Of a DNA stretch of 59,584 nucleotides, positions 1 through 59,584 are shown one piece after another. The stretch lies in IMG/VR virus record IMGVR_UViG_3300027754_000102, positions 1 to 59,584 of that record. The stretch is one strand, 5' to 3'. Each line of letters opens with the position of its first letter. Positions within the stretch are counted from its first letter, which is position 1. The notes under the pieces were generated by a model that saw nothing but the letters and a program-made list of their open reading frames with translations, was not told the origin of the DNA and ran no database searches. The translations under genes were made by a program, and so were the position numbers. The DNA is from a virus (Duplodnaviria > Caudoviricetes).

Positions 1-108
1 ATCAAGCCAACCTTTCTGCCGAAATTCGGCAGCTTTTAAAGTCTAGTGGCTGATATCAGTTTGTAAGCGTTGGAAGTGATATCAAAATTTTCTCTGCCAA
101 GGTGACAG

Positions 109-519
109 ATGCCGACAAAGAAGATGCCGATGGTGGTTGATGGAATCCCTAGCCAGCCACCCGAGGATTTAAATCCCGAAGAAAAAAAATCCTACACCGT
201 CCTGCATTCGCAGGTTACCAAATCCGGCCATGTCGGCAACACATCGCTGGAATCCTTCCTTCTCCTGGTACACCAGCGCGCCAGGCTAAAGCGGATCAGG
301 CGTGAGGTCGATGCACTGGAAAGCTGGATGATTTCAGGCAGCACCGGACAAGGCGCTCTCCATCCGATGGTTAAGGAATTGCGCCAAATGGAAACCGCCT
401 ACGCCAATCAGCTTGGCAAGTTGCTGATGGATCCACGCAGCAAGGTGACCTCGCGAGCCAAAGAGGATCAGGTCATGGCGGTGGCAGGTGACAACCCAAT
501 CATGAGATCGTTGGGATGA
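109..519 (+). CDS. terS: Terminase small subunit, P27-like (module A)
   Basis: Overlaps terL start (ATGA). PPEDL near N-terminus and 'HPMV...LLMDPRSK' resemble the P27 family 'NP....LGLTP.SR'. Confidence 0.85.
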   Translation: MPTKKMPMVVDGIPSQPPEDLNPEEKKSYTVLHSQVTKSGHVGNTSLESFLLLVHQRARLKRIRREVDALESWMISGSTGQGALHPMVKELRQMETAYANQLGKLLMDPRSKVTSRAKEDQVMAVAGDNPIMRSLG

Positions 520-2090
520 CCATGGCGAAAGCGCCAAAACGGCGTGCGAGCAAACCCAAGAAGAATCTTCCCAGTGAGAAGTTCAGGAGTTTTTGCGCTC
601 AATATTTGACGCATGTCCATGGACCGCAGCGAGGCCAACCATTCCTGCTTGAAGAGTGGCAGATGGAGCGGATCATTCGTCCCCTATACGACACGATCCG
701 CAAGGATGGTTTGCGCCAATACCGCACCAGCTATGTCGAGATTGGCCGAAAGAACGGCAAAAGTTTTCTGGCCATGGCAGTGGCGCTTTACGGTTTAATC
801 TGCGATGGCGAGCCGGGTGCGCAGGTGATCAGCGCGGCAGGCACACGGGAACAAGCTAGCTTGGTGTTTGACGTTGCGCGCGCTGCGATTCTGGCCAACC
901 CAATCCTGCGGCGCATGTGCCGAGTCTACAAAAAAGTGATCGAGACGCAGGACGGATCGACATACAAGGTGGTTAGTGCTGATGGATTTAATGCGCATGG
1001 CCTGTCCATCTCAACGCTAATATTTGATGAGCTATGGGTTCAAAAAAAGTCTGACCTATACGAAGCGCTAACCACATCGATGGGAGCTAGACGACAACCG
1101 CTGTCGTTCCTAATTTCAACATCTGGCTTTGATAAAAACACCATTTGTTATCAGACGCACAGCTACGCCGAGCGGATCCGTGATGGCATCGTTGAGGATC
1201 CAACCTTTTTGCCTGTGCTGTTCGGCGCACCAGAGGAAGCCGATTGGAAAGACCGATCCACCTGGCTGAGCGCTAACCCGAATCTAGGTATCTCAGTCTC
1301 GGAAGAATTCCTGTCGAATGCCTGCCGTGAGGCGCAGGAAAACCCAGCCAAGGAAATTAGCTTCCGGCAGTTCTTTCTCAGCCAGTGGGTGAGCGCTGAG
1401 TCCAGATGGTTTAGCCTAGACAAGATCGATGCCGCCATGGTCGAGGAATCCGATTGGCCGGACCTGACCGGCAAAGATTGTTTCCTAGGCTTGGACCTAA
1501 GCAGCACAACCGACTTAACGAGCATTGCCGCAGTCTGGCCGATAGATGGAATCTTTTATCTCGACTCCTGGTCATGGGCGCCGCGTGGCGCTTTGACCAC
1601 CCGAGAGAGAGCCAACCGCACACGGTTTCAGCCATGGGAAAAATCCGGGCATGTGATCGTGACTGATGGCGAGGTTATCGATTACACGCAGATTCACCGG
1701 CACATCGAAGATATGGCGACTCGATACAACATCCGCGAAATAGCGGTGGACAAGTGGAACAGTGTTGCGCTCTCAAATCAGTTGCAATCCGAAGGTCACA
1801 CGGTGGTGGCATTCCCGCAGGGCTTCGCCTCGATGTCACCAGCATCAAAAGATTTCGAGGCACTGGTTAGTTCTGGCAAAGTCCGCATCCGCAAAAATCC
1901 GCTGTTCCGCTGGGCATTCACCAATGTTTCCATGGTTCAGGATCCTGCTGGCAATGTCAGGCCGGACAAATCTAGAAGCGGTGACAAGATTGACCCGATC
2001 ATTGCCACCGTGATGAGCATGGCCAGAGCGCGGCACCATGAGGCATCGAGCCGGTCGGGCTATGAATCCGGCGGGCTAATGGTTCTCTGA
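516..2090 (+). CDS. terL: Terminase large subunit, HK97/Terminase_1 type (module A)
   Basis: 'LEEWQ', Walker A 'IGRKNGKS', Walker B 'LIFDELW', nuclease 'LGLDLSSTTDLTS', C-terminal 'KIDPIIA'. Confidence 0.97.
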   Translation: MTMAKAPKRRASKPKKNLPSEKFRSFCAQYLTHVHGPQRGQPFLLEEWQMERIIRPLYDTIRKDGLRQYRTSYVEIGRKNGKSFLAMAVALYGLICDGEPGAQVISAAGTREQASLVFDVARAAILANPILRRMCRVYKKVIETQDGSTYKVVSADGFNAHGLSISTLIFDELWVQKKSDLYEALTTSMGARRQPLSFLISTSGFDKNTICYQTHSYAERIRDGIVEDPTFLPVLFGAPEEADWKDRSTWLSANPNLGISVSEEFLSNACREAQENPAKEISFRQFFLSQWVSAESRWFSLDKIDAAMVEESDWPDLTGKDCFLGLDLSSTTDLTSIAAVWPIDGIFYLDSWSWAPRGALTTRERANRTRFQPWEKSGHVIVTDGEVIDYTQIHRHIEDMATRYNIREIAVDKWNSVALSNQLQSEGHTVVAFPQGFASMSPASKDFEALVSSGKVRIRKNPLFRWAFTNVSMVQDPAGNVRPDKSRSGDKIDPIIATVMSMARARHHEASSRSGYESGGLMVL

Positions 2091-2111
2091 GTTCGTCTGG
2101 TTTCCCAGAAT
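2086..2111 (+). promoter_or_regulatory. Module A late-promoter-like motif, copy 1 (before portal)
   Basis: TCTGAGTTCGT-ct-GGTT-tcc-CAGAAT; same layout at 4122 and 13375. Confidence 0.7.
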
Positions 2112-2119
2112 CGAGGAAT

Positions 2120-3376
2120 ATGGCAGACAGCATTCTAAAGCGAATTGGCAAAAGTATTTCCAGCCTGTTGGGTGCTGGTCAGCGTGGCCGTCCGCTAGTG
2201 CTGAACGATTACAACGCAATTGAACAAACTTGGAATGGCCGACCGGGTGCAATGGACTACCTCGGCATTCCAGCGGTGCTGGCCGGCCTGCGGTTGATTT
2301 CAGAAACCGTGGGTGGTCTACCTTTGCACTTGTATCACCGCCAGGTCGATGGCGGCAGAAACCGAGCCGAAGACCGCAACGAAGCCGATGTCTGGAAATA
2401 CAACGAAAACCGCAACGAAATGGAAATCAGGTCTAGCCTGATATTCCAAATGTTGGTCCATGGTGTCGCCTACGCTCGCATCTCTCGGATTGATGGTGGC
2501 GCAAGAAATCTTCAAGAGATCTCTGCCGATCACATCATCGAAAAGACCGACGACATTTTGGGAAAGAAGTTGTACGGAATTAAATCCGATCCCTATGCCA
2601 ACGATGCGGATACTTGGGTTTCTGAGGCGGACATGTTCGTCTTGCGTGGAACCTTCAACGGCAACAGCCTGCTGGATCTTTGCCGCAATTCACTGGAACT
2701 GACCAAGGCAACCCAAGATTTTGGCGGAACTCTTTACGCCAACGGCGCAAGGCCATCTGGTGTGCTAACGCATCCAGGCAAACTGTCCGACGATGCGCGC
2801 CGTCGCCTGCGTAGCGATTTTGAAAAACTGCACACTGGCTTGGCCAATGCTGGCCGCATTGCTGTGCTGGAAGAAGGTCTAACCTTCACGCCAACCAGCA
2901 CATCACCGGAAGATGCGCAAACGATTCAGACCCGAGAATTTCAGGTGCGTGAAGTCTGCCGCATATTCGGTATCCCACCGGCCAAAATGGGTTTGGGTGG
3001 CGGTGGCGAGAGCATCGAGGCGCAGAACATTCAGTTCTTAACCGACTGTATTCAGCCACATTTGATTCGGGTTGAACAGGAAGCCAACCGCAAGCTAGTT
3101 CGGGAGCATGAATGGGGCTGGTACACCTGGGAACACAGCGTTGAAGGTTTGCTGCGCGCAGACATCCTCACCCGTTACAAATCCTACTCCATCGGTCGCA
3201 ACTGGGGCTGGTTGTCGGTCAATCAGATTCGCAAGCTGGAATCATGGGATCCAATCCCAGGCGGCGATACTTACCTTAGTCCAACGAACATGCAACCGCT
3301 AACCGACACCGCTCCTGGTGCGCGTGCGCCTGCTGGCGATCAACCAGTTGATGCAATGGATCCACTCAATGGCTGA
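2120..3376 (+). CDS. HK97-family portal protein
   Basis: 'ISETVGGLPLHLY', 'YANGARPSGVL', 'NAGRIAVLEEGL', 'VCRIFGIPP', 'WLSVNQIR'; follows terL. Confidence 0.97.
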   Translation: MADSILKRIGKSISSLLGAGQRGRPLVLNDYNAIEQTWNGRPGAMDYLGIPAVLAGLRLISETVGGLPLHLYHRQVDGGRNRAEDRNEADVWKYNENRNEMEIRSSLIFQMLVHGVAYARISRIDGGARNLQEISADHIIEKTDDILGKKLYGIKSDPYANDADTWVSEADMFVLRGTFNGNSLLDLCRNSLELTKATQDFGGTLYANGARPSGVLTHPGKLSDDARRRLRSDFEKLHTGLANAGRIAVLEEGLTFTPTSTSPEDAQTIQTREFQVREVCRIFGIPPAKMGLGGGGESIEAQNIQFLTDCIQPHLIRVEQEANRKLVREHEWGWYTWEHSVEGLLRADILTRYKSYSIGRNWGWLSVNQIRKLESWDPIPGGDTYLSPTNMQPLTDTAPGARAPAGDQPVDAMDPLNG

Positions 3377-3572
3377 ATCCTCGTGGGATGGGATCTTGCT
3401 GGTTCTGGGTGAGGCGCGAACACCGCGCCGGTTGCCACCGGGCCCACCACAACTGCCACCGATTCGCATGTCGTTTGAAGACATGATTTCCGACGATACG
3501 GAAAACACCGAGACTGGACGCATCCGCAGGTTCAGCGAGAGGGGAGATTTCCGATGCCAACCGCCGGAATAG
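3369..3572 (+). CDS. Small hypothetical protein between portal and protease
   Basis: Fills the gap and overlaps both neighbours; no recognisable motif. Confidence 0.4.
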   Translation: MAESSWDGILLVLGEARTPRRLPPGPPQLPPIRMSFEDMISDDTENTETGRIRRFSERGDFRCQPPE

Positions 3573-4126
3573 AGATCGAGCGCCGCGTCGGCAGCCTTGC
3601 CGAGGTGGAGAGTGAAGGCAACAAGCTGCACGGATACGCCGCAGTGTTTAACCAGCCTAGTGAAAACCTTGGCGGGTTCCGTGAGTACATTGCGCCAGGC
3701 GCATTCAAGCGCACGCTTGATTCCAACGAGGATGTGCGTGCGCTGCTCGATCACGACACACGGTTGGTGCTAGGCAGACGATCCGCTGGCACGCTGCGAC
3801 TGCACGAAGACACCCGGGGCTTGGCGGTTGAAATTGACCTACCATCGACGAGTTATGCCAAAGATGCCGCAGAACTAATCAGGCGCGGCGATGTGTCGCA
3901 AATGTCTTTTGGATTCACCATCTCGAAAGGTGATGACGAGTGGTTGCCGCCTGAAGGCGATGAACCATTGCGCCGCAGGATTGTTCGGCACGCCAACCTG
4001 ATGGAAGTTTCCGTAGTGTCCATTCCGGCCTATCCGCAGACGGAAGTTGGTCTGCGTTCATTGTCCCGCTTTTTGTTGAGTCGGAACACAAACATCTTGC
4101 AGGTGCTTGGGTTGCGCAGGTTCTGA
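3554..4126 (+). CDS. HK97-family prohead protease
   Basis: 'GYAAVFN', 'FREYIAPGAF', 'LLDHD', 'MSFGF', 'EVSVVSIPAYPQT'. Confidence 0.97.
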   Translation: MPTAGIEIERRVGSLAEVESEGNKLHGYAAVFNQPSENLGGFREYIAPGAFKRTLDSNEDVRALLDHDTRLVLGRRSAGTLRLHEDTRGLAVEIDLPSTSYAKDAAELIRRGDVSQMSFGFTISKGDDEWLPPEGDEPLRRRIVRHANLMEVSVVSIPAYPQTEVGLRSLSRFLLSRNTNILQVLGLRRF

Positions 4127-4147
4127 GTTCGTGAGGTTCTATAGTTT
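4122..4147 (+). promoter_or_regulatory. Module A late-promoter-like motif, copy 2 (before major capsid)
   Basis: TCTGAGTTCGT-ga-GGTT-cta-TAGTTT. Confidence 0.7.
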
Positions 4148-4182
4148 TGATTTCATGTGATTCACACACAGGAGAATAGCAG

Positions 4183-5547
4183 ATGAATAAGATCGTGATT
4201 TCAAAAGCCACTCGCGAAGAACTGCTTGAAGCACGTTCCGCATTGATGGCGCAACTAACCGGAATGCAAGAGCGGCAACTAACACCCGAAGAGCAAGCCG
4301 CATTTGATGCGCTGGTCGCACAGGTGAACGAGATCGATGCAAAGGTCACAACTTTGGAGGCTGAACTTATGGCTGATCCCGCCGCTGATCCCGGTGACGC
4401 TGCTGTTCAGCAAGCATCCGCTCGGTCTATCCCAGCATTGAACGAACTTCCCAAGCCACCCGCTGCTAGCGAGCCGGTGTATGTGAACACTCCGGTGCCG
4501 AACATTGTTCGTGACCTGAATGATCGCCGCGCCATTCGCAACCGCGACATGGCTTTGCGCGGTTGGGCACTTCAGCCAACCGGTCTTTGCACCGCTGACC
4601 ATGTCCGCGCTGCCAATGAGATCGGTTTCAACCTAAACAACAAGGTGCTGAACCTGCGACTGTACGAGAATCCCAATAAGGAAACTCGCGCCCAGTCTGC
4701 TGGTACTGGCAGTGCTGGTGGCTACCTTGTTCCCACCGATCTGATTCGTTCGCTGGAAACGGCACTGGCCTACACCTGCCCGATCCGCCAATTCGCACAA
4801 GTGCTTCGCACCGCGAGCGGAAACCCAATCGATATTCCAACCGTGGACGACACTTCAAACAGTGGCGAACTGGTTGCTGAAAACGCATCCTACGCCACGC
4901 AGGATGTGACATTCAGTAAGGTCACACTCAATGCCTATAAGTTCACATCTAAGCTGGTTTTGGCCAGCTTGGAACTGCTGCAAGATTCCGCCATCAATGT
5001 TGGCGAAATTCTTGGTAACCTCCTGGGTGAGCGCATCGGTAGAAGCCAGCTCGGATTTTTCACCACCGGAACCGGCTCCAGCCAACCGCAAGGTGCGGTG
5101 ACTGGTAGCGCTGCTGGTGTGACTTCCGCCAGTGCGTCAGCCATCGCTGTTGACGATCTGCTTGGGTTGGTTCACTCTGTTGATCGCGCCTATCGTGACG
5201 CTGGCGCTTTCATGATGCACGACAGCATTTTGCTTGCTGTGCGCAAATTGAAGGACAGCACCAATCAGCCGATCTTCACTCAGTCCTACATCGTGGGTGA
5301 ACCTGACCGTCTGTTTGGGTATCCGGTTGTCATAAACAACAGCATGGCATCCACCGTTGCCACCACCAACAAAACTGTGCTGTTCGGCGACTGGTCCAAG
5401 TTCATCATTCGCGATGCGCTGGATATCCAGTTGGTGCGCAGTGACGAGCGTTACATGGAATACGGACAAAGCGCATTTGTTGCGCTGGCTCGATCTGATT
5501 CCAAGGTCAGCATGTCTGGTGCCTTGAAGCGCCTCACCCAAGCCTAA
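4183..5547 (+). CDS. HK97-family major capsid protein with N-terminal delta domain
   Basis: Coiled-coil N-terminus, 'GGYLVP', 'SLELLQDS', 'GTGSSQPQG', 'LFGYPV', 'FGDWS'; AGGAG RBS. Confidence 0.97.
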   Translation: MNKIVISKATREELLEARSALMAQLTGMQERQLTPEEQAAFDALVAQVNEIDAKVTTLEAELMADPAADPGDAAVQQASARSIPALNELPKPPAASEPVYVNTPVPNIVRDLNDRRAIRNRDMALRGWALQPTGLCTADHVRAANEIGFNLNNKVLNLRLYENPNKETRAQSAGTGSAGGYLVPTDLIRSLETALAYTCPIRQFAQVLRTASGNPIDIPTVDDTSNSGELVAENASYATQDVTFSKVTLNAYKFTSKLVLASLELLQDSAINVGEILGNLLGERIGRSQLGFFTTGTGSSQPQGAVTGSAAGVTSASASAIAVDDLLGLVHSVDRAYRDAGAFMMHDSILLAVRKLKDSTNQPIFTQSYIVGEPDRLFGYPVVINNSMASTVATTNKTVLFGDWSKFIIRDALDIQLVRSDERYMEYGQSAFVALARSDSKVSMSGALKRLTQA

Positions 5548-5576
5548 TCCCGCTAATAGGGACCGGGCTTAATCTG

Positions 5577-5613
5577 ACCGGTCCGGCGGGATTCCGCTGG
5601 ACCGGTTTTATTT
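5577..5613 (+). terminator. Rho-independent terminator after capsid gene
   Basis: 13-bp stem ACCGGTCCGGCGG/CCGCTGGACCGGT (one G-U), GATT loop, T-rich tail. Confidence 0.85.
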
Positions 5614-5627
5614 GTGGAGGACAAAAC

Positions 5628-5816
5628 ATGCCTGTGGAAGTTGTTCTGTTGGAAGCGTTCGCCAATTCCGTTACAGCATGGATGCCAGGGGAACTGTTCC
5701 CATGCGTTGATCAGGTTGAGGCTGACAGAATGGTTGAGCGAGGTTTGGCCATCGCTGTGGTTAGCACTGAACCGGACAGCACCGAGGAAGCGCCGAAGGC
5801 CAAAAAACGCAAGTGA
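5628..5816 (+). CDS. Small post-capsid protein
   Basis: GGAGG RBS; 'PGE...EADRMVERGLA...KAKKRK' pattern typical of small genes after HK97 capsids. Confidence 0.65.
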   Translation: MPVEVVLLEAFANSVTAWMPGELFPCVDQVEADRMVERGLAIAVVSTEPDSTEEAPKAKKRK

Positions 5817-5823
5817 GGTGAGT

Positions 5824-6429
5824 ATGTTCTTAGAACGGATCACCGCGCCGGCATCTGAACCGGTCACTCTGGCTGAAGCCAAAGCGCATATCCGAGTAGA
5901 TCACTCGGACGATGACACGCTGATATCTGCGTTGATTTCCACAGCACGGGATCATGTCGAGCGCACCACACGGTTGGCGCTAATCCGCCAGCAATGGCGG
6001 ATGCGACTAGAGGACTTCCCAGCCGATGGCGCTGATATCGAGATCATGCGCCGGCCAATGATCACAACATCGGGAACCTACTCACCGGTTATCAGCTACT
6101 ACAACCCTGACGATGTGACAACCACATCGTGGACTCTGACGGATGAAGAATTTTTAGCCTACAACAGCAACCCACCTGTCCTATCCGTCTGGGGAATTGC
6201 TGGATGGCCTACGCTCGACAGTGAGCGCAAATACCCGGTAGAGGTCACTTTCTACGCTGGCTTTGGCACGACCGGCGCAGATGTGCCTGGTCCAATCAAG
6301 CAAGCCATTTTGTTGTTAGTCGGCAATTGGTACATCAGGCGTGAAGCCGCCAGCCAGGAGGCAGGCTTGCCGGTTCCCTACGCGGTGGAAAGTCTTCTCT
6401 CTCTGTACGACAGCGGGGAATACCAGTGA
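5824..6429 (+). CDS. Head-tail connector (gp6-like)
   Basis: 'EPVTLAEAKAHIRVDHSDDDTLI', 'PIKQAILLLVGNWY.RRE'; start moved to ATG 5824 after GAGGTG. Confidence 0.93.
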   Translation: MFLERITAPASEPVTLAEAKAHIRVDHSDDDTLISALISTARDHVERTTRLALIRQQWRMRLEDFPADGADIEIMRRPMITTSGTYSPVISYYNPDDVTTTSWTLTDEEFLAYNSNPPVLSVWGIAGWPTLDSERKYPVEVTFYAGFGTTGADVPGPIKQAILLLVGNWYIRREAASQEAGLPVPYAVESLLSLYDSGEYQ

Positions 6430-6758
6430 TCCCAGCCGGCAGAATGCGGCACCGTGTGGTTGTGCAGTCGCCTACTGCGACCGTGGACAGCTACGGACAG
6501 GAAGCCATCACCTGGACAACTGTCCTGACTGTGTGGTCTGAGATGGTTGGTCGTGGCGGTGGTACTCAAGCCACAGTCAATAAAGGCCAAGTAACTCTTG
6601 GTCACACAGTGCGGATCCGCTACGCCAGCGCACTGGCCAGCATGGACGAGACTTGGCGGCTACTGTTTGGTTCGCGCGTATTGGAAATTTCCAGCATCAC
6701 CAATGTGGACTACCTCAACGAGATACTAGAAATAACCTGTTCAGAAGAGGTGGTTTAG
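6426..6758 (+). CDS. Head closure / head-tail adaptor (SPP1 gp16-like)
   Basis: 'AGRMRHRVVVQ', 'DSYGQ...W...TVW', 'VRIRY'. Confidence 0.92.
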   Translation: MIPAGRMRHRVVVQSPTATVDSYGQEAITWTTVLTVWSEMVGRGGGTQATVNKGQVTLGHTVRIRYASALASMDETWRLLFGSRVLEISSITNVDYLNEILEITCSEEVV

Positions 6759-7855
6759 TGGCCGATTTCGGCTACAAACTTGAATTTAATGGCGCGGACA
6801 AACTGATCCGCACCGTGTTGGAGTTTCCGAAAAAGAAGCAACAAGTATTTCGGTCAGTGGCGCGGGAGATTGGCAGGGTGCTGATACCTGCAATTCGGTC
6901 GAGCATCAAGGCGCGTGTAGGCATCAACCGCTTGAAGGCGGCTGGCAAACCAAGTCGCCTGTCTAAATTTATAGCCGCCGCCGGCAAAGAGGCGCAGCAG
7001 TATCAGAAAAAACTTAAAAAGATCCTGAAGCCACATTCCGCAATTGCCAGAAAGGCCAGCCGCCGCGCCATGAAAGTGGCAAGCAAATACGGCAAAAAGA
7101 TTTCCAAGGCAGTGCGCAAAGATGCCAACAAGCTGATGCGTGAGGTGTTCAACGAGTTCGGCATCAGGATTAAACGCAAACCCAAACCACTGGCGGTTAA
7201 ACCAGAAAAGCCGAAGGCGATTCAGCAGGCCAAACCGGAACAGCCTAAACGCGGCAGGCCAAGGAAATTGGTCACGGTTAAAAAGCGCACCTATTCGGTT
7301 GAACAAATTAGGAAGATGGTCAGCACACCGGAAGAGCGGGAATTGCTGCGATTTGCAGTCACAACCAAAGGCGCATTTGGCACACGCAATAACACGGTCA
7401 CGGAAGTGGGACAAACCGGCGCTCTGGCACGGTCCATCGGTGTCAAGGTTCACATGGCCAAACCTCAATCGGTTGCGCGCTCGGCAGCGGATGGCCGAGT
7501 GATTGGCGGTAGCGGCATCAACCCGCGTGGCATGGCCAGCGGAGCGGAATGGAAAAACGCCAAGTGGAAACGAACCTCTAGCGGCAGGGTGCTGTGCATT
7601 GTCGGACCGCGCTCTGGCTACAAAGTCACAGCATGGAATCCATTTATAAACAAGCTCGTAACGCACGATCCAAAGCAATATGCCTGGTGGCTTGAGAAAG
7701 GCCACATCTTGAAAGTTCGCGGCGCAAACACCGGCAAGAGCGTGAAACCTTACCCGTTTATGCGTCCAGCATTTGCGGCAACTCAAGGCCAGGTCAGAAC
7801 ACTGGTGAGAAACAAACTGCGTGACCAAGTCGCCAAGCTGTTGGCTTCACGATAG
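6758..7855 (+). CDS. HK97 gp10-like neck protein with large basic insertion
   Basis: 'TGALARSI', 'YAWWLEKGH', 'PYPFMRPAF'; GTG start overlaps upstream stop; ~365 aa. Confidence 0.8.
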   Translation: MADFGYKLEFNGADKLIRTVLEFPKKKQQVFRSVAREIGRVLIPAIRSSIKARVGINRLKAAGKPSRLSKFIAAAGKEAQQYQKKLKKILKPHSAIARKASRRAMKVASKYGKKISKAVRKDANKLMREVFNEFGIRIKRKPKPLAVKPEKPKAIQQAKPEQPKRGRPRKLVTVKKRTYSVEQIRKMVSTPEERELLRFAVTTKGAFGTRNNTVTEVGQTGALARSIGVKVHMAKPQSVARSAADGRVIGGSGINPRGMASGAEWKNAKWKRTSSGRVLCIVGPRSGYKVTAWNPFINKLVTHDPKQYAWWLEKGHILKVRGANTGKSVKPYPFMRPAFAATQGQVRTLVRNKLRDQVAKLLASR

Positions 7856-7863
7856 GAGGCATC

Positions 7864-8271
7864 ATGTCCGTATTCGGCAAGGCTATCCGAACGTATTTGA
7901 CCGGACAAACTGGTTATGCCGCAACTATCCCTGGTGGTATCTCGCCAGAGATCGCACCAGCAGGTTCAACCCTGCCATTCATCGTCTACACCGGCAGCGA
8001 AGACACACCGGTTCTGCGTCTGGACGGAACAACAGTCGCACGACAGGCCAGTGTGAATCTAGTCGTCACCGCTGAGACGCGCAGCGAATGCGAGTCTGTG
8101 ACCGCATGGCTACGAACCAAGTTAGAACAGGGAACGTGGGTTGGCTTGACTAATCCCAAAATCTTTTTCTGGCGAGTGATTAGCCAGTCAGATGTATCCG
8201 AGGTGATACTCGACGGATCCGATGAGTCCATTCGGTTGGTTAATTTACAAGTAGATGGCGCTTATATTTAG
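7864..8271 (+). CDS. Tail terminator/completion protein
   Basis: 'APAGSTLPFIVY' motif, size, and position before tail tube. Confidence 0.8.
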   Translation: MSVFGKAIRTYLTGQTGYAATIPGGISPEIAPAGSTLPFIVYTGSEDTPVLRLDGTTVARQASVNLVVTAETRSECESVTAWLRTKLEQGTWVGLTNPKIFFWRVISQSDVSEVILDGSDESIRLVNLQVDGAYI

Positions 8272-8282
8272 GAGGTGATTTC

Positions 8283-8702
8283 ATGCCAGATCCAGTGTTT
8301 GCCGTTGGTACAACGGCGGCGTATGTGCCGGTTGCTGGCGGCGCTTCCGTCACGATGACCGGACTGACCGCTATTGGTGGTAACACCAAACAACGAGCGG
8401 TAGCCGATATTACTCTGCTGAGTGATACGACCATGAAACGCCGGCCAGTGCGGACCGATCCCGGCACCGTCCAGTTCACGTTCCAGTTGCAGGATACGGC
8501 AACCGCAACCAACGAATGGACAGGACTGAACACCATTCTGGTTGCTGGCACACTGATCACGGTCACGGTAAACATGCCTGGCGCTTTTGATTCCACACCG
8601 CTGTACACATTCAGTGGTTTCATCAGTGAGCTAACGACGCCTGAACTAGGTGCCAACGATACGACGGTGACTTACACCGCAACCATGACGCTGACTGCCT
8701 AA
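8283..8702 (+). CDS. Major tail tube protein (module A)
   Basis: Strong RBS AGGAGGTG; 'DPGTVQFT', 'YTFSGFIS'; position. Confidence 0.8.
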   Translation: MPDPVFAVGTTAAYVPVAGGASVTMTGLTAIGGNTKQRAVADITLLSDTTMKRRPVRTDPGTVQFTFQLQDTATATNEWTGLNTILVAGTLITVTVNMPGAFDSTPLYTFSGFISELTTPELGANDTTVTYTATMTLTA

Positions 8703-8705
8703 TCC

Positions 8706-9119
8706 ATGCCAAGCGCAGTCATGGCAGCCGGCACCAAGGTCTACACCCGCGCTAGCGGTGTGGGATCCTATGTCGAGTTGCCATATGTGCTGGGTTTGAC
8801 TGGTAGCACAATTACCAGGTCATTCAGCGACAACACCGCTGCTAGCGAAATGACTTTGTCCAAATACATCGGTAGAGTTGATCCCGGCACCGTGTCGATC
8901 ACGATGCATTTGGAAGACACGGCAACCGCAAGCAATACTTACAGCGGTTGGCGAGTCGGCCTGACTAACGCCAGCAGCTACGACCTTCGCTTCGAAATGC
9001 CGTATCTGCCTGCAACACCGCTGCTGGAATTCACTGGCGTGAAACTTACCAGCGTTACCGGCATCGACCTATCCAGCACTTCCGGTCTAATTACCTACAC
9101 CATCACTTTTCAACTGTAA
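8706..9119 (+). CDS. Second tail-tube-like paralogue (module A)
   Basis: Shares 'DPGTV....L.DTATA.N...G' with the preceding protein. Confidence 0.7.
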   Translation: MPSAVMAAGTKVYTRASGVGSYVELPYVLGLTGSTITRSFSDNTAASEMTLSKYIGRVDPGTVSITMHLEDTATASNTYSGWRVGLTNASSYDLRFEMPYLPATPLLEFTGVKLTSVTGIDLSSTSGLITYTITFQL

Positions 9120-9128
9120 GGAGGCTTT

Positions 9129-9455
9129 GTGCTGACCCGCGACAGTTTCAAGCCATACGCTCTGCTCAAACGCGAGCGCGTTGAGATCCCCGAGCTAAAT
9201 GATTTCGTCTATGTCCGCGAGCTTTCCGCAGGCGAAGCGCTGGAGTTTCGCGAGAAAATCAGCGATGGCCAAAAGTTTGAGTCTCTGGTTTTGCCGATGC
9301 TGGCCAAAGTCATCGTCGATGAAAAAGGTCAGCAGATCTTTAATCCATCAGACACCGACCTAATCGGTAAATCATTCCCGCTGCATGTGATGGAAACCAT
9401 CGCAGCGAAAGCACAGCAACTATCGGGTTTAGGCGGAACACCGGAAAAAAACTAA
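9129..9455 (+). CDS. Tail assembly chaperone (lambda gpG-like)
   Basis: 'VYVRELSAGE', 'IVDEKGQQIF', ends 'EKN*' on slippery A AAA AAC. Confidence 0.88.
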   Translation: MLTRDSFKPYALLKRERVEIPELNDFVYVRELSAGEALEFREKISDGQKFESLVLPMLAKVIVDEKGQQIFNPSDTDLIGKSFPLHVMETIAAKAQQLSGLGGTPEKN

Positions 9456-9793
9456 GCGCCCAGCGGCGCTTCATGTTGGCGCTGGCCGGTCACTTGGGAC
9501 GGACAGTCGCAGAACTGGAAGTGACGCTGGGAGCTAACGAGCTAAACGATTGGATAGCGCTGGCGCAGCAGGAACCGTGGGGACCGTACAGGCTGGACAC
9601 ACTCGCAACGCTCGGCTGGTCGTATTCGGTGATGGCAGCACACTTGAAGGATCCAGCAGAAACGGCACGGCGAATATCGTTGCCATGGTGGACGACAAGA
9701 CCTGTTGACGAAGTGCGGCAGGTGACACCCGAGGAAATGCGCCTGGCGTTATTGTCGCTTGGTGCCAAACCAGTGGAAAGGTCCGATGGCTGA
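9446..9793 (+). CDS. Tail chaperone -1 frameshift extension (gpGT-like)
   Basis: Heptamer A AAA AAC at 9446-9452; the -1 frame is open into 'LALAGHLGRTVAEL'. Confidence 0.85.
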   Translation, partial: KKLSAQRRFMLALAGHLGRTVAELEVTLGANELNDWIALAQQEPWGPYRLDTLATLGWSYSVMAAHLKDPAETARRISLPWWTTRPVDEVRQVTPEEMRLALLSLGAKPVERSDG

Positions 9794-10892
9794 ATCGATT
9801 TCCAATCTGGCGATATCGGTCGCGCTGGACGGCTCACGAGCCGAAAGCGGACTGAACAAGATCGCTGACAAGGTCGAGGACTTTGGCAAACGGATGTCAA
9901 CCGTTAGCCAGATTGGCGCCGGATTGGGTTCGGTACTCGGCGCTTTCAAGTTTGGTATATTTGCGGCGGCTGGCGCAGGCGCGGTTGGGATGATGCGAAA
10001 TCTAGCCAGTAGCGCTAGAGACGCATTGTTGGCCAATGAAGAACTACAGTTTAGCCAGGTGGCCGACCAAGGTTCGCTGATGCAGGAGCCTAAATGGCTA
10101 GGTTCCATGACCGGCCAAATGGCGCTTCTGTCGGAGTCGTGGGACAACCTCATTGTTCGCCTGGCTGAACCTTTTGAGGGAGTGATCAAAGAAGGCTTGG
10201 CGATCATGCGTGGCGTGTTTGAAGGTTTAGCCGTCACTGCCGAGGAAATTGCCAAGGCATTTGGTTGGGTTCAAGACGATGATGGCAATTTTGAATTTCT
10301 GCAAAATGTCTTTAAGGTTGTTCGGGATTACACCATTGACATTGCCAAGGCGCTCACAGGTGGCGTGAAGTATTTCGTCGAAGGCATTGCCAAAGGCATC
10401 GATGAGCTACGAAAAATAACCAACCCGGGCGCTCTCAATCAGGCATGGAACCAAGTTCTATTGGATCTCGGATTACGAAACCGCAAAGAATTCAACGAGG
10501 CGATGCGCGGCAACGCTCAGCAATTTAACGCCAACGAAGGCGGCGGACTGGCAAACTTCCAGGCTGGATTGGAAAACTTTGCGGCAAGTCTTGGCAATCT
10601 TCAAGGCAATCTAGAGGCGGCCAAAGGTGCTGAGCGCGCCCCGCGCCTAGGCATGGGCAAAGACCAAGCAGCACCAGAAAATATATTTGCGGCGGCACTG
10701 GAACGCGGTTCGGTCGCTGAGTGGGAAAGTCGGATGCGTGACCGGTTCAGCACGCAACAAAACAACCCGCAAGAAAAGATCGCCGAAAATTCCGACAAGA
10801 TGGTTTTCATTTTGGGTGAGGTTGCGCGAGGTATTGAGGCAAGCGCTACTAGATTTTTGCCAGGACTGCTGGAATTTGGAAAGGGATTGTAA
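9786..10892 (+). CDS. Short tape measure protein (368 aa, module A)
   Basis: Follows chaperones; N-terminal 'ISNLAISVALDGS', Ala/Gly-rich helical content. Confidence 0.8.
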   Translation: MAESISNLAISVALDGSRAESGLNKIADKVEDFGKRMSTVSQIGAGLGSVLGAFKFGIFAAAGAGAVGMMRNLASSARDALLANEELQFSQVADQGSLMQEPKWLGSMTGQMALLSESWDNLIVRLAEPFEGVIKEGLAIMRGVFEGLAVTAEEIAKAFGWVQDDDGNFEFLQNVFKVVRDYTIDIAKALTGGVKYFVEGIAKGIDELRKITNPGALNQAWNQVLLDLGLRNRKEFNEAMRGNAQQFNANEGGGLANFQAGLENFAASLGNLQGNLEAAKGAERAPRLGMGKDQAAPENIFAAALERGSVAEWESRMRDRFSTQQNNPQEKIAENSDKMVFILGEVARGIEASATRFLPGLLEFGKGL

Positions 10893-11876
10893 ATGGCATA
10901 TGTCAGCTTTAAAGAACTGGCTGGCAAATCTGGATCGGTCAATTCCAGTTTTCAACGTCAGTACACACGGCAATTTCGCATCATCACCGACGATGCGACG
11001 GCTGGTCCATTTTACGCCGGCAGTCATCCCAGCCTGCCGCTAATATTTAGCGTTTATCCAGACGATGCCAAAGCGTTTTGCGTGTCGTTAAGTCCTGTTC
11101 AAGACGGTGACAATCCGCTCGCGTGGACCGTAACCGCTCAATACGCTTACGCCATGGATGCTTGGGTTGGCGGAGGTGGTGGCGGAGGTGGCGGTGGTGG
11201 TGGCGGAATGACTGCCACCGGCAATCCGCAAATCGACACCCAGCAGAAAGGCCAGCCACCAGCCAGCAGGGTTTCCAATCCGCTTTCAAGACCAAGAGAC
11301 TACACATTCCAAACGATCAATGTCGGCCAACGTGTGGTTGAAAAAGATGTGGTCACAGACGAGCCAATCGTGAACACTGCTGGTGATCCTATCTCGCCAC
11401 CCTACATGATTGACATCCCAGCCATCGCCATCACCATTGGCCTAAACAGCACCAGTGCGCCGGGTGACGGCTGGGTTTCTGCACTGGGTAAAATTAACAC
11501 CAACACACTGACCATAGGCAGTTGGATAATCGCTGCCAAGCGGGCAAGACTGCGTGGGATTTCAGCAAATTTGGTCTACGAGGAAGGCCTTAGCTACTGG
11601 CGATGGTCAATCAATTTTGAAGTGCGTTACAGTTGGACTTGGGATTTGCGGTCGGTCGGACTGGAAGCCAAGCAATATGCTAGGGACGCTGCCGGCAACC
11701 AAACCACCGTGAAAGGTCCGATCAAAAAAAACGGCAAATACATCACTCAGCCTGTCGGATTAGATGCCCAAGGATTTGTAGCGGAGAACACCGAAGCGGC
11801 AGGAGTCTGGACCGATAACGCTGCGCAATTGTCTTTTGATGTGGTCGCATCAACAACCTTTCCGAGTCCGCTCTAA
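10893..11876 (+). CDS. Putative tail tip/hub protein with 13-Gly tract
   Basis: Immediately after tape measure; positional counterpart of 51388-52464. Confidence 0.55.
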   Translation: MAYVSFKELAGKSGSVNSSFQRQYTRQFRIITDDATAGPFYAGSHPSLPLIFSVYPDDAKAFCVSLSPVQDGDNPLAWTVTAQYAYAMDAWVGGGGGGGGGGGGGMTATGNPQIDTQQKGQPPASRVSNPLSRPRDYTFQTINVGQRVVEKDVVTDEPIVNTAGDPISPPYMIDIPAIAITIGLNSTSAPGDGWVSALGKINTNTLTIGSWIIAAKRARLRGISANLVYEEGLSYWRWSINFEVRYSWTWDLRSVGLEAKQYARDAAGNQTTVKGPIKKNGKYITQPVGLDAQGFVAENTEAAGVWTDNAAQLSFDVVASTTFPSPL

Positions 11877-12346
11877 TGCCACCGGAAGTAGGGTTTTCCC
11901 TATCCAGCGAATCAGCCGAACGTCTGGCCACCATGCTGCGCGCATTCGAGGGCGGCAGACTGGCACCTAGATTTGGCGGAGGTGATGAAACCTTTATCAG
12001 CCAACCGGGTGACGGCATCGACTTTGTCCAGGTCACAGGCACAACCACGCCGGCAGGTGATCACACAGGCAAGATCGTCTGGTGGGATAACGACAACAAC
12101 GAATGGCGCACGGACTACACAGAAATCATCATTCGTGAACCTGATGGAAAAACATTGCCAAACGGCAAATACATCGGCAAATTTATGTATCACAAATTGA
12201 TCAGTGGCACCACCACCAAAGATGTTTATGTGACAAGTTCAGGACCGATCCTGTCAATTCAGGTGGTTACTGATATTACTTGCGTGTCTGGAGTGCTGAC
12301 GGTCACCAAGAAAACGCTACACATTCCCGGCGGTAGGTCTACCTAA
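11876..12346 (+). CDS. Putative tail tip protein
   Basis: C-terminus 'VVTDITCVSGVLTVTKKTLHIPG' matches 'VVTAVTCSNGNLTVTTKTITVPG' of 52467-52913. Confidence 0.55.
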   Translation: MPPEVGFSLSSESAERLATMLRAFEGGRLAPRFGGGDETFISQPGDGIDFVQVTGTTTPAGDHTGKIVWWDNDNNEWRTDYTEIIIREPDGKTLPNGKYIGKFMYHKLISGTTTKDVYVTSSGPILSIQVVTDITCVSGVLTVTKKTLHIPGGRST

Positions 12347-13071
12347 TGCCAGCATCCGCAACGGCAATTTCTGAACCGTTTTCACCGACAACGGCGACGG
12401 TGTCTCAGCCGAGCGGAACGGCGACCGCTGGTTCTACTGGCGGCAGCATTATCAATTTGCAATCTACATATAGCATTGGGCCAACCGGTGGAGCATCTGG
12501 AACCAGTGGCGGCAGCACAACCCAAACGCTGTCTTGTTCTTCCTGCTGTTCTCCACTGGTGTATTATTTGCCAACATGGTTTAGCAGTTATGGCCTATGC
12601 CCAGGCGCTGTTGATAACACTGTGCCAGTAACACTAACCGCTACTTTTACTTTGTCTGGATATGGCGGTTACACTTTGGCTGAGATGTGTTTGCCAACAT
12701 CAGCAAGTGTAAATGTAATTGCTGACGATCCTTTAAGGCCTTCAAACCTTTACATTATCACACCATCAACAACATGCTCTTTGGTTTCACCACCAACTAC
12801 ACGTTTTAATGTCAAATCACCTTTTGCCAATCCATACGATTGGGTTTTTACGGCTGCATTTATTACAGCCCACCAATTGTTGTACACTCTTACTCTTTGC
12901 AATTGCTCCACAAGTTTTGCGCTAAATTTATTTAATTCGGCATTTTTAAATGCAAATTCAATGACTTTGTCTAGTAGCAGTTGCTCGCCGTTTTCGCTCA
13001 CATTTACTGGCGGCCAAATTTATCAGACTTACATTCGCAAAGGTTCATTCGACGTAACATTTACCCTATGA
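12346..13071 (+). CDS. Ser/Thr/Cys-rich putative tail-tip or receptor-binding protein
   Basis: S/T/G stalk, 'CSSCC', 'CPGAVDNTVP' shared with 52913-54952; distal part AT-rich. Confidence 0.5.
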   Translation: MPASATAISEPFSPTTATVSQPSGTATAGSTGGSIINLQSTYSIGPTGGASGTSGGSTTQTLSCSSCCSPLVYYLPTWFSSYGLCPGAVDNTVPVTLTATFTLSGYGGYTLAEMCLPTSASVNVIADDPLRPSNLYIITPSTTCSLVSPPTTRFNVKSPFANPYDWVFTAAFITAHQLLYTLTLCNCSTSFALNLFNSAFLNANSMTLSSSSCSPFSLTFTGGQIYQTYIRKGSFDVTFTL

Positions 13072-13379
13072 AACCATGTCCACTTGAACCGACCACCTGC
13101 GAATGCCGGGTGTGCTACCTCTACCTCACCAACCCGGAATACAACCGACTCTGGGGCGGCACCGGCATTGATCCAGCATTTCGCAAGCTATGGATCACCC
13201 GAACCACCACGCCATGCGTTCACCTGGGCGAATTCATCGAGGATCCAGCAACCTGCGGGTGCGGCGTGGCAGTGTTGCGTTCGTGTGCTGTGCATGGCCA
13301 GTGCCGAAAAATCGGCCAGGCTAAATCCGGTGAGTCGGTTTGTTCGACCTGTCCCGACTGGATGGCAAAAGGTGTCTGA
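13068..13379 (+). CDS. Small Cys-rich protein
   Basis: ATGA overlap; 'PCVHLGE...CGCG...CAVHGQC...VCSTCPDW' homologous to the C-terminus of 52913-54952. Confidence 0.7.
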   Translation: MKPCPLEPTTCECRVCYLYLTNPEYNRLWGGTGIDPAFRKLWITRTTTPCVHLGEFIEDPATCGCGVAVLRSCAVHGQCRKIGQAKSGESVCSTCPDWMAKGV

Positions 13380-13400
13380 GTTCGTCGGGTTATTTATTGT
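13375..13400 (+). promoter_or_regulatory. Module A late-promoter-like motif, copy 3 (before putative lysis cassette)
   Basis: TCTGAGTTCGT-cg-GGTT-att-TATTGT. Confidence 0.7.
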
Positions 13401-13406
13401 CGAGGT

Positions 13407-14078
13407 ATGACACCCGCACTCATACTCTTGTTGTTTTGCGATATTAAGTCCCCGCCAGAGGTGCGCACGCCGTGCAACCGATTGGCGCGCGTCGAAGTGG
13501 TTTCAACCGGCAAAAACACGATCCTGATTCCACCAGCCGGTGACTGTGACGCATTCCAAGAGGTTGCGTCTAATGGCAAACTATCATTCCGAGTGATCTG
13601 CTACTCACCAGGGAAATACCGACTCACATTCGTGACCGCTGCCGGTGATGTTCCCGAGTACGCCACCACCGATATAATCGCCGGTGATCTGCCTGCACCT
13701 GTGCCACCAGTGCCGCCAGTTCCAACACCTGACGATATAACCAAGGATCCGCTGTACCAAGCACTGGCCAGCATCGTTGGCGGTTTGCAGGAATCAGACC
13801 AACAGAACAGCCTGAAGACACTGGCCGAACTCTACCGGCAAGGCGAAGTCATGGCCGGCCAGCACGCAACGCTTGGCGCATGGACTGGCGCGCTTAGACT
13901 ACTCAGCCAGCAGGCCGGCCTTGGCAACAAGCTGATCACGGTCAGGCAGCGCATTGCGGACGAACTGTCCAGCGCACTGGGAACTGATCCGGCGGCCAAC
14001 CTGGCGGGGGGACTCGGCGCAAGATGTGCCGCGCAGTGCCGCCGGATCAGCCTAATCCTTAACACCTTGGCACGGTGA
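13407..14078 (+). CDS. Exported protein with Pro-rich linker (putative lysis accessory)
   Basis: Hydrophobic N-terminus, beta domain, PVPP linker, helical C-domain; homologue at 54980-55684. Confidence 0.6.
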   Translation: MTPALILLLFCDIKSPPEVRTPCNRLARVEVVSTGKNTILIPPAGDCDAFQEVASNGKLSFRVICYSPGKYRLTFVTAAGDVPEYATTDIIAGDLPAPVPPVPPVPTPDDITKDPLYQALASIVGGLQESDQQNSLKTLAELYRQGEVMAGQHATLGAWTGALRLLSQQAGLGNKLITVRQRIADELSSALGTDPAANLAGGLGARCAAQCRRISLILNTLAR

Positions 14079-14082
14079 AAAC

Positions 14083-14982
14083 ATGGCTGAGGTCGATGAG
14101 AATTTTGGTTGGGTCGAGGATCCCGCAGCGGTCGATGCGGTGGTTGCCGGCCTACCCATGCCAACATGGGGAGATACGCCAGCCAGCGCAGTGGATGAAG
14201 CCAGCCTGCCTGCCGAGGTGTTGGGATGGCAGGCATGGGCGAAGGCCAGCGGCACGGCATGGCCTGAACTGTCTCAGGGTTCTGTCGGCTCCTGCGTTTC
14301 GTTCGGAACCAGCCACGCGCTAATGCTCACGCAGGCCGGCGAGATCATCGCAGGTGATCCAGAGGAAACACGGATTCCCTGCATGGAAGCAATCTATGGT
14401 GGTTCACGCGTTGAGATCGGCGGTGGAAAAATATCCGGTGATGGTTCCATCGGCGCTTGGGCGGCAGAATGGGTGCGACGCTGGGGAGTAATAGCGCAGG
14501 GAATTTATGGCTCATACGATCTGACCAAATACGACCAGGCGCGTTGCCGGGACTGGGGCAAAAAAGGCGTACCGACTGAGATCGAGGACATAGCCAAAAA
14601 GCATCCAATCGGCAACTGCACACTGATCACATCGTTTTCAGATGCGGTCTCGGCACTTGGCCAAGGCTACGGTATTCAGGTCGCCAGTAACCGAGGATTC
14701 AGCCTGAAGCGCGACTCCGAAGGCTTTGCCGCACCGAGTGGTAGATGGGGCCACTCAATGTCGTTTATAGGCTACAGGAAAACCGGCAATCGACCGGGTT
14801 TGTTCATCGTCAATAGTTGGGGATTTAGCAGCACGACAGGTCCTAAATCACACCCAGACGCGCCGCCGAGCGGTTGGTGGGTGGATGCTGAGGTGGCGGA
14901 TGGAATGTTGAAACAACGGGACTCGTTCGCATTCTCAAAGTTCACCGGGTTCCCGGCTCGTTCCATTAACTGGCTGATCTGA
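14083..14982 (+). CDS. Papain-like (C1-family) cysteine peptidase
   Basis: 'QGSVGSCVSFG' (Gln/Cys), 'GHSM' (His), 'NSWG' (Asn). Confidence 0.88.
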   Translation: MAEVDENFGWVEDPAAVDAVVAGLPMPTWGDTPASAVDEASLPAEVLGWQAWAKASGTAWPELSQGSVGSCVSFGTSHALMLTQAGEIIAGDPEETRIPCMEAIYGGSRVEIGGGKISGDGSIGAWAAEWVRRWGVIAQGIYGSYDLTKYDQARCRDWGKKGVPTEIEDIAKKHPIGNCTLITSFSDAVSALGQGYGIQVASNRGFSLKRDSEGFAAPSGRWGHSMSFIGYRKTGNRPGLFIVNSWGFSSTTGPKSHPDAPPSGWWVDAEVADGMLKQRDSFAFSKFTGFPARSINWLI

Positions 14983-14990
14983 GGACCGCC

Positions 14991-15251
14991 ATGGATGCCA
15001 TTCAATTCATCAGGGAGTTTGGTTTGCCAACCATGGGACTCTGTGTCGCCGGCTACGCGTTTTGGCAATGCTGTTCTTGGATTGCACGCGAGCTAATTGT
15101 TCCACTGCGTGATCGGCATTTTGCATTTCTGCATTCACTGGAAAGCACGCTTGCTGTCCTCGCTAAAACACAACAGCAACTTGGCACCGAGATCGAGCGC
15201 ATCACCGACATGATTCAAGGTCAACAGTTAAAAAAACAGGATAAAGAATAA
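14991..15251 (+). CDS. Putative holin-like membrane protein
   Basis: One TM segment plus coiled-coil tail, after the peptidase; homologue at 56905-57177. Confidence 0.55.
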   Translation: MDAIQFIREFGLPTMGLCVAGYAFWQCCSWIARELIVPLRDRHFAFLHSLESTLAVLAKTQQQLGTEIERITDMIQGQQLKKQDKE

Positions 15252-15670
15252 TGGCGAGTCTGGTGTACAACTCGTTTTATTACGACTCGTTCACGGGTTC
15301 GATTAACTGCGCCTCAAACACATTTAAATGCTTGCTTGTAACCAGTAGTTACACCGCTTATAAAGCGCACGATAAGCGCGACGACATTACCAACGAGGTT
15401 TCGGGAACAGGCTACAGCGCAGGCGGAAACGCTGCCACCTGCACAGTTGCCGCAGTGGACAACACCAACAACGATGTTGAAATAACATTCAGCATCGCAA
15501 GCTGGACCACCAGCACGATCACTGCACGCGGCGCGGTGATCTACAGGAGCAGAGGTGGCGCATCGAGCGCCGACGAACTGGTCTGCTACATCGATTTTGG
15601 CGCGGACATTAGCAGCAGCGCGGGAACTTTTGCAGTCACGATGAATGATCCAATTAAGGTCCAGAACTAG
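15251..15670 (+). CDS. Virion fibre-module protein (MASLVYNS family), copy 1
   Basis: 'ITNEVSGTGYSAGG', 'ITARGAVIY', 'YIDFGAD'; paralogue of 15679 and 57184. Confidence 0.7.
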   Translation: MASLVYNSFYYDSFTGSINCASNTFKCLLVTSSYTAYKAHDKRDDITNEVSGTGYSAGGNAATCTVAAVDNTNNDVEITFSIASWTTSTITARGAVIYRSRGGASSADELVCYIDFGADISSSAGTFAVTMNDPIKVQN

Positions 15671-15678
15671 GAGAAGCC

Positions 15679-16098
15679 ATGGCATCACTTGTTTACAATT
15701 CCGCCATACGGGATGCTTCGGTTGGCAATATCGATTTCGACAGCGATACATTCAAGATGATGCTGGTTACCAGCACATACACTGCTTCCAAGAGCCACGC
15801 AAAACGCTCCGACATTACCAACGAAGTTACAGGCACAGGCTACACGGCTGGCGGCAATGCTGCTGCCTGCACCGTGGCAGCAACCGACAATGTCAATAAC
15901 GATGTTGAAATAACCTTTAGCATCACGAGTTGGACCAGCGCAACCATTACGGCACGGGCAGGTGTGATTTACAAATCTCGCGGCGGTGCTTCATCTGCTG
16001 ATGAGTTGGTTGGTTATGTGGATTTCACGAGCGATACTACCAGCACCAATGGTACATTTGCGGTTACTATCTCTAGCCCACTGAAATTCCAAAACTAG
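15679..16098 (+). CDS. Virion fibre-module protein (MASLVYNS family), copy 2
   Basis: 139-aa tandem paralogue; closest to 57184-57603. Confidence 0.7.
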   Translation: MASLVYNSAIRDASVGNIDFDSDTFKMMLVTSTYTASKSHAKRSDITNEVTGTGYTAGGNAAACTVAATDNVNNDVEITFSITSWTSATITARAGVIYKSRGGASSADELVGYVDFTSDTTSTNGTFAVTISSPLKFQN

Positions 16099-16107
16099 GG
16101 ATAAAAC

Positions 16108-17916
16108 ATGGCGCTCATTAGAGCTGACCGCGTCAAGGAATCATCTACTAGCACCGGCACGGGGGTATTTACCCTGGCCGGTGCTGATTCCACTTACCGG
16201 ACATTCGCGTCTGTTTGTGCGGTGGCTGACACGGTTTACTATGTGATTGCTCACAGGACTAGCAATGAGTGGGAGGTTGGGCTCGGCACCTATAGCGCCA
16301 CCAACACGCTGACCAGGACAACAGTTCACGCAAGCAGTAACGCCAACGCGGCTGTGGCATTCAGCACCGGCACTAAAGACGTACTGCTGGCGCTGACGAA
16401 AGCACAGCTAGAAACGTACGCCACTCTAGCTGGCACCGAGACGCTGACGAACAAGACTATCAGCGGCGCAAACAACACCATCACCAATGTTTCACTAACT
16501 ACTGGCGTGACCGGCACTCTGCCACTAGCCAACGGTGGTACTGGTGCAACTACGCAGACAACAGCAGCTACTAGCCTGATCGGTAACCCTCCAAATGATG
16601 GATTGCAGTACACGCTGGCATCCAAGAAAACTAGCGGTACGCCATCGTTCTACTGGGTCGATTCGACTGGTTACGCTCCGACATTGGATTTGTTGTTTGC
16701 TGCGGATAAGACTCTCACGCCTTACTCTGGACCTACGCCAAGTTTTAGCAGGGCATCGACTGGCACATTAACTAATTCATCCGGCGTACTAACCACAGCA
16801 GCAGTAAACGCACCACGCTTCGACCATGTATACAACGGAACAAGCTGGGTGAGTAAAGGGCTGTTGGTCGAGGAGCAGAGGACGAATAGCGTTTTCTATT
16901 CTGAGCAGTTTAACTTGTGGGCAAAATCAAGATGCAATGTCACAGCTAATTCAATTACAGCTCCTGACGGAAACACCACAGCCGACTTATTGACGACATC
17001 TATTGCAGATGCCGTCAACGAAGCATATGTATATTCAAACAATGCACCATCTGGCCAGACTACTGTGTCTTGCAGCATTTTTGTTAAAAAAGGTAATTGC
17101 GATTATTTAAGGCTACAGATTTATGATTCAGCATTTTCGAATGGTGTTATTTCAAAAGTCAACATCAGCACCGGAGCAATAATTTCGACAAGCTCAATAG
17201 GCACAGGTTGGTCTGTGACTTCAGCAGATATTTCCAACTATGGATCTGGATGGTATCGAGTTACGCTAAACGCCAGCAAGCCATCTGGAAGCACGACAAG
17301 TATTTTATTTAGCTATTCATCGCTGGTGGCAGTAAATGCGGTTTTAGGCGATACTGTTTACCTATGGGGAGCCCAGATTGAAACCGGATCATCATTCCCT
17401 ACAAGCTACATTCCAACCACCACAGCAGCGGTGACAAGGTCAGCAGATGTTTGTCAGATTACTGGGACGGATTTTAGTGGGTTTTGGTATGCGAGTGAGG
17501 GAAGTTTAGTGGTTCAATATGATCGCCTTAATGTTCCCACTTCAAACGGTGTTCTTTTTGCAGCCTCGAAAGTTTCATCACCCTTACAGAACCTAATTTA
17601 CAATTTTGCAAGTAGTGGGAATGAAAACCTTTCAGTTTACAACGCCAACATTGATCAAGCCACATTTGCTATAGGATCTATTCCTTCAGCTGGCACATCT
17701 GCAAAAATTGGATTCTGTTACAAGGTTAACGATTTCGCTGGAACACTAAATGGTTCTGCTGTGGTCACGGATACTTCAGGTTCTGTTACGGCTGTAGAGC
17801 AAATTGGTATCGGTTACATTCACGGCACTACAGCAAATTACAACGGCCACATCTCCCGACTGAGCTACTACCCAGTCCGCATCCCAAACGCCACCCTACA
17901 GGTACTATCAACATGA
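16108..17916 (+). CDS. Tail fibre / receptor-binding protein (copy 1)
   Basis: 'ADRVKESSTSTGTG' anchor, 'TETLTNKTI', 'GTLPLANGGTGATT', 'GLLVEEQRTN', 'PTSYIPTT.AAVTRSAD', LamG-like C-terminus. Confidence 0.85.
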   Translation: MALIRADRVKESSTSTGTGVFTLAGADSTYRTFASVCAVADTVYYVIAHRTSNEWEVGLGTYSATNTLTRTTVHASSNANAAVAFSTGTKDVLLALTKAQLETYATLAGTETLTNKTISGANNTITNVSLTTGVTGTLPLANGGTGATTQTTAATSLIGNPPNDGLQYTLASKKTSGTPSFYWVDSTGYAPTLDLLFAADKTLTPYSGPTPSFSRASTGTLTNSSGVLTTAAVNAPRFDHVYNGTSWVSKGLLVEEQRTNSVFYSEQFNLWAKSRCNVTANSITAPDGNTTADLLTTSIADAVNEAYVYSNNAPSGQTTVSCSIFVKKGNCDYLRLQIYDSAFSNGVISKVNISTGAIISTSSIGTGWSVTSADISNYGSGWYRVTLNASKPSGSTTSILFSYSSLVAVNAVLGDTVYLWGAQIETGSSFPTSYIPTTTAAVTRSADVCQITGTDFSGFWYASEGSLVVQYDRLNVPTSNGVLFAASKVSSPLQNLIYNFASSGNENLSVYNANIDQATFAIGSIPSAGTSAKIGFCYKVNDFAGTLNGSAVVTDTSGSVTAVEQIGIGYIHGTTANYNGHISRLSYYPVRIPNATLQVLST

Positions 17917-18079
17917 TCGACCTACTTCTAAAGTTCCAATCGCAAGAGCAGGCTGGTCTAATCGGAGAGCAACTTGGCTACACTACCCGTGATCCTGAAA
18001 CGGGTGAGTTTCAAACAACGCAAGCCACATTGACGCTAGCAATCTGCGTAATAGGTGTGCATTACTATCCAGACGGAAC
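16108..18079 (+). repeat. Long direct repeat, copy 1 (copy 2 = 57613-59584; offset 41,505 bp)
   Basis: Both fibres are 602 aa. Last mismatch seen at 17139/58644; then apparently identical to the window end. Confidence 0.95.
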
Positions 18080-18248
18080 AACCAGCGAAGGGCCGAACGG
18101 TGAGCAGGTTCCTAATCTGGTAGCAGATAATCAGTACTGGGTGATGGTTCGCTCTCTAGTGGACATGGTTATTCCTCCGGAGATTCAGCCGTTTATTGTT
18201 GCGCGTAATCCAGAAGACCCGACGATTCCAAACCAGAAATGGGCCTAA
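17913..18248 (+). CDS. Putative tail fibre assembly protein
   Basis: ATGA-coupled to the fibre gene; size and position; 5' part repeated at 59418. Confidence 0.6.
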   Translation: MIDLLLKFQSQEQAGLIGEQLGYTTRDPETGEFQTTQATLTLAICVIGVHYYPDGTTSEGPNGEQVPNLVADNQYWVMVRSLVDMVIPPEIQPFIVARNPEDPTIPNQKWA

Positions 18249-18251
18249 TAA

Positions 18252-19385
18252 ATGCTCGGCGGCCACCCACTAGCCAGCGCGCCACTAGCCGACCTAGGCA
18301 TTGTCCAGGCATCGGCCAGCGGCGCATTGGCCACGGCGACTGTCAGCGCACAGGCAGGCAGCGCAACCGGCACGGCATCCGCCAGCGGCACACTGGGCAC
18401 CGTGTCTGTCTCTGGCCTGACCGGATCGGCAACCGGCACGGCTAGCGGTTCTGCAAATCTGCCGACTGTATCGGTGACTGCCGCAGCAGGTGCAGCCACT
18501 GGCAGCGCGTCTAGGTCTGGCACACTTGGCACCGTCACTGTCACCAGCCAGGCAGGCACAGCAACCGGCACGGCTAGCGGTTCAGGCCTAATCGGCACCG
18601 TGTCTGTTTCTGGCCTCACTGGCACCGTCACAGCATCTGCCAGTAGATCTGGCACCTTGCCGACTGTCGTACTGTCAGCGGCATCAGCTACAGCTAGCGG
18701 CAACGCCAGCACCAGCGCAACGATTGGCACCGTCACAGTCTCAGCGGCCAGCGGTTCCGCTACGGTTTCGGTGACCGGGTTGGGCACTCTGCCAACCATC
18801 AGCATTACTAGCCAGGCTGGAACGGCAACGGGCAGCGCCAGTAGTTCGGGCGTAGTTGGCACCGCATTGCTGACAGCGGCGGCCGGTTCTGCGACTGGAT
18901 CGGCTAGCCGCTCCGGGACTCTGCCAACCGTTACCCTGGCAGCGCCAAGTGCGACCGCCAGCGGGTCAGCATTGGCCAGCGGACTGGCCGGGATCATCAC
19001 CGCCGCAGCATCTAGTGGCACCGCAGCAGGTGGCGCCACCGCACAAGGTTCCGCCTCGTCGGTCTCTGTGGTGGCCCTGACCGGCACAGTGTCCGCCTCG
19101 GCTACCTGCTCCGGCACCCTGCCCACCGTTTTGCTCGTGTCGTGGTCCGGCACCGGCTCCGGTTCCGCCTCAATCGCCTCTGGCCTGCCCGAGCTACAGG
19201 TGGCGACCTGGGTCGGCAGCGCCATCGCCATCAACCCGCCGGGCAAGGCAATCGCTTGGACCTCCCGCATCACGCACGCCGGCCCCACCGGCAAGGCCCT
19301 CGCCTGGGACGGGCCCCTGACTAGGGCGACAGCCCGCATAGTCAGGACTCGGGCGGCCGCTAAATACCTTGAGCCAGTCGCCTAG
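18252..19385 (+). CDS. Ala/Ser/Thr/Gly-rich 22-aa repeat protein (fibre/whisker-like)
   Basis: About 15 imperfect repeats such as 'SASGTLGTVSVSGLTGSATGTA'. Confidence 0.7.
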   Translation: MLGGHPLASAPLADLGIVQASASGALATATVSAQAGSATGTASASGTLGTVSVSGLTGSATGTASGSANLPTVSVTAAAGAATGSASRSGTLGTVTVTSQAGTATGTASGSGLIGTVSVSGLTGTVTASASRSGTLPTVVLSAASATASGNASTSATIGTVTVSAASGSATVSVTGLGTLPTISITSQAGTATGSASSSGVVGTALLTAAAGSATGSASRSGTLPTVTLAAPSATASGSALASGLAGIITAAASSGTAAGGATAQGSASSVSVVALTGTVSASATCSGTLPTVLLVSWSGTGSGSASIASGLPELQVATWVGSAIAINPPGKAIAWTSRITHAGPTGKALAWDGPLTRATARIVRTRAAAKYLEPVA

Positions 19386-19396
19386 GAGGCAGCGCC

Positions 19397-19678
19397 ATGA
19401 AATACGACCTCGGCGACGGCGTCAGGATCTCGGTGGTTTTCACGAACGCCATCACCGGCGAGCACACCAACCCAACTACGCTAGCCCTGACCCTGCAGCT
19501 ACCCGACGGGACCACTAACACCACCATCCCGGTCACGCAGACAGCGACCGGCAAATACTACGCCGACTACACCACCACCGTTCCGGGCGTCCATGTCTAC
19601 CGATGGGCGGGCACTGGCGCCTGCCAGGCTGCGGTTGAAGGCGTATTTACCGTGTCGAGGAGCCTCATCAATGCCTGA
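19397..19678 (+). CDS. Small beta-rich (Ig-like) putative virion protein
   Basis: AGGAGG RBS; 'TGKYYADY...PGVHVYRW.GTG'. Confidence 0.55.
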   Translation: MKYDLGDGVRISVVFTNAITGEHTNPTTLALTLQLPDGTTNTTIPVTQTATGKYYADYTTTVPGVHVYRWAGTGACQAAVEGVFTVSRSLINA

Positions 19679-20021
19679 CTGGCTGCGTGAGCTCTGGTTC
19701 GGCTTGACCACCGGCATCTGGCACGCCTGGGGACAGACCCGCCGGTCTTCCGCTTGGGGCCCGCTTCGGGACCGGTTCGTTGCCGAGAACCCGTTTTGCG
19801 CCGGGTGCAGCAAGCAGGCCATGCTAGAGGTTCACCACATCACGCCGTTTCACGTGCGACCCGACCTTGAATGCGACGAGTTTAACCTGGTCGTGCTCTG
19901 CCGCGACTGTCACTACACCTTTGGCCACCTGCGGGACTGGCGCCTGAGCAACACCCACGTGATTGAGGACGCCGCGGCCTACCGCCGACGGTACACTGAA
20001 GCCCGGGCCGACAAGCCTTAG
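19671..20021 (+). CDS. HNH endonuclease (small, Zn-binding)
   Basis: 'CAGC', 'LEVHHITP', 'NLVVLCRDCH'. Confidence 0.88.
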   Translation: MPDWLRELWFGLTTGIWHAWGQTRRSSAWGPLRDRFVAENPFCAGCSKQAMLEVHHITPFHVRPDLECDEFNLVVLCRDCHYTFGHLRDWRLSNTHVIEDAAAYRRRYTEARADKP

Positions 20022-21205
20022 CCAAAACGCTCAACGACCTCGTTAACCACCCGCCGGTGGATCTGCGCATACCGCCCTGTGATCGACCCGGAGCCCGTGC
20101 CCAGCGTGGATCCCCCGCCGTGGCCCAGGATCGCCCCGACGATACCCTCGTCAATCCCATGCGACCTCAGCCAGGTGGCCGCGCTGTGGCGTATCTGCCG
20201 CGGGTTGTATCGGGGCATGACTGGCAGCGGATTTTTCTTGGTCACCTTGCGGCCCAGCCGGGCCCATTTTTCCGCCAGCACGGCGTCGGCCCGCTTCATC
20301 GCAAACTCAAACGCCCGCCGATAGCCTGACGTGGTTACGGGGCCAAAATAGGGCACGCCGCGGATCTGGTGCTTGCCAGGAAATAACCAGCCTTTGGGGC
20401 GCCGCTTCAGAATCGCAGCCAATGCCTGCCGGGCCAGCGGCCCAACCAGCACCGCCAGCGCCTGCCCCCGCCAAGAGCCTTTATGCTGAACTGGCACGTA
20501 CCGCCAGGGCCGCATGGACTGGTCGATGTCCTCGGCCCTGACCGACAAAGCCGTCTCGACCCGTTGCCCTGTGTACAGGTGCCACAGGAAAACCGCCCGC
20601 CAAGATTTTTTCAGGTACCGCCAAATACGAAACAGGTGCAGCGGCGGGATCGCCTCGATGACCTTGGATTTTTTAGCTTGAGTCGGTCGCAACCGCTCCC
20701 ACTTTTTCAGCGTGGCGAGCTGCCCGGCCTGCACCCAGCCCCGGGCCTCCGCCCAGGTAAACGACCGGACGATGCGGCCCAAGTACTCGTGGATAGTTTT
20801 GCGGGCTTTGCCTTCGAGCACCAGTTGGTCCCTGACGGCGATCAGGTGCTCACGCCCAAACGCAACCAGGTGCAGGTCTTGGAACGGCAGGAACAGTTTC
20901 ACCGCCTGGTGGCAGACGCCGACCTCGCCTGTCGGTTTTCCGTCGGCCCGTCGGTACCGTTCATGGCATTGGTCAAGCCACAGGGCCCAGAGGGCCGAGC
21001 AGACCAGCGGGCGCGACGGCGATTCCAGCCTGCCCGGCTCCGCCTTCTCTCGCAAATAATCAGCCAGCCACTGTCGGTAATTGGCCTCCGCCGCCGGCGT
21101 TCCGGCGTGGCCCATCATCTTCTGCTTACCGGTCCGCGGGTCCTTCACGTAGGCCCAGCCGGTCCGTTTATGCCGCAGCAATTTCGGTATGCGCAGCTTT
21201 GCCAA
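20018..21205 (-). CDS. int: Tyrosine recombinase / integrase
   Basis: 'YTGQR', 'RQIRHSAAT', 'ILGH', 'ITGRYA'; adjacent to tRNA-derived att core. Confidence 0.92.
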   Translation of the reverse strand: MAKLRIPKLLRHKRTGWAYVKDPRTGKQKMMGHAGTPAAEANYRQWLADYLREKAEPGRLESPSRPLVCSALWALWLDQCHERYRRADGKPTGEVGVCHQAVKLFLPFQDLHLVAFGREHLIAVRDQLVLEGKARKTIHEYLGRIVRSFTWAEARGWVQAGQLATLKKWERLRPTQAKKSKVIEAIPPLHLFRIWRYLKKSWRAVFLWHLYTGQRVETALSVRAEDIDQSMRPWRYVPVQHKGSWRGQALAVLVGPLARQALAAILKRRPKGWLFPGKHQIRGVPYFGPVTTSGYRRAFEFAMKRADAVLAEKWARLGRKVTKKNPLPVMPRYNPRQIRHSAATWLRSHGIDEGIVGAILGHGGGSTLGTGSGSITGRYAQIHRRVVNEVVERFG

Positions 21206-21278
21206 AGTTGTAACCCCCGCTAATAGTTGTAAGGAATTGCGGGCTGGTTTTCTGACGTTTTCCCTTGTTTTCCAGCAG

Positions 21279-21323
21279 TCGGGGCAACAGGATTCGAACC
21301 TGCGGCCTCTTGGTCCCGAACCA
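21279..21323 (-). other. attP core: 3' half of tRNA-Pro(CGG)
   Basis: Minus strand TGG-TTCGGGA-CCAAG-AGGCC-GCAGG-TTCGAAT-CCTGT-TGCCCCGA: anticodon loop, T arm and acceptor 3' strand; no 5' half. Confidence 0.88.
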
Positions 21324-21485
21324 CCCTGCCCGATGCGTGAAAACAGCTATAAAACAAGGAAAAAGCATTGAAAACAGGCCCGTCCGACCTGTCCATATTG
21401 TACAGATCGGTTCGAATAATACGCTGTAAAAACAGCTGATTTTCGCAAGCTATTTTTTGAAAGTTGTAAATGGTGTAAATTTTTG

Positions 21486-21514
21486 TTGACAGGGCACGTA
21501 CATACGCTAAAACT
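21486..21514 (+). promoter_or_regulatory. Sigma70-type promoter for excisionase-like gene
   Basis: TTGACA, 16-17 bp spacer, TAAAACT. Confidence 0.55.
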
Positions 21515-21610
21515 GTCCGAAGTGAACGACTTGTCTGGATGTACTGAACAGGTGTACACTAATGTATCGGGGGAGTTAAACCGGTCCGGGCTTCAGGATT
21601 TAGCCCGCAA

Positions 21611-21940
21611 TTGAAGGATTTTGCTTGCTTAGATTGGCGGCAATATCAGGTGTTTTCGACTAGGCAAATAGCGCAAAAATACTCTGTCGGTCGTAGCACC
21701 GTCTGGGAGTGGATCGTTAACGGCGTGCAGTTGGGTGGCTCCCGCCACCGGCTGCCAGCCGTAAAAATCGGCGGTCAATACCGCGTAGAACCATCCGCCC
21801 TGGATCGGTTTGTCGAGTGTCTTAACGAGCCTTCGGAGAACGTGGTTTCCGTGGCGCCTTTACCTTCTTCGGGGCGTCGGCTTGGGCCTGCGCAACGTCG
21901 GGGGCGATCGGCTCTGGAACGTGCGTTATCGAAGAAATAA
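21611..21940 (+). CDS. Excisionase-like HTH protein
   Basis: 'STRQIAQKYSVGRSTVWEWI', 'LPAVKIGGQYRV...LDRF'; across attP from int. Start uncertain. Confidence 0.78.
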   Translation: MKDFACLDWRQYQVFSTRQIAQKYSVGRSTVWEWIVNGVQLGGSRHRLPAVKIGGQYRVEPSALDRFVECLNEPSENVVSVAPLPSSGRRLGPAQRRGRSALERALSKK

Positions 21941-22091
21941 TGCTGGGGTGTTCGGCACGGTAATAAGCGAGCAGCACGCGTTCAACGATCACGGACATGT
22001 CCCGACCTTCGGCCTCGGCGGCAGCCTTCAGCCTCAGATGGGTCAAATCGTCCAGACGCACGACGCAACTGCGCTGCTTGTTTCGTACCAT
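21822..22091 (-). CDS. Ribbon-helix-helix-like regulator (candidate repressor)
   Basis: 'CVVRLDDLTHLRLKAAAEAEGRDMSVIVERVL'; divergent from the early operon. Confidence 0.65.
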   Translation of the reverse strand: MVRNKQRSCVVRLDDLTHLRLKAAAEAEGRDMSVIVERVLLAYYRAEHPSIISSITHVPEPIAPDVAQAQADAPKKVKAPRKPRSPKAR

Positions 22092-22106
22092 TCGTCAAAC
22101 CCCCAA

Positions 22107-22225
22107 TAGTTAACCACGGTTAACTAAACAATACACCCGCTTGGGCTAAAGTGCAAACCAAAAGCGCCCGAATGGTTAACTATGAATAACTTACTGTTGA
22201 CTTGTAGTTAACTACGGGTCATATT
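22107..22225. promoter_or_regulatory. Divergent promoter region with GTTAAC-core operators
   Basis: TAGTTAACCacGGTTAACTA (22107-26), GGTTAACTA (22174-82), and GTAGTTAACTAC (22204-15) inside TTGACT-N17-CATATT. Confidence 0.75.
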
Positions 22226-22246
22226 GTTACCAGCTGAGGTTTGACC

Positions 22247-22381
22247 ATGACCCGATACCTACGACTTCTTTTCGTTGTTGGCTGCGGGTCACTGGTCACA
22301 GGCTGTTCAGCGATGCGGACTGAGGTCTCGGTGACCTACCAGTCCGGGGACTGTTCGATGACCGCAAAGGCATGGAGGTGA
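22247..22381 (+). CDS. 44-aa putative lipoprotein (not in ORF track)
   Basis: GAGGT RBS; MTRYLRLLFVVGCGSLVTGC with lipobox-like VTGC. Confidence 0.5.
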   Translation: MTRYLRLLFVVGCGSLVTGCSAMRTEVSVTYQSGDCSMTAKAWR

Positions 22382-22385
22382 GGCG

Positions 22386-22604
22386 ATGGGGATTTTGGCG
22401 ATCAAGTTGAGCCAGGGCGGATTTTTCGAGATCGAAACGGGCCTCGGTTTAGTCCGGGTTCAGGTGGTGGAGGTGAGCAGCAGCGGAGTGAAGCTGGGCG
22501 TTGACGCACCGACCAGCATGAACGTGAACAGGGACAAGGTGTTGGCCAAACGGGCGCAAATGCGCAGCCAGGTACGTGAGGGCGACACCTATGGCAACAG
22601 CTAA
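22386..22604 (+). CDS. csrA: CsrA/RsmA-family RNA-binding protein
   Basis: 'VRVQVVEV...VKLGVDAP.SMNVNR.KV' follows the CsrA pattern V.LGI.AP..V.V.R.E. Confidence 0.75.
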   Translation: MGILAIKLSQGGFFEIETGLGLVRVQVVEVSSSGVKLGVDAPTSMNVNRDKVLAKRAQMRSQVREGDTYGNS

Positions 22605-22732
22605 TCCTTACGCCGGCGCCCTGGTCGGCACCCTGTGGGCCGAAGCCCCAGACGATGACCGCCAAGGGCAAGCCGAACTTGACCGAGTGGTGGCGGATCT
22701 TCTGAACGAAGGCAAATGGGAAGGGGTGGACG

Positions 22733-22975
22733 ATGACGGCGCTATGTGACGGCAATGGCTCTCGATTGAGGCTGCCCGACAGCCTGCGGGTGGCGCAATG
22801 CCACCAATGCCGGCGGTGGTCAGCAGGGCAGAAAGTGCTGGCAGTGCACAAGGACCTGGTGCGCAAGCTGATCAAACAAGGCTGCATAGGCCGACTTGTC
22901 AGGGTGCCCACGGGACAGCGCCCAATCTGTACCGAGTGCCGCAGGATTTTGGCCAAATTGGAGGTGTTCGCATGA
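22733..22975 (+). CDS. Small Cys-pair (Zn-ribbon-like) protein
   Basis: CHQC...CTEC; coupled to the next gene. Confidence 0.45.
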   Translation: MTALCDGNGSRLRLPDSLRVAQCHQCRRWSAGQKVLAVHKDLVRKLIKQGCIGRLVRVPTGQRPICTECRRILAKLEVFA

Positions 22976-23343
22976 GCAGCATGCTTGAGCTGTACGACGA
23001 GTACATGACCGAGTTTGAGCGGGCGACCGTGGCCGCCGTGCAGGAGTGGATAGGTCGGGGCTGCCCGAATACATGGCTGTCAGGTGTATCCAGCTACACC
23101 CGGTTTGAGGTGCTCAACGATGAGCAGCTTGGCTGCAGGCTCGAATTCGACCACCAACGGTGGAATGCCTATTCGCAGTGCCACAGGTGGCAGGGATTCC
23201 GCCACTGGAAAAACAGCCCTACCCCATTGCACCCCATGCAGGTAATCGCCCGCCTGGTGGACGAGCTGGTAGTGCGTCGAGAAGAAGCGATTGAAAACGA
23301 ACTAGAAGAAGCAAAGGAGGCAAGCCGTGCCAAGCCTATTTGA
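22972..23343 (+). CDS. Hypothetical protein
   Basis: GGAGGTG RBS before ATG 22972; in operon. Confidence 0.6.
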   Translation: MSSMLELYDEYMTEFERATVAAVQEWIGRGCPNTWLSGVSSYTRFEVLNDEQLGCRLEFDHQRWNAYSQCHRWQGFRHWKNSPTPLHPMQVIARLVDELVVRREEAIENELEEAKEASRAKPI

Positions 23344-23845
23344 TTTGAGTAACCGTCTGGCGTCGATTGAGGCCCTGCTGGAGGCCGGGCTGCCGGAGAG
23401 CCCAGAGGCCGAGGCGGATCTAGATCGTGCGCTAGCAGAGGAATTGGCGACCCGGGAGCTCGTGGAAAGTAAGGCCGAGGCCTACTGCGGGCTGATTAGC
23501 GAGATGGAGGCCTTAGCTGCGGTGCGGAAAACCGAGGCCGACCGCGTGGGCAAATTGGCCAAGGCGACGGCGGCCCAAGCCGAGCGCCTGCGGCAGGCCC
23601 TGAAGGAAGCGCTAATCCTCCTGGACGTGCGCAAGCTCTCGACTGACCGCTACCAGGTCAGCCTGCGCAAACCAGGCGGCAAGGCGCCGCTAGAGATCGA
23701 CGAGTTCATGGTTCCGACGGAGTTCGTGACCGTCGAGACCGTTACCAACCCGAACAAGGACCTGATCCGCCAGCGACTAGACGCTGGCGAGGTCCTTGAT
23801 TTTGCCCGCTACCTTCAGCGCCAGGACAGTTTGATTATTCGTTGA
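23327..23845 (+). CDS. Siphovirus Gp157-family protein
   Basis: 'SLFDL', 'KAEAYCGLI', 'KTEADR', 'NKDLIRQRLDAGE'; precedes Sak4-like gene. Confidence 0.82.
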   Translation: MPSLFDLSNRLASIEALLEAGLPESPEAEADLDRALAEELATRELVESKAEAYCGLISEMEALAAVRKTEADRVGKLAKATAAQAERLRQALKEALILLDVRKLSTDRYQVSLRKPGGKAPLEIDEFMVPTEFVTVETVTNPNKDLIRQRLDAGEVLDFARYLQRQDSLIIR

Positions 23846-23882
23846 TTTTTTTCTTCCTACCACACCTAGGAGTTTTGTTCCG

Positions 23883-24842
23883 ATGTTTCAGAAAGCAACA
23901 CGACAGCAAGCCCGCCTCCGGCTGGGCATCACCGGCCCGAGCGGTTCCGGCAAGACCTACAGCGCCCTGCTGTTGGCCCGCGGCATTGGCGGCAAGATTG
24001 CCTGCATTGACACCGAGCAAGGCAGCGCCAGCCTATACGCGCATTTGTGCGACTTTGACACCTTGAACCTGGAACCACCGTACAGGCCCGAGCGGTTCAT
24101 TGAGGCCGTGAGGTCTGCTGAGGCGGCGGGCTACAACGTGCTGGTGATCGACAGCATCACCCACGAGTGGAACGGGTCGGGCGGGTGTTTGGAGCTGGTC
24201 GACGAGGTGGCCCGGGCCAAGTTCCGGGGCAACAACTGGTCAGCCTGGTCAGAGGTCACCCCGCGCCATCGGGCGTTTCTCGATGCCGTGCTGCATTCCA
24301 AAATGCACATCATCGTCACCCTGCGCAGCAAGACGGAAATGGCCCAGGTCGAGGACGGCGGGCGCAAAAAAGTCGTAAAGCTGGGCATGAAGTCTGAGCA
24401 GCGCGACGGGTTTGAGTACGAGCTCACGACGGTTTTGGATTTGAGCCACGACGGGCATTTTGCCACGGCCAGCAAAGACCGATCGGGCCTGTTTTCGGAC
24501 AAGGACCCCGAGCGGATCACCACCGAGACCGGCAAGCGCCTGCTCGCCTGGTTGAACAGCGGGGCGACCCCGACACCTGAAACCACCCCGGCACCTGTTC
24601 CCGTTCAGGTGATTGAGGCGGGGCCGGTCACAGTCAGCGACGCCAGCCTCAAATTGATGACCGGGTTAATCGTGCGCGCCAAAAACCTTGGCGTGATCGA
24701 CAACGGTGAGGCCTACCGCCAGCAGCTGCGCAGCACCTATCTGGTGCAGTCGGCAAGAGACTTGACCCAAGAGCAGGCCGACGAGGTGATCGCAGGCCTG
24801 AACGAATCTATCGCCGAACGCGAGGCCTTGGCAACGGCGTGA
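23883..24842 (+). CDS. Sak4-like AAA ATPase recombinase
   Basis: 'FQKATRQQARLRLGITGPSGSGKTYSAL', 'IDTE', 'VIDSITHEW', 'QRDGFEYE'. Confidence 0.9.
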   Translation: MFQKATRQQARLRLGITGPSGSGKTYSALLLARGIGGKIACIDTEQGSASLYAHLCDFDTLNLEPPYRPERFIEAVRSAEAAGYNVLVIDSITHEWNGSGGCLELVDEVARAKFRGNNWSAWSEVTPRHRAFLDAVLHSKMHIIVTLRSKTEMAQVEDGGRKKVVKLGMKSEQRDGFEYELTTVLDLSHDGHFATASKDRSGLFSDKDPERITTETGKRLLAWLNSGATPTPETTPAPVPVQVIEAGPVTVSDASLKLMTGLIVRAKNLGVIDNGEAYRQQLRSTYLVQSARDLTQEQADEVIAGLNESIAEREALATA

Positions 24843-24931
24843 CGATACCGGCCGCGGTGGCGCATGTCCGGGTTCGACTCCCGGACGGCTGGATGCCCGA
24901 GGTGGGCAGTTTGCTTTTTGAGGAGATGGCC

Positions 24932-25369
24932 ATGGATTTCGACTGGACACAGGACAACAACAAGCCGCAGCAACAGCAGCCCGAGCGCAAGGGCTTTGAG
25001 CCTTTGCCACCTGGTGAATATGCGGTCGTAATCAGCGACCAAAAGACCAAGCCAAACAAGGCCGGCACCGGGGAATATTTGGAGCTGACGCTGGTCATCG
25101 AGGACGGCGGTTTTCGTGGTCGCCGCATCTGGGACCGCCACAACCTGCGCCACGAAAAACCGAGCGTGGTCCAGATCGCCAGGGAGACTGTCGAGCGCGT
25201 CAAGGAGGCGACCGGCATCCAGGCCCGAAGCGCCGACGACCTGGTGGGCGGGCGCATGCGGGTGACCACGTTCAACGACGACTACGGGACCAAGGTCAGA
25301 AGTTACGCCCCGTTGAAGGCTAAGGCGGCGCCGAAGCCATCAAACCCTGATGACGACTTGCCATTCTGA
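24932..25369 (+). CDS. DUF669-like single-stranded DNA-binding protein
   Basis: 'FEPLPPGEY', 'GEYLELTLVI..G.FRGRRIWDR', acidic tail 'DDDLPF'. Confidence 0.85.
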   Translation: MDFDWTQDNNKPQQQQPERKGFEPLPPGEYAVVISDQKTKPNKAGTGEYLELTLVIEDGGFRGRRIWDRHNLRHEKPSVVQIARETVERVKEATGIQARSADDLVGGRMRVTTFNDDYGTKVRSYAPLKAKAAPKPSNPDDDLPF

Positions 25370-25379
25370 GGAGTAAACC

Positions 25380-25730
25380 ATGCGACAAGCAGACCTATTT
25401 GGTGGCGGCGTGGACGCCTACGGGCACGTCACACCAGCAACAGGCAGTCAGCGGCGGGACGAGGCGGTCACACGGGTGGCCGCCCATGCGCCCGAGGGCT
25501 GGATTGAAGACGCGATCAACGCCATACGGCACGTCAGCTTGAACCGGCAGACGCTGACCAGCGATGACGTCTGGCCCTTAGTGGTGACGCCGCCGGAGCC
25601 CCGGGCGATGGGTGCGGCGTTTAGCGAGGCAGCCAGGAGGAAGATCATCCGCAAGACGGATCGGGTGGTGAACAGCACGAGGCCGGAGTGCCACAGCAGG
25701 CCGGTTGCAATCTGGGAGGTGATGGCATGA
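25380..25730 (+). CDS. Hypothetical phage protein
   Basis: GAGGAG RBS; 'TSDDVW', 'EPRAMGAAF', 'CHSRPVAIW'. Confidence 0.65.
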   Translation: MRQADLFGGGVDAYGHVTPATGSQRRDEAVTRVAAHAPEGWIEDAINAIRHVSLNRQTLTSDDVWPLVVTPPEPRAMGAAFSEAARRKIIRKTDRVVNSTRPECHSRPVAIWEVMA

Positions 25731-25975
25731 GCGAACAAGCAGAGCGGGTGGAAATGAGCGAGGTCGGGCAGATGCTGCTGCGGGGCCACGCCCCGGCTGA
25801 GTGGTCTGGTAGCGACCGCAACCAGCAGATCGTGCAGGCGATCCGGGAGGTGTTCGACCAGGGCCGGCCTGTGTGTTTGACCTCGGTGGCGGAGCACCTG
25901 CGGAAGAAGAGTTTGCTGGAGGCGGTGGGGAGTTATCCGTATTTGACGGAGTTGTGGGAACTGGCGGTTGAGTGA
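25727..25975 (+). CDS. Stand-alone DnaB N-terminal-domain-like protein
   Basis: 'QQIVQAIREVFDQGRPVCLTSVAEHLRKKSLLEAVGSYPYLTEL' resembles the DnaB_N pattern IF.AI..L...G.PID.VTV...L...G.L..VGG..YL..L. Confidence 0.62.
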   Translation: MSEQAERVEMSEVGQMLLRGHAPAEWSGSDRNQQIVQAIREVFDQGRPVCLTSVAEHLRKKSLLEAVGSYPYLTELWELAVE

Positions 25976-26004
25976 ACTGAAACAACAAGCAGGGAGGTGA
26001 TGGT

Positions 26005-26979
26005 ATGGGTCAGGGATGTTTTGCGTTTTACAACGATCAGAAGTTGCAGTTTGAGACGTCGTCGACGGTTGGCCAGCACAGTGCAACCTACACTGGCATT
26101 TTGTCGGCGAACGGCCTAGAGACGACCAGCACCAGGTCAGACGGCCTGTGGGGGTGGGGCGACGGGGTACTGACAGATCCGGCCAAGCCGGCAGGGAAAT
26201 GGGCCGAGCTGGAGGAGTGGATACGGTTTCATTTATTGGCCCAAAACTTTTACTACAGGGCCGACAAAAAGGAGTTGCAGGACTATTTTAATAATCGAAC
26301 TAACAAGAGAACAGCAGATATAGTTCCGGGAGGTTTTTTAGGTGAAAGGGAAAATAGAGATTCTTTACATATATGTATTCCAAGTGAGATAATACGTAGA
26401 CTTTTTATACCTATTTGCCATTCTCAAAGAGAATTGTCTTATGGCTATACAGTTGGGACTCACATTGCTTTGCTAAAAATTTATCGAGATTACGATAGCA
26501 TAAAGCTGCCGATTATTGATCACATGAATGGTAATCCATATTGTAATTTACCTTCAAACCTAAGGCCTGTTACTTCGCAGCAAAATAGCATCAATAAATC
26601 TAAAGGGCCCTGGGCTGTGCCTGGTGTTAACTTTAATAAACGCGATAGAAGATGGGTTGGATATATTTTTGGTAAAGGGAAATATTTTCAAGAAGAGATA
26701 GACGCAATTGATTTTCGTCGAACTTTACTTAGTGAAGTTATAGCCGAAGGACGTCTTGAAATACACGACCTCTGGGCCTTTAACAAACGTGTCGAAGCCG
26801 TTTTTGCCTATCGCAAAGCTGAAAACGTAGACGCATTTAACCGCAAGATACTTGCCTATCACAGCCCAGCTAAATCGATCAACCCATCGGCCGCGGTGAC
26901 CTATTTCTTGCCAGCAATTGAGCCCATCAGGCCACGGTCAAATACCCTCTGGTATCGGTTATCCATGCCCGCAATTTGA
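26005..26979 (+). CDS. HNH homing endonuclease with AP2-like domain
   Basis: 'IIDHMNGNPYCNLPSNLRPVTSQQNSIN', 'PGVNFNKRDRRWVGY'; AT-rich. Confidence 0.85.
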   Translation: MGQGCFAFYNDQKLQFETSSTVGQHSATYTGILSANGLETTSTRSDGLWGWGDGVLTDPAKPAGKWAELEEWIRFHLLAQNFYYRADKKELQDYFNNRTNKRTADIVPGGFLGERENRDSLHICIPSEIIRRLFIPICHSQRELSYGYTVGTHIALLKIYRDYDSIKLPIIDHMNGNPYCNLPSNLRPVTSQQNSINKSKGPWAVPGVNFNKRDRRWVGYIFGKGKYFQEEIDAIDFRRTLLSEVIAEGRLEIHDLWAFNKRVEAVFAYRKAENVDAFNRKILAYHSPAKSINPSAAVTYFLPAIEPIRPRSNTLWYRLSMPAI

Positions 26980-26990
26980 TTAGCCACCGT

Positions 26991-27020
26991 GACGCAATCA
27001 TGACGCAATTAGGACGCAAT
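26991..27020 (+). repeat. Three GACGCAAT repeats at 11-bp spacing
   Basis: At 26991, 27002 and 27013, directly before the initiator ATG. Confidence 0.85.
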
Positions 27021-27022
27021 GC

Positions 27023-27937
27023 ATGAAGCTCAACACCATCCAGCACCCGAAAATCCTACGCCTCCGCCGGCGCTTATCCGTGCCCACTTGGGGCGCCGTC
27101 GGCGTGCTGGAAAGCCTCTGGCACCTGACCGCAACCCACGCCAAGGACGGCGCCATCGGTCGCATTTTCACCAACGAGGACATCGCCAACAGCATCGGCT
27201 GGGAGGGCGACCCAGACCACCTAATCGACGCCCTCGTGGCCTCCGGCTGGCTGGATGTTTGCGCTAGCAATCGTCTAATCGTGCATGACTGGAGCGATCA
27301 TTGCCCCGATTTTGTGCGGGGAAATTTAGCCCGTCAGAAGGTAGATTTTGCGGTTGCAACCACAAACAGCGCACCAGTAACACCAGTACCCTACTCCAGT
27401 ACCGTACTCCAGTACGCTACTCCAGTACCCTACTCAAGTACCGTACATGAGTCGCCTACTCCAAGACCAAGACCTAAACCAATACCAATACCAAGCCAAG
27501 ACCCAGAAGATAAAGTCAGTGTCGAGTTGCCCGAAGCGGTCAACCCGCCCCCCGACGCCGTCGCCGAGTTTCCTTGCCAAGGTCTTCGGCAGGTCTGGCA
27601 CCTGACCACGGGCCAAGTCGCCGACTGGCAGGCCAGCTACCCGGGGCTGGACATTGACGCCGAGTGCCGGAAGGCCTTGGCGTGGGTGAAGGCCAACCCA
27701 CGGAAGAAGCGCACCCACGGCGGCATGCCGAAGTTTTTGGTCAACTGGTTCAACCGCGCCACCGACCGACCGGGCCCTGCCCCGCCCCGGTCCTTCTACC
27801 AACCCCGCAGCGCCACCCCGTCGCCGACGGTGACCGAGCGCATGGGCGCCGACGTGGTCGGTATGCTGTTTGGCCAGCACCAGGCAGCGACCCAACCGAT
27901 GACCCCGACGCTGGAGCTGGAGGTGCGACATGGGTGA
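27023..27937 (+). CDS. Replication initiator (lambda O-like organisation)
   Basis: N-terminal 'HPKI..L...L...AVG.LE.LW', 'IVHDW.DH'; central iteron linker; C-terminal 'FLVNWFNR'. Confidence 0.8.
   Translation: MKLNTIQHPKILRLRRRLSVPTWGAVGVLESLWHLTATHAKDGAIGRIFTNEDIANSIGWEGDPDHLIDALVASGWLDVCASNRLIVHDWSDHCPDFVRGNLARQKVDFAVATTNSAPVTPVPYSSTVLQYATPVPYSSTVHESPTPRPRPKPIPIPSQDPEDKVSVELPEAVNPPPDAVAEFPCQGLRQVWHLTTGQVADWQASYPGLDIDAECRKALAWVKANPRKKRTHGGMPKFLVNWFNRATDRPGPAPPRSFYQPRSATPSPTVTERMGADVVGMLFGQHQAATQPMTPTLELEVRHG
27383..27447 (+). repeat. Five tandem 13-bp iterons (putative origin)
   Basis: CCAGTACCCTACT/CCAGTACCGTACT/CCAGTACGCTACT/CCAGTACCCTACT/CAAGTACCGTACA, then an A/C-skewed tract. Confidence 0.85.
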
Positions 27938-28577
27938 GATGCTTCCGGCCCGGCTGGCCTCGGTGCCCTGGGTGAATTTGTTTCAGGCCTTGTTCGGTGC
28001 CAACAGCGCCGACTGGGCAAAAACGCTGGCGACCTGGTCGTTGTTGTTCGACGCCGAGGGCCGCAGCAACTCCGAGCTGGTCTCGGCTGTTCAGGCCATC
28101 AGCCGGCACAGCCCGATCCCGCAATGGCCGACGCAATTCCTTGACGCCTTGCGCAGCGAGCTCCGGCAGCAGGACCTGTCCATGCGACAGGCAACCGAGG
28201 CCCGGCGCCTGGAGGAATCCGAACGCCCGCCCCGTTGCCAGACCTGCTCCGACTTCGGCTGGATCTGCGGCCTACCGCACCTCGAAACCGTCCGCGGCCC
28301 GGAGTGGCTCGAACCCCGATGGACCTGCGCGGTGACCTGCCAGTGCGAAGCCGGCTGCAGGGTTTTTGCTGGCTGGGGCCAGCGACAGCCCGAGCCCAAG
28401 CCGGTGATGAGTATTTACACCTACACCAAGCAAAACCCGCACTATCAGGTGCAGATGGATCTGCGCAAACTGGAGGTCACGGCAAAGGTGCAAACCTACG
28501 AGCAGGAGAAGGGCCCGGCCGAATGGCGGGCGACGGTTGAAGGCATCCTGAAACGCTACGGCAACCAAGCTAAATGA
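27930..28577 (+). CDS. Putative helicase loader / replication accessory protein with Zn motif
   Basis: Follows the initiator; 'CQTCSDFGW...CQCEAG'. Confidence 0.55.
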   Translation: MGEMLPARLASVPWVNLFQALFGANSADWAKTLATWSLLFDAEGRSNSELVSAVQAISRHSPIPQWPTQFLDALRSELRQQDLSMRQATEARRLEESERPPRCQTCSDFGWICGLPHLETVRGPEWLEPRWTCAVTCQCEAGCRVFAGWGQRQPEPKPVMSIYTYTKQNPHYQVQMDLRKLEVTAKVQTYEQEKGPAEWRATVEGILKRYGNQAK

Positions 28578-28746
28578 CTTTTTTCCGCACTATTTTTGAT
28601 CGCTAAACCAGCTGCCAGCAACGACTTACGCACAATGGCGAATTTTTAATAATTAAATTCTGTTATTTTTTCGCTAATCCGGCGTGGGGTGTTTGATCGG
28701 CCCGAGGTCACGCCACCTTTGGCCCTTGTTCAGGACGAACCTTTGC

Positions 28747-29100
28747 ATGCGTTATTTCACCGCTTTTGCCCTGACCATCGCCGCGGCCACCTTGGCCAAC
28801 GCTGGACCGTTTCACCGTCGTGGATCGGTCGCCACCTTCTGCACGACTGGCGCCAGCCAGCAGACGGCGACGGCCAAGCCCGCAGGTGGCACCAGCACCG
28901 CCCAAGGCGTGGCGATCCTGATCGTGCAGACCGGCCGCTTCCGCCATTTCGGCGGCTACAACGGCTACGAGGGAATTGGCATGGGCGCCACCCAGGCACA
29001 GGCCGAAGCCAACTGCTGTTTCCGCAATCGCCTGCTGCCACGTGAACGAGGATTTGCGCAGATGGCCTCGGGCCTCTGGGTCTGCGTCTGCCGCTACTGA
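28747..29100 (+). CDS. Secreted protein, degenerate CAP/SCP-like
   Basis: Signal peptide ending ANA; 'HFGG..GYEGIGMG', 'NCCF', 'GLWVCVCRY'. Confidence 0.55.
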   Translation: MRYFTAFALTIAAATLANAGPFHRRGSVATFCTTGASQQTATAKPAGGTSTAQGVAILIVQTGRFRHFGGYNGYEGIGMGATQAQAEANCCFRNRLLPRERGFAQMASGLWVCVCRY

Positions 29101-29245
29101 GAGTCACCACCTTCTTCCAATACCCGTGACGCCTTGTTGAAACACCACCGGGCGAAAGCTGGCCAGCCAAAGCAGGATGCCGTTGATCGGCGACGAGGGT
29201 GAGGCGGTACCCCCTCAGGTGGTTTTGAGCGCCAGGAGGGCGGCC

Positions 29246-29287
29246 CGGTCGGCGTGCTGCGGGTGTGGCAGACGCCGGCCGGATTTT
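29246..29287 (+). terminator. GC-rich hairpin with short T tail
   Basis: CCGGTCGGCGT...ACGCCGGCCGG followed by ATTTT. Confidence 0.5.
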
Positions 29288-29304
29288 CAGGAGAAACGAC
29301 CTAG

Positions 29305-29628
29305 ATGATTCAGCGCTGCGAGCCCGAACAAGCAGAGATGGAACCGATCATCGACGAGCACGGTCAGGAGCTGTGGCTCCCCGCTGACCTAGTGCTCGTC
29401 GTCTGTTCGCTTTGCAGTCGGTTCTGCACCCGTAACGTGCCCCTGTGGTGCCGGGACGTCGTGCGAATGTACGAGCGCCACCGGATGCTTGGCGAGCTGG
29501 CAGCACGACCCACCAACGAGGGCCGGCCGCAGTGTCGGGAGTGTTTGGCGGTCAACAGTTTGAAACCGAGCGTGGCAGCCCACCAGAGGCGGATGACGGT
29601 TGCGGACTATCGGAGGGCGAAGGAGTGA
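29305..29628 (+). CDS. Hypothetical Zn-binding protein
   Basis: AGGAG RBS; CSLC...CREC. Confidence 0.55.
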   Translation: MIQRCEPEQAEMEPIIDEHGQELWLPADLVLVVCSLCSRFCTRNVPLWCRDVVRMYERHRMLGELAARPTNEGRPQCRECLAVNSLKPSVAAHQRRMTVADYRRAKE

Positions 29629-29812
29629 ACCAGGACAAGACCAGCGGCTGGAACCGCGCCAGCTACTACACCGAGCACGGCACCCTGACCTGGTTCTGGT
29701 TTGAGCATCCTTGGACGGCGACCACGACGGCGTGGGTGACCAGTCCAAGTGAGCTAATGAATTTTCTGGGAAGGCTAAAAACTAGCGGAAAAAATACGGA
29801 ACGATAGCACCT

Positions 29813-30508
29813 ATGGCTTTGGACCCGATGACCCCGGAGCAGCAGCGCATGGTCGAGGACAACCTAGCGCTGGCCCACTACGAGGTCCGCAAATATCGGG
29901 CGCCGTTGGGCATGGATTACGAGGACTGGCTGGGCGAGTGCTTGGTGCTGCTGGTGCAGGCCGTGCGGTATTACGAGCCGCAGAAGGGCACGCTGTTGAC
30001 CCTGATGGACCGACTTGTCTACCTGCGGCGCATGGACCTGAAACGGCAACGGCAGAGCATTAAACGGAAGACGCATTACGACGCGGTTTCCCTAGACCAG
30101 ATGGCCGACGACAACACCCTAGGCGAGCAGGTACTGGTCGACCACGACAGGGCGCCGCACCTGGTCGAGGTCCGGGAGGTGGTCGACTTGGTGCTGTCTC
30201 GAATGTCACCACAGGCCGTGCAGATTTTCCGGCTACTGGCTAAGGACATGACCAACCGGGAGGCGGCGAGAACCCTCGGCATTTGTCGCAGTCGGGTCTG
30301 CGACATTTTAATGCTGGCCCGAGGCATCGCAGCCCAGCAATACCCCGACGAGGTTATGCACAACACGTCATGCCCCGACTGCGGTACACCGCAGACGACA
30401 TGGGCCGAAGACGACAGGCCAAGACTGTGCAGGCCCTGTGCCGATCTGCGGGTCCGAGAAATCAAGCAGCGCTACTACCGACGACGCAAACAGGAGGCCA
30501 AGGCGTGA
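29813..30508 (+). CDS. Sigma70-like factor with C-terminal Zn ribbon
   Basis: Region 2-like 'QRMVEDNLALAH...LVQAVRYYEPQKG'; region 4 HTH 'TNREAARTLGICRSRV'; CPDC/CRPC. Confidence 0.75.
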   Translation: MALDPMTPEQQRMVEDNLALAHYEVRKYRAPLGMDYEDWLGECLVLLVQAVRYYEPQKGTLLTLMDRLVYLRRMDLKRQRQSIKRKTHYDAVSLDQMADDNTLGEQVLVDHDRAPHLVEVREVVDLVLSRMSPQAVQIFRLLAKDMTNREAARTLGICRSRVCDILMLARGIAAQQYPDEVMHNTSCPDCGTPQTTWAEDDRPRLCRPCADLRVREIKQRYYRRRKQEAKA

Positions 30509-30578
30509 AGCAAGAACCAGTGATTGAGAAATGGCCGCACCCGCATCTGACCTGGCCTGCCTGGTGCGGGGTGCAGGC

Positions 30579-30830
30579 ATGAGCGACCGCAGAAGTAAAT
30601 TGCCCATCAACATTGATGAAATTAAAAAAGTGCTAATCGTTGATAACGACTTGCCTAGCAGGCTTCGATGGGCGCCCGGCTACGGTGGATTTGGCGGCAA
30701 GGCTGCTGGCCATTTGAATCAGTTGGGCTATTGGACAGTGCGAGTAAAAAAACGTTTATTTTATGCCCATCGAATTGTCAAAGCACTAACGACGGGCAAA
30801 GACCCCGGGCAAAGTATGGTGCGTCGTTGA
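30579..30830 (+). pseudogene. Truncated HNH homing endonuclease N-terminus
   Basis: 'LRW...GKAAGHLNQLGYWTVRVKKRLFYAHRIV...TGKDP' stops just before the usual IDH..N catalytic motif. Confidence 0.6.
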
Positions 30831-31588
30831 TCCATTACCACGGGTTGCCAATACATCCTGACCACGCCTGCGCTTTAATCTTGCAAGCAGGCCACGCAAT
30901 GGTTTCGTTTGCGCATCCCGAACAGTTAGGATTGGCGGCAGAGATTTGCCAGACGTTTGTGCTGGACAACGGGGCATTCTCGGCGTGGAAATCAGGTAAA
31001 CCAGTCGATGATTGGACACCGTATTTGGAATGGGCGCTTGATGCGTTTGCGCATCCCGGCTGCGATTGGGTCACTATTCCCGATAAGATCGACGGCAATG
31101 AAAGCGACAACGATAGCCTGGCAAAATGGTTTATAGGCAAATGGCGGGTCTACCGCAAAGACGAACTTTCTGCTTGTGTACCGGTTTGGCACATGCACGA
31201 ATCGTTTGAAAGACTACAACGTTTGGCAGCCATGTTCCATCGGATCGCTATCGGTTCATCGGGGGAATACTCGGAAATAGGCACCATAGACTGGTGGCAC
31301 AGGATCACAGCAGCAATTCAAAACATATCGGCGAATGGCCGGCCGCATGTCAAACTTCACGGAATGAGGATGCTAGATGTGCGGATATTTACTAGACTAC
31401 CACTATCGAGCGCGGACAGCACAAACATTGCTCGAAATGTTGGCATAGACAAGCGGTGGACTGGCTCATATCAACCGCCAACTAAGGCTGGGCGCGGCCA
31501 AATTTTAAGGCAGCGAATCGAAGCAAGTAACTCTGCACCCGTATTGGTCGAATTTTCGCCAACCAAGCAGAAGGAGTTATTCGCATGA
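30827..31588 (+). CDS. tRNA-guanine transglycosylase (TGT/DpdA)-like protein
   Basis: TTG start overlapping upstream TGA; 'FVLDNGAFSAW', 'IPDKI', 'PVWH', 'KLHGMRM', 'SADSTN'. Confidence 0.72.
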   Translation: MIHYHGLPIHPDHACALILQAGHAMVSFAHPEQLGLAAEICQTFVLDNGAFSAWKSGKPVDDWTPYLEWALDAFAHPGCDWVTIPDKIDGNESDNDSLAKWFIGKWRVYRKDELSACVPVWHMHESFERLQRLAAMFHRIAIGSSGEYSEIGTIDWWHRITAAIQNISANGRPHVKLHGMRMLDVRIFTRLPLSSADSTNIARNVGIDKRWTGSYQPPTKAGRGQILRQRIEASNSAPVLVEFSPTKQKELFA

Positions 31589-31764
31589 GCGACAAAAACG
31601 CAGATCACACGCTGTCGGAACTGCAGGAGGCTAGGGCGGAGGTGGACCGGCTGCGGCGCCTGATCCGTAACCAGACCGGCGTCATGGTGCAGGGGCAGAC
31701 GTTTTGGCCCGACTGGGTGATGAATGAGCTGGGGCCGGATCAGACAATGCCGGGGGGCGAATGA
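31585..31764 (+). CDS. 59-aa hypothetical protein (not in ORF track)
   Basis: ATGA overlaps at both ends; AAGGAG RBS. Confidence 0.5.
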   Translation: MSDKNADHTLSELQEARAEVDRLRRLIRNQTGVMVQGQTFWPDWVMNELGPDQTMPGGE

Positions 31765-32591
31765 TGGGCAACCCGTACGAGATTGAGCGCCCTGGCATAA
31801 TTTCATTTTCTGGTGGAGCCACCAGTGGGTTTATGCTTTGGCAGATACTTCGGTCCTACGGTGGCAAACTGCCAGACGATATTAAAATTGTTTTTGCCAA
31901 TACGGGGCTAGAACATGAAAAGACGCTTGAGTTTATTCGCAATGTTGAAACGCAGTGGGGCGTCAAAGTTCATTGGCTGGAGTACCGAGCAAAACGAACT
32001 TTTGACGAGGTCACATACGAGACAGCCAGCCGGAGCGGAGAGCCGTTTGACATTTTGATTCAGGAGCGGCAGTACCTGCCTAATCCGGTTGCCCGGTTTT
32101 GCACCGTCGAATTGAAAATTCGGACCATTGATAGGTGGGCAGAAAACCTTGGGTGGGACGATGGGCACACCGAGGTGGTCGGGCTCAGATACGACGAGCC
32201 GCATCGGGTAACGCGTATAAAGGCAAACAGTAGGCGCAATGAGGTTGAGTGCCCAATGTTTATGGCAAGGCACACGCTGGAGGATGTTGAACAATTTTGG
32301 CAAAAAAACACATTCCGGCTGGAGATTCCCCGCTTATTGGGAAACTGTGCTGGGTGCTTTTTAAAGGGCCGGGACAAGATTCAGCGAATAGCTAAGGATC
32401 ATCCTAATTTGCTGGAATGGTGGGCCAAACGGGAAGAAGTGGCAATTGGCTGGAAGGAAGACGGAACAGCCAAAATGGCCCATTTTCGGTCTGACCGTCC
32501 AAGCTATCGGGGACTGATCAATATGGCCCAATCGCAACAGGAATTTCTTTTTACTGATGACGACACATTACCGTGTCATTGCACAGATTGA
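31761..32591 (+). CDS. PAPS-reductase-family (PP-loop) protein
   Basis: 'SFSGGATSGFML', 'FANTGLEHEKT', 'RFCTVELKI', 'GLRYDE', 'GNCAGCFLK', 'PCHC'. Confidence 0.88.
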   Translation: MMGNPYEIERPGIISFSGGATSGFMLWQILRSYGGKLPDDIKIVFANTGLEHEKTLEFIRNVETQWGVKVHWLEYRAKRTFDEVTYETASRSGEPFDILIQERQYLPNPVARFCTVELKIRTIDRWAENLGWDDGHTEVVGLRYDEPHRVTRIKANSRRNEVECPMFMARHTLEDVEQFWQKNTFRLEIPRLLGNCAGCFLKGRDKIQRIAKDHPNLLEWWAKREEVAIGWKEDGTAKMAHFRSDRPSYRGLINMAQSQQEFLFTDDDTLPCHCTD

Positions 32592-32712
32592 CTTACTGAC
32601 CACTTGGGGTGAGTAATGTGGAACCCGCTCTGGTGGTTTTTCCTAATCTGTGAAATGATCGACTTTTTCGACGTTTCAATGTCCGAAACCAACAGCAAGC
32701 GGGTAAGATACC

Positions 32713-33120
32713 ATGGGCACCGAGCTGACCCCGCCACCAATCCAGCGCCCGAGCAACCACCAGGTGCCGACCACCATGACCAGCGCCGATAAACAACGCC
32801 TAGCCCGCTCAATCCAGTTCCGCCACCTGCTGGCCGCCCTGTTTGACGATGACACGCCATGGGGCGAATCCGTGGCCCTGCAGGTGCTGGCCGACCACTT
32901 AGAGCAGGACGGCCGGGCTGACCTGGCCGACATCGTCCGGGGCCGGTTCCAGACTGCGGCGTCACAGCTCCAGGTCACCCAGCACCGCACCCACATTGAC
33001 ACTGCCCCGCGGTTTGCGGCGGGTGACCGTGGTCATTTAACAAACAGCCGGAGCACCCGAGCTATCACCCACGTGATTGAGCTGCAGGGCACCGTGGTCC
33101 TATCGGAGGCTAGCGCCTGA
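32713..33120 (+). CDS. Hypothetical protein
   Basis: 135-aa ORF; 'LQVLADHLEQDG' resembles 'ILADALEE.G' motifs. Confidence 0.55.
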   Translation: MGTELTPPPIQRPSNHQVPTTMTSADKQRLARSIQFRHLLAALFDDDTPWGESVALQVLADHLEQDGRADLADIVRGRFQTAASQLQVTQHRTHIDTAPRFAAGDRGHLTNSRSTRAITHVIELQGTVVLSEASA

Positions 33121-33557
33121 TCGACCTGCCGGACTGGAGGCAACAGACCTCATTTGACTGCGGCCTAACGGCCACGCGCCTCGTCCTCCGGGGCGTCCGG
33201 CGGCGACCTCGGCCCGACCTGCGACAGATCCTCGGCACCAGCAGCCACGACGGCACCGACCCCCGCCAGATTGAAACCGTTTTACGCCAACACGACCTTG
33301 GCGTCGTGGCCGGGGAAATGCACGGCGACGACCTCGCCTATCTGACCGGCCGTGGGTGCCCTGTGGCGTGCCTAGTGCAGTTCGATGGCGTTGGCCATTG
33401 GGTGGTCGTTTGCCATGCCGATGGCCGACAGGTCCGCTACCAAGACCCCGCCACGGGCCCACAGTCGGTTGGCTGGCCGCGATGGCTGGCCGGCTGGCGA
33501 GACGTCGATCGGCTGGGCGCCGTTTACCGCCAGTGGGGGGTCGCCGCATGGAGATGA
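33117..33557 (+). CDS. C39-family cysteine peptidase, probable CTG start
   Basis: Frame extended upstream of the tracked ORF gives 'RQQTSFDCG', plus 'GHWVVV' and 'QDPATG'; GGAGG RBS; in-frame TAG at 33111. Confidence 0.78.
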   Translation: MIDLPDWRQQTSFDCGLTATRLVLRGVRRRPRPDLRQILGTSSHDGTDPRQIETVLRQHDLGVVAGEMHGDDLAYLTGRGCPVACLVQFDGVGHWVVVCHADGRQVRYQDPATGPQSVGWPRWLAGWRDVDRLGAVYRQWGVAAWR

Positions 33558-33946
33558 TCCTGCTACCGCTACCGCCATCAGCTAACAACCTGACCCGCAA
33601 GGCGCCCAGGCGCGGGGGCAAATATTTTCCCACCAAGGCCTATACCGACTGGACCACCGAGGCTAACGCCATGGCCATCGAGGCCGGCCTGATCCCGCGG
33701 CGGTCGGCACCATTTGAGCGCCCTGTCCACGTCCGGGTCGAGATCCTGCCGGGCAAGGGTCTGAGATTGGACCGCGACGCCGACAACATGGCAAAAGCCG
33801 TGCAGGACTGGCTGGTCAGATGGGGCTTTTTGACTGACGACAGCCTGCGGCACGTCCACGGTTGCCATGTAGTCTATAGGCCACAGGAGGCCAGCCCGAC
33901 GGGGCGGGCCGTGGTGCGAGTGTCATTTACTGAGGAGGAGACCTAA
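33548..33946 (+). CDS. rusA: RusA-family Holliday junction resolvase
   Basis: 'LPLPPSANN', 'RDADNMAKAVQDWL...G.L.DDS'. Confidence 0.88.
   Translation: MEMILLPLPPSANNLTRKAPRRGGKYFPTKAYTDWTTEANAMAIEAGLIPRRSAPFERPVHVRVEILPGKGLRLDRDADNMAKAVQDWLVRWGFLTDDSLRHVHGCHVVYRPQEASPTGRAVVRVSFTEEET
33922..33930 (+). promoter_or_regulatory. Module B GTCATTTAC motif (before 33949 operon)
   Basis: Recurs at 38167, 40828, 47927, and as GTCATTTA at 54955 and 33032. Confidence 0.6.
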
Positions 33947-33948
33947 CC

Positions 33949-34269
33949 ATGCCATATGCCGTGATTTCGACAGCTACTTCCGGCGACAACACCATCGTGG
34001 CCGCCGCCACGAACGGTCGCAAAATCCGGGTGCAGGAGTATTTGGTGGTGCCATCGGCCGCCGTCACCCTGACCTGGAAGTCTGGCAGCACCGCCATCAG
34101 TGGCGCCATGGACCTGGCCGCCAAGGCCACGCTAGAGGCGTCGACCTTTGGCCAGACGAGCACAGGCATCGACGGCGTGCTCCAGACTGCCGGAGGCGAA
34201 GCGCTAGTGCTGAACCTGGGTGGAGCAGTTCAGGTAAGCGGTCATATCAAATACGAGGTCCTGAGCTAA
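33949..34269 (+). CDS. Small beta-rich putative virion protein
   Basis: GAGGAGGAG RBS; 'LQTAGGEALVLNL..AVQVSGHI.Y'. Confidence 0.55.
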   Translation: MPYAVISTATSGDNTIVAAATNGRKIRVQEYLVVPSAAVTLTWKSGSTAISGAMDLAAKATLEASTFGQTSTGIDGVLQTAGGEALVLNLGGAVQVSGHIKYEVLS

Positions 34270-34285
34270 CCCGGGAGGGTAGGCC

Positions 34286-34939
34286 ATGCCTGGACCAACC
34301 AAGCCGACATGGGCGAGCCTGCTGAAGGGCGCCTTCAATGTGATCACCGGCGCCGCCCCACGGGAGCAGGCGGCTACAACAACGGCCGGCTTGGCCGGGC
34401 TGTTTGCCCGCCGCATCAGAGGCTTTGGCGCCGCCGTGCGGGACAAGGCCATGCAGGGCGTCCGAGCGGTGACCCAGGCACTGGGAGCCCGCGACTACAC
34501 CGACGGCAACCCCTACGACCCCGGCAGCTCTTGGATCAAATCGCTAACCTTCCGGCCCCTGCTGTACCGCACCGAGCAGTACGGCGAGGACGCGCCCGAG
34601 GAGCTGCGCGGCCGAGGCGTCCCAGGGTTTGCTGTGCCAGACCGCGAATACGGCAAGCTCCGGCTGCGTCTACTTGACCAGGGCGACCTGATTATGGCAA
34701 CCGAACCGAACAGCAAAAACACCTCGGGCCGTTACACCTACCCAAACGTGCCCCGGTCCCTGATGGACGCATGGACCCGGGCACCATCGGCGGGCCGGTT
34801 CTACCACTCAAAGCGCGGCAACGGGCCGCAGACCTATTCAAACCGGGCCGCCATCCTGCTGGGCCGCATGAAACGATACGGCGTTGGTGAGATGGGCATC
34901 ACGAGCCAGATCAAACAATCGAAGCCGAGGAAACGCTGA
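34286..34939 (+). CDS. KTSC-domain-like protein
   Basis: 'SSWIKSL.F' ... 'GRYTYPNVP...W..APSAGRFYH' with an internal insertion. Confidence 0.6.
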   Translation: MPGPTKPTWASLLKGAFNVITGAAPREQAATTTAGLAGLFARRIRGFGAAVRDKAMQGVRAVTQALGARDYTDGNPYDPGSSWIKSLTFRPLLYRTEQYGEDAPEELRGRGVPGFAVPDREYGKLRLRLLDQGDLIMATEPNSKNTSGRYTYPNVPRSLMDAWTRAPSAGRFYHSKRGNGPQTYSNRAAILLGRMKRYGVGEMGITSQIKQSKPRKR

Positions 34940-35154
34940 TGGACGACGCATGGGCCGAGGCCGAGCAGGCCTACCAACAGGGCAACGACGCCCTACAGGC
35001 CGGAGACCACGCCAAGGCGCAGGTGCTATACACCAAGGCGCAAGCGGCGACCTGGTTCTGGATGGGCCAGACGATGGAAGCAGCCAGGCTAGCATTCCTG
35101 CAATTTGTCGGCGAGGCTCCGCCTTTGCAGACCGATCAACCCAAAGGCAAATAG
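34939..35154 (+). CDS. Small helical hypothetical protein
   Basis: TGATG coupling; TPR-like 'YQQGNDALQAGDHAKA...Y.KA'. Confidence 0.5.
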   Translation: MDDAWAEAEQAYQQGNDALQAGDHAKAQVLYTKAQAATWFWMGQTMEAARLAFLQFVGEAPPLQTDQPKGK

Positions 35155-35166
35155 GAGGGCCGAGCC

Positions 35167-35370
35167 ATGGCTATCGTCAACGAGTGGGAACTGCGCGGCC
35201 ACATCACTGCAGCCCTAGACACCCTGCACGCTGACCTCGAAAGCGACAACCGCGAGGAGCGCATCACCGGCGCCGTCAACCTGCTGGACAACTGTATCCG
35301 GCTGCTGGAGATCATGGTTCAGATCGAGGAGGTTGACCCGCATGAAGAAGACGACGACGACCACGACTGA
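35167..35370 (+). CDS. Small acidic hypothetical protein
   Basis: AGGAGG RBS; in operon. Confidence 0.55.
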   Translation: MAIVNEWELRGHITAALDTLHADLESDNREERITGAVNLLDNCIRLLEIMVQIEEVDPHEEDDDDHD

Positions 35371-36250
35371 GTCGGCCGCCTGGTGGGCGATGGCCCAGAC
35401 TGATACGCACGCCTGGGTGATGGACGTCGACTTCAACGGGGCCAACTGTACTCGCAAAGTTTTGTTGTTGGCAGACATCCACTGGGACAACGCCCACTGC
35501 CGCCTTGACCTGCTGAAGTCCACGCTGGACGAGGCCAAGGCCATCGGGGCGCCTGTTTTTAGTTTTGGCGACCATTTTTGCGCCATGCAGGGCAAGTGGG
35601 ACAAGCGAGCCAGCGCCGACGCCCTGCGTGATGAGCACCGCGGCGGCAACTACCTCGACCTGTTGGTGAACACCTGCGCCGACTGGTTTAAGCCATACGC
35701 CAGCAGCCTGGCGATGATCTCGCCCGGCAACCACGAGACCTCCATCCGGCGCCATCATCAGGTCGACCTGATCCAGCAACTGGTCAGCCACCTACGGCGC
35801 GAGGGTTCGCCCGTCGTGGCCGGGCCCTACTGGGGCTTTGTCGTGCTGAGTTGCAATTTCAACGGCGACAGAAAAAGGTCATCCGAGGCCATTAAACTCC
35901 ACTATCACCATGGCTATGGCGGGGGAGGCCCAATTTCAAGAGGCCTCATTGATCATTCCCGCACCCGCAGCGACTACGACAGCGACGTGCATGTCACCGG
36001 CCACATTCACCGACGCAACGCCGACGAAAACGTCATCACCCGCGTGAGTAACCGCGGCAAGATATTCCAGCAACCGCAGCTATTTTTGCGCTGCTCAACC
36101 TGGAAAGACGAGAGCAAGGACGGCTACCACGTTGAGCAGGGGCGGGCCTCACGACCCATCGGGGGCTGGTGGCTAGAGCTGACAAGTGCCAAGACGCGGG
36201 ATCACCGGAACAGTACCTACCACGTGCGCATGCGAGCGGTTCCCACATGA
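35342..36250 (+). CDS. Calcineurin-like metallophosphoesterase
   Basis: 'ADIHWD', 'FGDHF', 'PGNHE', 'HHGYG', 'GHIH'. Confidence 0.88.
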   Translation: MKKTTTTTTESAAWWAMAQTDTHAWVMDVDFNGANCTRKVLLLADIHWDNAHCRLDLLKSTLDEAKAIGAPVFSFGDHFCAMQGKWDKRASADALRDEHRGGNYLDLLVNTCADWFKPYASSLAMISPGNHETSIRRHHQVDLIQQLVSHLRREGSPVVAGPYWGFVVLSCNFNGDRKRSSEAIKLHYHHGYGGGGPISRGLIDHSRTRSDYDSDVHVTGHIHRRNADENVITRVSNRGKIFQQPQLFLRCSTWKDESKDGYHVEQGRASRPIGGWWLELTSAKTRDHRNSTYHVRMRAVPT

Positions 36251-36269
36251 GGACCAGAGGGCCTAGACA

Positions 36270-36710
36270 ATGCCAACGCCAGCCAAACTAACCCCCGAGC
36301 TAATCAAGCGTATGGGCGACCTATTTCGCCTGGGTATGTCACAAGTACAAACGGCCAAATTTTTCGGCGTCGCCCCGCAGACCCTGCGCAAGTGGCTAAC
36401 CATTGGCCGACGCCAGAAAAAGGGCCTGCACGCTGAACTGGTGGCTACCCTGTGGCACGGTGAAGCCGCCGCGGTTCGGGACTGCCTGGTGAACCTGCAC
36501 CGGGCCCATGTCGACGGTAACAAATGGCAGGCCGCAGCCTGGTACCTCGAACGCAAGCACCCCGAAGAATGGGCCGACCGTGGCCCAGGCATCAAGGAGA
36601 TTGACCGACTCTATGCGAAAATGGTCCGAAATTCCGCCGGAGCGGATGCTGAGGGAGTTGAACCGACGGCGGGCCCGGCTGATCCGGGAGAAAAAGCGGG
36701 CCCCCGCTGA
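36270..36710 (+). CDS. terS: Terminase small subunit, HTH type (module B)
   Basis: 'KLTPEL', HTH 'TAKFFGVAPQTLRKW', 'WQAAAWYLERKHPEEW'; overlaps terL. Confidence 0.8.
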   Translation: MPTPAKLTPELIKRMGDLFRLGMSQVQTAKFFGVAPQTLRKWLTIGRRQKKGLHAELVATLWHGEAAAVRDCLVNLHRAHVDGNKWQAAAWYLERKHPEEWADRGPGIKEIDRLYAKMVRNSAGADAEGVEPTAGPADPGEKAGPR

Positions 36711-38121
36711 CCCGGTTCAATACGCCCAGTCCCTCGGCCTGTACGTCACCCCGCAGCAGCAGGCCATCCTGCGAGCGCTGATTGAGCCACCCTACTGCGT
36801 CATGGTCCGAGCCGCCCACTCGGTCGGCAAAACATGGACGGCCGCCCTAGTGGCGAGCTGGTTCCATGACCGTTACAACCCCGGACTGTGCCTGACCACG
36901 GCGCCCACGCTGGTATCCGTGCGCGACCTGCTGTTCCGGGAGCTGCGCAAGCTCCGCCCGCGCGATCCCAATTGGCTGCCGAAGGACACCCGCCTGCAAT
37001 CGTCCAACGACCACTGGATACACGGCTTCACCGCCAATAAGCCCGACGCATTCCAAGGCCGGCACGCTGACAAAATGATGGTCATCTTCGATGAGGCCTC
37101 CGGCGTCGACGTGCAATTCTGGGAACGGGCCATGACAATGATCAACCCCGGCCGCCCGGGGCACTATTTCTTCGCCATCTACAACCCGTACGACGTGAGC
37201 TGCCCCGCCTATGCCTACGAGCAGTCGGGCCGGTTCACGGTGCTGGAAATGTCAGCTCTAGACCATCCCAACGTGCTGCATGGCGACGAAGTCGTGCCCG
37301 GGGCGATCACCCGGCCTGTGGTAGCCGAACGCATCCGCGACGAGTGCCGGGTGCTGGAGCCCGAGGAACAACGACCCAGCAACGCATTTGAGTTTGCCGA
37401 CACCGTCTGGGTGCCCGAGTCGCCGCTGTTCGAGGTGCAGGTCTTGGGCCGCTGGCCGTCGAGGTCGACCAGTTCCGTATGGTCCGACCTAGCCCTGACC
37501 CGCGTGCAGGAGACCGTCGAAGTCGATCCCAAGTGGCTAACCCAAATCGGCTGCGACCCTGCCCGGTTCGGTGATGACCGCACCGCCATCTGCGTCCGCA
37601 AGGGCCGGGCCATCGTTCACCTGGAGAGTCACCGCGGCTGGCCGCTACAGCAGACGGCAACCCGACTGAAGGAGCTGGCTCAAGAATGGCACGCACCAGG
37701 GCAGAAGGCGACCGAGGTCCCCGTGCTGATCGACGCCGCCGGACTGGGTGCCGGACTGGTGGAGATGGCTGGCACCGGGCCGTTCCGGCATCTATTCGTC
37801 GAAATAAACAGCGCCTTGCGGTCGAGGTGGGAGACCGAATGGCCGAACCTGCGCAGCGAGTTGTGGTTCAGCAGCGCCGCCTTGGCGGAGGATGGCCAGA
37901 TCACCATGGCCCCACTGCCCGACGACCTACGCCAGCAATTGATGGCCGAGCTGCGGCAGCCCGTGTTTACGCTCGACGCCATCCAGCGCCGCGTCGTTGA
38001 GGCCAAGCAATCGACCAAACGCCGCCTCCGGGCCTCGCCTGACCTGGCCGATGCCTTTAACTTGGCGTGCATGCTACGTGGCGCCGGCGGCTGGGTGGAG
38101 CGCGTGGACGGTCGAATCTGA
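36613..38121 (+). CDS. terL: Terminase large subunit (module B), different family from module A
   Basis: Walker A 'VRAAHSVGKT', 'FQGRH', Walker B 'VIFDEASGV', 'GCDPARFGDD', 'SPDLADA'. Start approximate. Confidence 0.93.
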   Translation: MRKWSEIPPERMLRELNRRRARLIREKKRAPADPVQYAQSLGLYVTPQQQAILRALIEPPYCVMVRAAHSVGKTWTAALVASWFHDRYNPGLCLTTAPTLVSVRDLLFRELRKLRPRDPNWLPKDTRLQSSNDHWIHGFTANKPDAFQGRHADKMMVIFDEASGVDVQFWERAMTMINPGRPGHYFFAIYNPYDVSCPAYAYEQSGRFTVLEMSALDHPNVLHGDEVVPGAITRPVVAERIRDECRVLEPEEQRPSNAFEFADTVWVPESPLFEVQVLGRWPSRSTSSVWSDLALTRVQETVEVDPKWLTQIGCDPARFGDDRTAICVRKGRAIVHLESHRGWPLQQTATRLKELAQEWHAPGQKATEVPVLIDAAGLGAGLVEMAGTGPFRHLFVEINSALRSRWETEWPNLRSELWFSSAALAEDGQITMAPLPDDLRQQLMAELRQPVFTLDAIQRRVVEAKQSTKRRLRASPDLADAFNLACMLRGAGGWVERVDGRI

Positions 38122-38166
38122 CAAGCTGGGCAACCTTGGAACCAAAACCATAAAAATCTAGGTAAA

Positions 38167-38175
38167 GTCATTTAC
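38167..38175 (+). promoter_or_regulatory. Module B GTCATTTAC motif, 5 nt before portal ATG
   Basis: GTCATTTAC-AGAGT-ATG; no Shine-Dalgarno sequence. Confidence 0.65.
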
Positions 38176-38180
38176 AGAGT

Positions 38181-39812
38181 ATGAGCACCCCAAGCTGGTG
38201 GCAGCGCATTTTTGGCAGCCAGACCGACACCCGTAGGCGGGTGCAACGCGTCCGCGAATCGACCAGGCTAACCGAGGCGAGCGAGCTTTTCGCCAGCATC
38301 CCAAACTATCCGTACCTCGACGGCCGGGACCTGTACAGCGAGATGGGCCCCTACGGGTTCATGGACGGCGGCCCCACGGCCAGCCTGACCCGCCGCGACA
38401 ACCGGATGACCGGCGAGATCCTGCCCGCCGCAATCACCTGGTGGCAGCTCAAGATCATCCGTGACCGGGCCCGCCAGATCGCTCGCGGCAACGAGTACAG
38501 CATCGCCGCCATCAACGCCTGCCGGTCGTACGTGGTCGGCACCGGGTTCAAATATTCAGTCGTGGCCAAGAAGCGCCACCAGGTGGCCGAGGACTTACTC
38601 GACCGGGCGCAGGACGTCCTTGACCTCTGGGCCGAGCACAACAACATGCCCGAGATCGAGGCCGAAATCGTCTACCGCATGCACGCCGAAGGCGAGGCGT
38701 TCATCCGCACCTTCCGTGGCGAGGACGGTATGCTGCGTCTGCGGTTCATTGAGCCCGAGCTGGTCCGCCCGCCCGCCGATGACACGACCCCGCAATCGTC
38801 ATTTGGTATACAGTGCAGCGACGAGGACATTCACGAGCGCACCGGCTACTGGGTGGTGGAACGCCCCTGGATCGACCCGACGCCCACCCTAGTGCCCGCT
38901 GACGAAATCCTGCACCTTCGTAACAACGTCGAGAGCAATTCCAAGCGGGGCCTGCCGACTATTTGGGCCGTCGAGAGCAACCTGCGGGCCGCCGAAGACA
39001 TCCTGCAGTCCATGGTCAGTTTGGCCAAGGCCCGGGCCAAGGTTGCAATCATCCGCCGCGTATCCGACACCCCGCCAGAAGCTATCCAGGAATTGACCCG
39101 CACGTCCACCGACTACGCCGTCACCGACCCGACCACCAGCCAGACGACGAACATCAGCCGCCTGGGCTACGGCACCATTTTGACCGCATCGGACAACGTC
39201 AGCTACGAGTTTCCCGGAGCCAACCTGGGCAGCTCCGACATGGTGGAAACTCTACGGGCCAACCTACGGGCCATCGCCGCCCGCTTCGGACTGTCCGAGG
39301 CCATGCTGTCGGCAGACCCGAGCAGCGCCAACTATGCCAGCGCCCTGGTCGCAGAGGCGCCAGCGACCAAGCAGCTCGAACACTTTCAGCATTTGCTGTC
39401 TGGTGCCCTCGGTACCCGCCGCACCAAACCCAGCCGGTCGTTGGCGTGGCAACAGCTCAGCTTGGCCGTTGACGTCGGCCTGTTGCCGCGTGAGGTCCTG
39501 AAACAGATCGACGTGCAATGCGACGTGCCCACGGTGGCAAGCCGCGACAAGGCGGCCGAGGCCAGCCAGCACCAAACCTACGTGCAGATGGGCGTGATGA
39601 GCAAAGCCCAAGTCAGGGCCGCCATCGGCCTGGACGAATCCGCGACCAACGAACAGATCGAGCGGGAGCGGCAACACGACGCCGAGACCGCCGCCAAATA
39701 CGGGCCAGCCAATCCGCCCCAACCGGGGCAGGCCGACCCGGGGCAACCGGAACCGCCGAATGGCGCCCCACCTAGTGGCATCCCGACGCCGCCGCAACCA
39801 GATCGGCCCTAA
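38181..39812 (+). CDS. Portal protein, lambda-like (module B)
   Basis: 'IRDRARQIARGN', 'YVVGTG', 'EGEAFIR', 'VPADEILH', 'RGLP', 'DPSSANYAS'. Confidence 0.9.
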   Translation: MSTPSWWQRIFGSQTDTRRRVQRVRESTRLTEASELFASIPNYPYLDGRDLYSEMGPYGFMDGGPTASLTRRDNRMTGEILPAAITWWQLKIIRDRARQIARGNEYSIAAINACRSYVVGTGFKYSVVAKKRHQVAEDLLDRAQDVLDLWAEHNNMPEIEAEIVYRMHAEGEAFIRTFRGEDGMLRLRFIEPELVRPPADDTTPQSSFGIQCSDEDIHERTGYWVVERPWIDPTPTLVPADEILHLRNNVESNSKRGLPTIWAVESNLRAAEDILQSMVSLAKARAKVAIIRRVSDTPPEAIQELTRTSTDYAVTDPTTSQTTNISRLGYGTILTASDNVSYEFPGANLGSSDMVETLRANLRAIAARFGLSEAMLSADPSSANYASALVAEAPATKQLEHFQHLLSGALGTRRTKPSRSLAWQQLSLAVDVGLLPREVLKQIDVQCDVPTVASRDKAAEASQHQTYVQMGVMSKAQVRAAIGLDESATNEQIERERQHDAETAAKYGPANPPQPGQADPGQPEPPNGAPPSGIPTPPQPDRP

Positions 39813-39825
39813 ACGGGTCGCGTCT

Positions 39826-40335
39826 GTGACAGATGAACAGATCCTGGCCCACCGCCCGCTGATCAGGCGGATGGCGCATTACTACCGCAAAAAAGCACCT
39901 TATCGCATCGACCTAGACGACCTGATTCAGGTCGGGTGGTGCGGTTTTTTGGCGGGCATGCAACGGTACGACCCGACCCGCGGCGTCACCCTGGGAGCGT
40001 TTTGTACCCTGTGGGTGCGGGGTGCCCTGCACAGGTCCATTTTCAAGCAGCGCAGCCTGTGGGAGGCGACAGTCAGCCACCTGAAACTAGCCAGGCATTC
40101 CAACAGCGACGAGGTCGACAACGACCCCGCCGCCGCGCCCGAGTCGGACAGCCTACGCCTGGTGGTCGACGACCTGCTGGGCATGCTGCCCGACCGCGAG
40201 CAGATGATCGTCGCCGCCATCCACCGAGACGGCCAGCAGCCCGGGAAGGTGGCCCGCGACTGGGGCATGCTGCTGGCCGACGTGATCAGAATTAGCGACG
40301 AGTCACTGGCGTGGCTGCGCATCGTCGGTGAGTGA
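39826..40335 (+). CDS. Second sigma70-like factor (FliA/SigB-like), inside the head operon
   Basis: 'HRPLIRRMA', 'DLDDLIQVGWCG', 'RYDPTRGVTLGAF..LWVRGAL', 'LPDREQMIV'. Confidence 0.85.
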   Translation: MTDEQILAHRPLIRRMAHYYRKKAPYRIDLDDLIQVGWCGFLAGMQRYDPTRGVTLGAFCTLWVRGALHRSIFKQRSLWEATVSHLKLARHSNSDEVDNDPAAAPESDSLRLVVDDLLGMLPDREQMIVAAIHRDGQQPGKVARDWGMLLADVIRISDESLAWLRIVGE

Positions 40336-40515
40336 TCACCCGGCGGCCGGCCGGCCTGGCCTGCGGTCACTGACCAACGCCAAATCCTTTGGGTCGATGA
40401 CGTGGGCCCGGCCAATCCGTTGGCTAGGCAGTTTGCCGGCCTTGATCAACGCAACAACCCGGCGGGCAGATATGCCCAACCGGGTAGCGGCTTCACTGGT
40501 GCTAATTAGGTTCAA
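40336..40515 (-). CDS. 59-aa excisionase-like HTH protein (not in ORF track)
   Basis: TTG start; MNLISTSEAATRLGISARRVVALIKAGKLPSQRIGRAHVIDPKDL...RPGRP. Confidence 0.8.
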   Translation of the reverse strand: MNLISTSEAATRLGISARRVVALIKAGKLPSQRIGRAHVIDPKDLALVSDRRPGRPAAG

Positions 40516-40718
40516 GCGGTCACCAGTGCGTAGGTAACCAGGCTAGGGTCCTCGTCGCACGCGTCTATGGCGTGGCTGAGTGTGACATCATCCACGCCGT
40601 CACCGTCTACCTCGTTATTTGCGATGCACAGCCCACGGACAGGCTCGTCCATGCTAGGTCGCAGTGTATTGCGGACGTACTCAATAGCGGCTTTACCGGT
40701 CAGTTTTGTGGCGTTCAT
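40512..40718 (-). CDS. Small hypothetical protein, antisense mini-operon
   Basis: AGGA RBS; coupled to the HTH gene; downstream of a strong promoter. Confidence 0.65.
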   Translation of the reverse strand: MNATKLTGKAAIEYVRNTLRPSMDEPVRGLCIANNEVDGDGVDDVTLSHAIDACDEDPSLVTYALVTA

Positions 40719-40769
40719 GGTCTTTTTCCTAAATCTTGGTGTGCGTCAGTTTTCTTACCTGACACACTC

Positions 40770-40798
40770 ATACTATACCGCTATCGGAATAGAATCAA
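40770..40798 (-). promoter_or_regulatory. Sigma70-type promoter of the antisense mini-operon
   Basis: Minus strand TTGATT-N17-TAGTAT, with an upstream A-tract (UP-like). Confidence 0.7.
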
Positions 40799-40827
40799 GC
40801 CCTTCTCCACATTTTTTTTTTGCCCAT

Positions 40828-40836
40828 GTCATTTAC
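40828..40836 (+). promoter_or_regulatory. Module B GTCATTTAC motif, 5 nt before protease/scaffold ATG
   Basis: GTCATTTAC-TGACT-ATG; same spacing as at the portal. Confidence 0.65.
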
Positions 40837-40841
40837 TGACT

Positions 40842-42068
40842 ATGAGCCTCGAAACCGTGAACCTCCGCGAAGACACCTTCACCCCGCTGGCAGCCAAAGC
40901 CAGCGCCGCGGGCCCGGTTGTCAAGAACGTCAAGGTCCTCGGCATGAAGAGCCGCAACGGGCGCGAGTACCCGCTGGCCGTGATGCAACGGGCCTGCGGT
41001 CTGTACGAAGGTAAACCGGTCAACCTGGACCATCCAAAGCCGCATCAGGAAATGCGCGAGTTCACCGAACGATTCGGGCGCCTGAAAAACGTGCGCATGG
41101 GCAACGACGGCCTGTACGCCGATATGAGTTACAACCCCGCCCACCCATTGGCCAAAGCATTCGACTGGTGGGTGCGAAACGACCCAAACGCCGTCGGCCT
41201 CAGCCACAACGCCACCGCCCGCATCCAGCGCAACCGCGAGGGCAAGGACGAGGTCACCGAAATCATCGAGGTCGAATCGGTCGACCTCGTGGCCGACCCG
41301 GCAACCACCAAAGGCCTGCTGGAAAGTCTTCAGAACGTAACCGAGAGGAATTGCGACATGTACGAGAATGAAAAAGGCAACAAGAAGGTCGACGGCAAGA
41401 TGGTCCTTGAAGAAGGACCCGACGGCATGGCCGACATGCTGGGCGACGGTGGCGACGGTGGCGACAAGGCCAGCGCCCCCGCGGGTGACGACTGGTCACA
41501 ACACCTGGGCAAGATGATCCTCGGCATCCTGGGCGACAAGTCAATGGACCACGGCGCCAAGAAAAACAAAATTATGCAGGCCTTGAAGCTGGTCGAGGAC
41601 GAGCCCACCGAGGAGTCCACGCCCGAGGCCGACGGCGACTACGACAGCGACGACGAAAGTGCTATGGGCGACAATATGGGTGCAGCCGATGAGCCCGAGG
41701 AAGATGGCGAGGAAGCCCCCGCGGACGATGACCAGGCAATGGCCAAGAAGGCCGAGGAAGCGCTGAGGCGCACCGGCGACAAGCACTACCTCGCCCTGCT
41801 CCGCCAGCTCGACACCTACCGCGTCGCAGAAGGCCGCCGCAAGACGTTCGCCGAAGCCAAATCGTCCTGCGAGAAGGCCGGCCTGCCCACCTACGCCGTC
41901 ACCGAGACCTTCCTTAGCACTCTGGCCCACGCCCCCCGCGGTGAATGGGAGCGAGTGCTCGAAGACCGGCGCCGCGTTTCAACGAAGTTTTCCAAACCCA
42001 AGAGCGCCCCGGCCAACGTGGCCGACGGTCTCGATGCCCTGCGTAAAGCCCTGCGAGAGGAGATTTAA
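40842..42068 (+). CDS. Prohead protease-scaffold fusion (module B)
   Basis: 'SRNGREYP', 'VNLDHP', 'VGLSHNA', 'SVDLVADPATT', then an acidic/helical scaffold region. Confidence 0.85.
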   Translation: MSLETVNLREDTFTPLAAKASAAGPVVKNVKVLGMKSRNGREYPLAVMQRACGLYEGKPVNLDHPKPHQEMREFTERFGRLKNVRMGNDGLYADMSYNPAHPLAKAFDWWVRNDPNAVGLSHNATARIQRNREGKDEVTEIIEVESVDLVADPATTKGLLESLQNVTERNCDMYENEKGNKKVDGKMVLEEGPDGMADMLGDGGDGGDKASAPAGDDWSQHLGKMILGILGDKSMDHGAKKNKIMQALKLVEDEPTEESTPEADGDYDSDDESAMGDNMGAADEPEEDGEEAPADDDQAMAKKAEEALRRTGDKHYLALLRQLDTYRVAEGRRKTFAEAKSSCEKAGLPTYAVTETFLSTLAHAPRGEWERVLEDRRRVSTKFSKPKSAPANVADGLDALRKALREEI

Positions 42069-42070
42069 CC

Positions 42071-42550
42071 ATGCCCGCCCAGTATCTGTACGGTGAAACA
42101 AACCCCATCGACTGCCCGATTGCGACAGGTCAAGCCGTCGACATCGGCGACCTAGTCGGCATCAGCTCAGGCACTCTGGTCCGCGCCAGCGACACGACTT
42201 GGGACACAAACCTAGCGACCACTCAAGTGGCGTTCCGTGCGCTGTTCCTAGGTGTATCTGGCCAATTTAAAGACAGTTCCACGGCGCAAATTCGCGGCAA
42301 CTCGATTGCCAACCGCTGCCGCGTCGACAGCGACGGGTTTTATCAGTTTGCCACCGCCAGCGCCAGCTACAACATCGGCGACTTGGTCGGCCCCGCAAAG
42401 GCCTCCGGCAACGCCCTACTGAACGACACCGTCGCCTCGGTGGCCGCCCTCGACAAGGCCATTGGCTACGTCGTTGAAAAAACCACCAGCGCGACCACCG
42501 TTAAGGTCCGTCTGCTATCCGTAAAAGCCCCTAACGCCGCAAGCGCCTAA
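42071..42550 (+). CDS. Head decoration/cement protein
   Basis: Between scaffold and capsid; 'AVDIGDLV', 'FLGVS', 'AIGYVVE...TTVKVRL'. Confidence 0.7.
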   Translation: MPAQYLYGETNPIDCPIATGQAVDIGDLVGISSGTLVRASDTTWDTNLATTQVAFRALFLGVSGQFKDSSTAQIRGNSIANRCRVDSDGFYQFATASASYNIGDLVGPAKASGNALLNDTVASVAALDKAIGYVVEKTTSATTVKVRLLSVKAPNAASA

Positions 42551-42568
42551 CCCAATACTGAGGAGACT

Positions 42569-43759
42569 GTGAACATGTCAGCGATCTACCGCAAGCTGCG
42601 CGAAAGCGCCAAGACGAACGGGGTGGCGACCACCTCCAGGGCCCTGATCGAAGAAGTGAACGGCGGCGCCGTCAACCCGGCCCGACTGTCGATTCGCCGG
42701 CTAGCCGAGGCCTTCATGGGCGAAGGCTGGGCCGAGCATCTTGACAGGTACAACCGCACAGGCCAAGTGCTTGAAAGCACCGAGGCTGTCGACCCATCGG
42801 CCTTCGCCGCAATTACCGGCCAGCTGCTGGTGAACGAGGTCCGCGAGAAGTACAAGCTGGCCTCCATGGTCGCCGATTCCCTCTGCACCACCATTGCCGT
42901 GACAAACGGCAACCTTGGGCCACAACGGGTGCCCTACCTGTCCGACGTGACCAACGACTCGGACATCGTCGAACCAGGCATGCCCTACTCGCAGACCCGG
43001 TTTTCTGGTCAGTACATTGACCACCCAGCCGTGGTCAAAAAGGGCAAAATCGTCGCGGTGACCGCCGAGGCGATCTACTCTGACCTGACCAGCCAGATCA
43101 TCGACTCGGCCCGCTCCGTCGGTACCCGCGTCGCTCTGGGCCGCGAGGAGGACATCCTCAAGGTCGTGTTGGGTATCAACAACCCACACAGCTGGAACGG
43201 CACCAGCTACAGTACCTACCTGTCTAGCGGCTCAAACTGGATCAACACCGTGACCGGTTTTAGCCTGACGGACTGGACAGGGCTAAACACCCTGGAGCAA
43301 TTGTTTGTCAAGATGCGGGACCCGGTCACCGGGAAACCCATCCAGATTGAGCCCAAACAGGTCTTCGTGATGCCCGCGCAGAAATACAACCTGCGCAGAA
43401 TCATCAACGCCACTGAGATCCAGAGCGGCAACTACGCCACTACTGGCAACCCATCTCGTACGACCGGCGCCAACCCGCTGGATCAAAACTACGAGATCCT
43501 AACCAGCGCCCACGGGTTCAACCTGCTGACCGACGCCGCCATCGGCAACGTCAGCGAGGCCAACGCCAACGCCCGGGTTTACCTTGGCGACTTTAAGCGT
43601 GCGTTTGTCTGGCGTGAGGCCAAGCCGTTGAGCGTGATCGAGGCGCCACCGCAGAACGCCGCGGAGTTTAACAACGACATCGTGCTGAGTGTGAAGGCGT
43701 CCCTGTGGGGCGTCGCCGGCGTGGCCGAGCCCCGCGCTGTCGCCCTCGGCAAGGAGTAA
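42569..43759 (+). CDS. Major capsid protein (module B; Mu gpT-like HK97 fold)
   Basis: 'KKGKIVAVTAEAIYSDLTSQI', 'YLGDFKRAF'; size and position; GAGGAG RBS. Confidence 0.88.
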   Translation: MNMSAIYRKLRESAKTNGVATTSRALIEEVNGGAVNPARLSIRRLAEAFMGEGWAEHLDRYNRTGQVLESTEAVDPSAFAAITGQLLVNEVREKYKLASMVADSLCTTIAVTNGNLGPQRVPYLSDVTNDSDIVEPGMPYSQTRFSGQYIDHPAVVKKGKIVAVTAEAIYSDLTSQIIDSARSVGTRVALGREEDILKVVLGINNPHSWNGTSYSTYLSSGSNWINTVTGFSLTDWTGLNTLEQLFVKMRDPVTGKPIQIEPKQVFVMPAQKYNLRRIINATEIQSGNYATTGNPSRTTGANPLDQNYEILTSAHGFNLLTDAAIGNVSEANANARVYLGDFKRAFVWREAKPLSVIEAPPQNAAEFNNDIVLSVKASLWGVAGVAEPRAVALGKE

Positions 43760-43762
43760 TCC

Positions 43763-44008
43763 ATGGCCAAGAAGCGCCCGCAGGCAGAACCTGCAGCGCA
43801 GCCGGCCCAGGAACAGGTGCAGCAGCCGGCCCAACAGCCGGCTGTTGGCCCATCCGGCCCTGCTGTTTGCCGCTGGTCGGTCCAACTGCCCGGAGCGGCC
43901 GCACTGGCCGTCGAGGCAACCGACGCAGCCGCCGCCATTGCCCTGCACGACCAGGTCAACGGCGTGATCAGCACCACCCATGCGCACATCGTCACCCACC
44001 TGGAATAG
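43763..44008 (+). CDS. Small post-capsid hypothetical protein
   Basis: AAGGAG RBS; QPAQ repeats. Confidence 0.6.
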   Translation: MAKKRPQAEPAAQPAQEQVQQPAQQPAVGPSGPAVCRWSVQLPGAAALAVEATDAAAAIALHDQVNGVISTTHAHIVTHLE

Positions 44009-44014
44009 TCACCC

Positions 44015-46963
44015 ATGGGCCGTATCCCTGATCACCTTGTCAGCCTCGCCGTCCGTGCCCTTGAAAACCGCTGGGTGACCATCGGCGCCAAGGTCGGAAA
44101 AAACACCAATGGCAAGAAAAAAGGCGGGACGCCGGTCGAACTGGACGGCGAGGGCAAGATCACCAAAGGCCCCGCGGCCCTGACCGGCAAGCGACCCAGC
44201 GAGCTGTCACAATCGCTTTTGTTCACCGGCCAAGATCACAAATCCCAACGCAAGCTATTTGCCGAACCAGGCGACCCACCGCCACCGCCACCCATCGAGG
44301 AGACGCCCAAGGCGCCACCGGCGGCGGCCAAAAAGGAGCCGAAACCACGGGCTAAAAAACCGCTGAGTATGTCATTGCTAGCGGTGATTCGGCGCGAGGG
44401 CGGGATCTCGTCAGGCGACTTTGAGCACACGGATTTTAAAGAGTTTGGCCTGCTGGGTGCCCTGAACAAAAAAGGCCTTAGCCTAGACGACATGGCGGCT
44501 ACCATGGTGCGCCAGGGCCATATCACCGTGCCCATGGGCAAATCTTCGCCCAGCGACCACTTGCTGCAGCTACTAAAGAAAAAAACCAACTCATTGTTGG
44601 CAGCCGACACCGCCGAGTATGATAAGGATTACACGGCCTACATGCAGGCCCGTGAGGAGGCCCAAGCCGATGGATACGAAGAAGGACAGCTTGAAGAGGT
44701 TCGAGGACGCGGCGAGGAAGCTGGCGGCAACGAAAGCAAGGATCGACTTTTTGAAGAAATCTTTGGCGGAGATGGAAGCGGAGGAAGAGAAGCGGGCCGG
44801 GACGAAGAGCCCGGGGACCTCGCCGGAGACGCCAGCGAGCCCGCAAGCGGACTAGACACCAGCTTCGACTTCGGGCCCGCTGCGGCGCCGAAGGTCGAGG
44901 AGAAACCAAAGGCAACCAAGCAGGACAAGCCAGCACCAGCAACCACGCCACCCCCCCCACCACCCGCCACCAACCTTTTCGGCCAACCCGAGCCCACCAA
45001 ACCCCAGCCCGCCACCACGCAGGGCCTGTTTGGCACGCAGGTGCCCGTCGAGGACCCGAAGCTCAAGCCGCGGGAGACGGTCGCCGACCAGGCAGAAAAA
45101 GGCCTCGACTGGCTGTATCAGAAGCAGGACCCGAAGACCGACGGCACTGGGGAAATGTTTGGTGGGCTGTTTTCGCCTGGGAGGACGTCGGGAGCGACAG
45201 AGCCGGAGGCAGGGCCAGTGGCGCCGCCTGCTGTTGAGCCATCGGCAACGGCAGCCAAGCCCAAGGTGACGCCACCAGCACCCAAAACCCCGTATGCACA
45301 GCGCCGCGGGTCAGTCAACTTCTCGCCGGTCACCGGGCCAACCGGGCATAAGCTGGTCGGCTACAACTGGGAACACGACAAGGTCGACATGGTGGACGAT
45401 CGGGGCGAGAACCGCACCCGCAAGGTTTCAGCGTGGGACCGGTCCACCCAAGCCGACGAAACCAACCGGCCAATCGTCCACAACTTTACCGTTGAAGCAC
45501 CAGACGGCACCACCAAGACGGTCAGTCTGGAGACCGCAGCCCGCATGCTGGGATTTGATTCAAGCGGTGATGAACCCAAGGCTAAATTTCAATCTGCAGT
45601 CAGTGCGGCCAAAACCCTAGCAAAAATGCAAATGGATCGGGCCGATTTAATGCAAAGGGCTGATCGGTGGCAGAAGGACAAAGCCGACGTCGACCGCCAA
45701 GTGGAGGCATTGCCCGACGACCAGATTGAGGAAGTGCCGGACACGATGGGCCGGCCAGATTACCGCGTGTTTCGGTGGAAGAACCAGCCCGAGATCAGCG
45801 TCCGCCGCAGGATGAACCAGCCCGAGGCCGATCGGGAAGAAGGCAAGCGCCAAGTCCGATGGGCACTAGCCGACAGCGAGATGGAGAAGCGCGGCCACAA
45901 GGAAAAGAATTTTAAACCGAACACGGTCAAGATCGACGGCGACATTAAAAAGGCTCAGGAGAAACTAGACAACCTGACTAAGCAGGCCTCCCAAACCAAG
46001 CCCGAAGCGGGCCCTGCAGCTCCGCCGCCCGTTGAGCCATCGCCGCCAGCAACCAATCCCAAGGCCACGTCCCTACCTGACCGAATCAAGAACCTAAATG
46101 TTTTGCTGAACAAGACACGCAGCAGCGCCAACGCCAAAGCGCTAAGGACTGCGATAGCCCAGCTAGAGCGGGAAGCTGGGCCGGCGGCGCCGCCTGCAGT
46201 TAGTGAACGTAAACCCGCAGAACCTGCCACAAAGCCGACGCACGAGATGACTAAGGCCGAATTCCAAAAGGCCTACATGGACAAGGCCAACGAATTGCTG
46301 ACTAAGGCCAAAGAGCGCAAGATTAAGGACGTCATGGGCGTCGCTGGCAAGGCAATTGCTGAGCTGGGCGGCGACCATTTTGAGCAGATTAAAAAGGCCC
46401 GGGCAGCCGGCAAGGCCATTCCACAGGAGGTGCTGGCCGACTATCCGTATCTCAAAGAGCCGCACGAGATGAGCCAGCAGGAATGGGCCGCAAAATGGCT
46501 GGCTAGCAGCCCCGGGCGAGCCCCACGCGACATCGACATGGACCTAGTTAAACTGCTGCGCAAGGCCGACGTTAAGCGGGCTATTGACGCAGGCAAGCAG
46601 GTGCCGGCTAGCGTGTTAAAAGATTACCCTGAGCTAAAGCCAGGGACCGAAAACTATGAACCTCTAGACGACCGCGAAGACCCAAGCAAATCCTCGTTTT
46701 GGCTGAATCAAAAAACTCAACTAGAAAAAACCAAGCCAAGGCCTTTAAACAAACTTTACGGACCAAGCCCAACCCCAGAGCAGGTGGCCTACCACCAAGA
46801 ACTAATGAAGACTTGGAACAGTAAAAACCGCAACGCAGAGAAAAAAAGAAAAGAGTTGCGAGAAATAGAAGATGCGGCCTACAGGAAAAAAATGACCACC
46901 GAATCCCGCACCCTGTCCACCATTCGCCAGCAGCTCCGGGAGGCCTTCCGCCAATGTCCCTAG
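44015..46963 (+). CDS. 982-aa modular protein (putative internal/ejected polyvalent-type protein)
   Basis: Between capsid and neck genes; domains separated by Pro-rich linkers; duplicated 'HEM...E[FW]...AGK.[IV]P..VL.DYP.L' units. Confidence 0.55.
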   Translation: MGRIPDHLVSLAVRALENRWVTIGAKVGKNTNGKKKGGTPVELDGEGKITKGPAALTGKRPSELSQSLLFTGQDHKSQRKLFAEPGDPPPPPPIEETPKAPPAAAKKEPKPRAKKPLSMSLLAVIRREGGISSGDFEHTDFKEFGLLGALNKKGLSLDDMAATMVRQGHITVPMGKSSPSDHLLQLLKKKTNSLLAADTAEYDKDYTAYMQAREEAQADGYEEGQLEEVRGRGEEAGGNESKDRLFEEIFGGDGSGGREAGRDEEPGDLAGDASEPASGLDTSFDFGPAAAPKVEEKPKATKQDKPAPATTPPPPPPATNLFGQPEPTKPQPATTQGLFGTQVPVEDPKLKPRETVADQAEKGLDWLYQKQDPKTDGTGEMFGGLFSPGRTSGATEPEAGPVAPPAVEPSATAAKPKVTPPAPKTPYAQRRGSVNFSPVTGPTGHKLVGYNWEHDKVDMVDDRGENRTRKVSAWDRSTQADETNRPIVHNFTVEAPDGTTKTVSLETAARMLGFDSSGDEPKAKFQSAVSAAKTLAKMQMDRADLMQRADRWQKDKADVDRQVEALPDDQIEEVPDTMGRPDYRVFRWKNQPEISVRRRMNQPEADREEGKRQVRWALADSEMEKRGHKEKNFKPNTVKIDGDIKKAQEKLDNLTKQASQTKPEAGPAAPPPVEPSPPATNPKATSLPDRIKNLNVLLNKTRSSANAKALRTAIAQLEREAGPAAPPAVSERKPAEPATKPTHEMTKAEFQKAYMDKANELLTKAKERKIKDVMGVAGKAIAELGGDHFEQIKKARAAGKAIPQEVLADYPYLKEPHEMSQQEWAAKWLASSPGRAPRDIDMDLVKLLRKADVKRAIDAGKQVPASVLKDYPELKPGTENYEPLDDREDPSKSSFWLNQKTQLEKTKPRPLNKLYGPSPTPEQVAYHQELMKTWNSKNRNAEKKRKELREIEDAAYRKKMTTESRTLSTIRQQLREAFRQCP

Positions 46964-47172
46964 CCCAAAACATCCTCGACCTGCAAACCCAGCGCGACGG
47001 CCTGATGGCCGCCCTGCTGGCCGACTCTGCCGACCCGCAGCCCGACTACTCGGTCGGGGGGCAGTCCGTGCAGCGCCAAGCATGGCGCGAGGGACTGATG
47101 CGACAGGTCGGCGAGATCAACAAAATGTTGGCCCGCCTGCAGCCGAGAGAGTTCCGCGGCCAAATCCTCTGA
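46954..47172 (+). CDS. Head completion protein (lambda gpW-like)
   Basis: 'DYSVGGQSVQR....L...V..I...L'; size; fits the lambda-like portal. Confidence 0.7.
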   Translation: MSLAQNILDLQTQRDGLMAALLADSADPQPDYSVGGQSVQRQAWREGLMRQVGEINKMLARLQPREFRGQIL

Positions 47173-47180
47173 GGTGACCC

Positions 47181-47531
47181 GTGCCAACTATCAACGTCGA
47201 AAGCGACTTCCTGGCCGTGGACAACCTGCAGACGGTGACCATCACCAACCCCGACGGCGCCACCACCAGCACCCGGGCCCTGCAGGAGGGCGTCGACACC
47301 GTGCCCTACGACCTCGGCAACGGCGCCCTAGGCTATCGCACCTACTGCACGTGGCACTTGTGGCGGGCCGACCTGTCGGGCCTAGTGCCGCAGTTTTCCA
47401 CCGTCGTGACTGATGGCGACGGCCGCCGCTGGTTCGCCGGCGGCATCACCGCAGCCACCTGGGGTACCCGGTACGTGCTGCAGTGCGAGGCCGAGAGCGG
47501 GCAGGCCGTCGAGGAGATCAACCCGATATGA
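47181..47531 (+). CDS. Head-tail joining protein
   Basis: Position and size; GAGGTG RBS. Confidence 0.6.
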   Translation: MPTINVESDFLAVDNLQTVTITNPDGATTSTRALQEGVDTVPYDLGNGALGYRTYCTWHLWRADLSGLVPQFSTVVTDGDGRRWFAGGITAATWGTRYVLQCEAESGQAVEEINPI

Positions 47532-47962
47532 GCCAGTATTTGGCGATTCTGGAAGCCGTGCAGCTACGAGTGGCCGCAGTATCTGGTGGCGTGCCCGTAG
47601 TGATCCGGCGACGGCCGCAGCAACTAAACGTCGACACCCTGCCCGTCATCGTGGTCGCACCAGGGCCAGAGGGAGAGTCGATTGAGCTGGAGACGTTCGG
47701 CCGTGGCGTCACTTGGGCCTATCCGGTTTACGTTGTTGTATTCGTGAAAGGCAACCGCGAGCTGTCCATCGCCTCGGATGACTTCGACCTACGCGAGGCC
47801 GTGCGCAACGAAATCTACCAGCCACTGCTATCTGGGGCCGGGGCGGTCTATGACATCGACCTAACCCTGTCGGGGCCGTTCAACCTGCGCAACACAGAGA
47901 ACACGACCGAGACCGACGCGTTTCACGTCATTTACAAGAGTAGCGAAACGAGGACCGCCTGA
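47528..47962 (+). CDS. Tail terminator-like protein
   Basis: 'ILEAVQLRV', 'LPVIVV.PG.E'; position. Confidence 0.65.
   Translation: MSQYLAILEAVQLRVAAVSGGVPVVIRRRPQQLNVDTLPVIVVAPGPEGESIELETFGRGVTWAYPVYVVVFVKGNRELSIASDDFDLREAVRNEIYQPLLSGAGAVYDIDLTLSGPFNLRNTENTTETDAFHVIYKSSETRTA
47927..47935 (+). promoter_or_regulatory. Module B GTCATTTAC motif before tail operon
   Basis: Exact 9-mer 26 nt upstream of ATG 47962. Confidence 0.55.
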
Positions 47963-48438
47963 TGCCGTTGACCCTGTCGAACATCAACGCCGAAATCGGT
48001 TGGACTCAAACGAAGTCCACCACCTATGGCAGCGTGAAGCAGGGCCCGGCCAAATTGTCGGCCAGCCTGGCGCCATCGGTGACCACGTTTAACGAGCTGC
48101 TGGCCGTGCAGGGCACCCTGGCGGCTTCGGCCAATACGACCATCGACCTGTATTCAATCACGAATCTACTTGGCGACGCAAAAACCCTGACCAAGGCCGT
48201 CGCCTTGATGGTCAAGGCGACCACGACCGGCATGAAGATTGAACCGGGCGCAAGCAACCCGCTGACTTGGTTTTTCGGTGGCACCAGCCCGTCAATCAGC
48301 ATCCAGTCCGGCGGCTTCATGCTGCTGGGCGACGGCACCGCGTTCACCCTATCGGCAAGCGTTCGCAACCTAAAAATCACCAACCTGTCCGGGTCCCTGA
48401 CTGGGACTTATGACTTAGTCCTGCTGGGAGGCACATAA
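47962..48438 (+). CDS. Putative tail structural protein
   Basis: Beta-rich, Ser/Thr/Gly-rich; first gene of the tail block. Confidence 0.55.
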   Translation: MPLTLSNINAEIGWTQTKSTTYGSVKQGPAKLSASLAPSVTTFNELLAVQGTLAASANTTIDLYSITNLLGDAKTLTKAVALMVKATTTGMKIEPGASNPLTWFFGGTSPSISIQSGGFMLLGDGTAFTLSASVRNLKITNLSGSLTGTYDLVLLGGT

Positions 48439-48439
48439 T

Positions 48440-48811
48440 ATGGCGTTTTATAGTGGCAAATCTGGATCTGTATCGGTGGCTGGCACGCCCCAGCCGCTGA
48501 CCGACTGGTCTCTTGAGGTGGCCAGCGAGCCCGTCGACACCACCAACTTCACCAGTTCCGGCTACGCCGAGAGCGAGGCCGGCATCACCAGCGCCAATAT
48601 CACCTGTTCGGGTCCGTACGATGGCAGCGCCGGCGGCGCAAGTTTTTCTGTCGGGGCCGCGGTTGCGTTCATACTGAAATATGACAGCGCCGGCGCCGGT
48701 TTTACGGTGACCGGGCGCGTGACGGGCTGCAGTATCAGCCAAAACGTCCGGGGCGTGGCACAGGTCAATATCACCGCGCAGTCCACCGGGTCCTTCACGG
48801 TCACCCTGTGA
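48440..48811 (+). CDS. Major tail tube protein (module B)
   Basis: 'FYSGKSGSV', 'WSLE...E.VDTT', 'AGITSA.I..SG.YD'. Confidence 0.8.
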   Translation: MAFYSGKSGSVSVAGTPQPLTDWSLEVASEPVDTTNFTSSGYAESEAGITSANITCSGPYDGSAGGASFSVGAAVAFILKYDSAGAGFTVTGRVTGCSISQNVRGVAQVNITAQSTGSFTVTL

Positions 48812-48827
48812 CCAGGAGGAGGCGGGC

Positions 48828-49235
48828 ATGGCGACCACCTTCTACAAAGGCAAATACGGCGCCGTCTCGTTTGGCCCACGCATTGGTGGCGTGATGCAGC
48901 CGGTTACCGAATGGTCCCTGTCCATATCTACTCCCGAAATCGACCAATCCAACTACGACCAGCCCACCGGGTTCTTCGCCGCCGGCATCCCGACGGCGAT
49001 GGTTTCCATGTCCGGCCCGTATCCGCAGGCAGGCATGAACCTGCAGGGCGGCAAGACGGGCACGGTCACCCTGTACCTCGATCAGGACGCCGACGCCGGG
49101 TTCACTCTGCCCGTGCTAATTACATCTTTGGGGCTGCGCACGAATGCCCGCGGCGTGGCAATGGTCGACTTGACCGCCATTTGCACGGGCAACTTCCAAG
49201 ACGGAGACGCTGACACCAGCGTGATCACGATATGA
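48828..49235 (+). CDS. Second tail-tube-like paralogue (module B)
   Basis: 'FYKGKYG.V', 'QPVTEWSL', 'AGI..A..S.SGPY', 'N.RGVA' shared with the preceding gene. Confidence 0.72.
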   Translation: MATTFYKGKYGAVSFGPRIGGVMQPVTEWSLSISTPEIDQSNYDQPTGFFAAGIPTAMVSMSGPYPQAGMNLQGGKTGTVTLYLDQDADAGFTLPVLITSLGLRTNARGVAMVDLTAICTGNFQDGDADTSVITI

Positions 49236-49642
49236 GCGTATCTCAGGCAATTGCGCAACCAATCACCGCCGAAATTGGCGGCAGAACCTACACGGTTCAA
49301 TTGATCAAGCAGAAGACCAAGGCTGCACTAGAACAGGCCTGCAAGGCCCAGGTGCGCGCCGAAATCATGATCGACAAGGGCAACCTGACCGACGAGGAGT
49401 TCAAGATCGCCTACGGGGCGTTTCTTGACCGGGTCGGTGGTGGCGAATTCGCCTTTGGCGGTCCGATACACCGCAAATGGATGGAGTCGCCCGCGGGCCT
49501 GCATGCGCTGGTTAGCGTGCTGTTCGGTCTCACCCCCGACAACGCCGCAGACCTGATCCAGCAGCAAAGCGAGGAAGTCGCCGCAGTGATTCAGCAGGTA
49601 TTTTCCGAGTCTTTCCGCGCAGCCCCGGCAATCGCCCAGTAG
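49232..49642 (+). CDS. Tail assembly chaperone (module B)
   Basis: 'PITAEIGGRTYTV'; position between tube and tape measure. Confidence 0.7.
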   Translation: MSVSQAIAQPITAEIGGRTYTVQLIKQKTKAALEQACKAQVRAEIMIDKGNLTDEEFKIAYGAFLDRVGGGEFAFGGPIHRKWMESPAGLHALVSVLFGLTPDNAADLIQQQSEEVAAVIQQVFSESFRAAPAIAQ

Positions 49643-49683
49643 CGAATGGCGGGGCGGAGAAAGGCGACAGCGCCAACGGGCCG

Positions 49684-49956
49684 ATGGACATAGTCACCCT
49701 GTATGCAGCGCTATCCGGGGAGCCGTTCCTGCTGACGCTGGCGGAGATCGGGGAGCTGACCGACTGGCAGATTGAGCGGGTTTACGGGCATCCGCGCAAC
49801 CGGAAGACGGGACAAGTGGAAGAGAAACCGCCGGAGCAGCCAAAGCGCATGACGAACGAGCAGCGCAAGGCGCAGTTCCTATCGTTGGGCCTGGCGTTAG
49901 GTCAGAAGCGGGACGTGCTGGAAAAGGCCTGGGAAGAAAGGAGCAACGGCAACTAA
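49684..49956 (+). CDS. Tail chaperone second ORF (probable -1 frameshift product)
   Basis: 'EIGELTDWQI'; its frame is -1 relative to, and open back into, the upstream chaperone. Confidence 0.68.
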   Translation: MDIVTLYAALSGEPFLLTLAEIGELTDWQIERVYGHPRNRKTGQVEEKPPEQPKRMTNEQRKAQFLSLGLALGQKRDVLEKAWEERSNGN

Positions 49957-49957
49957 C

Positions 49958-51388
49958 ATGAACACCACCACCGCCGCGCTACCTCTGATCCGGGCCCTGG
50001 ACAAATTCGCTACCAACCTGGCACTGGTCGGTCGCGGCCTGTCGGGCCGGGACGGCGTCGGGTCAACCGCTGGCGCTATTGGCGGCATGGCCTCAAAGAT
50101 CCCGGGAGTAGGCGCCGCAGCAGCAACCGTACAGCTTGGCATGAAATTGCCCGTGGCCGGATCGTTTGCCAAGCTGGGCCTCGAAGGCATGATGCTGCCC
50201 CTGCGCAAAATCATGGGTGGTTTTTCGGCCCTGCTGTTGCCCCTGACCAAGATGGCAGCCAAGGCCGAGGTGATGGCCGCGGCATTCAACAACGCCGGCA
50301 AGGCCTCGTACGCCTACAGCGACGCAATCGGCAGCAGTACCCAGAACATCGCCGGCGCGGCCAAGTCTTTCATGGATTCGTTCAGCGACGCCATGACCAG
50401 CCCAATGTCAGGCCTGCCCGCCCTAGTGGGCGCCGTGCGGCCGTTCGTCGAGGCGTTCAACCCATACGTCCTGCACCAGTTCGACGACGCCATGCGGTCG
50501 GTCTACGCCGTAATTGGCGAGGCACTGGTGCCGGTCGTCAAGGTGGCCGCTCAGGTGCTGCGGGAGTTCGCCGGCTACCTGCGGCCGGTCATGAAGCAAC
50601 TGCAGCCAATTTTCGAGCAGATGGCCAGGCAGATGGGCGACTTCCTCAAGGACTTGATCCCTGAGCTGGCCCGCTTCGCCGAGGAGCTGGTGCCAATGTT
50701 CCGCCTGTACCTGCAGGGCCTCAAGGACGCCGTCGGCGGGCAGAAAAAAATGATGGCGGCCGGCCTGCTCTGGGCCACCGGACAAATTAGCACCCTGGAA
50801 ATGATCAAACGGGGCATCATCCAGTGGCTGTCGACTCTGCCCTACGTTGGCAAGTATTTCAAGGTCGAGGAGAACAAGGCCAGCAAGGCGGCTGACGATA
50901 TGGAGTTTAAGCAGGCTAAGGGCAAGGTGGCCAAGGAGGAAATTTTCAGCTTTGGCGCCCCGACCAGCCCGCAGTTCAAATCGGCTGATTCACTGGGCCG
51001 CGACACCCTGCAGGCTGCCTACGCGGCGATGCCAAACATGGACGCAAAAAACGAACAACTGGCGGTTCAGCAGGACGTCGCCAAAAACACCGGGGAGGCA
51101 AACGACTTGCTAAAAGACATCATCGACGTTTTGAAATCACCGTGGGATCAGGCCGTGAAGTTTGGCAGCGACACCGCCCGGGCGTTTTCAAGCGTGCAGG
51201 GTGGCGCCGACGTCTACGACGAGCGACTGGCGGCCGCCAAAAAACCTGGCGCCGGCTATGGAGATAAGATTCTTGGCGGGTCCCAATGGGCGGCCGGGCA
51301 GTTGACCGAGGGCGTTTACAACTTCGGCGTCGGCGTCGGCAACCTGTTTTCCGGTCGCAAATTAAATGAAAACATGGTGGACATTTAA
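49958..51388 (+). CDS. Tape measure protein (476 aa, module B)
   Basis: Ala/Gly-rich amphipathic repeats such as 'IGEALVPVV...LRPVMKQLQPIF'; position. Confidence 0.82.
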   Translation: MNTTTAALPLIRALDKFATNLALVGRGLSGRDGVGSTAGAIGGMASKIPGVGAAAATVQLGMKLPVAGSFAKLGLEGMMLPLRKIMGGFSALLLPLTKMAAKAEVMAAAFNNAGKASYAYSDAIGSSTQNIAGAAKSFMDSFSDAMTSPMSGLPALVGAVRPFVEAFNPYVLHQFDDAMRSVYAVIGEALVPVVKVAAQVLREFAGYLRPVMKQLQPIFEQMARQMGDFLKDLIPELARFAEELVPMFRLYLQGLKDAVGGQKKMMAAGLLWATGQISTLEMIKRGIIQWLSTLPYVGKYFKVEENKASKAADDMEFKQAKGKVAKEEIFSFGAPTSPQFKSADSLGRDTLQAAYAAMPNMDAKNEQLAVQQDVAKNTGEANDLLKDIIDVLKSPWDQAVKFGSDTARAFSSVQGGADVYDERLAAAKKPGAGYGDKILGGSQWAAGQLTEGVYNFGVGVGNLFSGRKLNENMVDI

Positions 51389-52464
51389 TGGCGTTCACCA
51401 ACCTGCAGAATGCTGTCGAGCGCATCAGTGGCATCAGTCCGTCGCCGTTTGGTTTTGGCGTGGACGCCGGGCGGGCCCAAATGCTGCTGACGATCCCGGC
51501 CAACTACCTACTGCCCGCCATGCGCGAGGCCCTCGGCTACACCACCGCGTCCGGGGTCGGCCTGCAGAGGTCCCTGCCATTAGCTCACCCGATGTTTCCG
51601 TGGCTGTTTTGCGAGCGGATCAGCAACGGCCAGGGCGTTCAGTTCAAGGACAAGCGCAGCAGCACAGGCGAGGAAAACGGCGTCACCGTCGACCTAGAGG
51701 CCGACCCGTTTCCCTATTACGCCCGCTACGAGTCTTACGAGCTAGCCCTGGAGTTTTTGCCCCGCCCGTACGCCGTCGTGACCGACCAGCAGCTTCAGAC
51801 TAAAACAATCCAATGGTGGGACATTGACACCCCGGCAGGGGCGCCACTGTCGTTTGAGGTGCAGACCGAATGGTGGCGCTACCTAGAGCCCGACCAGCAG
51901 CCAGCAGGCGACTATATCACCGCCGCGCAGGGCGCCTTCCTGTTCCGCATGGACAGCAACCCCGCGGGGTTTTCCCTGCAGAACGTCGGCATCCCGACCG
52001 GGCAGCTCAAGCTCTACATCTCCAGCAAGGCCGTCAAGTTTCGCTGGTACCAGGTGCCCTTGGCGTGGGTGCAATCGTCCTACAGTTACTTCGACCGATA
52101 CACCGGCCGGGTTAACCAATACGAGTTTTACAACTACCCGAAGGGCACCCTGTTGCTTAACAGTGTTGACGTGATGCGCGTCTACACGCAGCCCTTCCCC
52201 GAGTTCGTGCCGTACAACGGGGCGTTTTTGCCCAGCCAGCAAAAGCTCTGCGACCTGCAATTCAACTGCGTTTATCGCAACCCGACGCTGGCCAAGCCCT
52301 ACACCCCGGGCGGCACCGAGAGCAAGAACAATATCGTGGCCGGTCACAATCTGATTCCCTGCCACATTGACAACAAGTTCTACTACGGCACCAACGAGAA
52401 CAACAAGCTGGCGATCTACCCTAGCGTGCCATTTGAAATTTTCTTCCGAAATCCGGACGCCTAA
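51388..52464 (+). CDS. Putative tail tip/hub protein
   Basis: After tape measure; 'LPLAHP.FPWLFC', 'YPKGTLLL'. Confidence 0.55.
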   Translation: MAFTNLQNAVERISGISPSPFGFGVDAGRAQMLLTIPANYLLPAMREALGYTTASGVGLQRSLPLAHPMFPWLFCERISNGQGVQFKDKRSSTGEENGVTVDLEADPFPYYARYESYELALEFLPRPYAVVTDQQLQTKTIQWWDIDTPAGAPLSFEVQTEWWRYLEPDQQPAGDYITAAQGAFLFRMDSNPAGFSLQNVGIPTGQLKLYISSKAVKFRWYQVPLAWVQSSYSYFDRYTGRVNQYEFYNYPKGTLLLNSVDVMRVYTQPFPEFVPYNGAFLPSQQKLCDLQFNCVYRNPTLAKPYTPGGTESKNNIVAGHNLIPCHIDNKFYYGTNENNKLAIYPSVPFEIFFRNPDA

Positions 52465-52466
52465 CC

Positions 52467-52913
52467 ATGCGTTTCACGTCCGCCACCCCCGGCTTTAATC
52501 TGTCCAACGACGGTCAGGGCGCCCTGGTCCTGCAGGCCCCGCCAGGCTTTTTTGTCGCCAAGATCACCGGGTCATTCACTGCAGCGGGCGCCACCTATTA
52601 CACCTGGGCCGAGCAGGAGCCACAGGAAGACGGCACCGGCTACCGCAACATACCCAACGGCAAGACCGGCACCAGCACGGCTAACTGGGCCCGTGAACTC
52701 AACGGCGCCACATCGGTGGCGATTAACACAATCGTGCTGATGCGGCCGGTCATCGTCACCAAGGCCGGCGGGGCGGGCAAGACGCAACTGCATGAGTTTG
52801 CGGTGGCTGGTGCGCCCGTTTCGCAGGCCGTCGTCACCGCGGTCACCTGCTCCAACGGCAACCTGACGGTGACCACTAAAACCATCACCGTGCCAGGCAT
52901 GGTGGTGACCTAA
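52467..52913 (+). CDS. Putative tail tip protein
   Basis: 'FVAKITG', 'YYTWAEQ', 'ARELNG'; C-terminal motif shared with 11876-12346. Confidence 0.55.
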   Translation: MRFTSATPGFNLSNDGQGALVLQAPPGFFVAKITGSFTAAGATYYTWAEQEPQEDGTGYRNIPNGKTGTSTANWARELNGATSVAINTIVLMRPVIVTKAGGAGKTQLHEFAVAGAPVSQAVVTAVTCSNGNLTVTTKTITVPGMVVT

Positions 52914-54952
52914 TGGCAGGCGGAACGCAAACCGACGCCGACATTATTGACGGTTCGGCGTTCGGCGGCGCAAAGTCTTTGGCAGGATTTTCGGGCACTG
53001 CCACCGGCTCCGCCACGGGCCAACCCAACGGGCCCGAACTGTCGACCTTGGCTGTCGACCCGATCGAGGGCGGCGCGGCCGTTGGCGTGGTCATCATCCC
53101 GCCCACCGCTTGGCCGGCTGCCCCGATCACAGCGCCTACGGCCATTGGTGGCGGCGGGGCTGTTCCAACCCCGATTTTTTGGAACCCTGCCCTGCTATTC
53201 CCACCAGGCGGCAACGTCATTGGTGGCGGCGGTGCTGCTCCCGTTGGCCCCCCGCAGGTGCCAGTTCAGCCACCCGCAGCCGTAGGTGGTGGCGGCGCCA
53301 TTCCAGCGCCAGTTGCGCTAGACCCAGTCGGCATCAATCTTCCTGTCGGCGTCGCCATTGGTGGCGGTGGCGCCGTTCCTATCGGTCCCCCGCAGGTGCC
53401 AGTTCAGCCACCAGGCGCCGTAGGCGGTGGCGGGGCTGTTATTTCGCCGATCGCTATCGACCCCGTGCCAGCCTCCCCGCCCACTGGCGGCGCCATAGGC
53501 ACCGATCCGACGATCATCCCGCTGCCGATACCGGCCACGCCAGTCTCGCCACCTACGGGCACTGGCGGCGGCGGCGGTACTATCAGTCCGGTCAGCCCCG
53601 CGGGCCCTGTCACGACTGCACCAGGCGGTGGTGCTGTTGGTGGCGGTGGTGCCACGCCAACCGGCCCTGCGCAGGTCCCGGTCACAGAGCCCACTGGCAC
53701 CGGCACGGGAACAGTGGTCACGTCGCCGACCCTGCCCCCTGTCCCAGTCACGGCGCCTACTGGCACGGCCGTCGGTGGCAACGCGTCGACAGGCATCACC
53801 GAGCCAATTCAGGCGCCAACCGTGTCGGCACCGACGGCGACGGTCACGACTGGCGTGAACGTGCCCAGCGCCACTGTCATCCCGTCGATCAACCCGGCGC
53901 CCATGGAGGGCGGAGCCACAGGCGTGAGCGGCGGAACGACGACGAAAACCCTGCCCTGTGGCTGCTGTTTTTCCTGCAAGTGCGGCCCGTACCCGACCGA
54001 CGGCCCCTACTGGTTCCGCTGGTTCGGCGCCAACTTGGTGGGCGAGGCCGACGGCGATTGCCCTGGCGCCGGCGACACGTCCGTGCCGGAAAACCTGACG
54101 GTCAAGTTCACCTTTAGCATGCCGGCGACCTATGGCTACCAGTACGTGCTGGAATTTGAAAACTACAACGCAACTGGCCCGTGGCCATTTGGCGTCGTCG
54201 GGCGTTACGCTGTTTCGGGCACCGTGGCTAGCACGCCCGCGGGCGGTCCGTCGGTCACCCTGTCCGGTTCGCATCTGTACCTTGTGCTCTACAAGGAATA
54301 CTTTCAGAACAGCCGGTCGGCCCTGATTCTGTCCGACCTGACCAACTCGTGGACGCCGGGAGCGTTCAACAGCTACGAGACAACCTGGACCATTTCAGGC
54401 ACCGCCTACAAACTGACCACCGCCTACCCTCCGTTGAGTTTTTTTAGCGCCCCGCGCATCCGCACACGCGTGATTGGCTCGCAGTGCTGCCCGTTCTATC
54501 ACGTCATGGGCGGATCAGACGGTTTAACCAGCGACCGATTTGGCTACAACGTCTCAACCAGTTCAGGCGGCTACTACAGCGCCTCTTGGGAGGTTCGCCG
54601 TGTCGAAAATTGCACCTACTGGTGCGTTGGCGGGTTGTGCGTCCGCAGCACGACCGAGCCTGCGGGCGCCACTGGCGGGCCTTGGACTAGCCCCTACGAA
54701 TGTTCGGCCAACTGCGCACCTGCCCAGATGGCTAATCCGACCACCACCACAGCCCAGGCCCTCATCCAGCAGTCCAAAACCTGCCTCGCCCTGCCCTGCG
54801 TCCACCGCGGCGAGCCATTGGAGGCATCTGCGTCCTGCGGCTGCGGCGGCGCCGTGCTGACCGAGTGCGCCGTCTACGGCCAGTGTCGCCCCTACGGTAC
54901 CGCTACCGATGCGCAGGTCTGCACACGCTGCCCAGATTACGCAGCCCCGTAA
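52913..54952 (+). CDS. Pro/Gly/Thr-repeat plus Cys-rich putative tip/receptor-binding protein
   Basis: Repeats 'A[IV]GGGGA.P..P..VPV.PP', 'CGCCFSC', C-terminal Cys-rich domain. Confidence 0.6.
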   Translation: MAGGTQTDADIIDGSAFGGAKSLAGFSGTATGSATGQPNGPELSTLAVDPIEGGAAVGVVIIPPTAWPAAPITAPTAIGGGGAVPTPIFWNPALLFPPGGNVIGGGGAAPVGPPQVPVQPPAAVGGGGAIPAPVALDPVGINLPVGVAIGGGGAVPIGPPQVPVQPPGAVGGGGAVISPIAIDPVPASPPTGGAIGTDPTIIPLPIPATPVSPPTGTGGGGGTISPVSPAGPVTTAPGGGAVGGGGATPTGPAQVPVTEPTGTGTGTVVTSPTLPPVPVTAPTGTAVGGNASTGITEPIQAPTVSAPTATVTTGVNVPSATVIPSINPAPMEGGATGVSGGTTTKTLPCGCCFSCKCGPYPTDGPYWFRWFGANLVGEADGDCPGAGDTSVPENLTVKFTFSMPATYGYQYVLEFENYNATGPWPFGVVGRYAVSGTVASTPAGGPSVTLSGSHLYLVLYKEYFQNSRSALILSDLTNSWTPGAFNSYETTWTISGTAYKLTTAYPPLSFFSAPRIRTRVIGSQCCPFYHVMGGSDGLTSDRFGYNVSTSSGGYYSASWEVRRVENCTYWCVGGLCVRSTTEPAGATGGPWTSPYECSANCAPAQMANPTTTTAQALIQQSKTCLALPCVHRGEPLEASASCGCGGAVLTECAVYGQCRPYGTATDAQVCTRCPDYAAP

Positions 54953-54954
54953 AG

Positions 54955-54963
54955 GTCATTTAT
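54955..54963 (+). promoter_or_regulatory. Module B GTCATTTA motif before putative lysis cassette
   Basis: GTCATTTAT, then AGGAGG and ATG 54980. Confidence 0.6.
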
Positions 54964-54979
54964 AAAGCAGGAGGCCCCG

Positions 54980-55684
54980 ATGCTAACCCTGCTGCTGCTC
55001 GTCCTGTCCCAAGACATCAAGCTCCCCGCCGAGGTCACCGCTCAGCCTGGCACCTTTGTGTCCCTGGTCGCCGAGACCAAGGGCGAAACCGTCAAATTCA
55101 CCGCCATCGACCCGGGCGTCTCCCTGTTCCCTGCTGAACTGCTCGCCAATAAAAAATCCACCGTGGCCGTCGCCATGTCCGCGGGCCGCTACCGGGTGCT
55201 TGTCTGGTCAGCGATTGACGGCAAGCCCACCGACGCCGTGCAGGTCACTCTGGTGGTCGGCAATGCCCCGGGACCGGTTCCACCATCACCACCGGCGCCA
55301 CCACCTCCGGCACCACCACCAGTACCACCCACGCCACCCGCCCCGGTCGATGACCTGGCGCAGATCCTCGCCGCCCTTTACGGCGCCTTGAACGAGGACG
55401 GCAAGGCCGCCCACGTCAAGGCATTGGCTGGTGTTTTTCGTGAGGCCGGCGTGGCCTCTAACGACAACCGATACCAGACGGTTGGCCAACTGTTCGGGGC
55501 CATTCGCCAGCAGTCCTTGCAGGCCCTGCCCAACACCGCCCTAACGTCCATGCGCGAGCGCCTTGGGCTGGTTCTAACCCAAGCTCTTGGCAACGACCCC
55601 GCGGCCCCGCTGACGCCCAGCAGCCGGGCCAAGGCCTTTGAGACGTTCAGCCGGATTGCCAGCATCCTGGAGGCCCTGCGATGA
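54980..55684 (+). CDS. Exported protein with Pro-rich linker
   Basis: Homologue of 13407-14078 ('DIK.P.EV', 'G.YR', 'ALG.DPAA.L'). Confidence 0.6.
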   Translation: MLTLLLLVLSQDIKLPAEVTAQPGTFVSLVAETKGETVKFTAIDPGVSLFPAELLANKKSTVAVAMSAGRYRVLVWSAIDGKPTDAVQVTLVVGNAPGPVPPSPPAPPPPAPPPVPPTPPAPVDDLAQILAALYGALNEDGKAAHVKALAGVFREAGVASNDNRYQTVGQLFGAIRQQSLQALPNTALTSMRERLGLVLTQALGNDPAAPLTPSSRAKAFETFSRIASILEALR

Positions 55685-56577
55685 GCGAATACGCAGCAGG
55701 CTGGATAGATGACCCCGCCGAGGTCGAGATCGTGGCGGGCCAACAGCCCTACTACACGTTCAGCGAAACCCCGGCCGGCGCCACAGCGACAGGCACTGAC
55801 CATGCCTACCTGTGGCTGGCCTACGAGCTGGCCACCGGCAAAAAATATCCTAACCGTGATCAGGGTAGCTACGGCACCTGTGTCTCGTTCGGGACTGCGG
55901 CGGCAGTCGAGGTCAGCCAGGCATGCGAGTCTATCGCCGGCGACCCCGAAGAGGTCCGAGACCTCGCCACCGAAATAATCTACGCTGGCAGCCGGGTCGA
56001 AATCGGCGGCGGCCGGTTTCGTTCCGACGGGTCAATCGGCGCATGGGCCGCCGACTGGGTAAAAAAATATGGTGTGCTGGACCGGGCCATCTTCGGCAAC
56101 GGCAAGTACGACCTCCGCGTCTACTCAGGCGCCAAGGCCCGCCAGTGGGGCGCACCAGGTGCCGGCGTGCCGGATGACCTGGAGCCTGAGGCGCGCAAGT
56201 ACCCCGTCAAGACGATCACCAAGGTGACGACGTTCGACGACGCTTGCAAGGCCCTGACTGCCGGCTACGGCATTTCAGTTTCCAGTTCGGTCGGCTTTCA
56301 AATGGCCCGCGATCAGGACGGATTTTGTAAGGCCGGCCCGCGGTGGGACCACTGCATGGCCATTCTCGGTTTTCAGCTCGGCAAGCGCCCCGGCGGCTTC
56401 ATCCAAAACAGTTGGGGCCCGAGCGCCCACACCGGGCCACTAGGCGCAGGCGACCCGCCGACGGGTGGATTCTGGGCCGACGCTGAAGCGGTCGAAAAAA
56501 TGCTAAAGGCTGGCGATTCTTGGGCGTTTTCATCCGTGGTCGGATTCCCGGCCCGGACCATCCCGTGGTTTATCTGA
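55681..56577 (+). CDS. Papain-like (C1-family) cysteine peptidase
   Basis: 'DQGSYGTCVSFG', 'DHCM', 'QNSWG'; homologue of 14083-14982. Confidence 0.88.
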   Translation: MSEYAAGWIDDPAEVEIVAGQQPYYTFSETPAGATATGTDHAYLWLAYELATGKKYPNRDQGSYGTCVSFGTAAAVEVSQACESIAGDPEEVRDLATEIIYAGSRVEIGGGRFRSDGSIGAWAADWVKKYGVLDRAIFGNGKYDLRVYSGAKARQWGAPGAGVPDDLEPEARKYPVKTITKVTTFDDACKALTAGYGISVSSSVGFQMARDQDGFCKAGPRWDHCMAILGFQLGKRPGGFIQNSWGPSAHTGPLGAGDPPTGGFWADAEAVEKMLKAGDSWAFSSVVGFPARTIPWFI

Positions 56578-56587
56578 GGTCCTCAAA

Positions 56588-56905
56588 ATGGCACTACCTC
56601 CCTACCCGACCGACTTCCCCTCCGAGGCCTTTTTACTGGTGCTCGACAAGGCCCGCGGCCGTAACGACGTCACCGGGGCTGACCTGGCGCACGCTGGCTG
56701 GTGCGTCGCAGGCTACGCCCTGCAGCAGACCCTTGGCGGTGGGCCGACCATCCGCGGGGCCGAAAACCTGGAGCAGGCCGGATGGAGTGACGAGCAGGTA
56801 ATTCAGGGCGCCATCGACGCCAACGACGGCGCCAAGGGCATGCTGTTCCCCTGGGTGCTCGTGATCCGTGTCGCCGTGAAGCTAATCCTGGAGGCCGTCC
56901 TCTAA
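56588..56905 (+). CDS. Hypothetical protein with hydrophobic C-terminus
   Basis: Present only in the module B cassette, between peptidase and holin-like gene. Confidence 0.6.
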   Translation: MALPPYPTDFPSEAFLLVLDKARGRNDVTGADLAHAGWCVAGYALQQTLGGGPTIRGAENLEQAGWSDEQVIQGAIDANDGAKGMLFPWVLVIRVAVKLILEAVL

Positions 56906-57177
56906 TGGACCCGCTACAATTCGCCCGCGAGTTTGGCCTGCCCACGATGGCCCTCGTCGTCACCGGCTACGGCATCTGGCAGGTCTGCGCATGGATTGCC
57001 AAAGAGTTAATCGTGCCCCTGCGGGATCGCCATTTTGCGTTTTTGCTGAGTATCGAGCAGACGCTTAAAGCGCTGCAGGAGACGCAGCAAAGCATCGTGA
57101 AAACTCAGGAAAACATGGTTTCTGAAATCGAACGGGTCAGCAGTTTGATCCGTTGCACTGCCACCACCAAGGAGTAA
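56905..57177 (+). CDS. Putative holin-like membrane protein
   Basis: 'QF.REFGLPTM.L.V.GY..WQ.C.WIA.ELIVPLRDRHFAFL' shared with 14991-15251. Confidence 0.55.
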   Translation: MDPLQFAREFGLPTMALVVTGYGIWQVCAWIAKELIVPLRDRHFAFLLSIEQTLKALQETQQSIVKTQENMVSEIERVSSLIRCTATTKE

Positions 57178-57183
57178 TGACCA

Positions 57184-57603
57184 ATGGCTTCTCTTGTTTA
57201 CAATTCGTGCATCCGCGACGCTGTCGTCGGCAATATTGATTTTGACACCGACACCTTCAAGGCCATGCTGGTCACGTCGACCTACTCGGCCAGCAAAAGC
57301 CACGCAAAACGCTCGCCTGACATCACTAACGAGGTGACTGGCACCGGCTACACAGCGGGCGGTAATGCTTGCTCGGTATCCGTGGCCGCCGTCGACAACA
57401 CCAACAACGATGTTGAAATCTCGTTCACAATCACATCGTGGACCAGCGCCACGATCACCGCCCGGGCCGCCGTCATCTACAAGTCCACCGGGACTGCTTC
57501 GGCTGATCCGCTCGTTGGCTACGTCGATTTTGGTTCGGACGTATCAAGTACCAACGGCACGTTTGCGGTGACTGTGAGCAGCCCATTGAAATTCCAAAAC
57601 TAG
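57184..57603 (+). CDS. Virion fibre-module protein (MASLVYNS family), single copy in B
   Basis: Close homologue of 15679-16098. Confidence 0.7.
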   Translation: MASLVYNSCIRDAVVGNIDFDTDTFKAMLVTSTYSASKSHAKRSPDITNEVTGTGYTAGGNACSVSVAAVDNTNNDVEISFTITSWTSATITARAAVIYKSTGTASADPLVGYVDFGSDVSSTNGTFAVTVSSPLKFQN

Positions 57604-57612
57604 GAATAACCC

Positions 57613-59421
57613 ATGGCGCTCATTCGAGCCGACCGCGTGAAGGAATCCAGCACCAGCACCGGCACGGGGGCATTCACCCTAGCCGGTGCTGATTCTACCT
57701 ACCGGACCTTTGCGTCAGTGTGTGCTGTGGCCGACACGGTTTACTATGCGATCGCGCACAGGACTGCAAATGAATGGGAAGTTGGACTTGGCACCTATAG
57801 CGCCACCAACACGCTGACCAGGACAACGGTTCACGCAAGCAGCAACGCCAACGCGGCTGTGGCATTCAGCACCGGCACTAAAGACGTGCTGCTGGCGCTC
57901 ACGAAAACCCAACTGGAAACATATGCAAGCCTGACTGGCACCGAAACCCTGACCAATAAAACCATCAACGCCAGCAACAACACTATCACCAACGTCTCGC
58001 TAACCTCTGGAGTGACAGGCACCCTGCCACTTGCCAACGGTGGTACTGGTGCAACTACCGCAGTTACTGGAGCGGTTAATCTAATCAAATCTGCGCCTAA
58101 TGATGGTGCTGAGTACACGCTAAAGAGCAAGCAAATTAGCGGTGCGCCATCGTTCTACTGGGTCGATTCGACTGGTTACGCTCCGACATTGGATTTGTTG
58201 TTTGCTGCTGATAAATCACTTACGGCGTATACTGGGCCGACTCCTTCATATAGTCGAGCAAGCACGGGTACTTATCTTAATGCGTCTGGCATACTAACAA
58301 CAGCAGCAGTAAACGCACCACGCTTCGACCATGTATACAGCGCAACAAGCTGGGCGAGTAAAGGGCTGTTGGTCGAGGAGCAGAGGACGAATAGCGTTTT
58401 CTATTCAGAGCAGTTTAACTTGTGGGCAAAATCAAGATGCAATGTCACAGCTAATTCAATTACAGCTCCTGACGGAAACACCACAGCCGACTTATTGACA
58501 ACATCTATTTCAGATGCCGTCAATGAAGCATATGTATATTCAAACAATGCACCATCTGGCCAGACTACTGTGTCTTGCAGCATTTTTGTTAAAAAAGGTA
58601 ATTGCGATTATTTAAGGCTACAGATTTATGATTCAGCATTTTCAAATGGTGTTATTTCAAAAGTCAACATCAGCACCGGAGCAATAATTTCGACAAGCTC
58701 AATAGGCACAGGTTGGTCTGTGACTTCAGCAGATATTTCCAACTATGGATCTGGATGGTATCGAGTTACGCTAAACGCCAGCAAGCCATCTGGAAGCACG
58801 ACAAGTATTTTATTTAGCTATTCATCGCTGGTGGCAGTAAATGCGGTTTTAGGCGATACTGTTTACCTATGGGGAGCCCAGATTGAAACCGGATCATCAT
58901 TCCCTACAAGCTACATTCCAACCACCACAGCAGCGGTGACAAGGTCAGCAGATGTTTGTCAGATTACTGGGACGGATTTTAGTGGGTTTTGGTATGCGAG
59001 TGAGGGAAGTTTAGTGGTTCAATATGATCGCCTTAATGTTCCCACTTCAAACGGTGTTCTTTTTGCAGCCTCGAAAGTTTCATCACCCTTACAGAACCTA
59101 ATTTACAATTTTGCAAGTAGTGGGAATGAAAACCTTTCAGTTTACAACGCCAACATTGATCAAGCCACATTTGCTATAGGATCTATTCCTTCAGCTGGCA
59201 CATCTGCAAAAATTGGATTCTGTTACAAGGTTAACGATTTCGCTGGAACACTAAATGGTTCTGCTGTGGTCACGGATACTTCAGGTTCTGTTACGGCTGT
59301 AGAGCAAATTGGTATCGGTTACATTCACGGCACTACAGCAAATTACAACGGCCACATCTCCCGACTGAGCTACTACCCAGTCCGCATCCCAAACGCCACC
59401 CTACAGGTACTATCAACATGA
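57613..59421 (+). CDS. Tail fibre / receptor-binding protein (copy 2)
   Basis: 602 aa; near-identical to 16108-17916. Confidence 0.85.
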   Translation: MALIRADRVKESSTSTGTGAFTLAGADSTYRTFASVCAVADTVYYAIAHRTANEWEVGLGTYSATNTLTRTTVHASSNANAAVAFSTGTKDVLLALTKTQLETYASLTGTETLTNKTINASNNTITNVSLTSGVTGTLPLANGGTGATTAVTGAVNLIKSAPNDGAEYTLKSKQISGAPSFYWVDSTGYAPTLDLLFAADKSLTAYTGPTPSYSRASTGTYLNASGILTTAAVNAPRFDHVYSATSWASKGLLVEEQRTNSVFYSEQFNLWAKSRCNVTANSITAPDGNTTADLLTTSISDAVNEAYVYSNNAPSGQTTVSCSIFVKKGNCDYLRLQIYDSAFSNGVISKVNISTGAIISTSSIGTGWSVTSADISNYGSGWYRVTLNASKPSGSTTSILFSYSSLVAVNAVLGDTVYLWGAQIETGSSFPTSYIPTTTAAVTRSADVCQITGTDFSGFWYASEGSLVVQYDRLNVPTSNGVLFAASKVSSPLQNLIYNFASSGNENLSVYNANIDQATFAIGSIPSAGTSAKIGFCYKVNDFAGTLNGSAVVTDTSGSVTAVEQIGIGYIHGTTANYNGHISRLSYYPVRIPNATLQVLST

Positions 59422-59584
59422 TCGACCTACTTCTAAAGTTCCAATCGCAAGAGCAGGCTGGTCTAATCGGAGAGCAACTTGGCTACACTACCCGTGATCC
59501 TGAAACGGGTGAGTTTCAAACAACGCAAGCCACATTGACGCTAGCAATCTGCGTAATAGGTGTGCATTACTATCCAGACGGAAC
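59418..59584 (+). CDS. Tail fibre assembly protein, truncated by window edge
   Basis: Identical to 17913-18079. Confidence 0.7.
   Translation, partial: MIDLLLKFQSQEQAGLIGEQLGYTTRDPETGEFQTTQATLTLAICVIGVHYYPDG

Follow-up and report, generated by a model that had tools for sequence, protein, structure and literature searches.

Viral metagenome assemblies are described, in the portion of Roux et al. 2017 available to us (PMC5610896), as giving rise to chimeric contigs from highly similar regions of co-existing viruses, and in the simulations reported there such chimeras usually made up <5% of contigs of ≥10 kb. Exchange of fibre or host-recognition modules between distantly related phages is reported for Alteromonas phages in the accessible part of PMC10579305, and the shuffling of protein fragments in phages in that of PMC10684548. 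The window examined here is an entire IMG/VR record of 59,584 bases, classed as linear and rated 100% complete, in which an earlier note had read two full, unrelated head-tail modules and considered an assembly chimera, a real cointegrate and a dual-virion or helper/satellite pair. The data presented below make it very probable that the record is a chimeric contig, in which the structural half of one phage (A) is followed by a complete and unrelated phage (B), the two being joined via a shared stretch of the fibre gene.

The direct repeat claimed to lie 41,505 bp apart was found at exactly that offset, 15679-18079 pairing with 57184-59584 (∼2.4 kb), with 89% identity between the copies over 2,413 aligned columns. 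The copies are much closer toward their ends (99.4% identity over 16795-18079), with just 8 single-base differences within 16795-17139 followed by a 940-bp core, 17140-18079, that matches 58645-59584 in register without a single difference, as expected from the claim of an identical stretch of ∼940 bp. The record terminates within copy 2 of the repeat, again as claimed (18,079 + 41,505 = 59,584). The shared fibre segment has a GC content of 0.47, lower than that of both the A and the B backbones. The relevant features are the following.

16108..17916, + strand, fibre gene copy 1, A allele up to 17139, the remainder being the same as copy 2
57613..59421, + strand, fibre gene copy 2, B allele (phrog_5939, E 6e-73), 92% DNA identity to copy 1
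17140..18079, + strand, identical stretch, first copy, within the Logan shared unitig 16795-18153
58645..59584, + strand, identical stretch, second copy, where the record ends

The two modules had been described as sharing one tail fibre, a wording that must be given up, as the fibre genes are two alleles with 92% DNA identity and not a single gene. The differences between the two 602-aa proteins are confined to approximately the first 250 residues, and from about residue 300 the proteins are identical. The 940-bp identical stretch exceeds the span of short reads, and there is a break in composition between the A and B parts. The mis-join lies somewhere inside 17140-18079.

Upstream of this stretch, the window carries the genes of phage A.

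1..17139, + strand, phage A fragment, apparently the left arm of a ∼35-kb cos-type genome (GC 0.51-0.55), with head, tail and its own fibre 5' allele
516..2090, + strand, A terminase large subunit (phrog_9, E 1e-153; PF03354 and PF20441, TerL_ATPase and TerL_nuclease)
4183..5547, + strand, A major capsid protein, HK97 type (phrog_10, E 3e-70; PF05065, E 1e-57)

An HK97-type head is indicated by the ordered presence of an HK97-family capsid protein, prohead protease (phrog_80), portal (phrog_12 and PF04860) and terminase large subunit, and the adaptor, head closure and tail chaperone genes were also matched in PHROG or Pfam. The proposal of a full module therefore stands for these components but not for the terminase small subunit and tape measure, since the putative small subunit (109-519) matched no PHROG family and the supposed tape measure (9759-11876) likewise had 0 family matches. 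Comparison with related contigs bears on the ends of this genome. The window and the A-type contig G002 begin at the same base, G002 and a further contig, G001, finish at the same base, and a third contig, G003, reads across this end point, the two ends being separated there by 8 additional nt. From these common ends and the read-through, position 1 of the window appears to be the physical end of the A genome, with a complete A unit of ∼34.9 kb, and the 8-nt gap between contig ends, filled by the one read-through contig, would correspond to the cos overhang.

The remainder of the window is accounted for by phage B.

18080..59584, + strand, phage B, one full turn of 41,505 bp, a complete temperate genome (GC 0.59-0.64), permuted so that it starts and ends in the fibre gene
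20018..21205, - strand, B integrase (phrog_1, E 1e-24)
21277..21323, no strand assigned, tRNA-like fragment adjoining the integrase, a candidate attP core
27023..27937, + strand, B replication initiation protein (phrog_9474, E 5e-20)
36508..38121, + strand, B terminase large subunit (phrog_2, E 2e-24), 97% identical to the protein of contig G004
38181..39812, + strand, B portal, lambda family (PF05136, E 1.6e-28; phrog_21)
42569..43759, + strand, B major capsid protein (PF25209, Phage_capsid_4, E 2e-10)

The lambda-like portal proposed for this module is borne out by a score of 100.4 bits against Phage_portal_2 (PF05136), for which the curated cut-off is 32.9, and the terminase large subunit is indeed of another family than that of A (phrog_2 versus phrog_9). 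The small subunit (phrog_4102) and a tape-measure-like protein (49958-51388) were also matched, and for the protease there was only a weak match (E 1.7e-4). The capsid protein had been called Mu gpT-like, which found no backing, as PF25209 was the only Pfam family at E ≤ 0.01 and PHROGs gave only a weak match to phrog_133. The window holds a single integration and replication set, as stated, with one integrase and one replication initiator. No complete tRNA genes were found with ARAGORN. The tRNA-like fragment is the only place matched by contigs unrelated to the phage from run X4, one of them at a depth of 210.

We compared six contigs with the entire window (G001-G006), including those of 3 of 18 terL-A loci and 2 of 2 terL-B loci, and each carried one phage type only: three were A only (G002, G003 and G006), two B only (G004 and G005), and G001 consisted of an A-type right arm only. 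G004 is an IMG/VR contig of 41,533 bp with direct terminal repeats, rated 100% complete, whose 87-bp terminal repeat we confirmed. Collinearity extends over 19197-57605, with 81-96% identity for most of the length (72% over 50222-52573), and its sole matches to the first 18 kb are two stretches of ∼72% identity to phrog_644 genes. G005 is likewise collinear with B, and in both contigs the gene order runs from tail to fibre and then into the region found at 18-19 kb of the window (in G005, the homologue of 18251 onward). On the A side, G002, which is 33,805 bp long and 96% complete, follows 1-15684 collinearly at 76-79% identity and continues into genes common to G001, its only two matches to B covering 346 and 478 aligned columns at ∼70%. 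G003 is collinear with A at 91% identity and is without B. It also has a similarly doubled fibre, belongs to the same group as the window and may itself be affected.

Two head-tail gene sets with identical fibre tips on one record would be what is expected of a dual-virion element, or of a helper/satellite (GTA-like) pair that builds two particle types of shared receptor specificity. Each phage type is, however, found as a self-sufficient genome that has an integrase, a replication initiator and packaging genes of its own (the A type in G001, G002 and G003, the B type in G004), the compositions of A and B differ by ∼8 GC points, their depths are unlinked (see below), and 0 of 6 relatives carry both types. 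We regard such an element as extremely improbable, and nothing in the data speaks for a phage with two virion modules.

Depth was assessed from Logan contigs of two public short-read runs, X1 and X2, which contain 0.96-0.97 of the sampled window words; each contig has one mean depth rather than a per-base profile, and the record may have been assembled from X1 or X2, so that these runs are not independent of it. In X1, the A unitigs had depths of 8.0-10.1 (main unitig 9.08), the B unitig 18.2 and the shared unitig 26.6, and in X2 the corresponding values were 36.3-37.4 for A (33.8 for one short piece), 43.4 for B and 79.3 for the shared unitig. Thus, the depth of the shared node approximates the sum of A and B in both runs, and the A:B ratio is not the equal depth expected of a single molecule, being 0.50 in X1 and ∼0.85 in X2. 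Uncorrelated depth had been named beforehand as an observation that would speak against a real cointegrate or dual-virion element, and this is what we found. The shared unitig is a single node spanning 16795-18153 in both runs and has the copy-2 allele at 8/8 of the sites that differ between the repeat copies. Its end at 18153, as opposed to the branch in the window at 18079, implies that the branch point differs between these runs and the assembly from which the window came. Beyond the repeat, the X1 piece at 18350-18743 has a depth of 19.2, which equals that of B, so that the remaining 7-9x must take another exit. For X2, the two short pieces that follow the repeat have depths of 39.6 and 35.8, by which A and B cannot be told apart. 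These depths suggest that a second exit would be present in both X1 and X2.

Two further runs were set aside. X3 (share 0.53) was considered as a sample with B and without A, and was dropped because its cover of both sides is thin and patchy, with almost none over 16005-18005, and an uncovered part is no evidence. X4, a run with a small share, does not contain the phages, its matches being limited to a piece 95% alike to 6000-7695, a glycine-rich low-complexity spot at ∼11.2 kb and the tRNA-like fragment (21.3 kb).

B closes on itself in the assembly graph, in which a single Logan unitig of 39,071 bp covers 18749-57819. This closure also bears on the idea that A and B are two adjacent prophages in one host chromosome, assembled as a single stretch. 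Both phage types do encode integrases, but host genes are absent between and beside A and B, the two are joined within a fibre gene and not at an attachment site, the B integrase and tRNA-like fragment are flanked on both sides by phage genes, and the record starts at the A virion end. Adjacent prophages are accordingly a very unlikely explanation.

The other exit was sought by using the terminal 30 nt of the shared unitig as a query, which led to G001, a contig of 16,983 bp. The first 127 nt of G001 match 17953-18079 and 59458-59584 at 100% identity, and it departs from the path of the window at the base right after the last base of the window. What follows is A-like in GC (0.50-0.58) and in tetranucleotide composition, the correlation being 0.92 between G001 and A and 0.77-0.80 between G001 and B, compared with 0.71-0.72 between A and B and 0.94 between the two halves of B. 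The products encoded by G001 include an integrase (E 4e-35) as well as a replication initiator (E 2e-33). The contig shows collinearity to the non-structural half of G003 and terminates where A-type genomes terminate. Its last long open reading frame (230 aa, 16230-16922) had no PHROG match; read by eye, there is an HNH-like C terminus just upstream of the end site. A second exit from the repeat into the replication genes of A, the other observation named beforehand, is therefore at hand in G001, with an A-type integrase and replication initiator, albeit in a contig from another sample that is a relative of A and may belong to a different strain (G001 is 83-87% identical to G003). We infer that in the source sample the right arm of A itself would resemble G001. 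An A-specific 36-mer had 0 matches in metagenome contigs, a 40-mer taken at the end of the identical core retrieved nothing there but the source contig of G001, with no contig having both entry and exit, and a mid-core 40-mer had 0 matches in a set of viral contigs from which records at or near the window may be missing. A point against the chimera is that no read or contig was seen in which the fibre allele of A leads into a G001-type exit within a single run. With the fibre protein as query, viral contigs yielded one distant relative (49%), which carries no information on the join, and genome contigs a single weak match confined to the N terminus (51% over 100 residues), from a Planctomycetota MAG, on which no host assignment can be based.

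These data also allow us to weigh a real cointegrate, in which circular A and circular B would recombine by one homologous crossover within the fibre gene to give A-left, repeat, B, repeat and A-right, the contig breaking at the second repeat. Repeat-B-repeat is the exact layout of a single crossover, 940 bp of identity is ample substrate for recombination, and short-read graphs and depths cannot separate A plus B from a cointegrate plus extra free B if the depth of B is no lower than that of A. Against this, B has twice the depth of A in X1, meaning that at least half of B is free, all six related contigs have one type only, and no datum requires a cointegrate. Furthermore, with the fixed ends of A ∼34-35 kb apart, the cos-to-cos distance would be ∼76 kb, about twice the DNA that an A-type particle would package. 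A cointegrate is hence a very unlikely origin for the record. It is similarly improbable that a minority of molecules are true A-B cointegrates beside free B, formed by crossover in the 940-bp stretch, although if they were, two unrelated temperate phages would have been caught in the act of recombination within one host. Of the options raised earlier, an assembly chimera through the identical stretch had been ranked the most parsimonious, and it is this one that the depths, the A-only and B-only genomes and the second exit support, with no support for the cointegrate or the dual-virion and helper/satellite options.

For the chimeric contig, we propose that two unrelated temperate phages would co-occur in the same freshwater samples, A with an HK97-type head, cos ends, a genome of ∼35 kb and a GC content of ∼0.53, and B with a lambda-family portal, a genome of 41.5 kb and a GC content of ∼0.61, both bearing a near-identical 3' part of the fibre gene and the start of the next gene. 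We infer that the assembler would have started at the physical left end of A, run through head, tail and the 5' part of the fibre gene into the shared stretch, left it via B for a single lap of the circular B graph (41,505 bp) and halted upon re-entering the shared stretch.

The presence of a 940-bp identical fibre tip on backbones ∼8 GC points apart points to a very recent transfer of the receptor-binding part, namely the distal part of the fibre gene, between two unrelated, co-occurring phages, for which both would have to enter the same host. Events of this kind are already known, and the present example comes from uncultured freshwater phages. For database quality, the consequence is that a record listed as 100% complete consists of about half of one phage and all of another, and statistics on gene content, host or size taken from it would be wrong.

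Compared with known systems, module A resembles HK97-like cos phages in its HK97-fold capsid, prohead protease, PF04860 portal, terminase large subunit and fixed ends, with the difference that its cos overhang is suggested by an 8-nt gap between contigs only. As in the fibre-module exchanges described in the parts of PMC10579305 and PMC10684548 available to us, unrelated backbones carry the same distal fibre, together with the start of the next small gene, and a lineage-specific proximal part; unlike the cases described there, this one is known from uncultured freshwater contigs alone and its shared segment has a GC content of 0.47. Finally, the record is like the chimeric contigs in the available portion of PMC5610896 in that it links two distinct genomes through a common stretch exceeding the read length, and it differs from the chimeras described there in that one whole genome was traversed exactly once, so that the product mimics a cointegrate and was rated 100% complete.

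The IMG/VR record, which is the entire window (59,584 bases, classed by the database as linear and rated 100% complete), consists of the left arm of one phage, A, and one full turn of a second phage, B, joined within a 940-bp stretch common to both genomes; its length is the sum of 18,079 and 41,505. Positions 15679-18079 recur as a direct repeat at 57184-59584 (offset 41,505; 89% identity across 2,413 aligned columns), and the end of the record falls within this second copy. Identity climbs along the repeat, from ~70% at the small gene preceding the fibre gene, through 65-97% per 100 bases in the 5' third of the fibre gene, to 8 isolated differences in 16795-17139 and none in 17140-18079 (940 bp), and the two fibre proteins (602 residues each) do not differ anywhere beyond about residue 300. 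From a GC content of 0.51-0.55 in 1-16 kb the sequence dips to 0.47 in 16-18 kb; past 18 kb most of it lies at 0.59-0.64, apart from two 2-kb windows at 0.53-0.54. The genes are as follows.

Module A, 1-18 kb:
terL (phrog_9; PF03354 and PF20441)
portal (phrog_12; PF04860)
prohead protease (phrog_80)
HK97-type capsid (phrog_10; PF05065)
adaptor, head closure and two tail-chaperone-like genes
two phrog_644 genes, then the fibre gene

B, integration and replication genes from 18 kb and head-tail genes after them:
17913-18248, small gene with its start inside the repeat
18252-19385, protein with 66-nt repeats (phrog_11583)
HNH protein
20018-21205, minus strand, integrase
Gam-like, Sak4-like and SSB proteins
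replication initiator, sigma factor and RusA
TGT-like and PAPS-reductase-like proteins
terS (phrog_4102)
terL (phrog_2)
lambda-family portal (PF05136)
capsid (PF25209)
tape-measure-like protein
phrog_644 gene, then the fibre gene (phrog_5939)

The two head-tail modules listed in the earlier note are largely recovered, except that the supposed terS and tape measure of A had no family match in the PHROG search; the capsid of B, previously labelled Mu gpT-like, loses that label, its Pfam match being PF25209. An open reading frame of 982 residues between the capsid and tail genes of B (44015-46963) had no match in PHROG or Pfam. In a lower-GC stretch of B (30668-32591), the queuine tRNA-ribosyltransferase-like gene (phrog_887, E 3e-62) adjoins the PAPS-reductase-like gene (phrog_424, E 1e-47), and the two may form a DNA-modification pair.

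Three public short-read runs hold at least half of the sampled words of 12000-21999 (X1, 0.97; X2, 0.96; X3, 0.53), and these were compared with 6000-25999 together with a small-share run, X4, every depth being one mean per Logan contig and not a per-base read depth. The record itself may originate from X1 or X2. In X1, the A unitigs have depths of 8.0-10.1 (9.08 for the main 8,496-bp piece), the B unitig (39,071 bp, 18749-57819) 18.2 and the shared unitig (16795-18153) 26.6; the corresponding values in X2 are 36.3-37.4 (33.8 for one 317-bp piece), 43.4 and 79.3. The depth of the shared node is thus that of the A side plus that of the B side in both runs, and the A:B ratio is not constant (0.50 in X1 versus ~0.85 in X2). 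The shared unitig has the letter of the second repeat copy, the B allele, at each of the 8 differing sites, and together with the B unitig and short pieces it closes a circle of 41,505 bp. The piece directly after the repeat in X1 (18350-18743) has a depth of 19.2; the window therefore leaves the repeat by the exit of B, and ~7-9x must depart elsewhere; in X2, two short post-repeat pieces (39.6 and 35.8) do not discriminate A from B. The branch points differ, the Logan shared node ending at 18153 and the assembly of the window having branched at 18079.

Two local signals in these comparisons lie away from the junction. A depth spike in bin 10669-11335, with many loose ends, arises because a glycine-rich low-complexity stretch (11159-11210) draws many unrelated metagenome contigs; the same stretch and 55280-55321 form the two arms of an imperfect inverted repeat, I1. 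Beside the B integrase, 21277-21323 is matched by phage-unrelated X4 contigs, one of them at depth 210, that match the window nowhere else. No whole tRNA was found there with ARAGORN, and the spot fits a candidate attP core made of a tRNA fragment, which would therefore place B in the excised form.

The shared unitig matches, through its final 30 nt, one other contig, G001 (IMG/VR, 16,983 bp), a related phage from another sample. Its nt 1-127 are 100% identical to 17953-18079 and 59458-59584, and it leaves the path of the window one base later, exactly where the window stops; it remains ~90% alike for ~500 more bases (to 18578), across the small gene into the repeat protein, and is unrelated beyond. 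Its GC content is 0.50-0.58, and its tetranucleotide correlation is 0.92 with A and 0.77-0.80 with B (A with B, 0.71-0.72; one half of B with the other, 0.94). It encodes an integrase (E 4e-35), a replication initiator (E 2e-33), a sigma factor and an exonuclease, so the second exit towards A's own replication genes, given in the earlier note as grounds for refutation, is present in this relative. A protein of 22-residue (66-nt) repeats rich in Gly, Ala, Thr and Ser lies downstream of the fibre cassette both in B (18252-19385, 6 repeat copies in the window) and in G001 (298-1344), both matching phrog_11583, to which no function is assigned.

Searches with terL gave 18 loci for A, of which three with useful context were taken further (G002, G003 and G006), and 2 for B (G004 and G005). 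G002 (33,805 bp, 96% complete) begins on the first base of the window, is collinear with 1-15684 at 76-79%, shares genes with G001 past its own fibre region and ends on the last base of G001 (16983). Four contig ends from three assemblies coincide on the same two bases, and G003 (42,912 bp; 91% to 1-15673, 83-87% to G001) runs across them with 8 nt extra in between (17445-17452). From their coincidence, these look like fixed termini of the virion DNA in A-type phages, a putative cos site whose short cohesive overhang would be lost in library preparation. Window 1-18,079 plus G001 past nt 127 gives 34,935 bp, near the length of G002 and the ~33.1-kb spacing of the fibre copies in G003. In that A-type contig the fibre region is doubled (1-1721 and 33128-34779, 89-93%), and the 8.1 kb that follow the second copy (34780-42912) consist of replication genes (primase/helicase, clamp, two sigma factors, RusA, SSB and Sak4-like) adjoining a 426-residue fibre fragment, with no tail genes there; G003 may be another fibre-mediated mis-join. 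G006 (12,182 bp) is likewise A-type. On the other side, G004 (41,533 bp) has 87-bp direct terminal repeats, giving a circle of 41,446 bp, and is collinear with 19197-57605 (81-96% over most, 72% over 50222-52573); G005 (34,938 bp) is arranged alike, at 70-84%. Both run from the B tail genes through the fibre gene to homologues of 18.3-19.2 kb onward.

All six contigs compared over the whole window carry A or B content alone, cross-matches being confined to the phrog_644 and fibre-proximal genes and to a few non-structural stretches (one in G003 and G006, two in G002; ~350-480 aligned columns at 67-71%). A dual-virion element, a helper/satellite pair of the GTA-like kind and two prophages lying side by side all fail, since the A and B depths are unlinked, each type has relatives that are self-sufficient genomes, the record is without host DNA and the join lies inside a gene. 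A true A-B cointegrate would leave a short-read graph like that of a chimera, given that B is at least as deep as A; no observation calls for one, however, and its cos-to-cos unit would be ~76 kb, twice the A-type packaged DNA; even as a minority form a cointegrate is very improbable. The depths, the second exit and the single-type relatives instead make an assembly chimera through the identical stretch very likely, and PMC5610896 describes, as an assembly error, chimeric contigs that arise where co-existing viruses have highly similar regions.

What A and B do share runs from the receptor-binding end of the fibre gene 167 bases into its downstream neighbour (to 18079). Against genomes, the only match of the fibre protein was weak and N-terminal, in a Planctomycetota MAG. 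Because these 940 bp are without difference and the GC content of the segment is below that of both backbones, the comparison points to a recent exchange of fibre ends, probably in a common host, between two temperate phages that are unrelated to each other and share the same water. Exchange of host-recognition modules among distant phages is well known (PMC10579305, PMC10684548), and the sharing between A and B is a new example of it and not a new kind.
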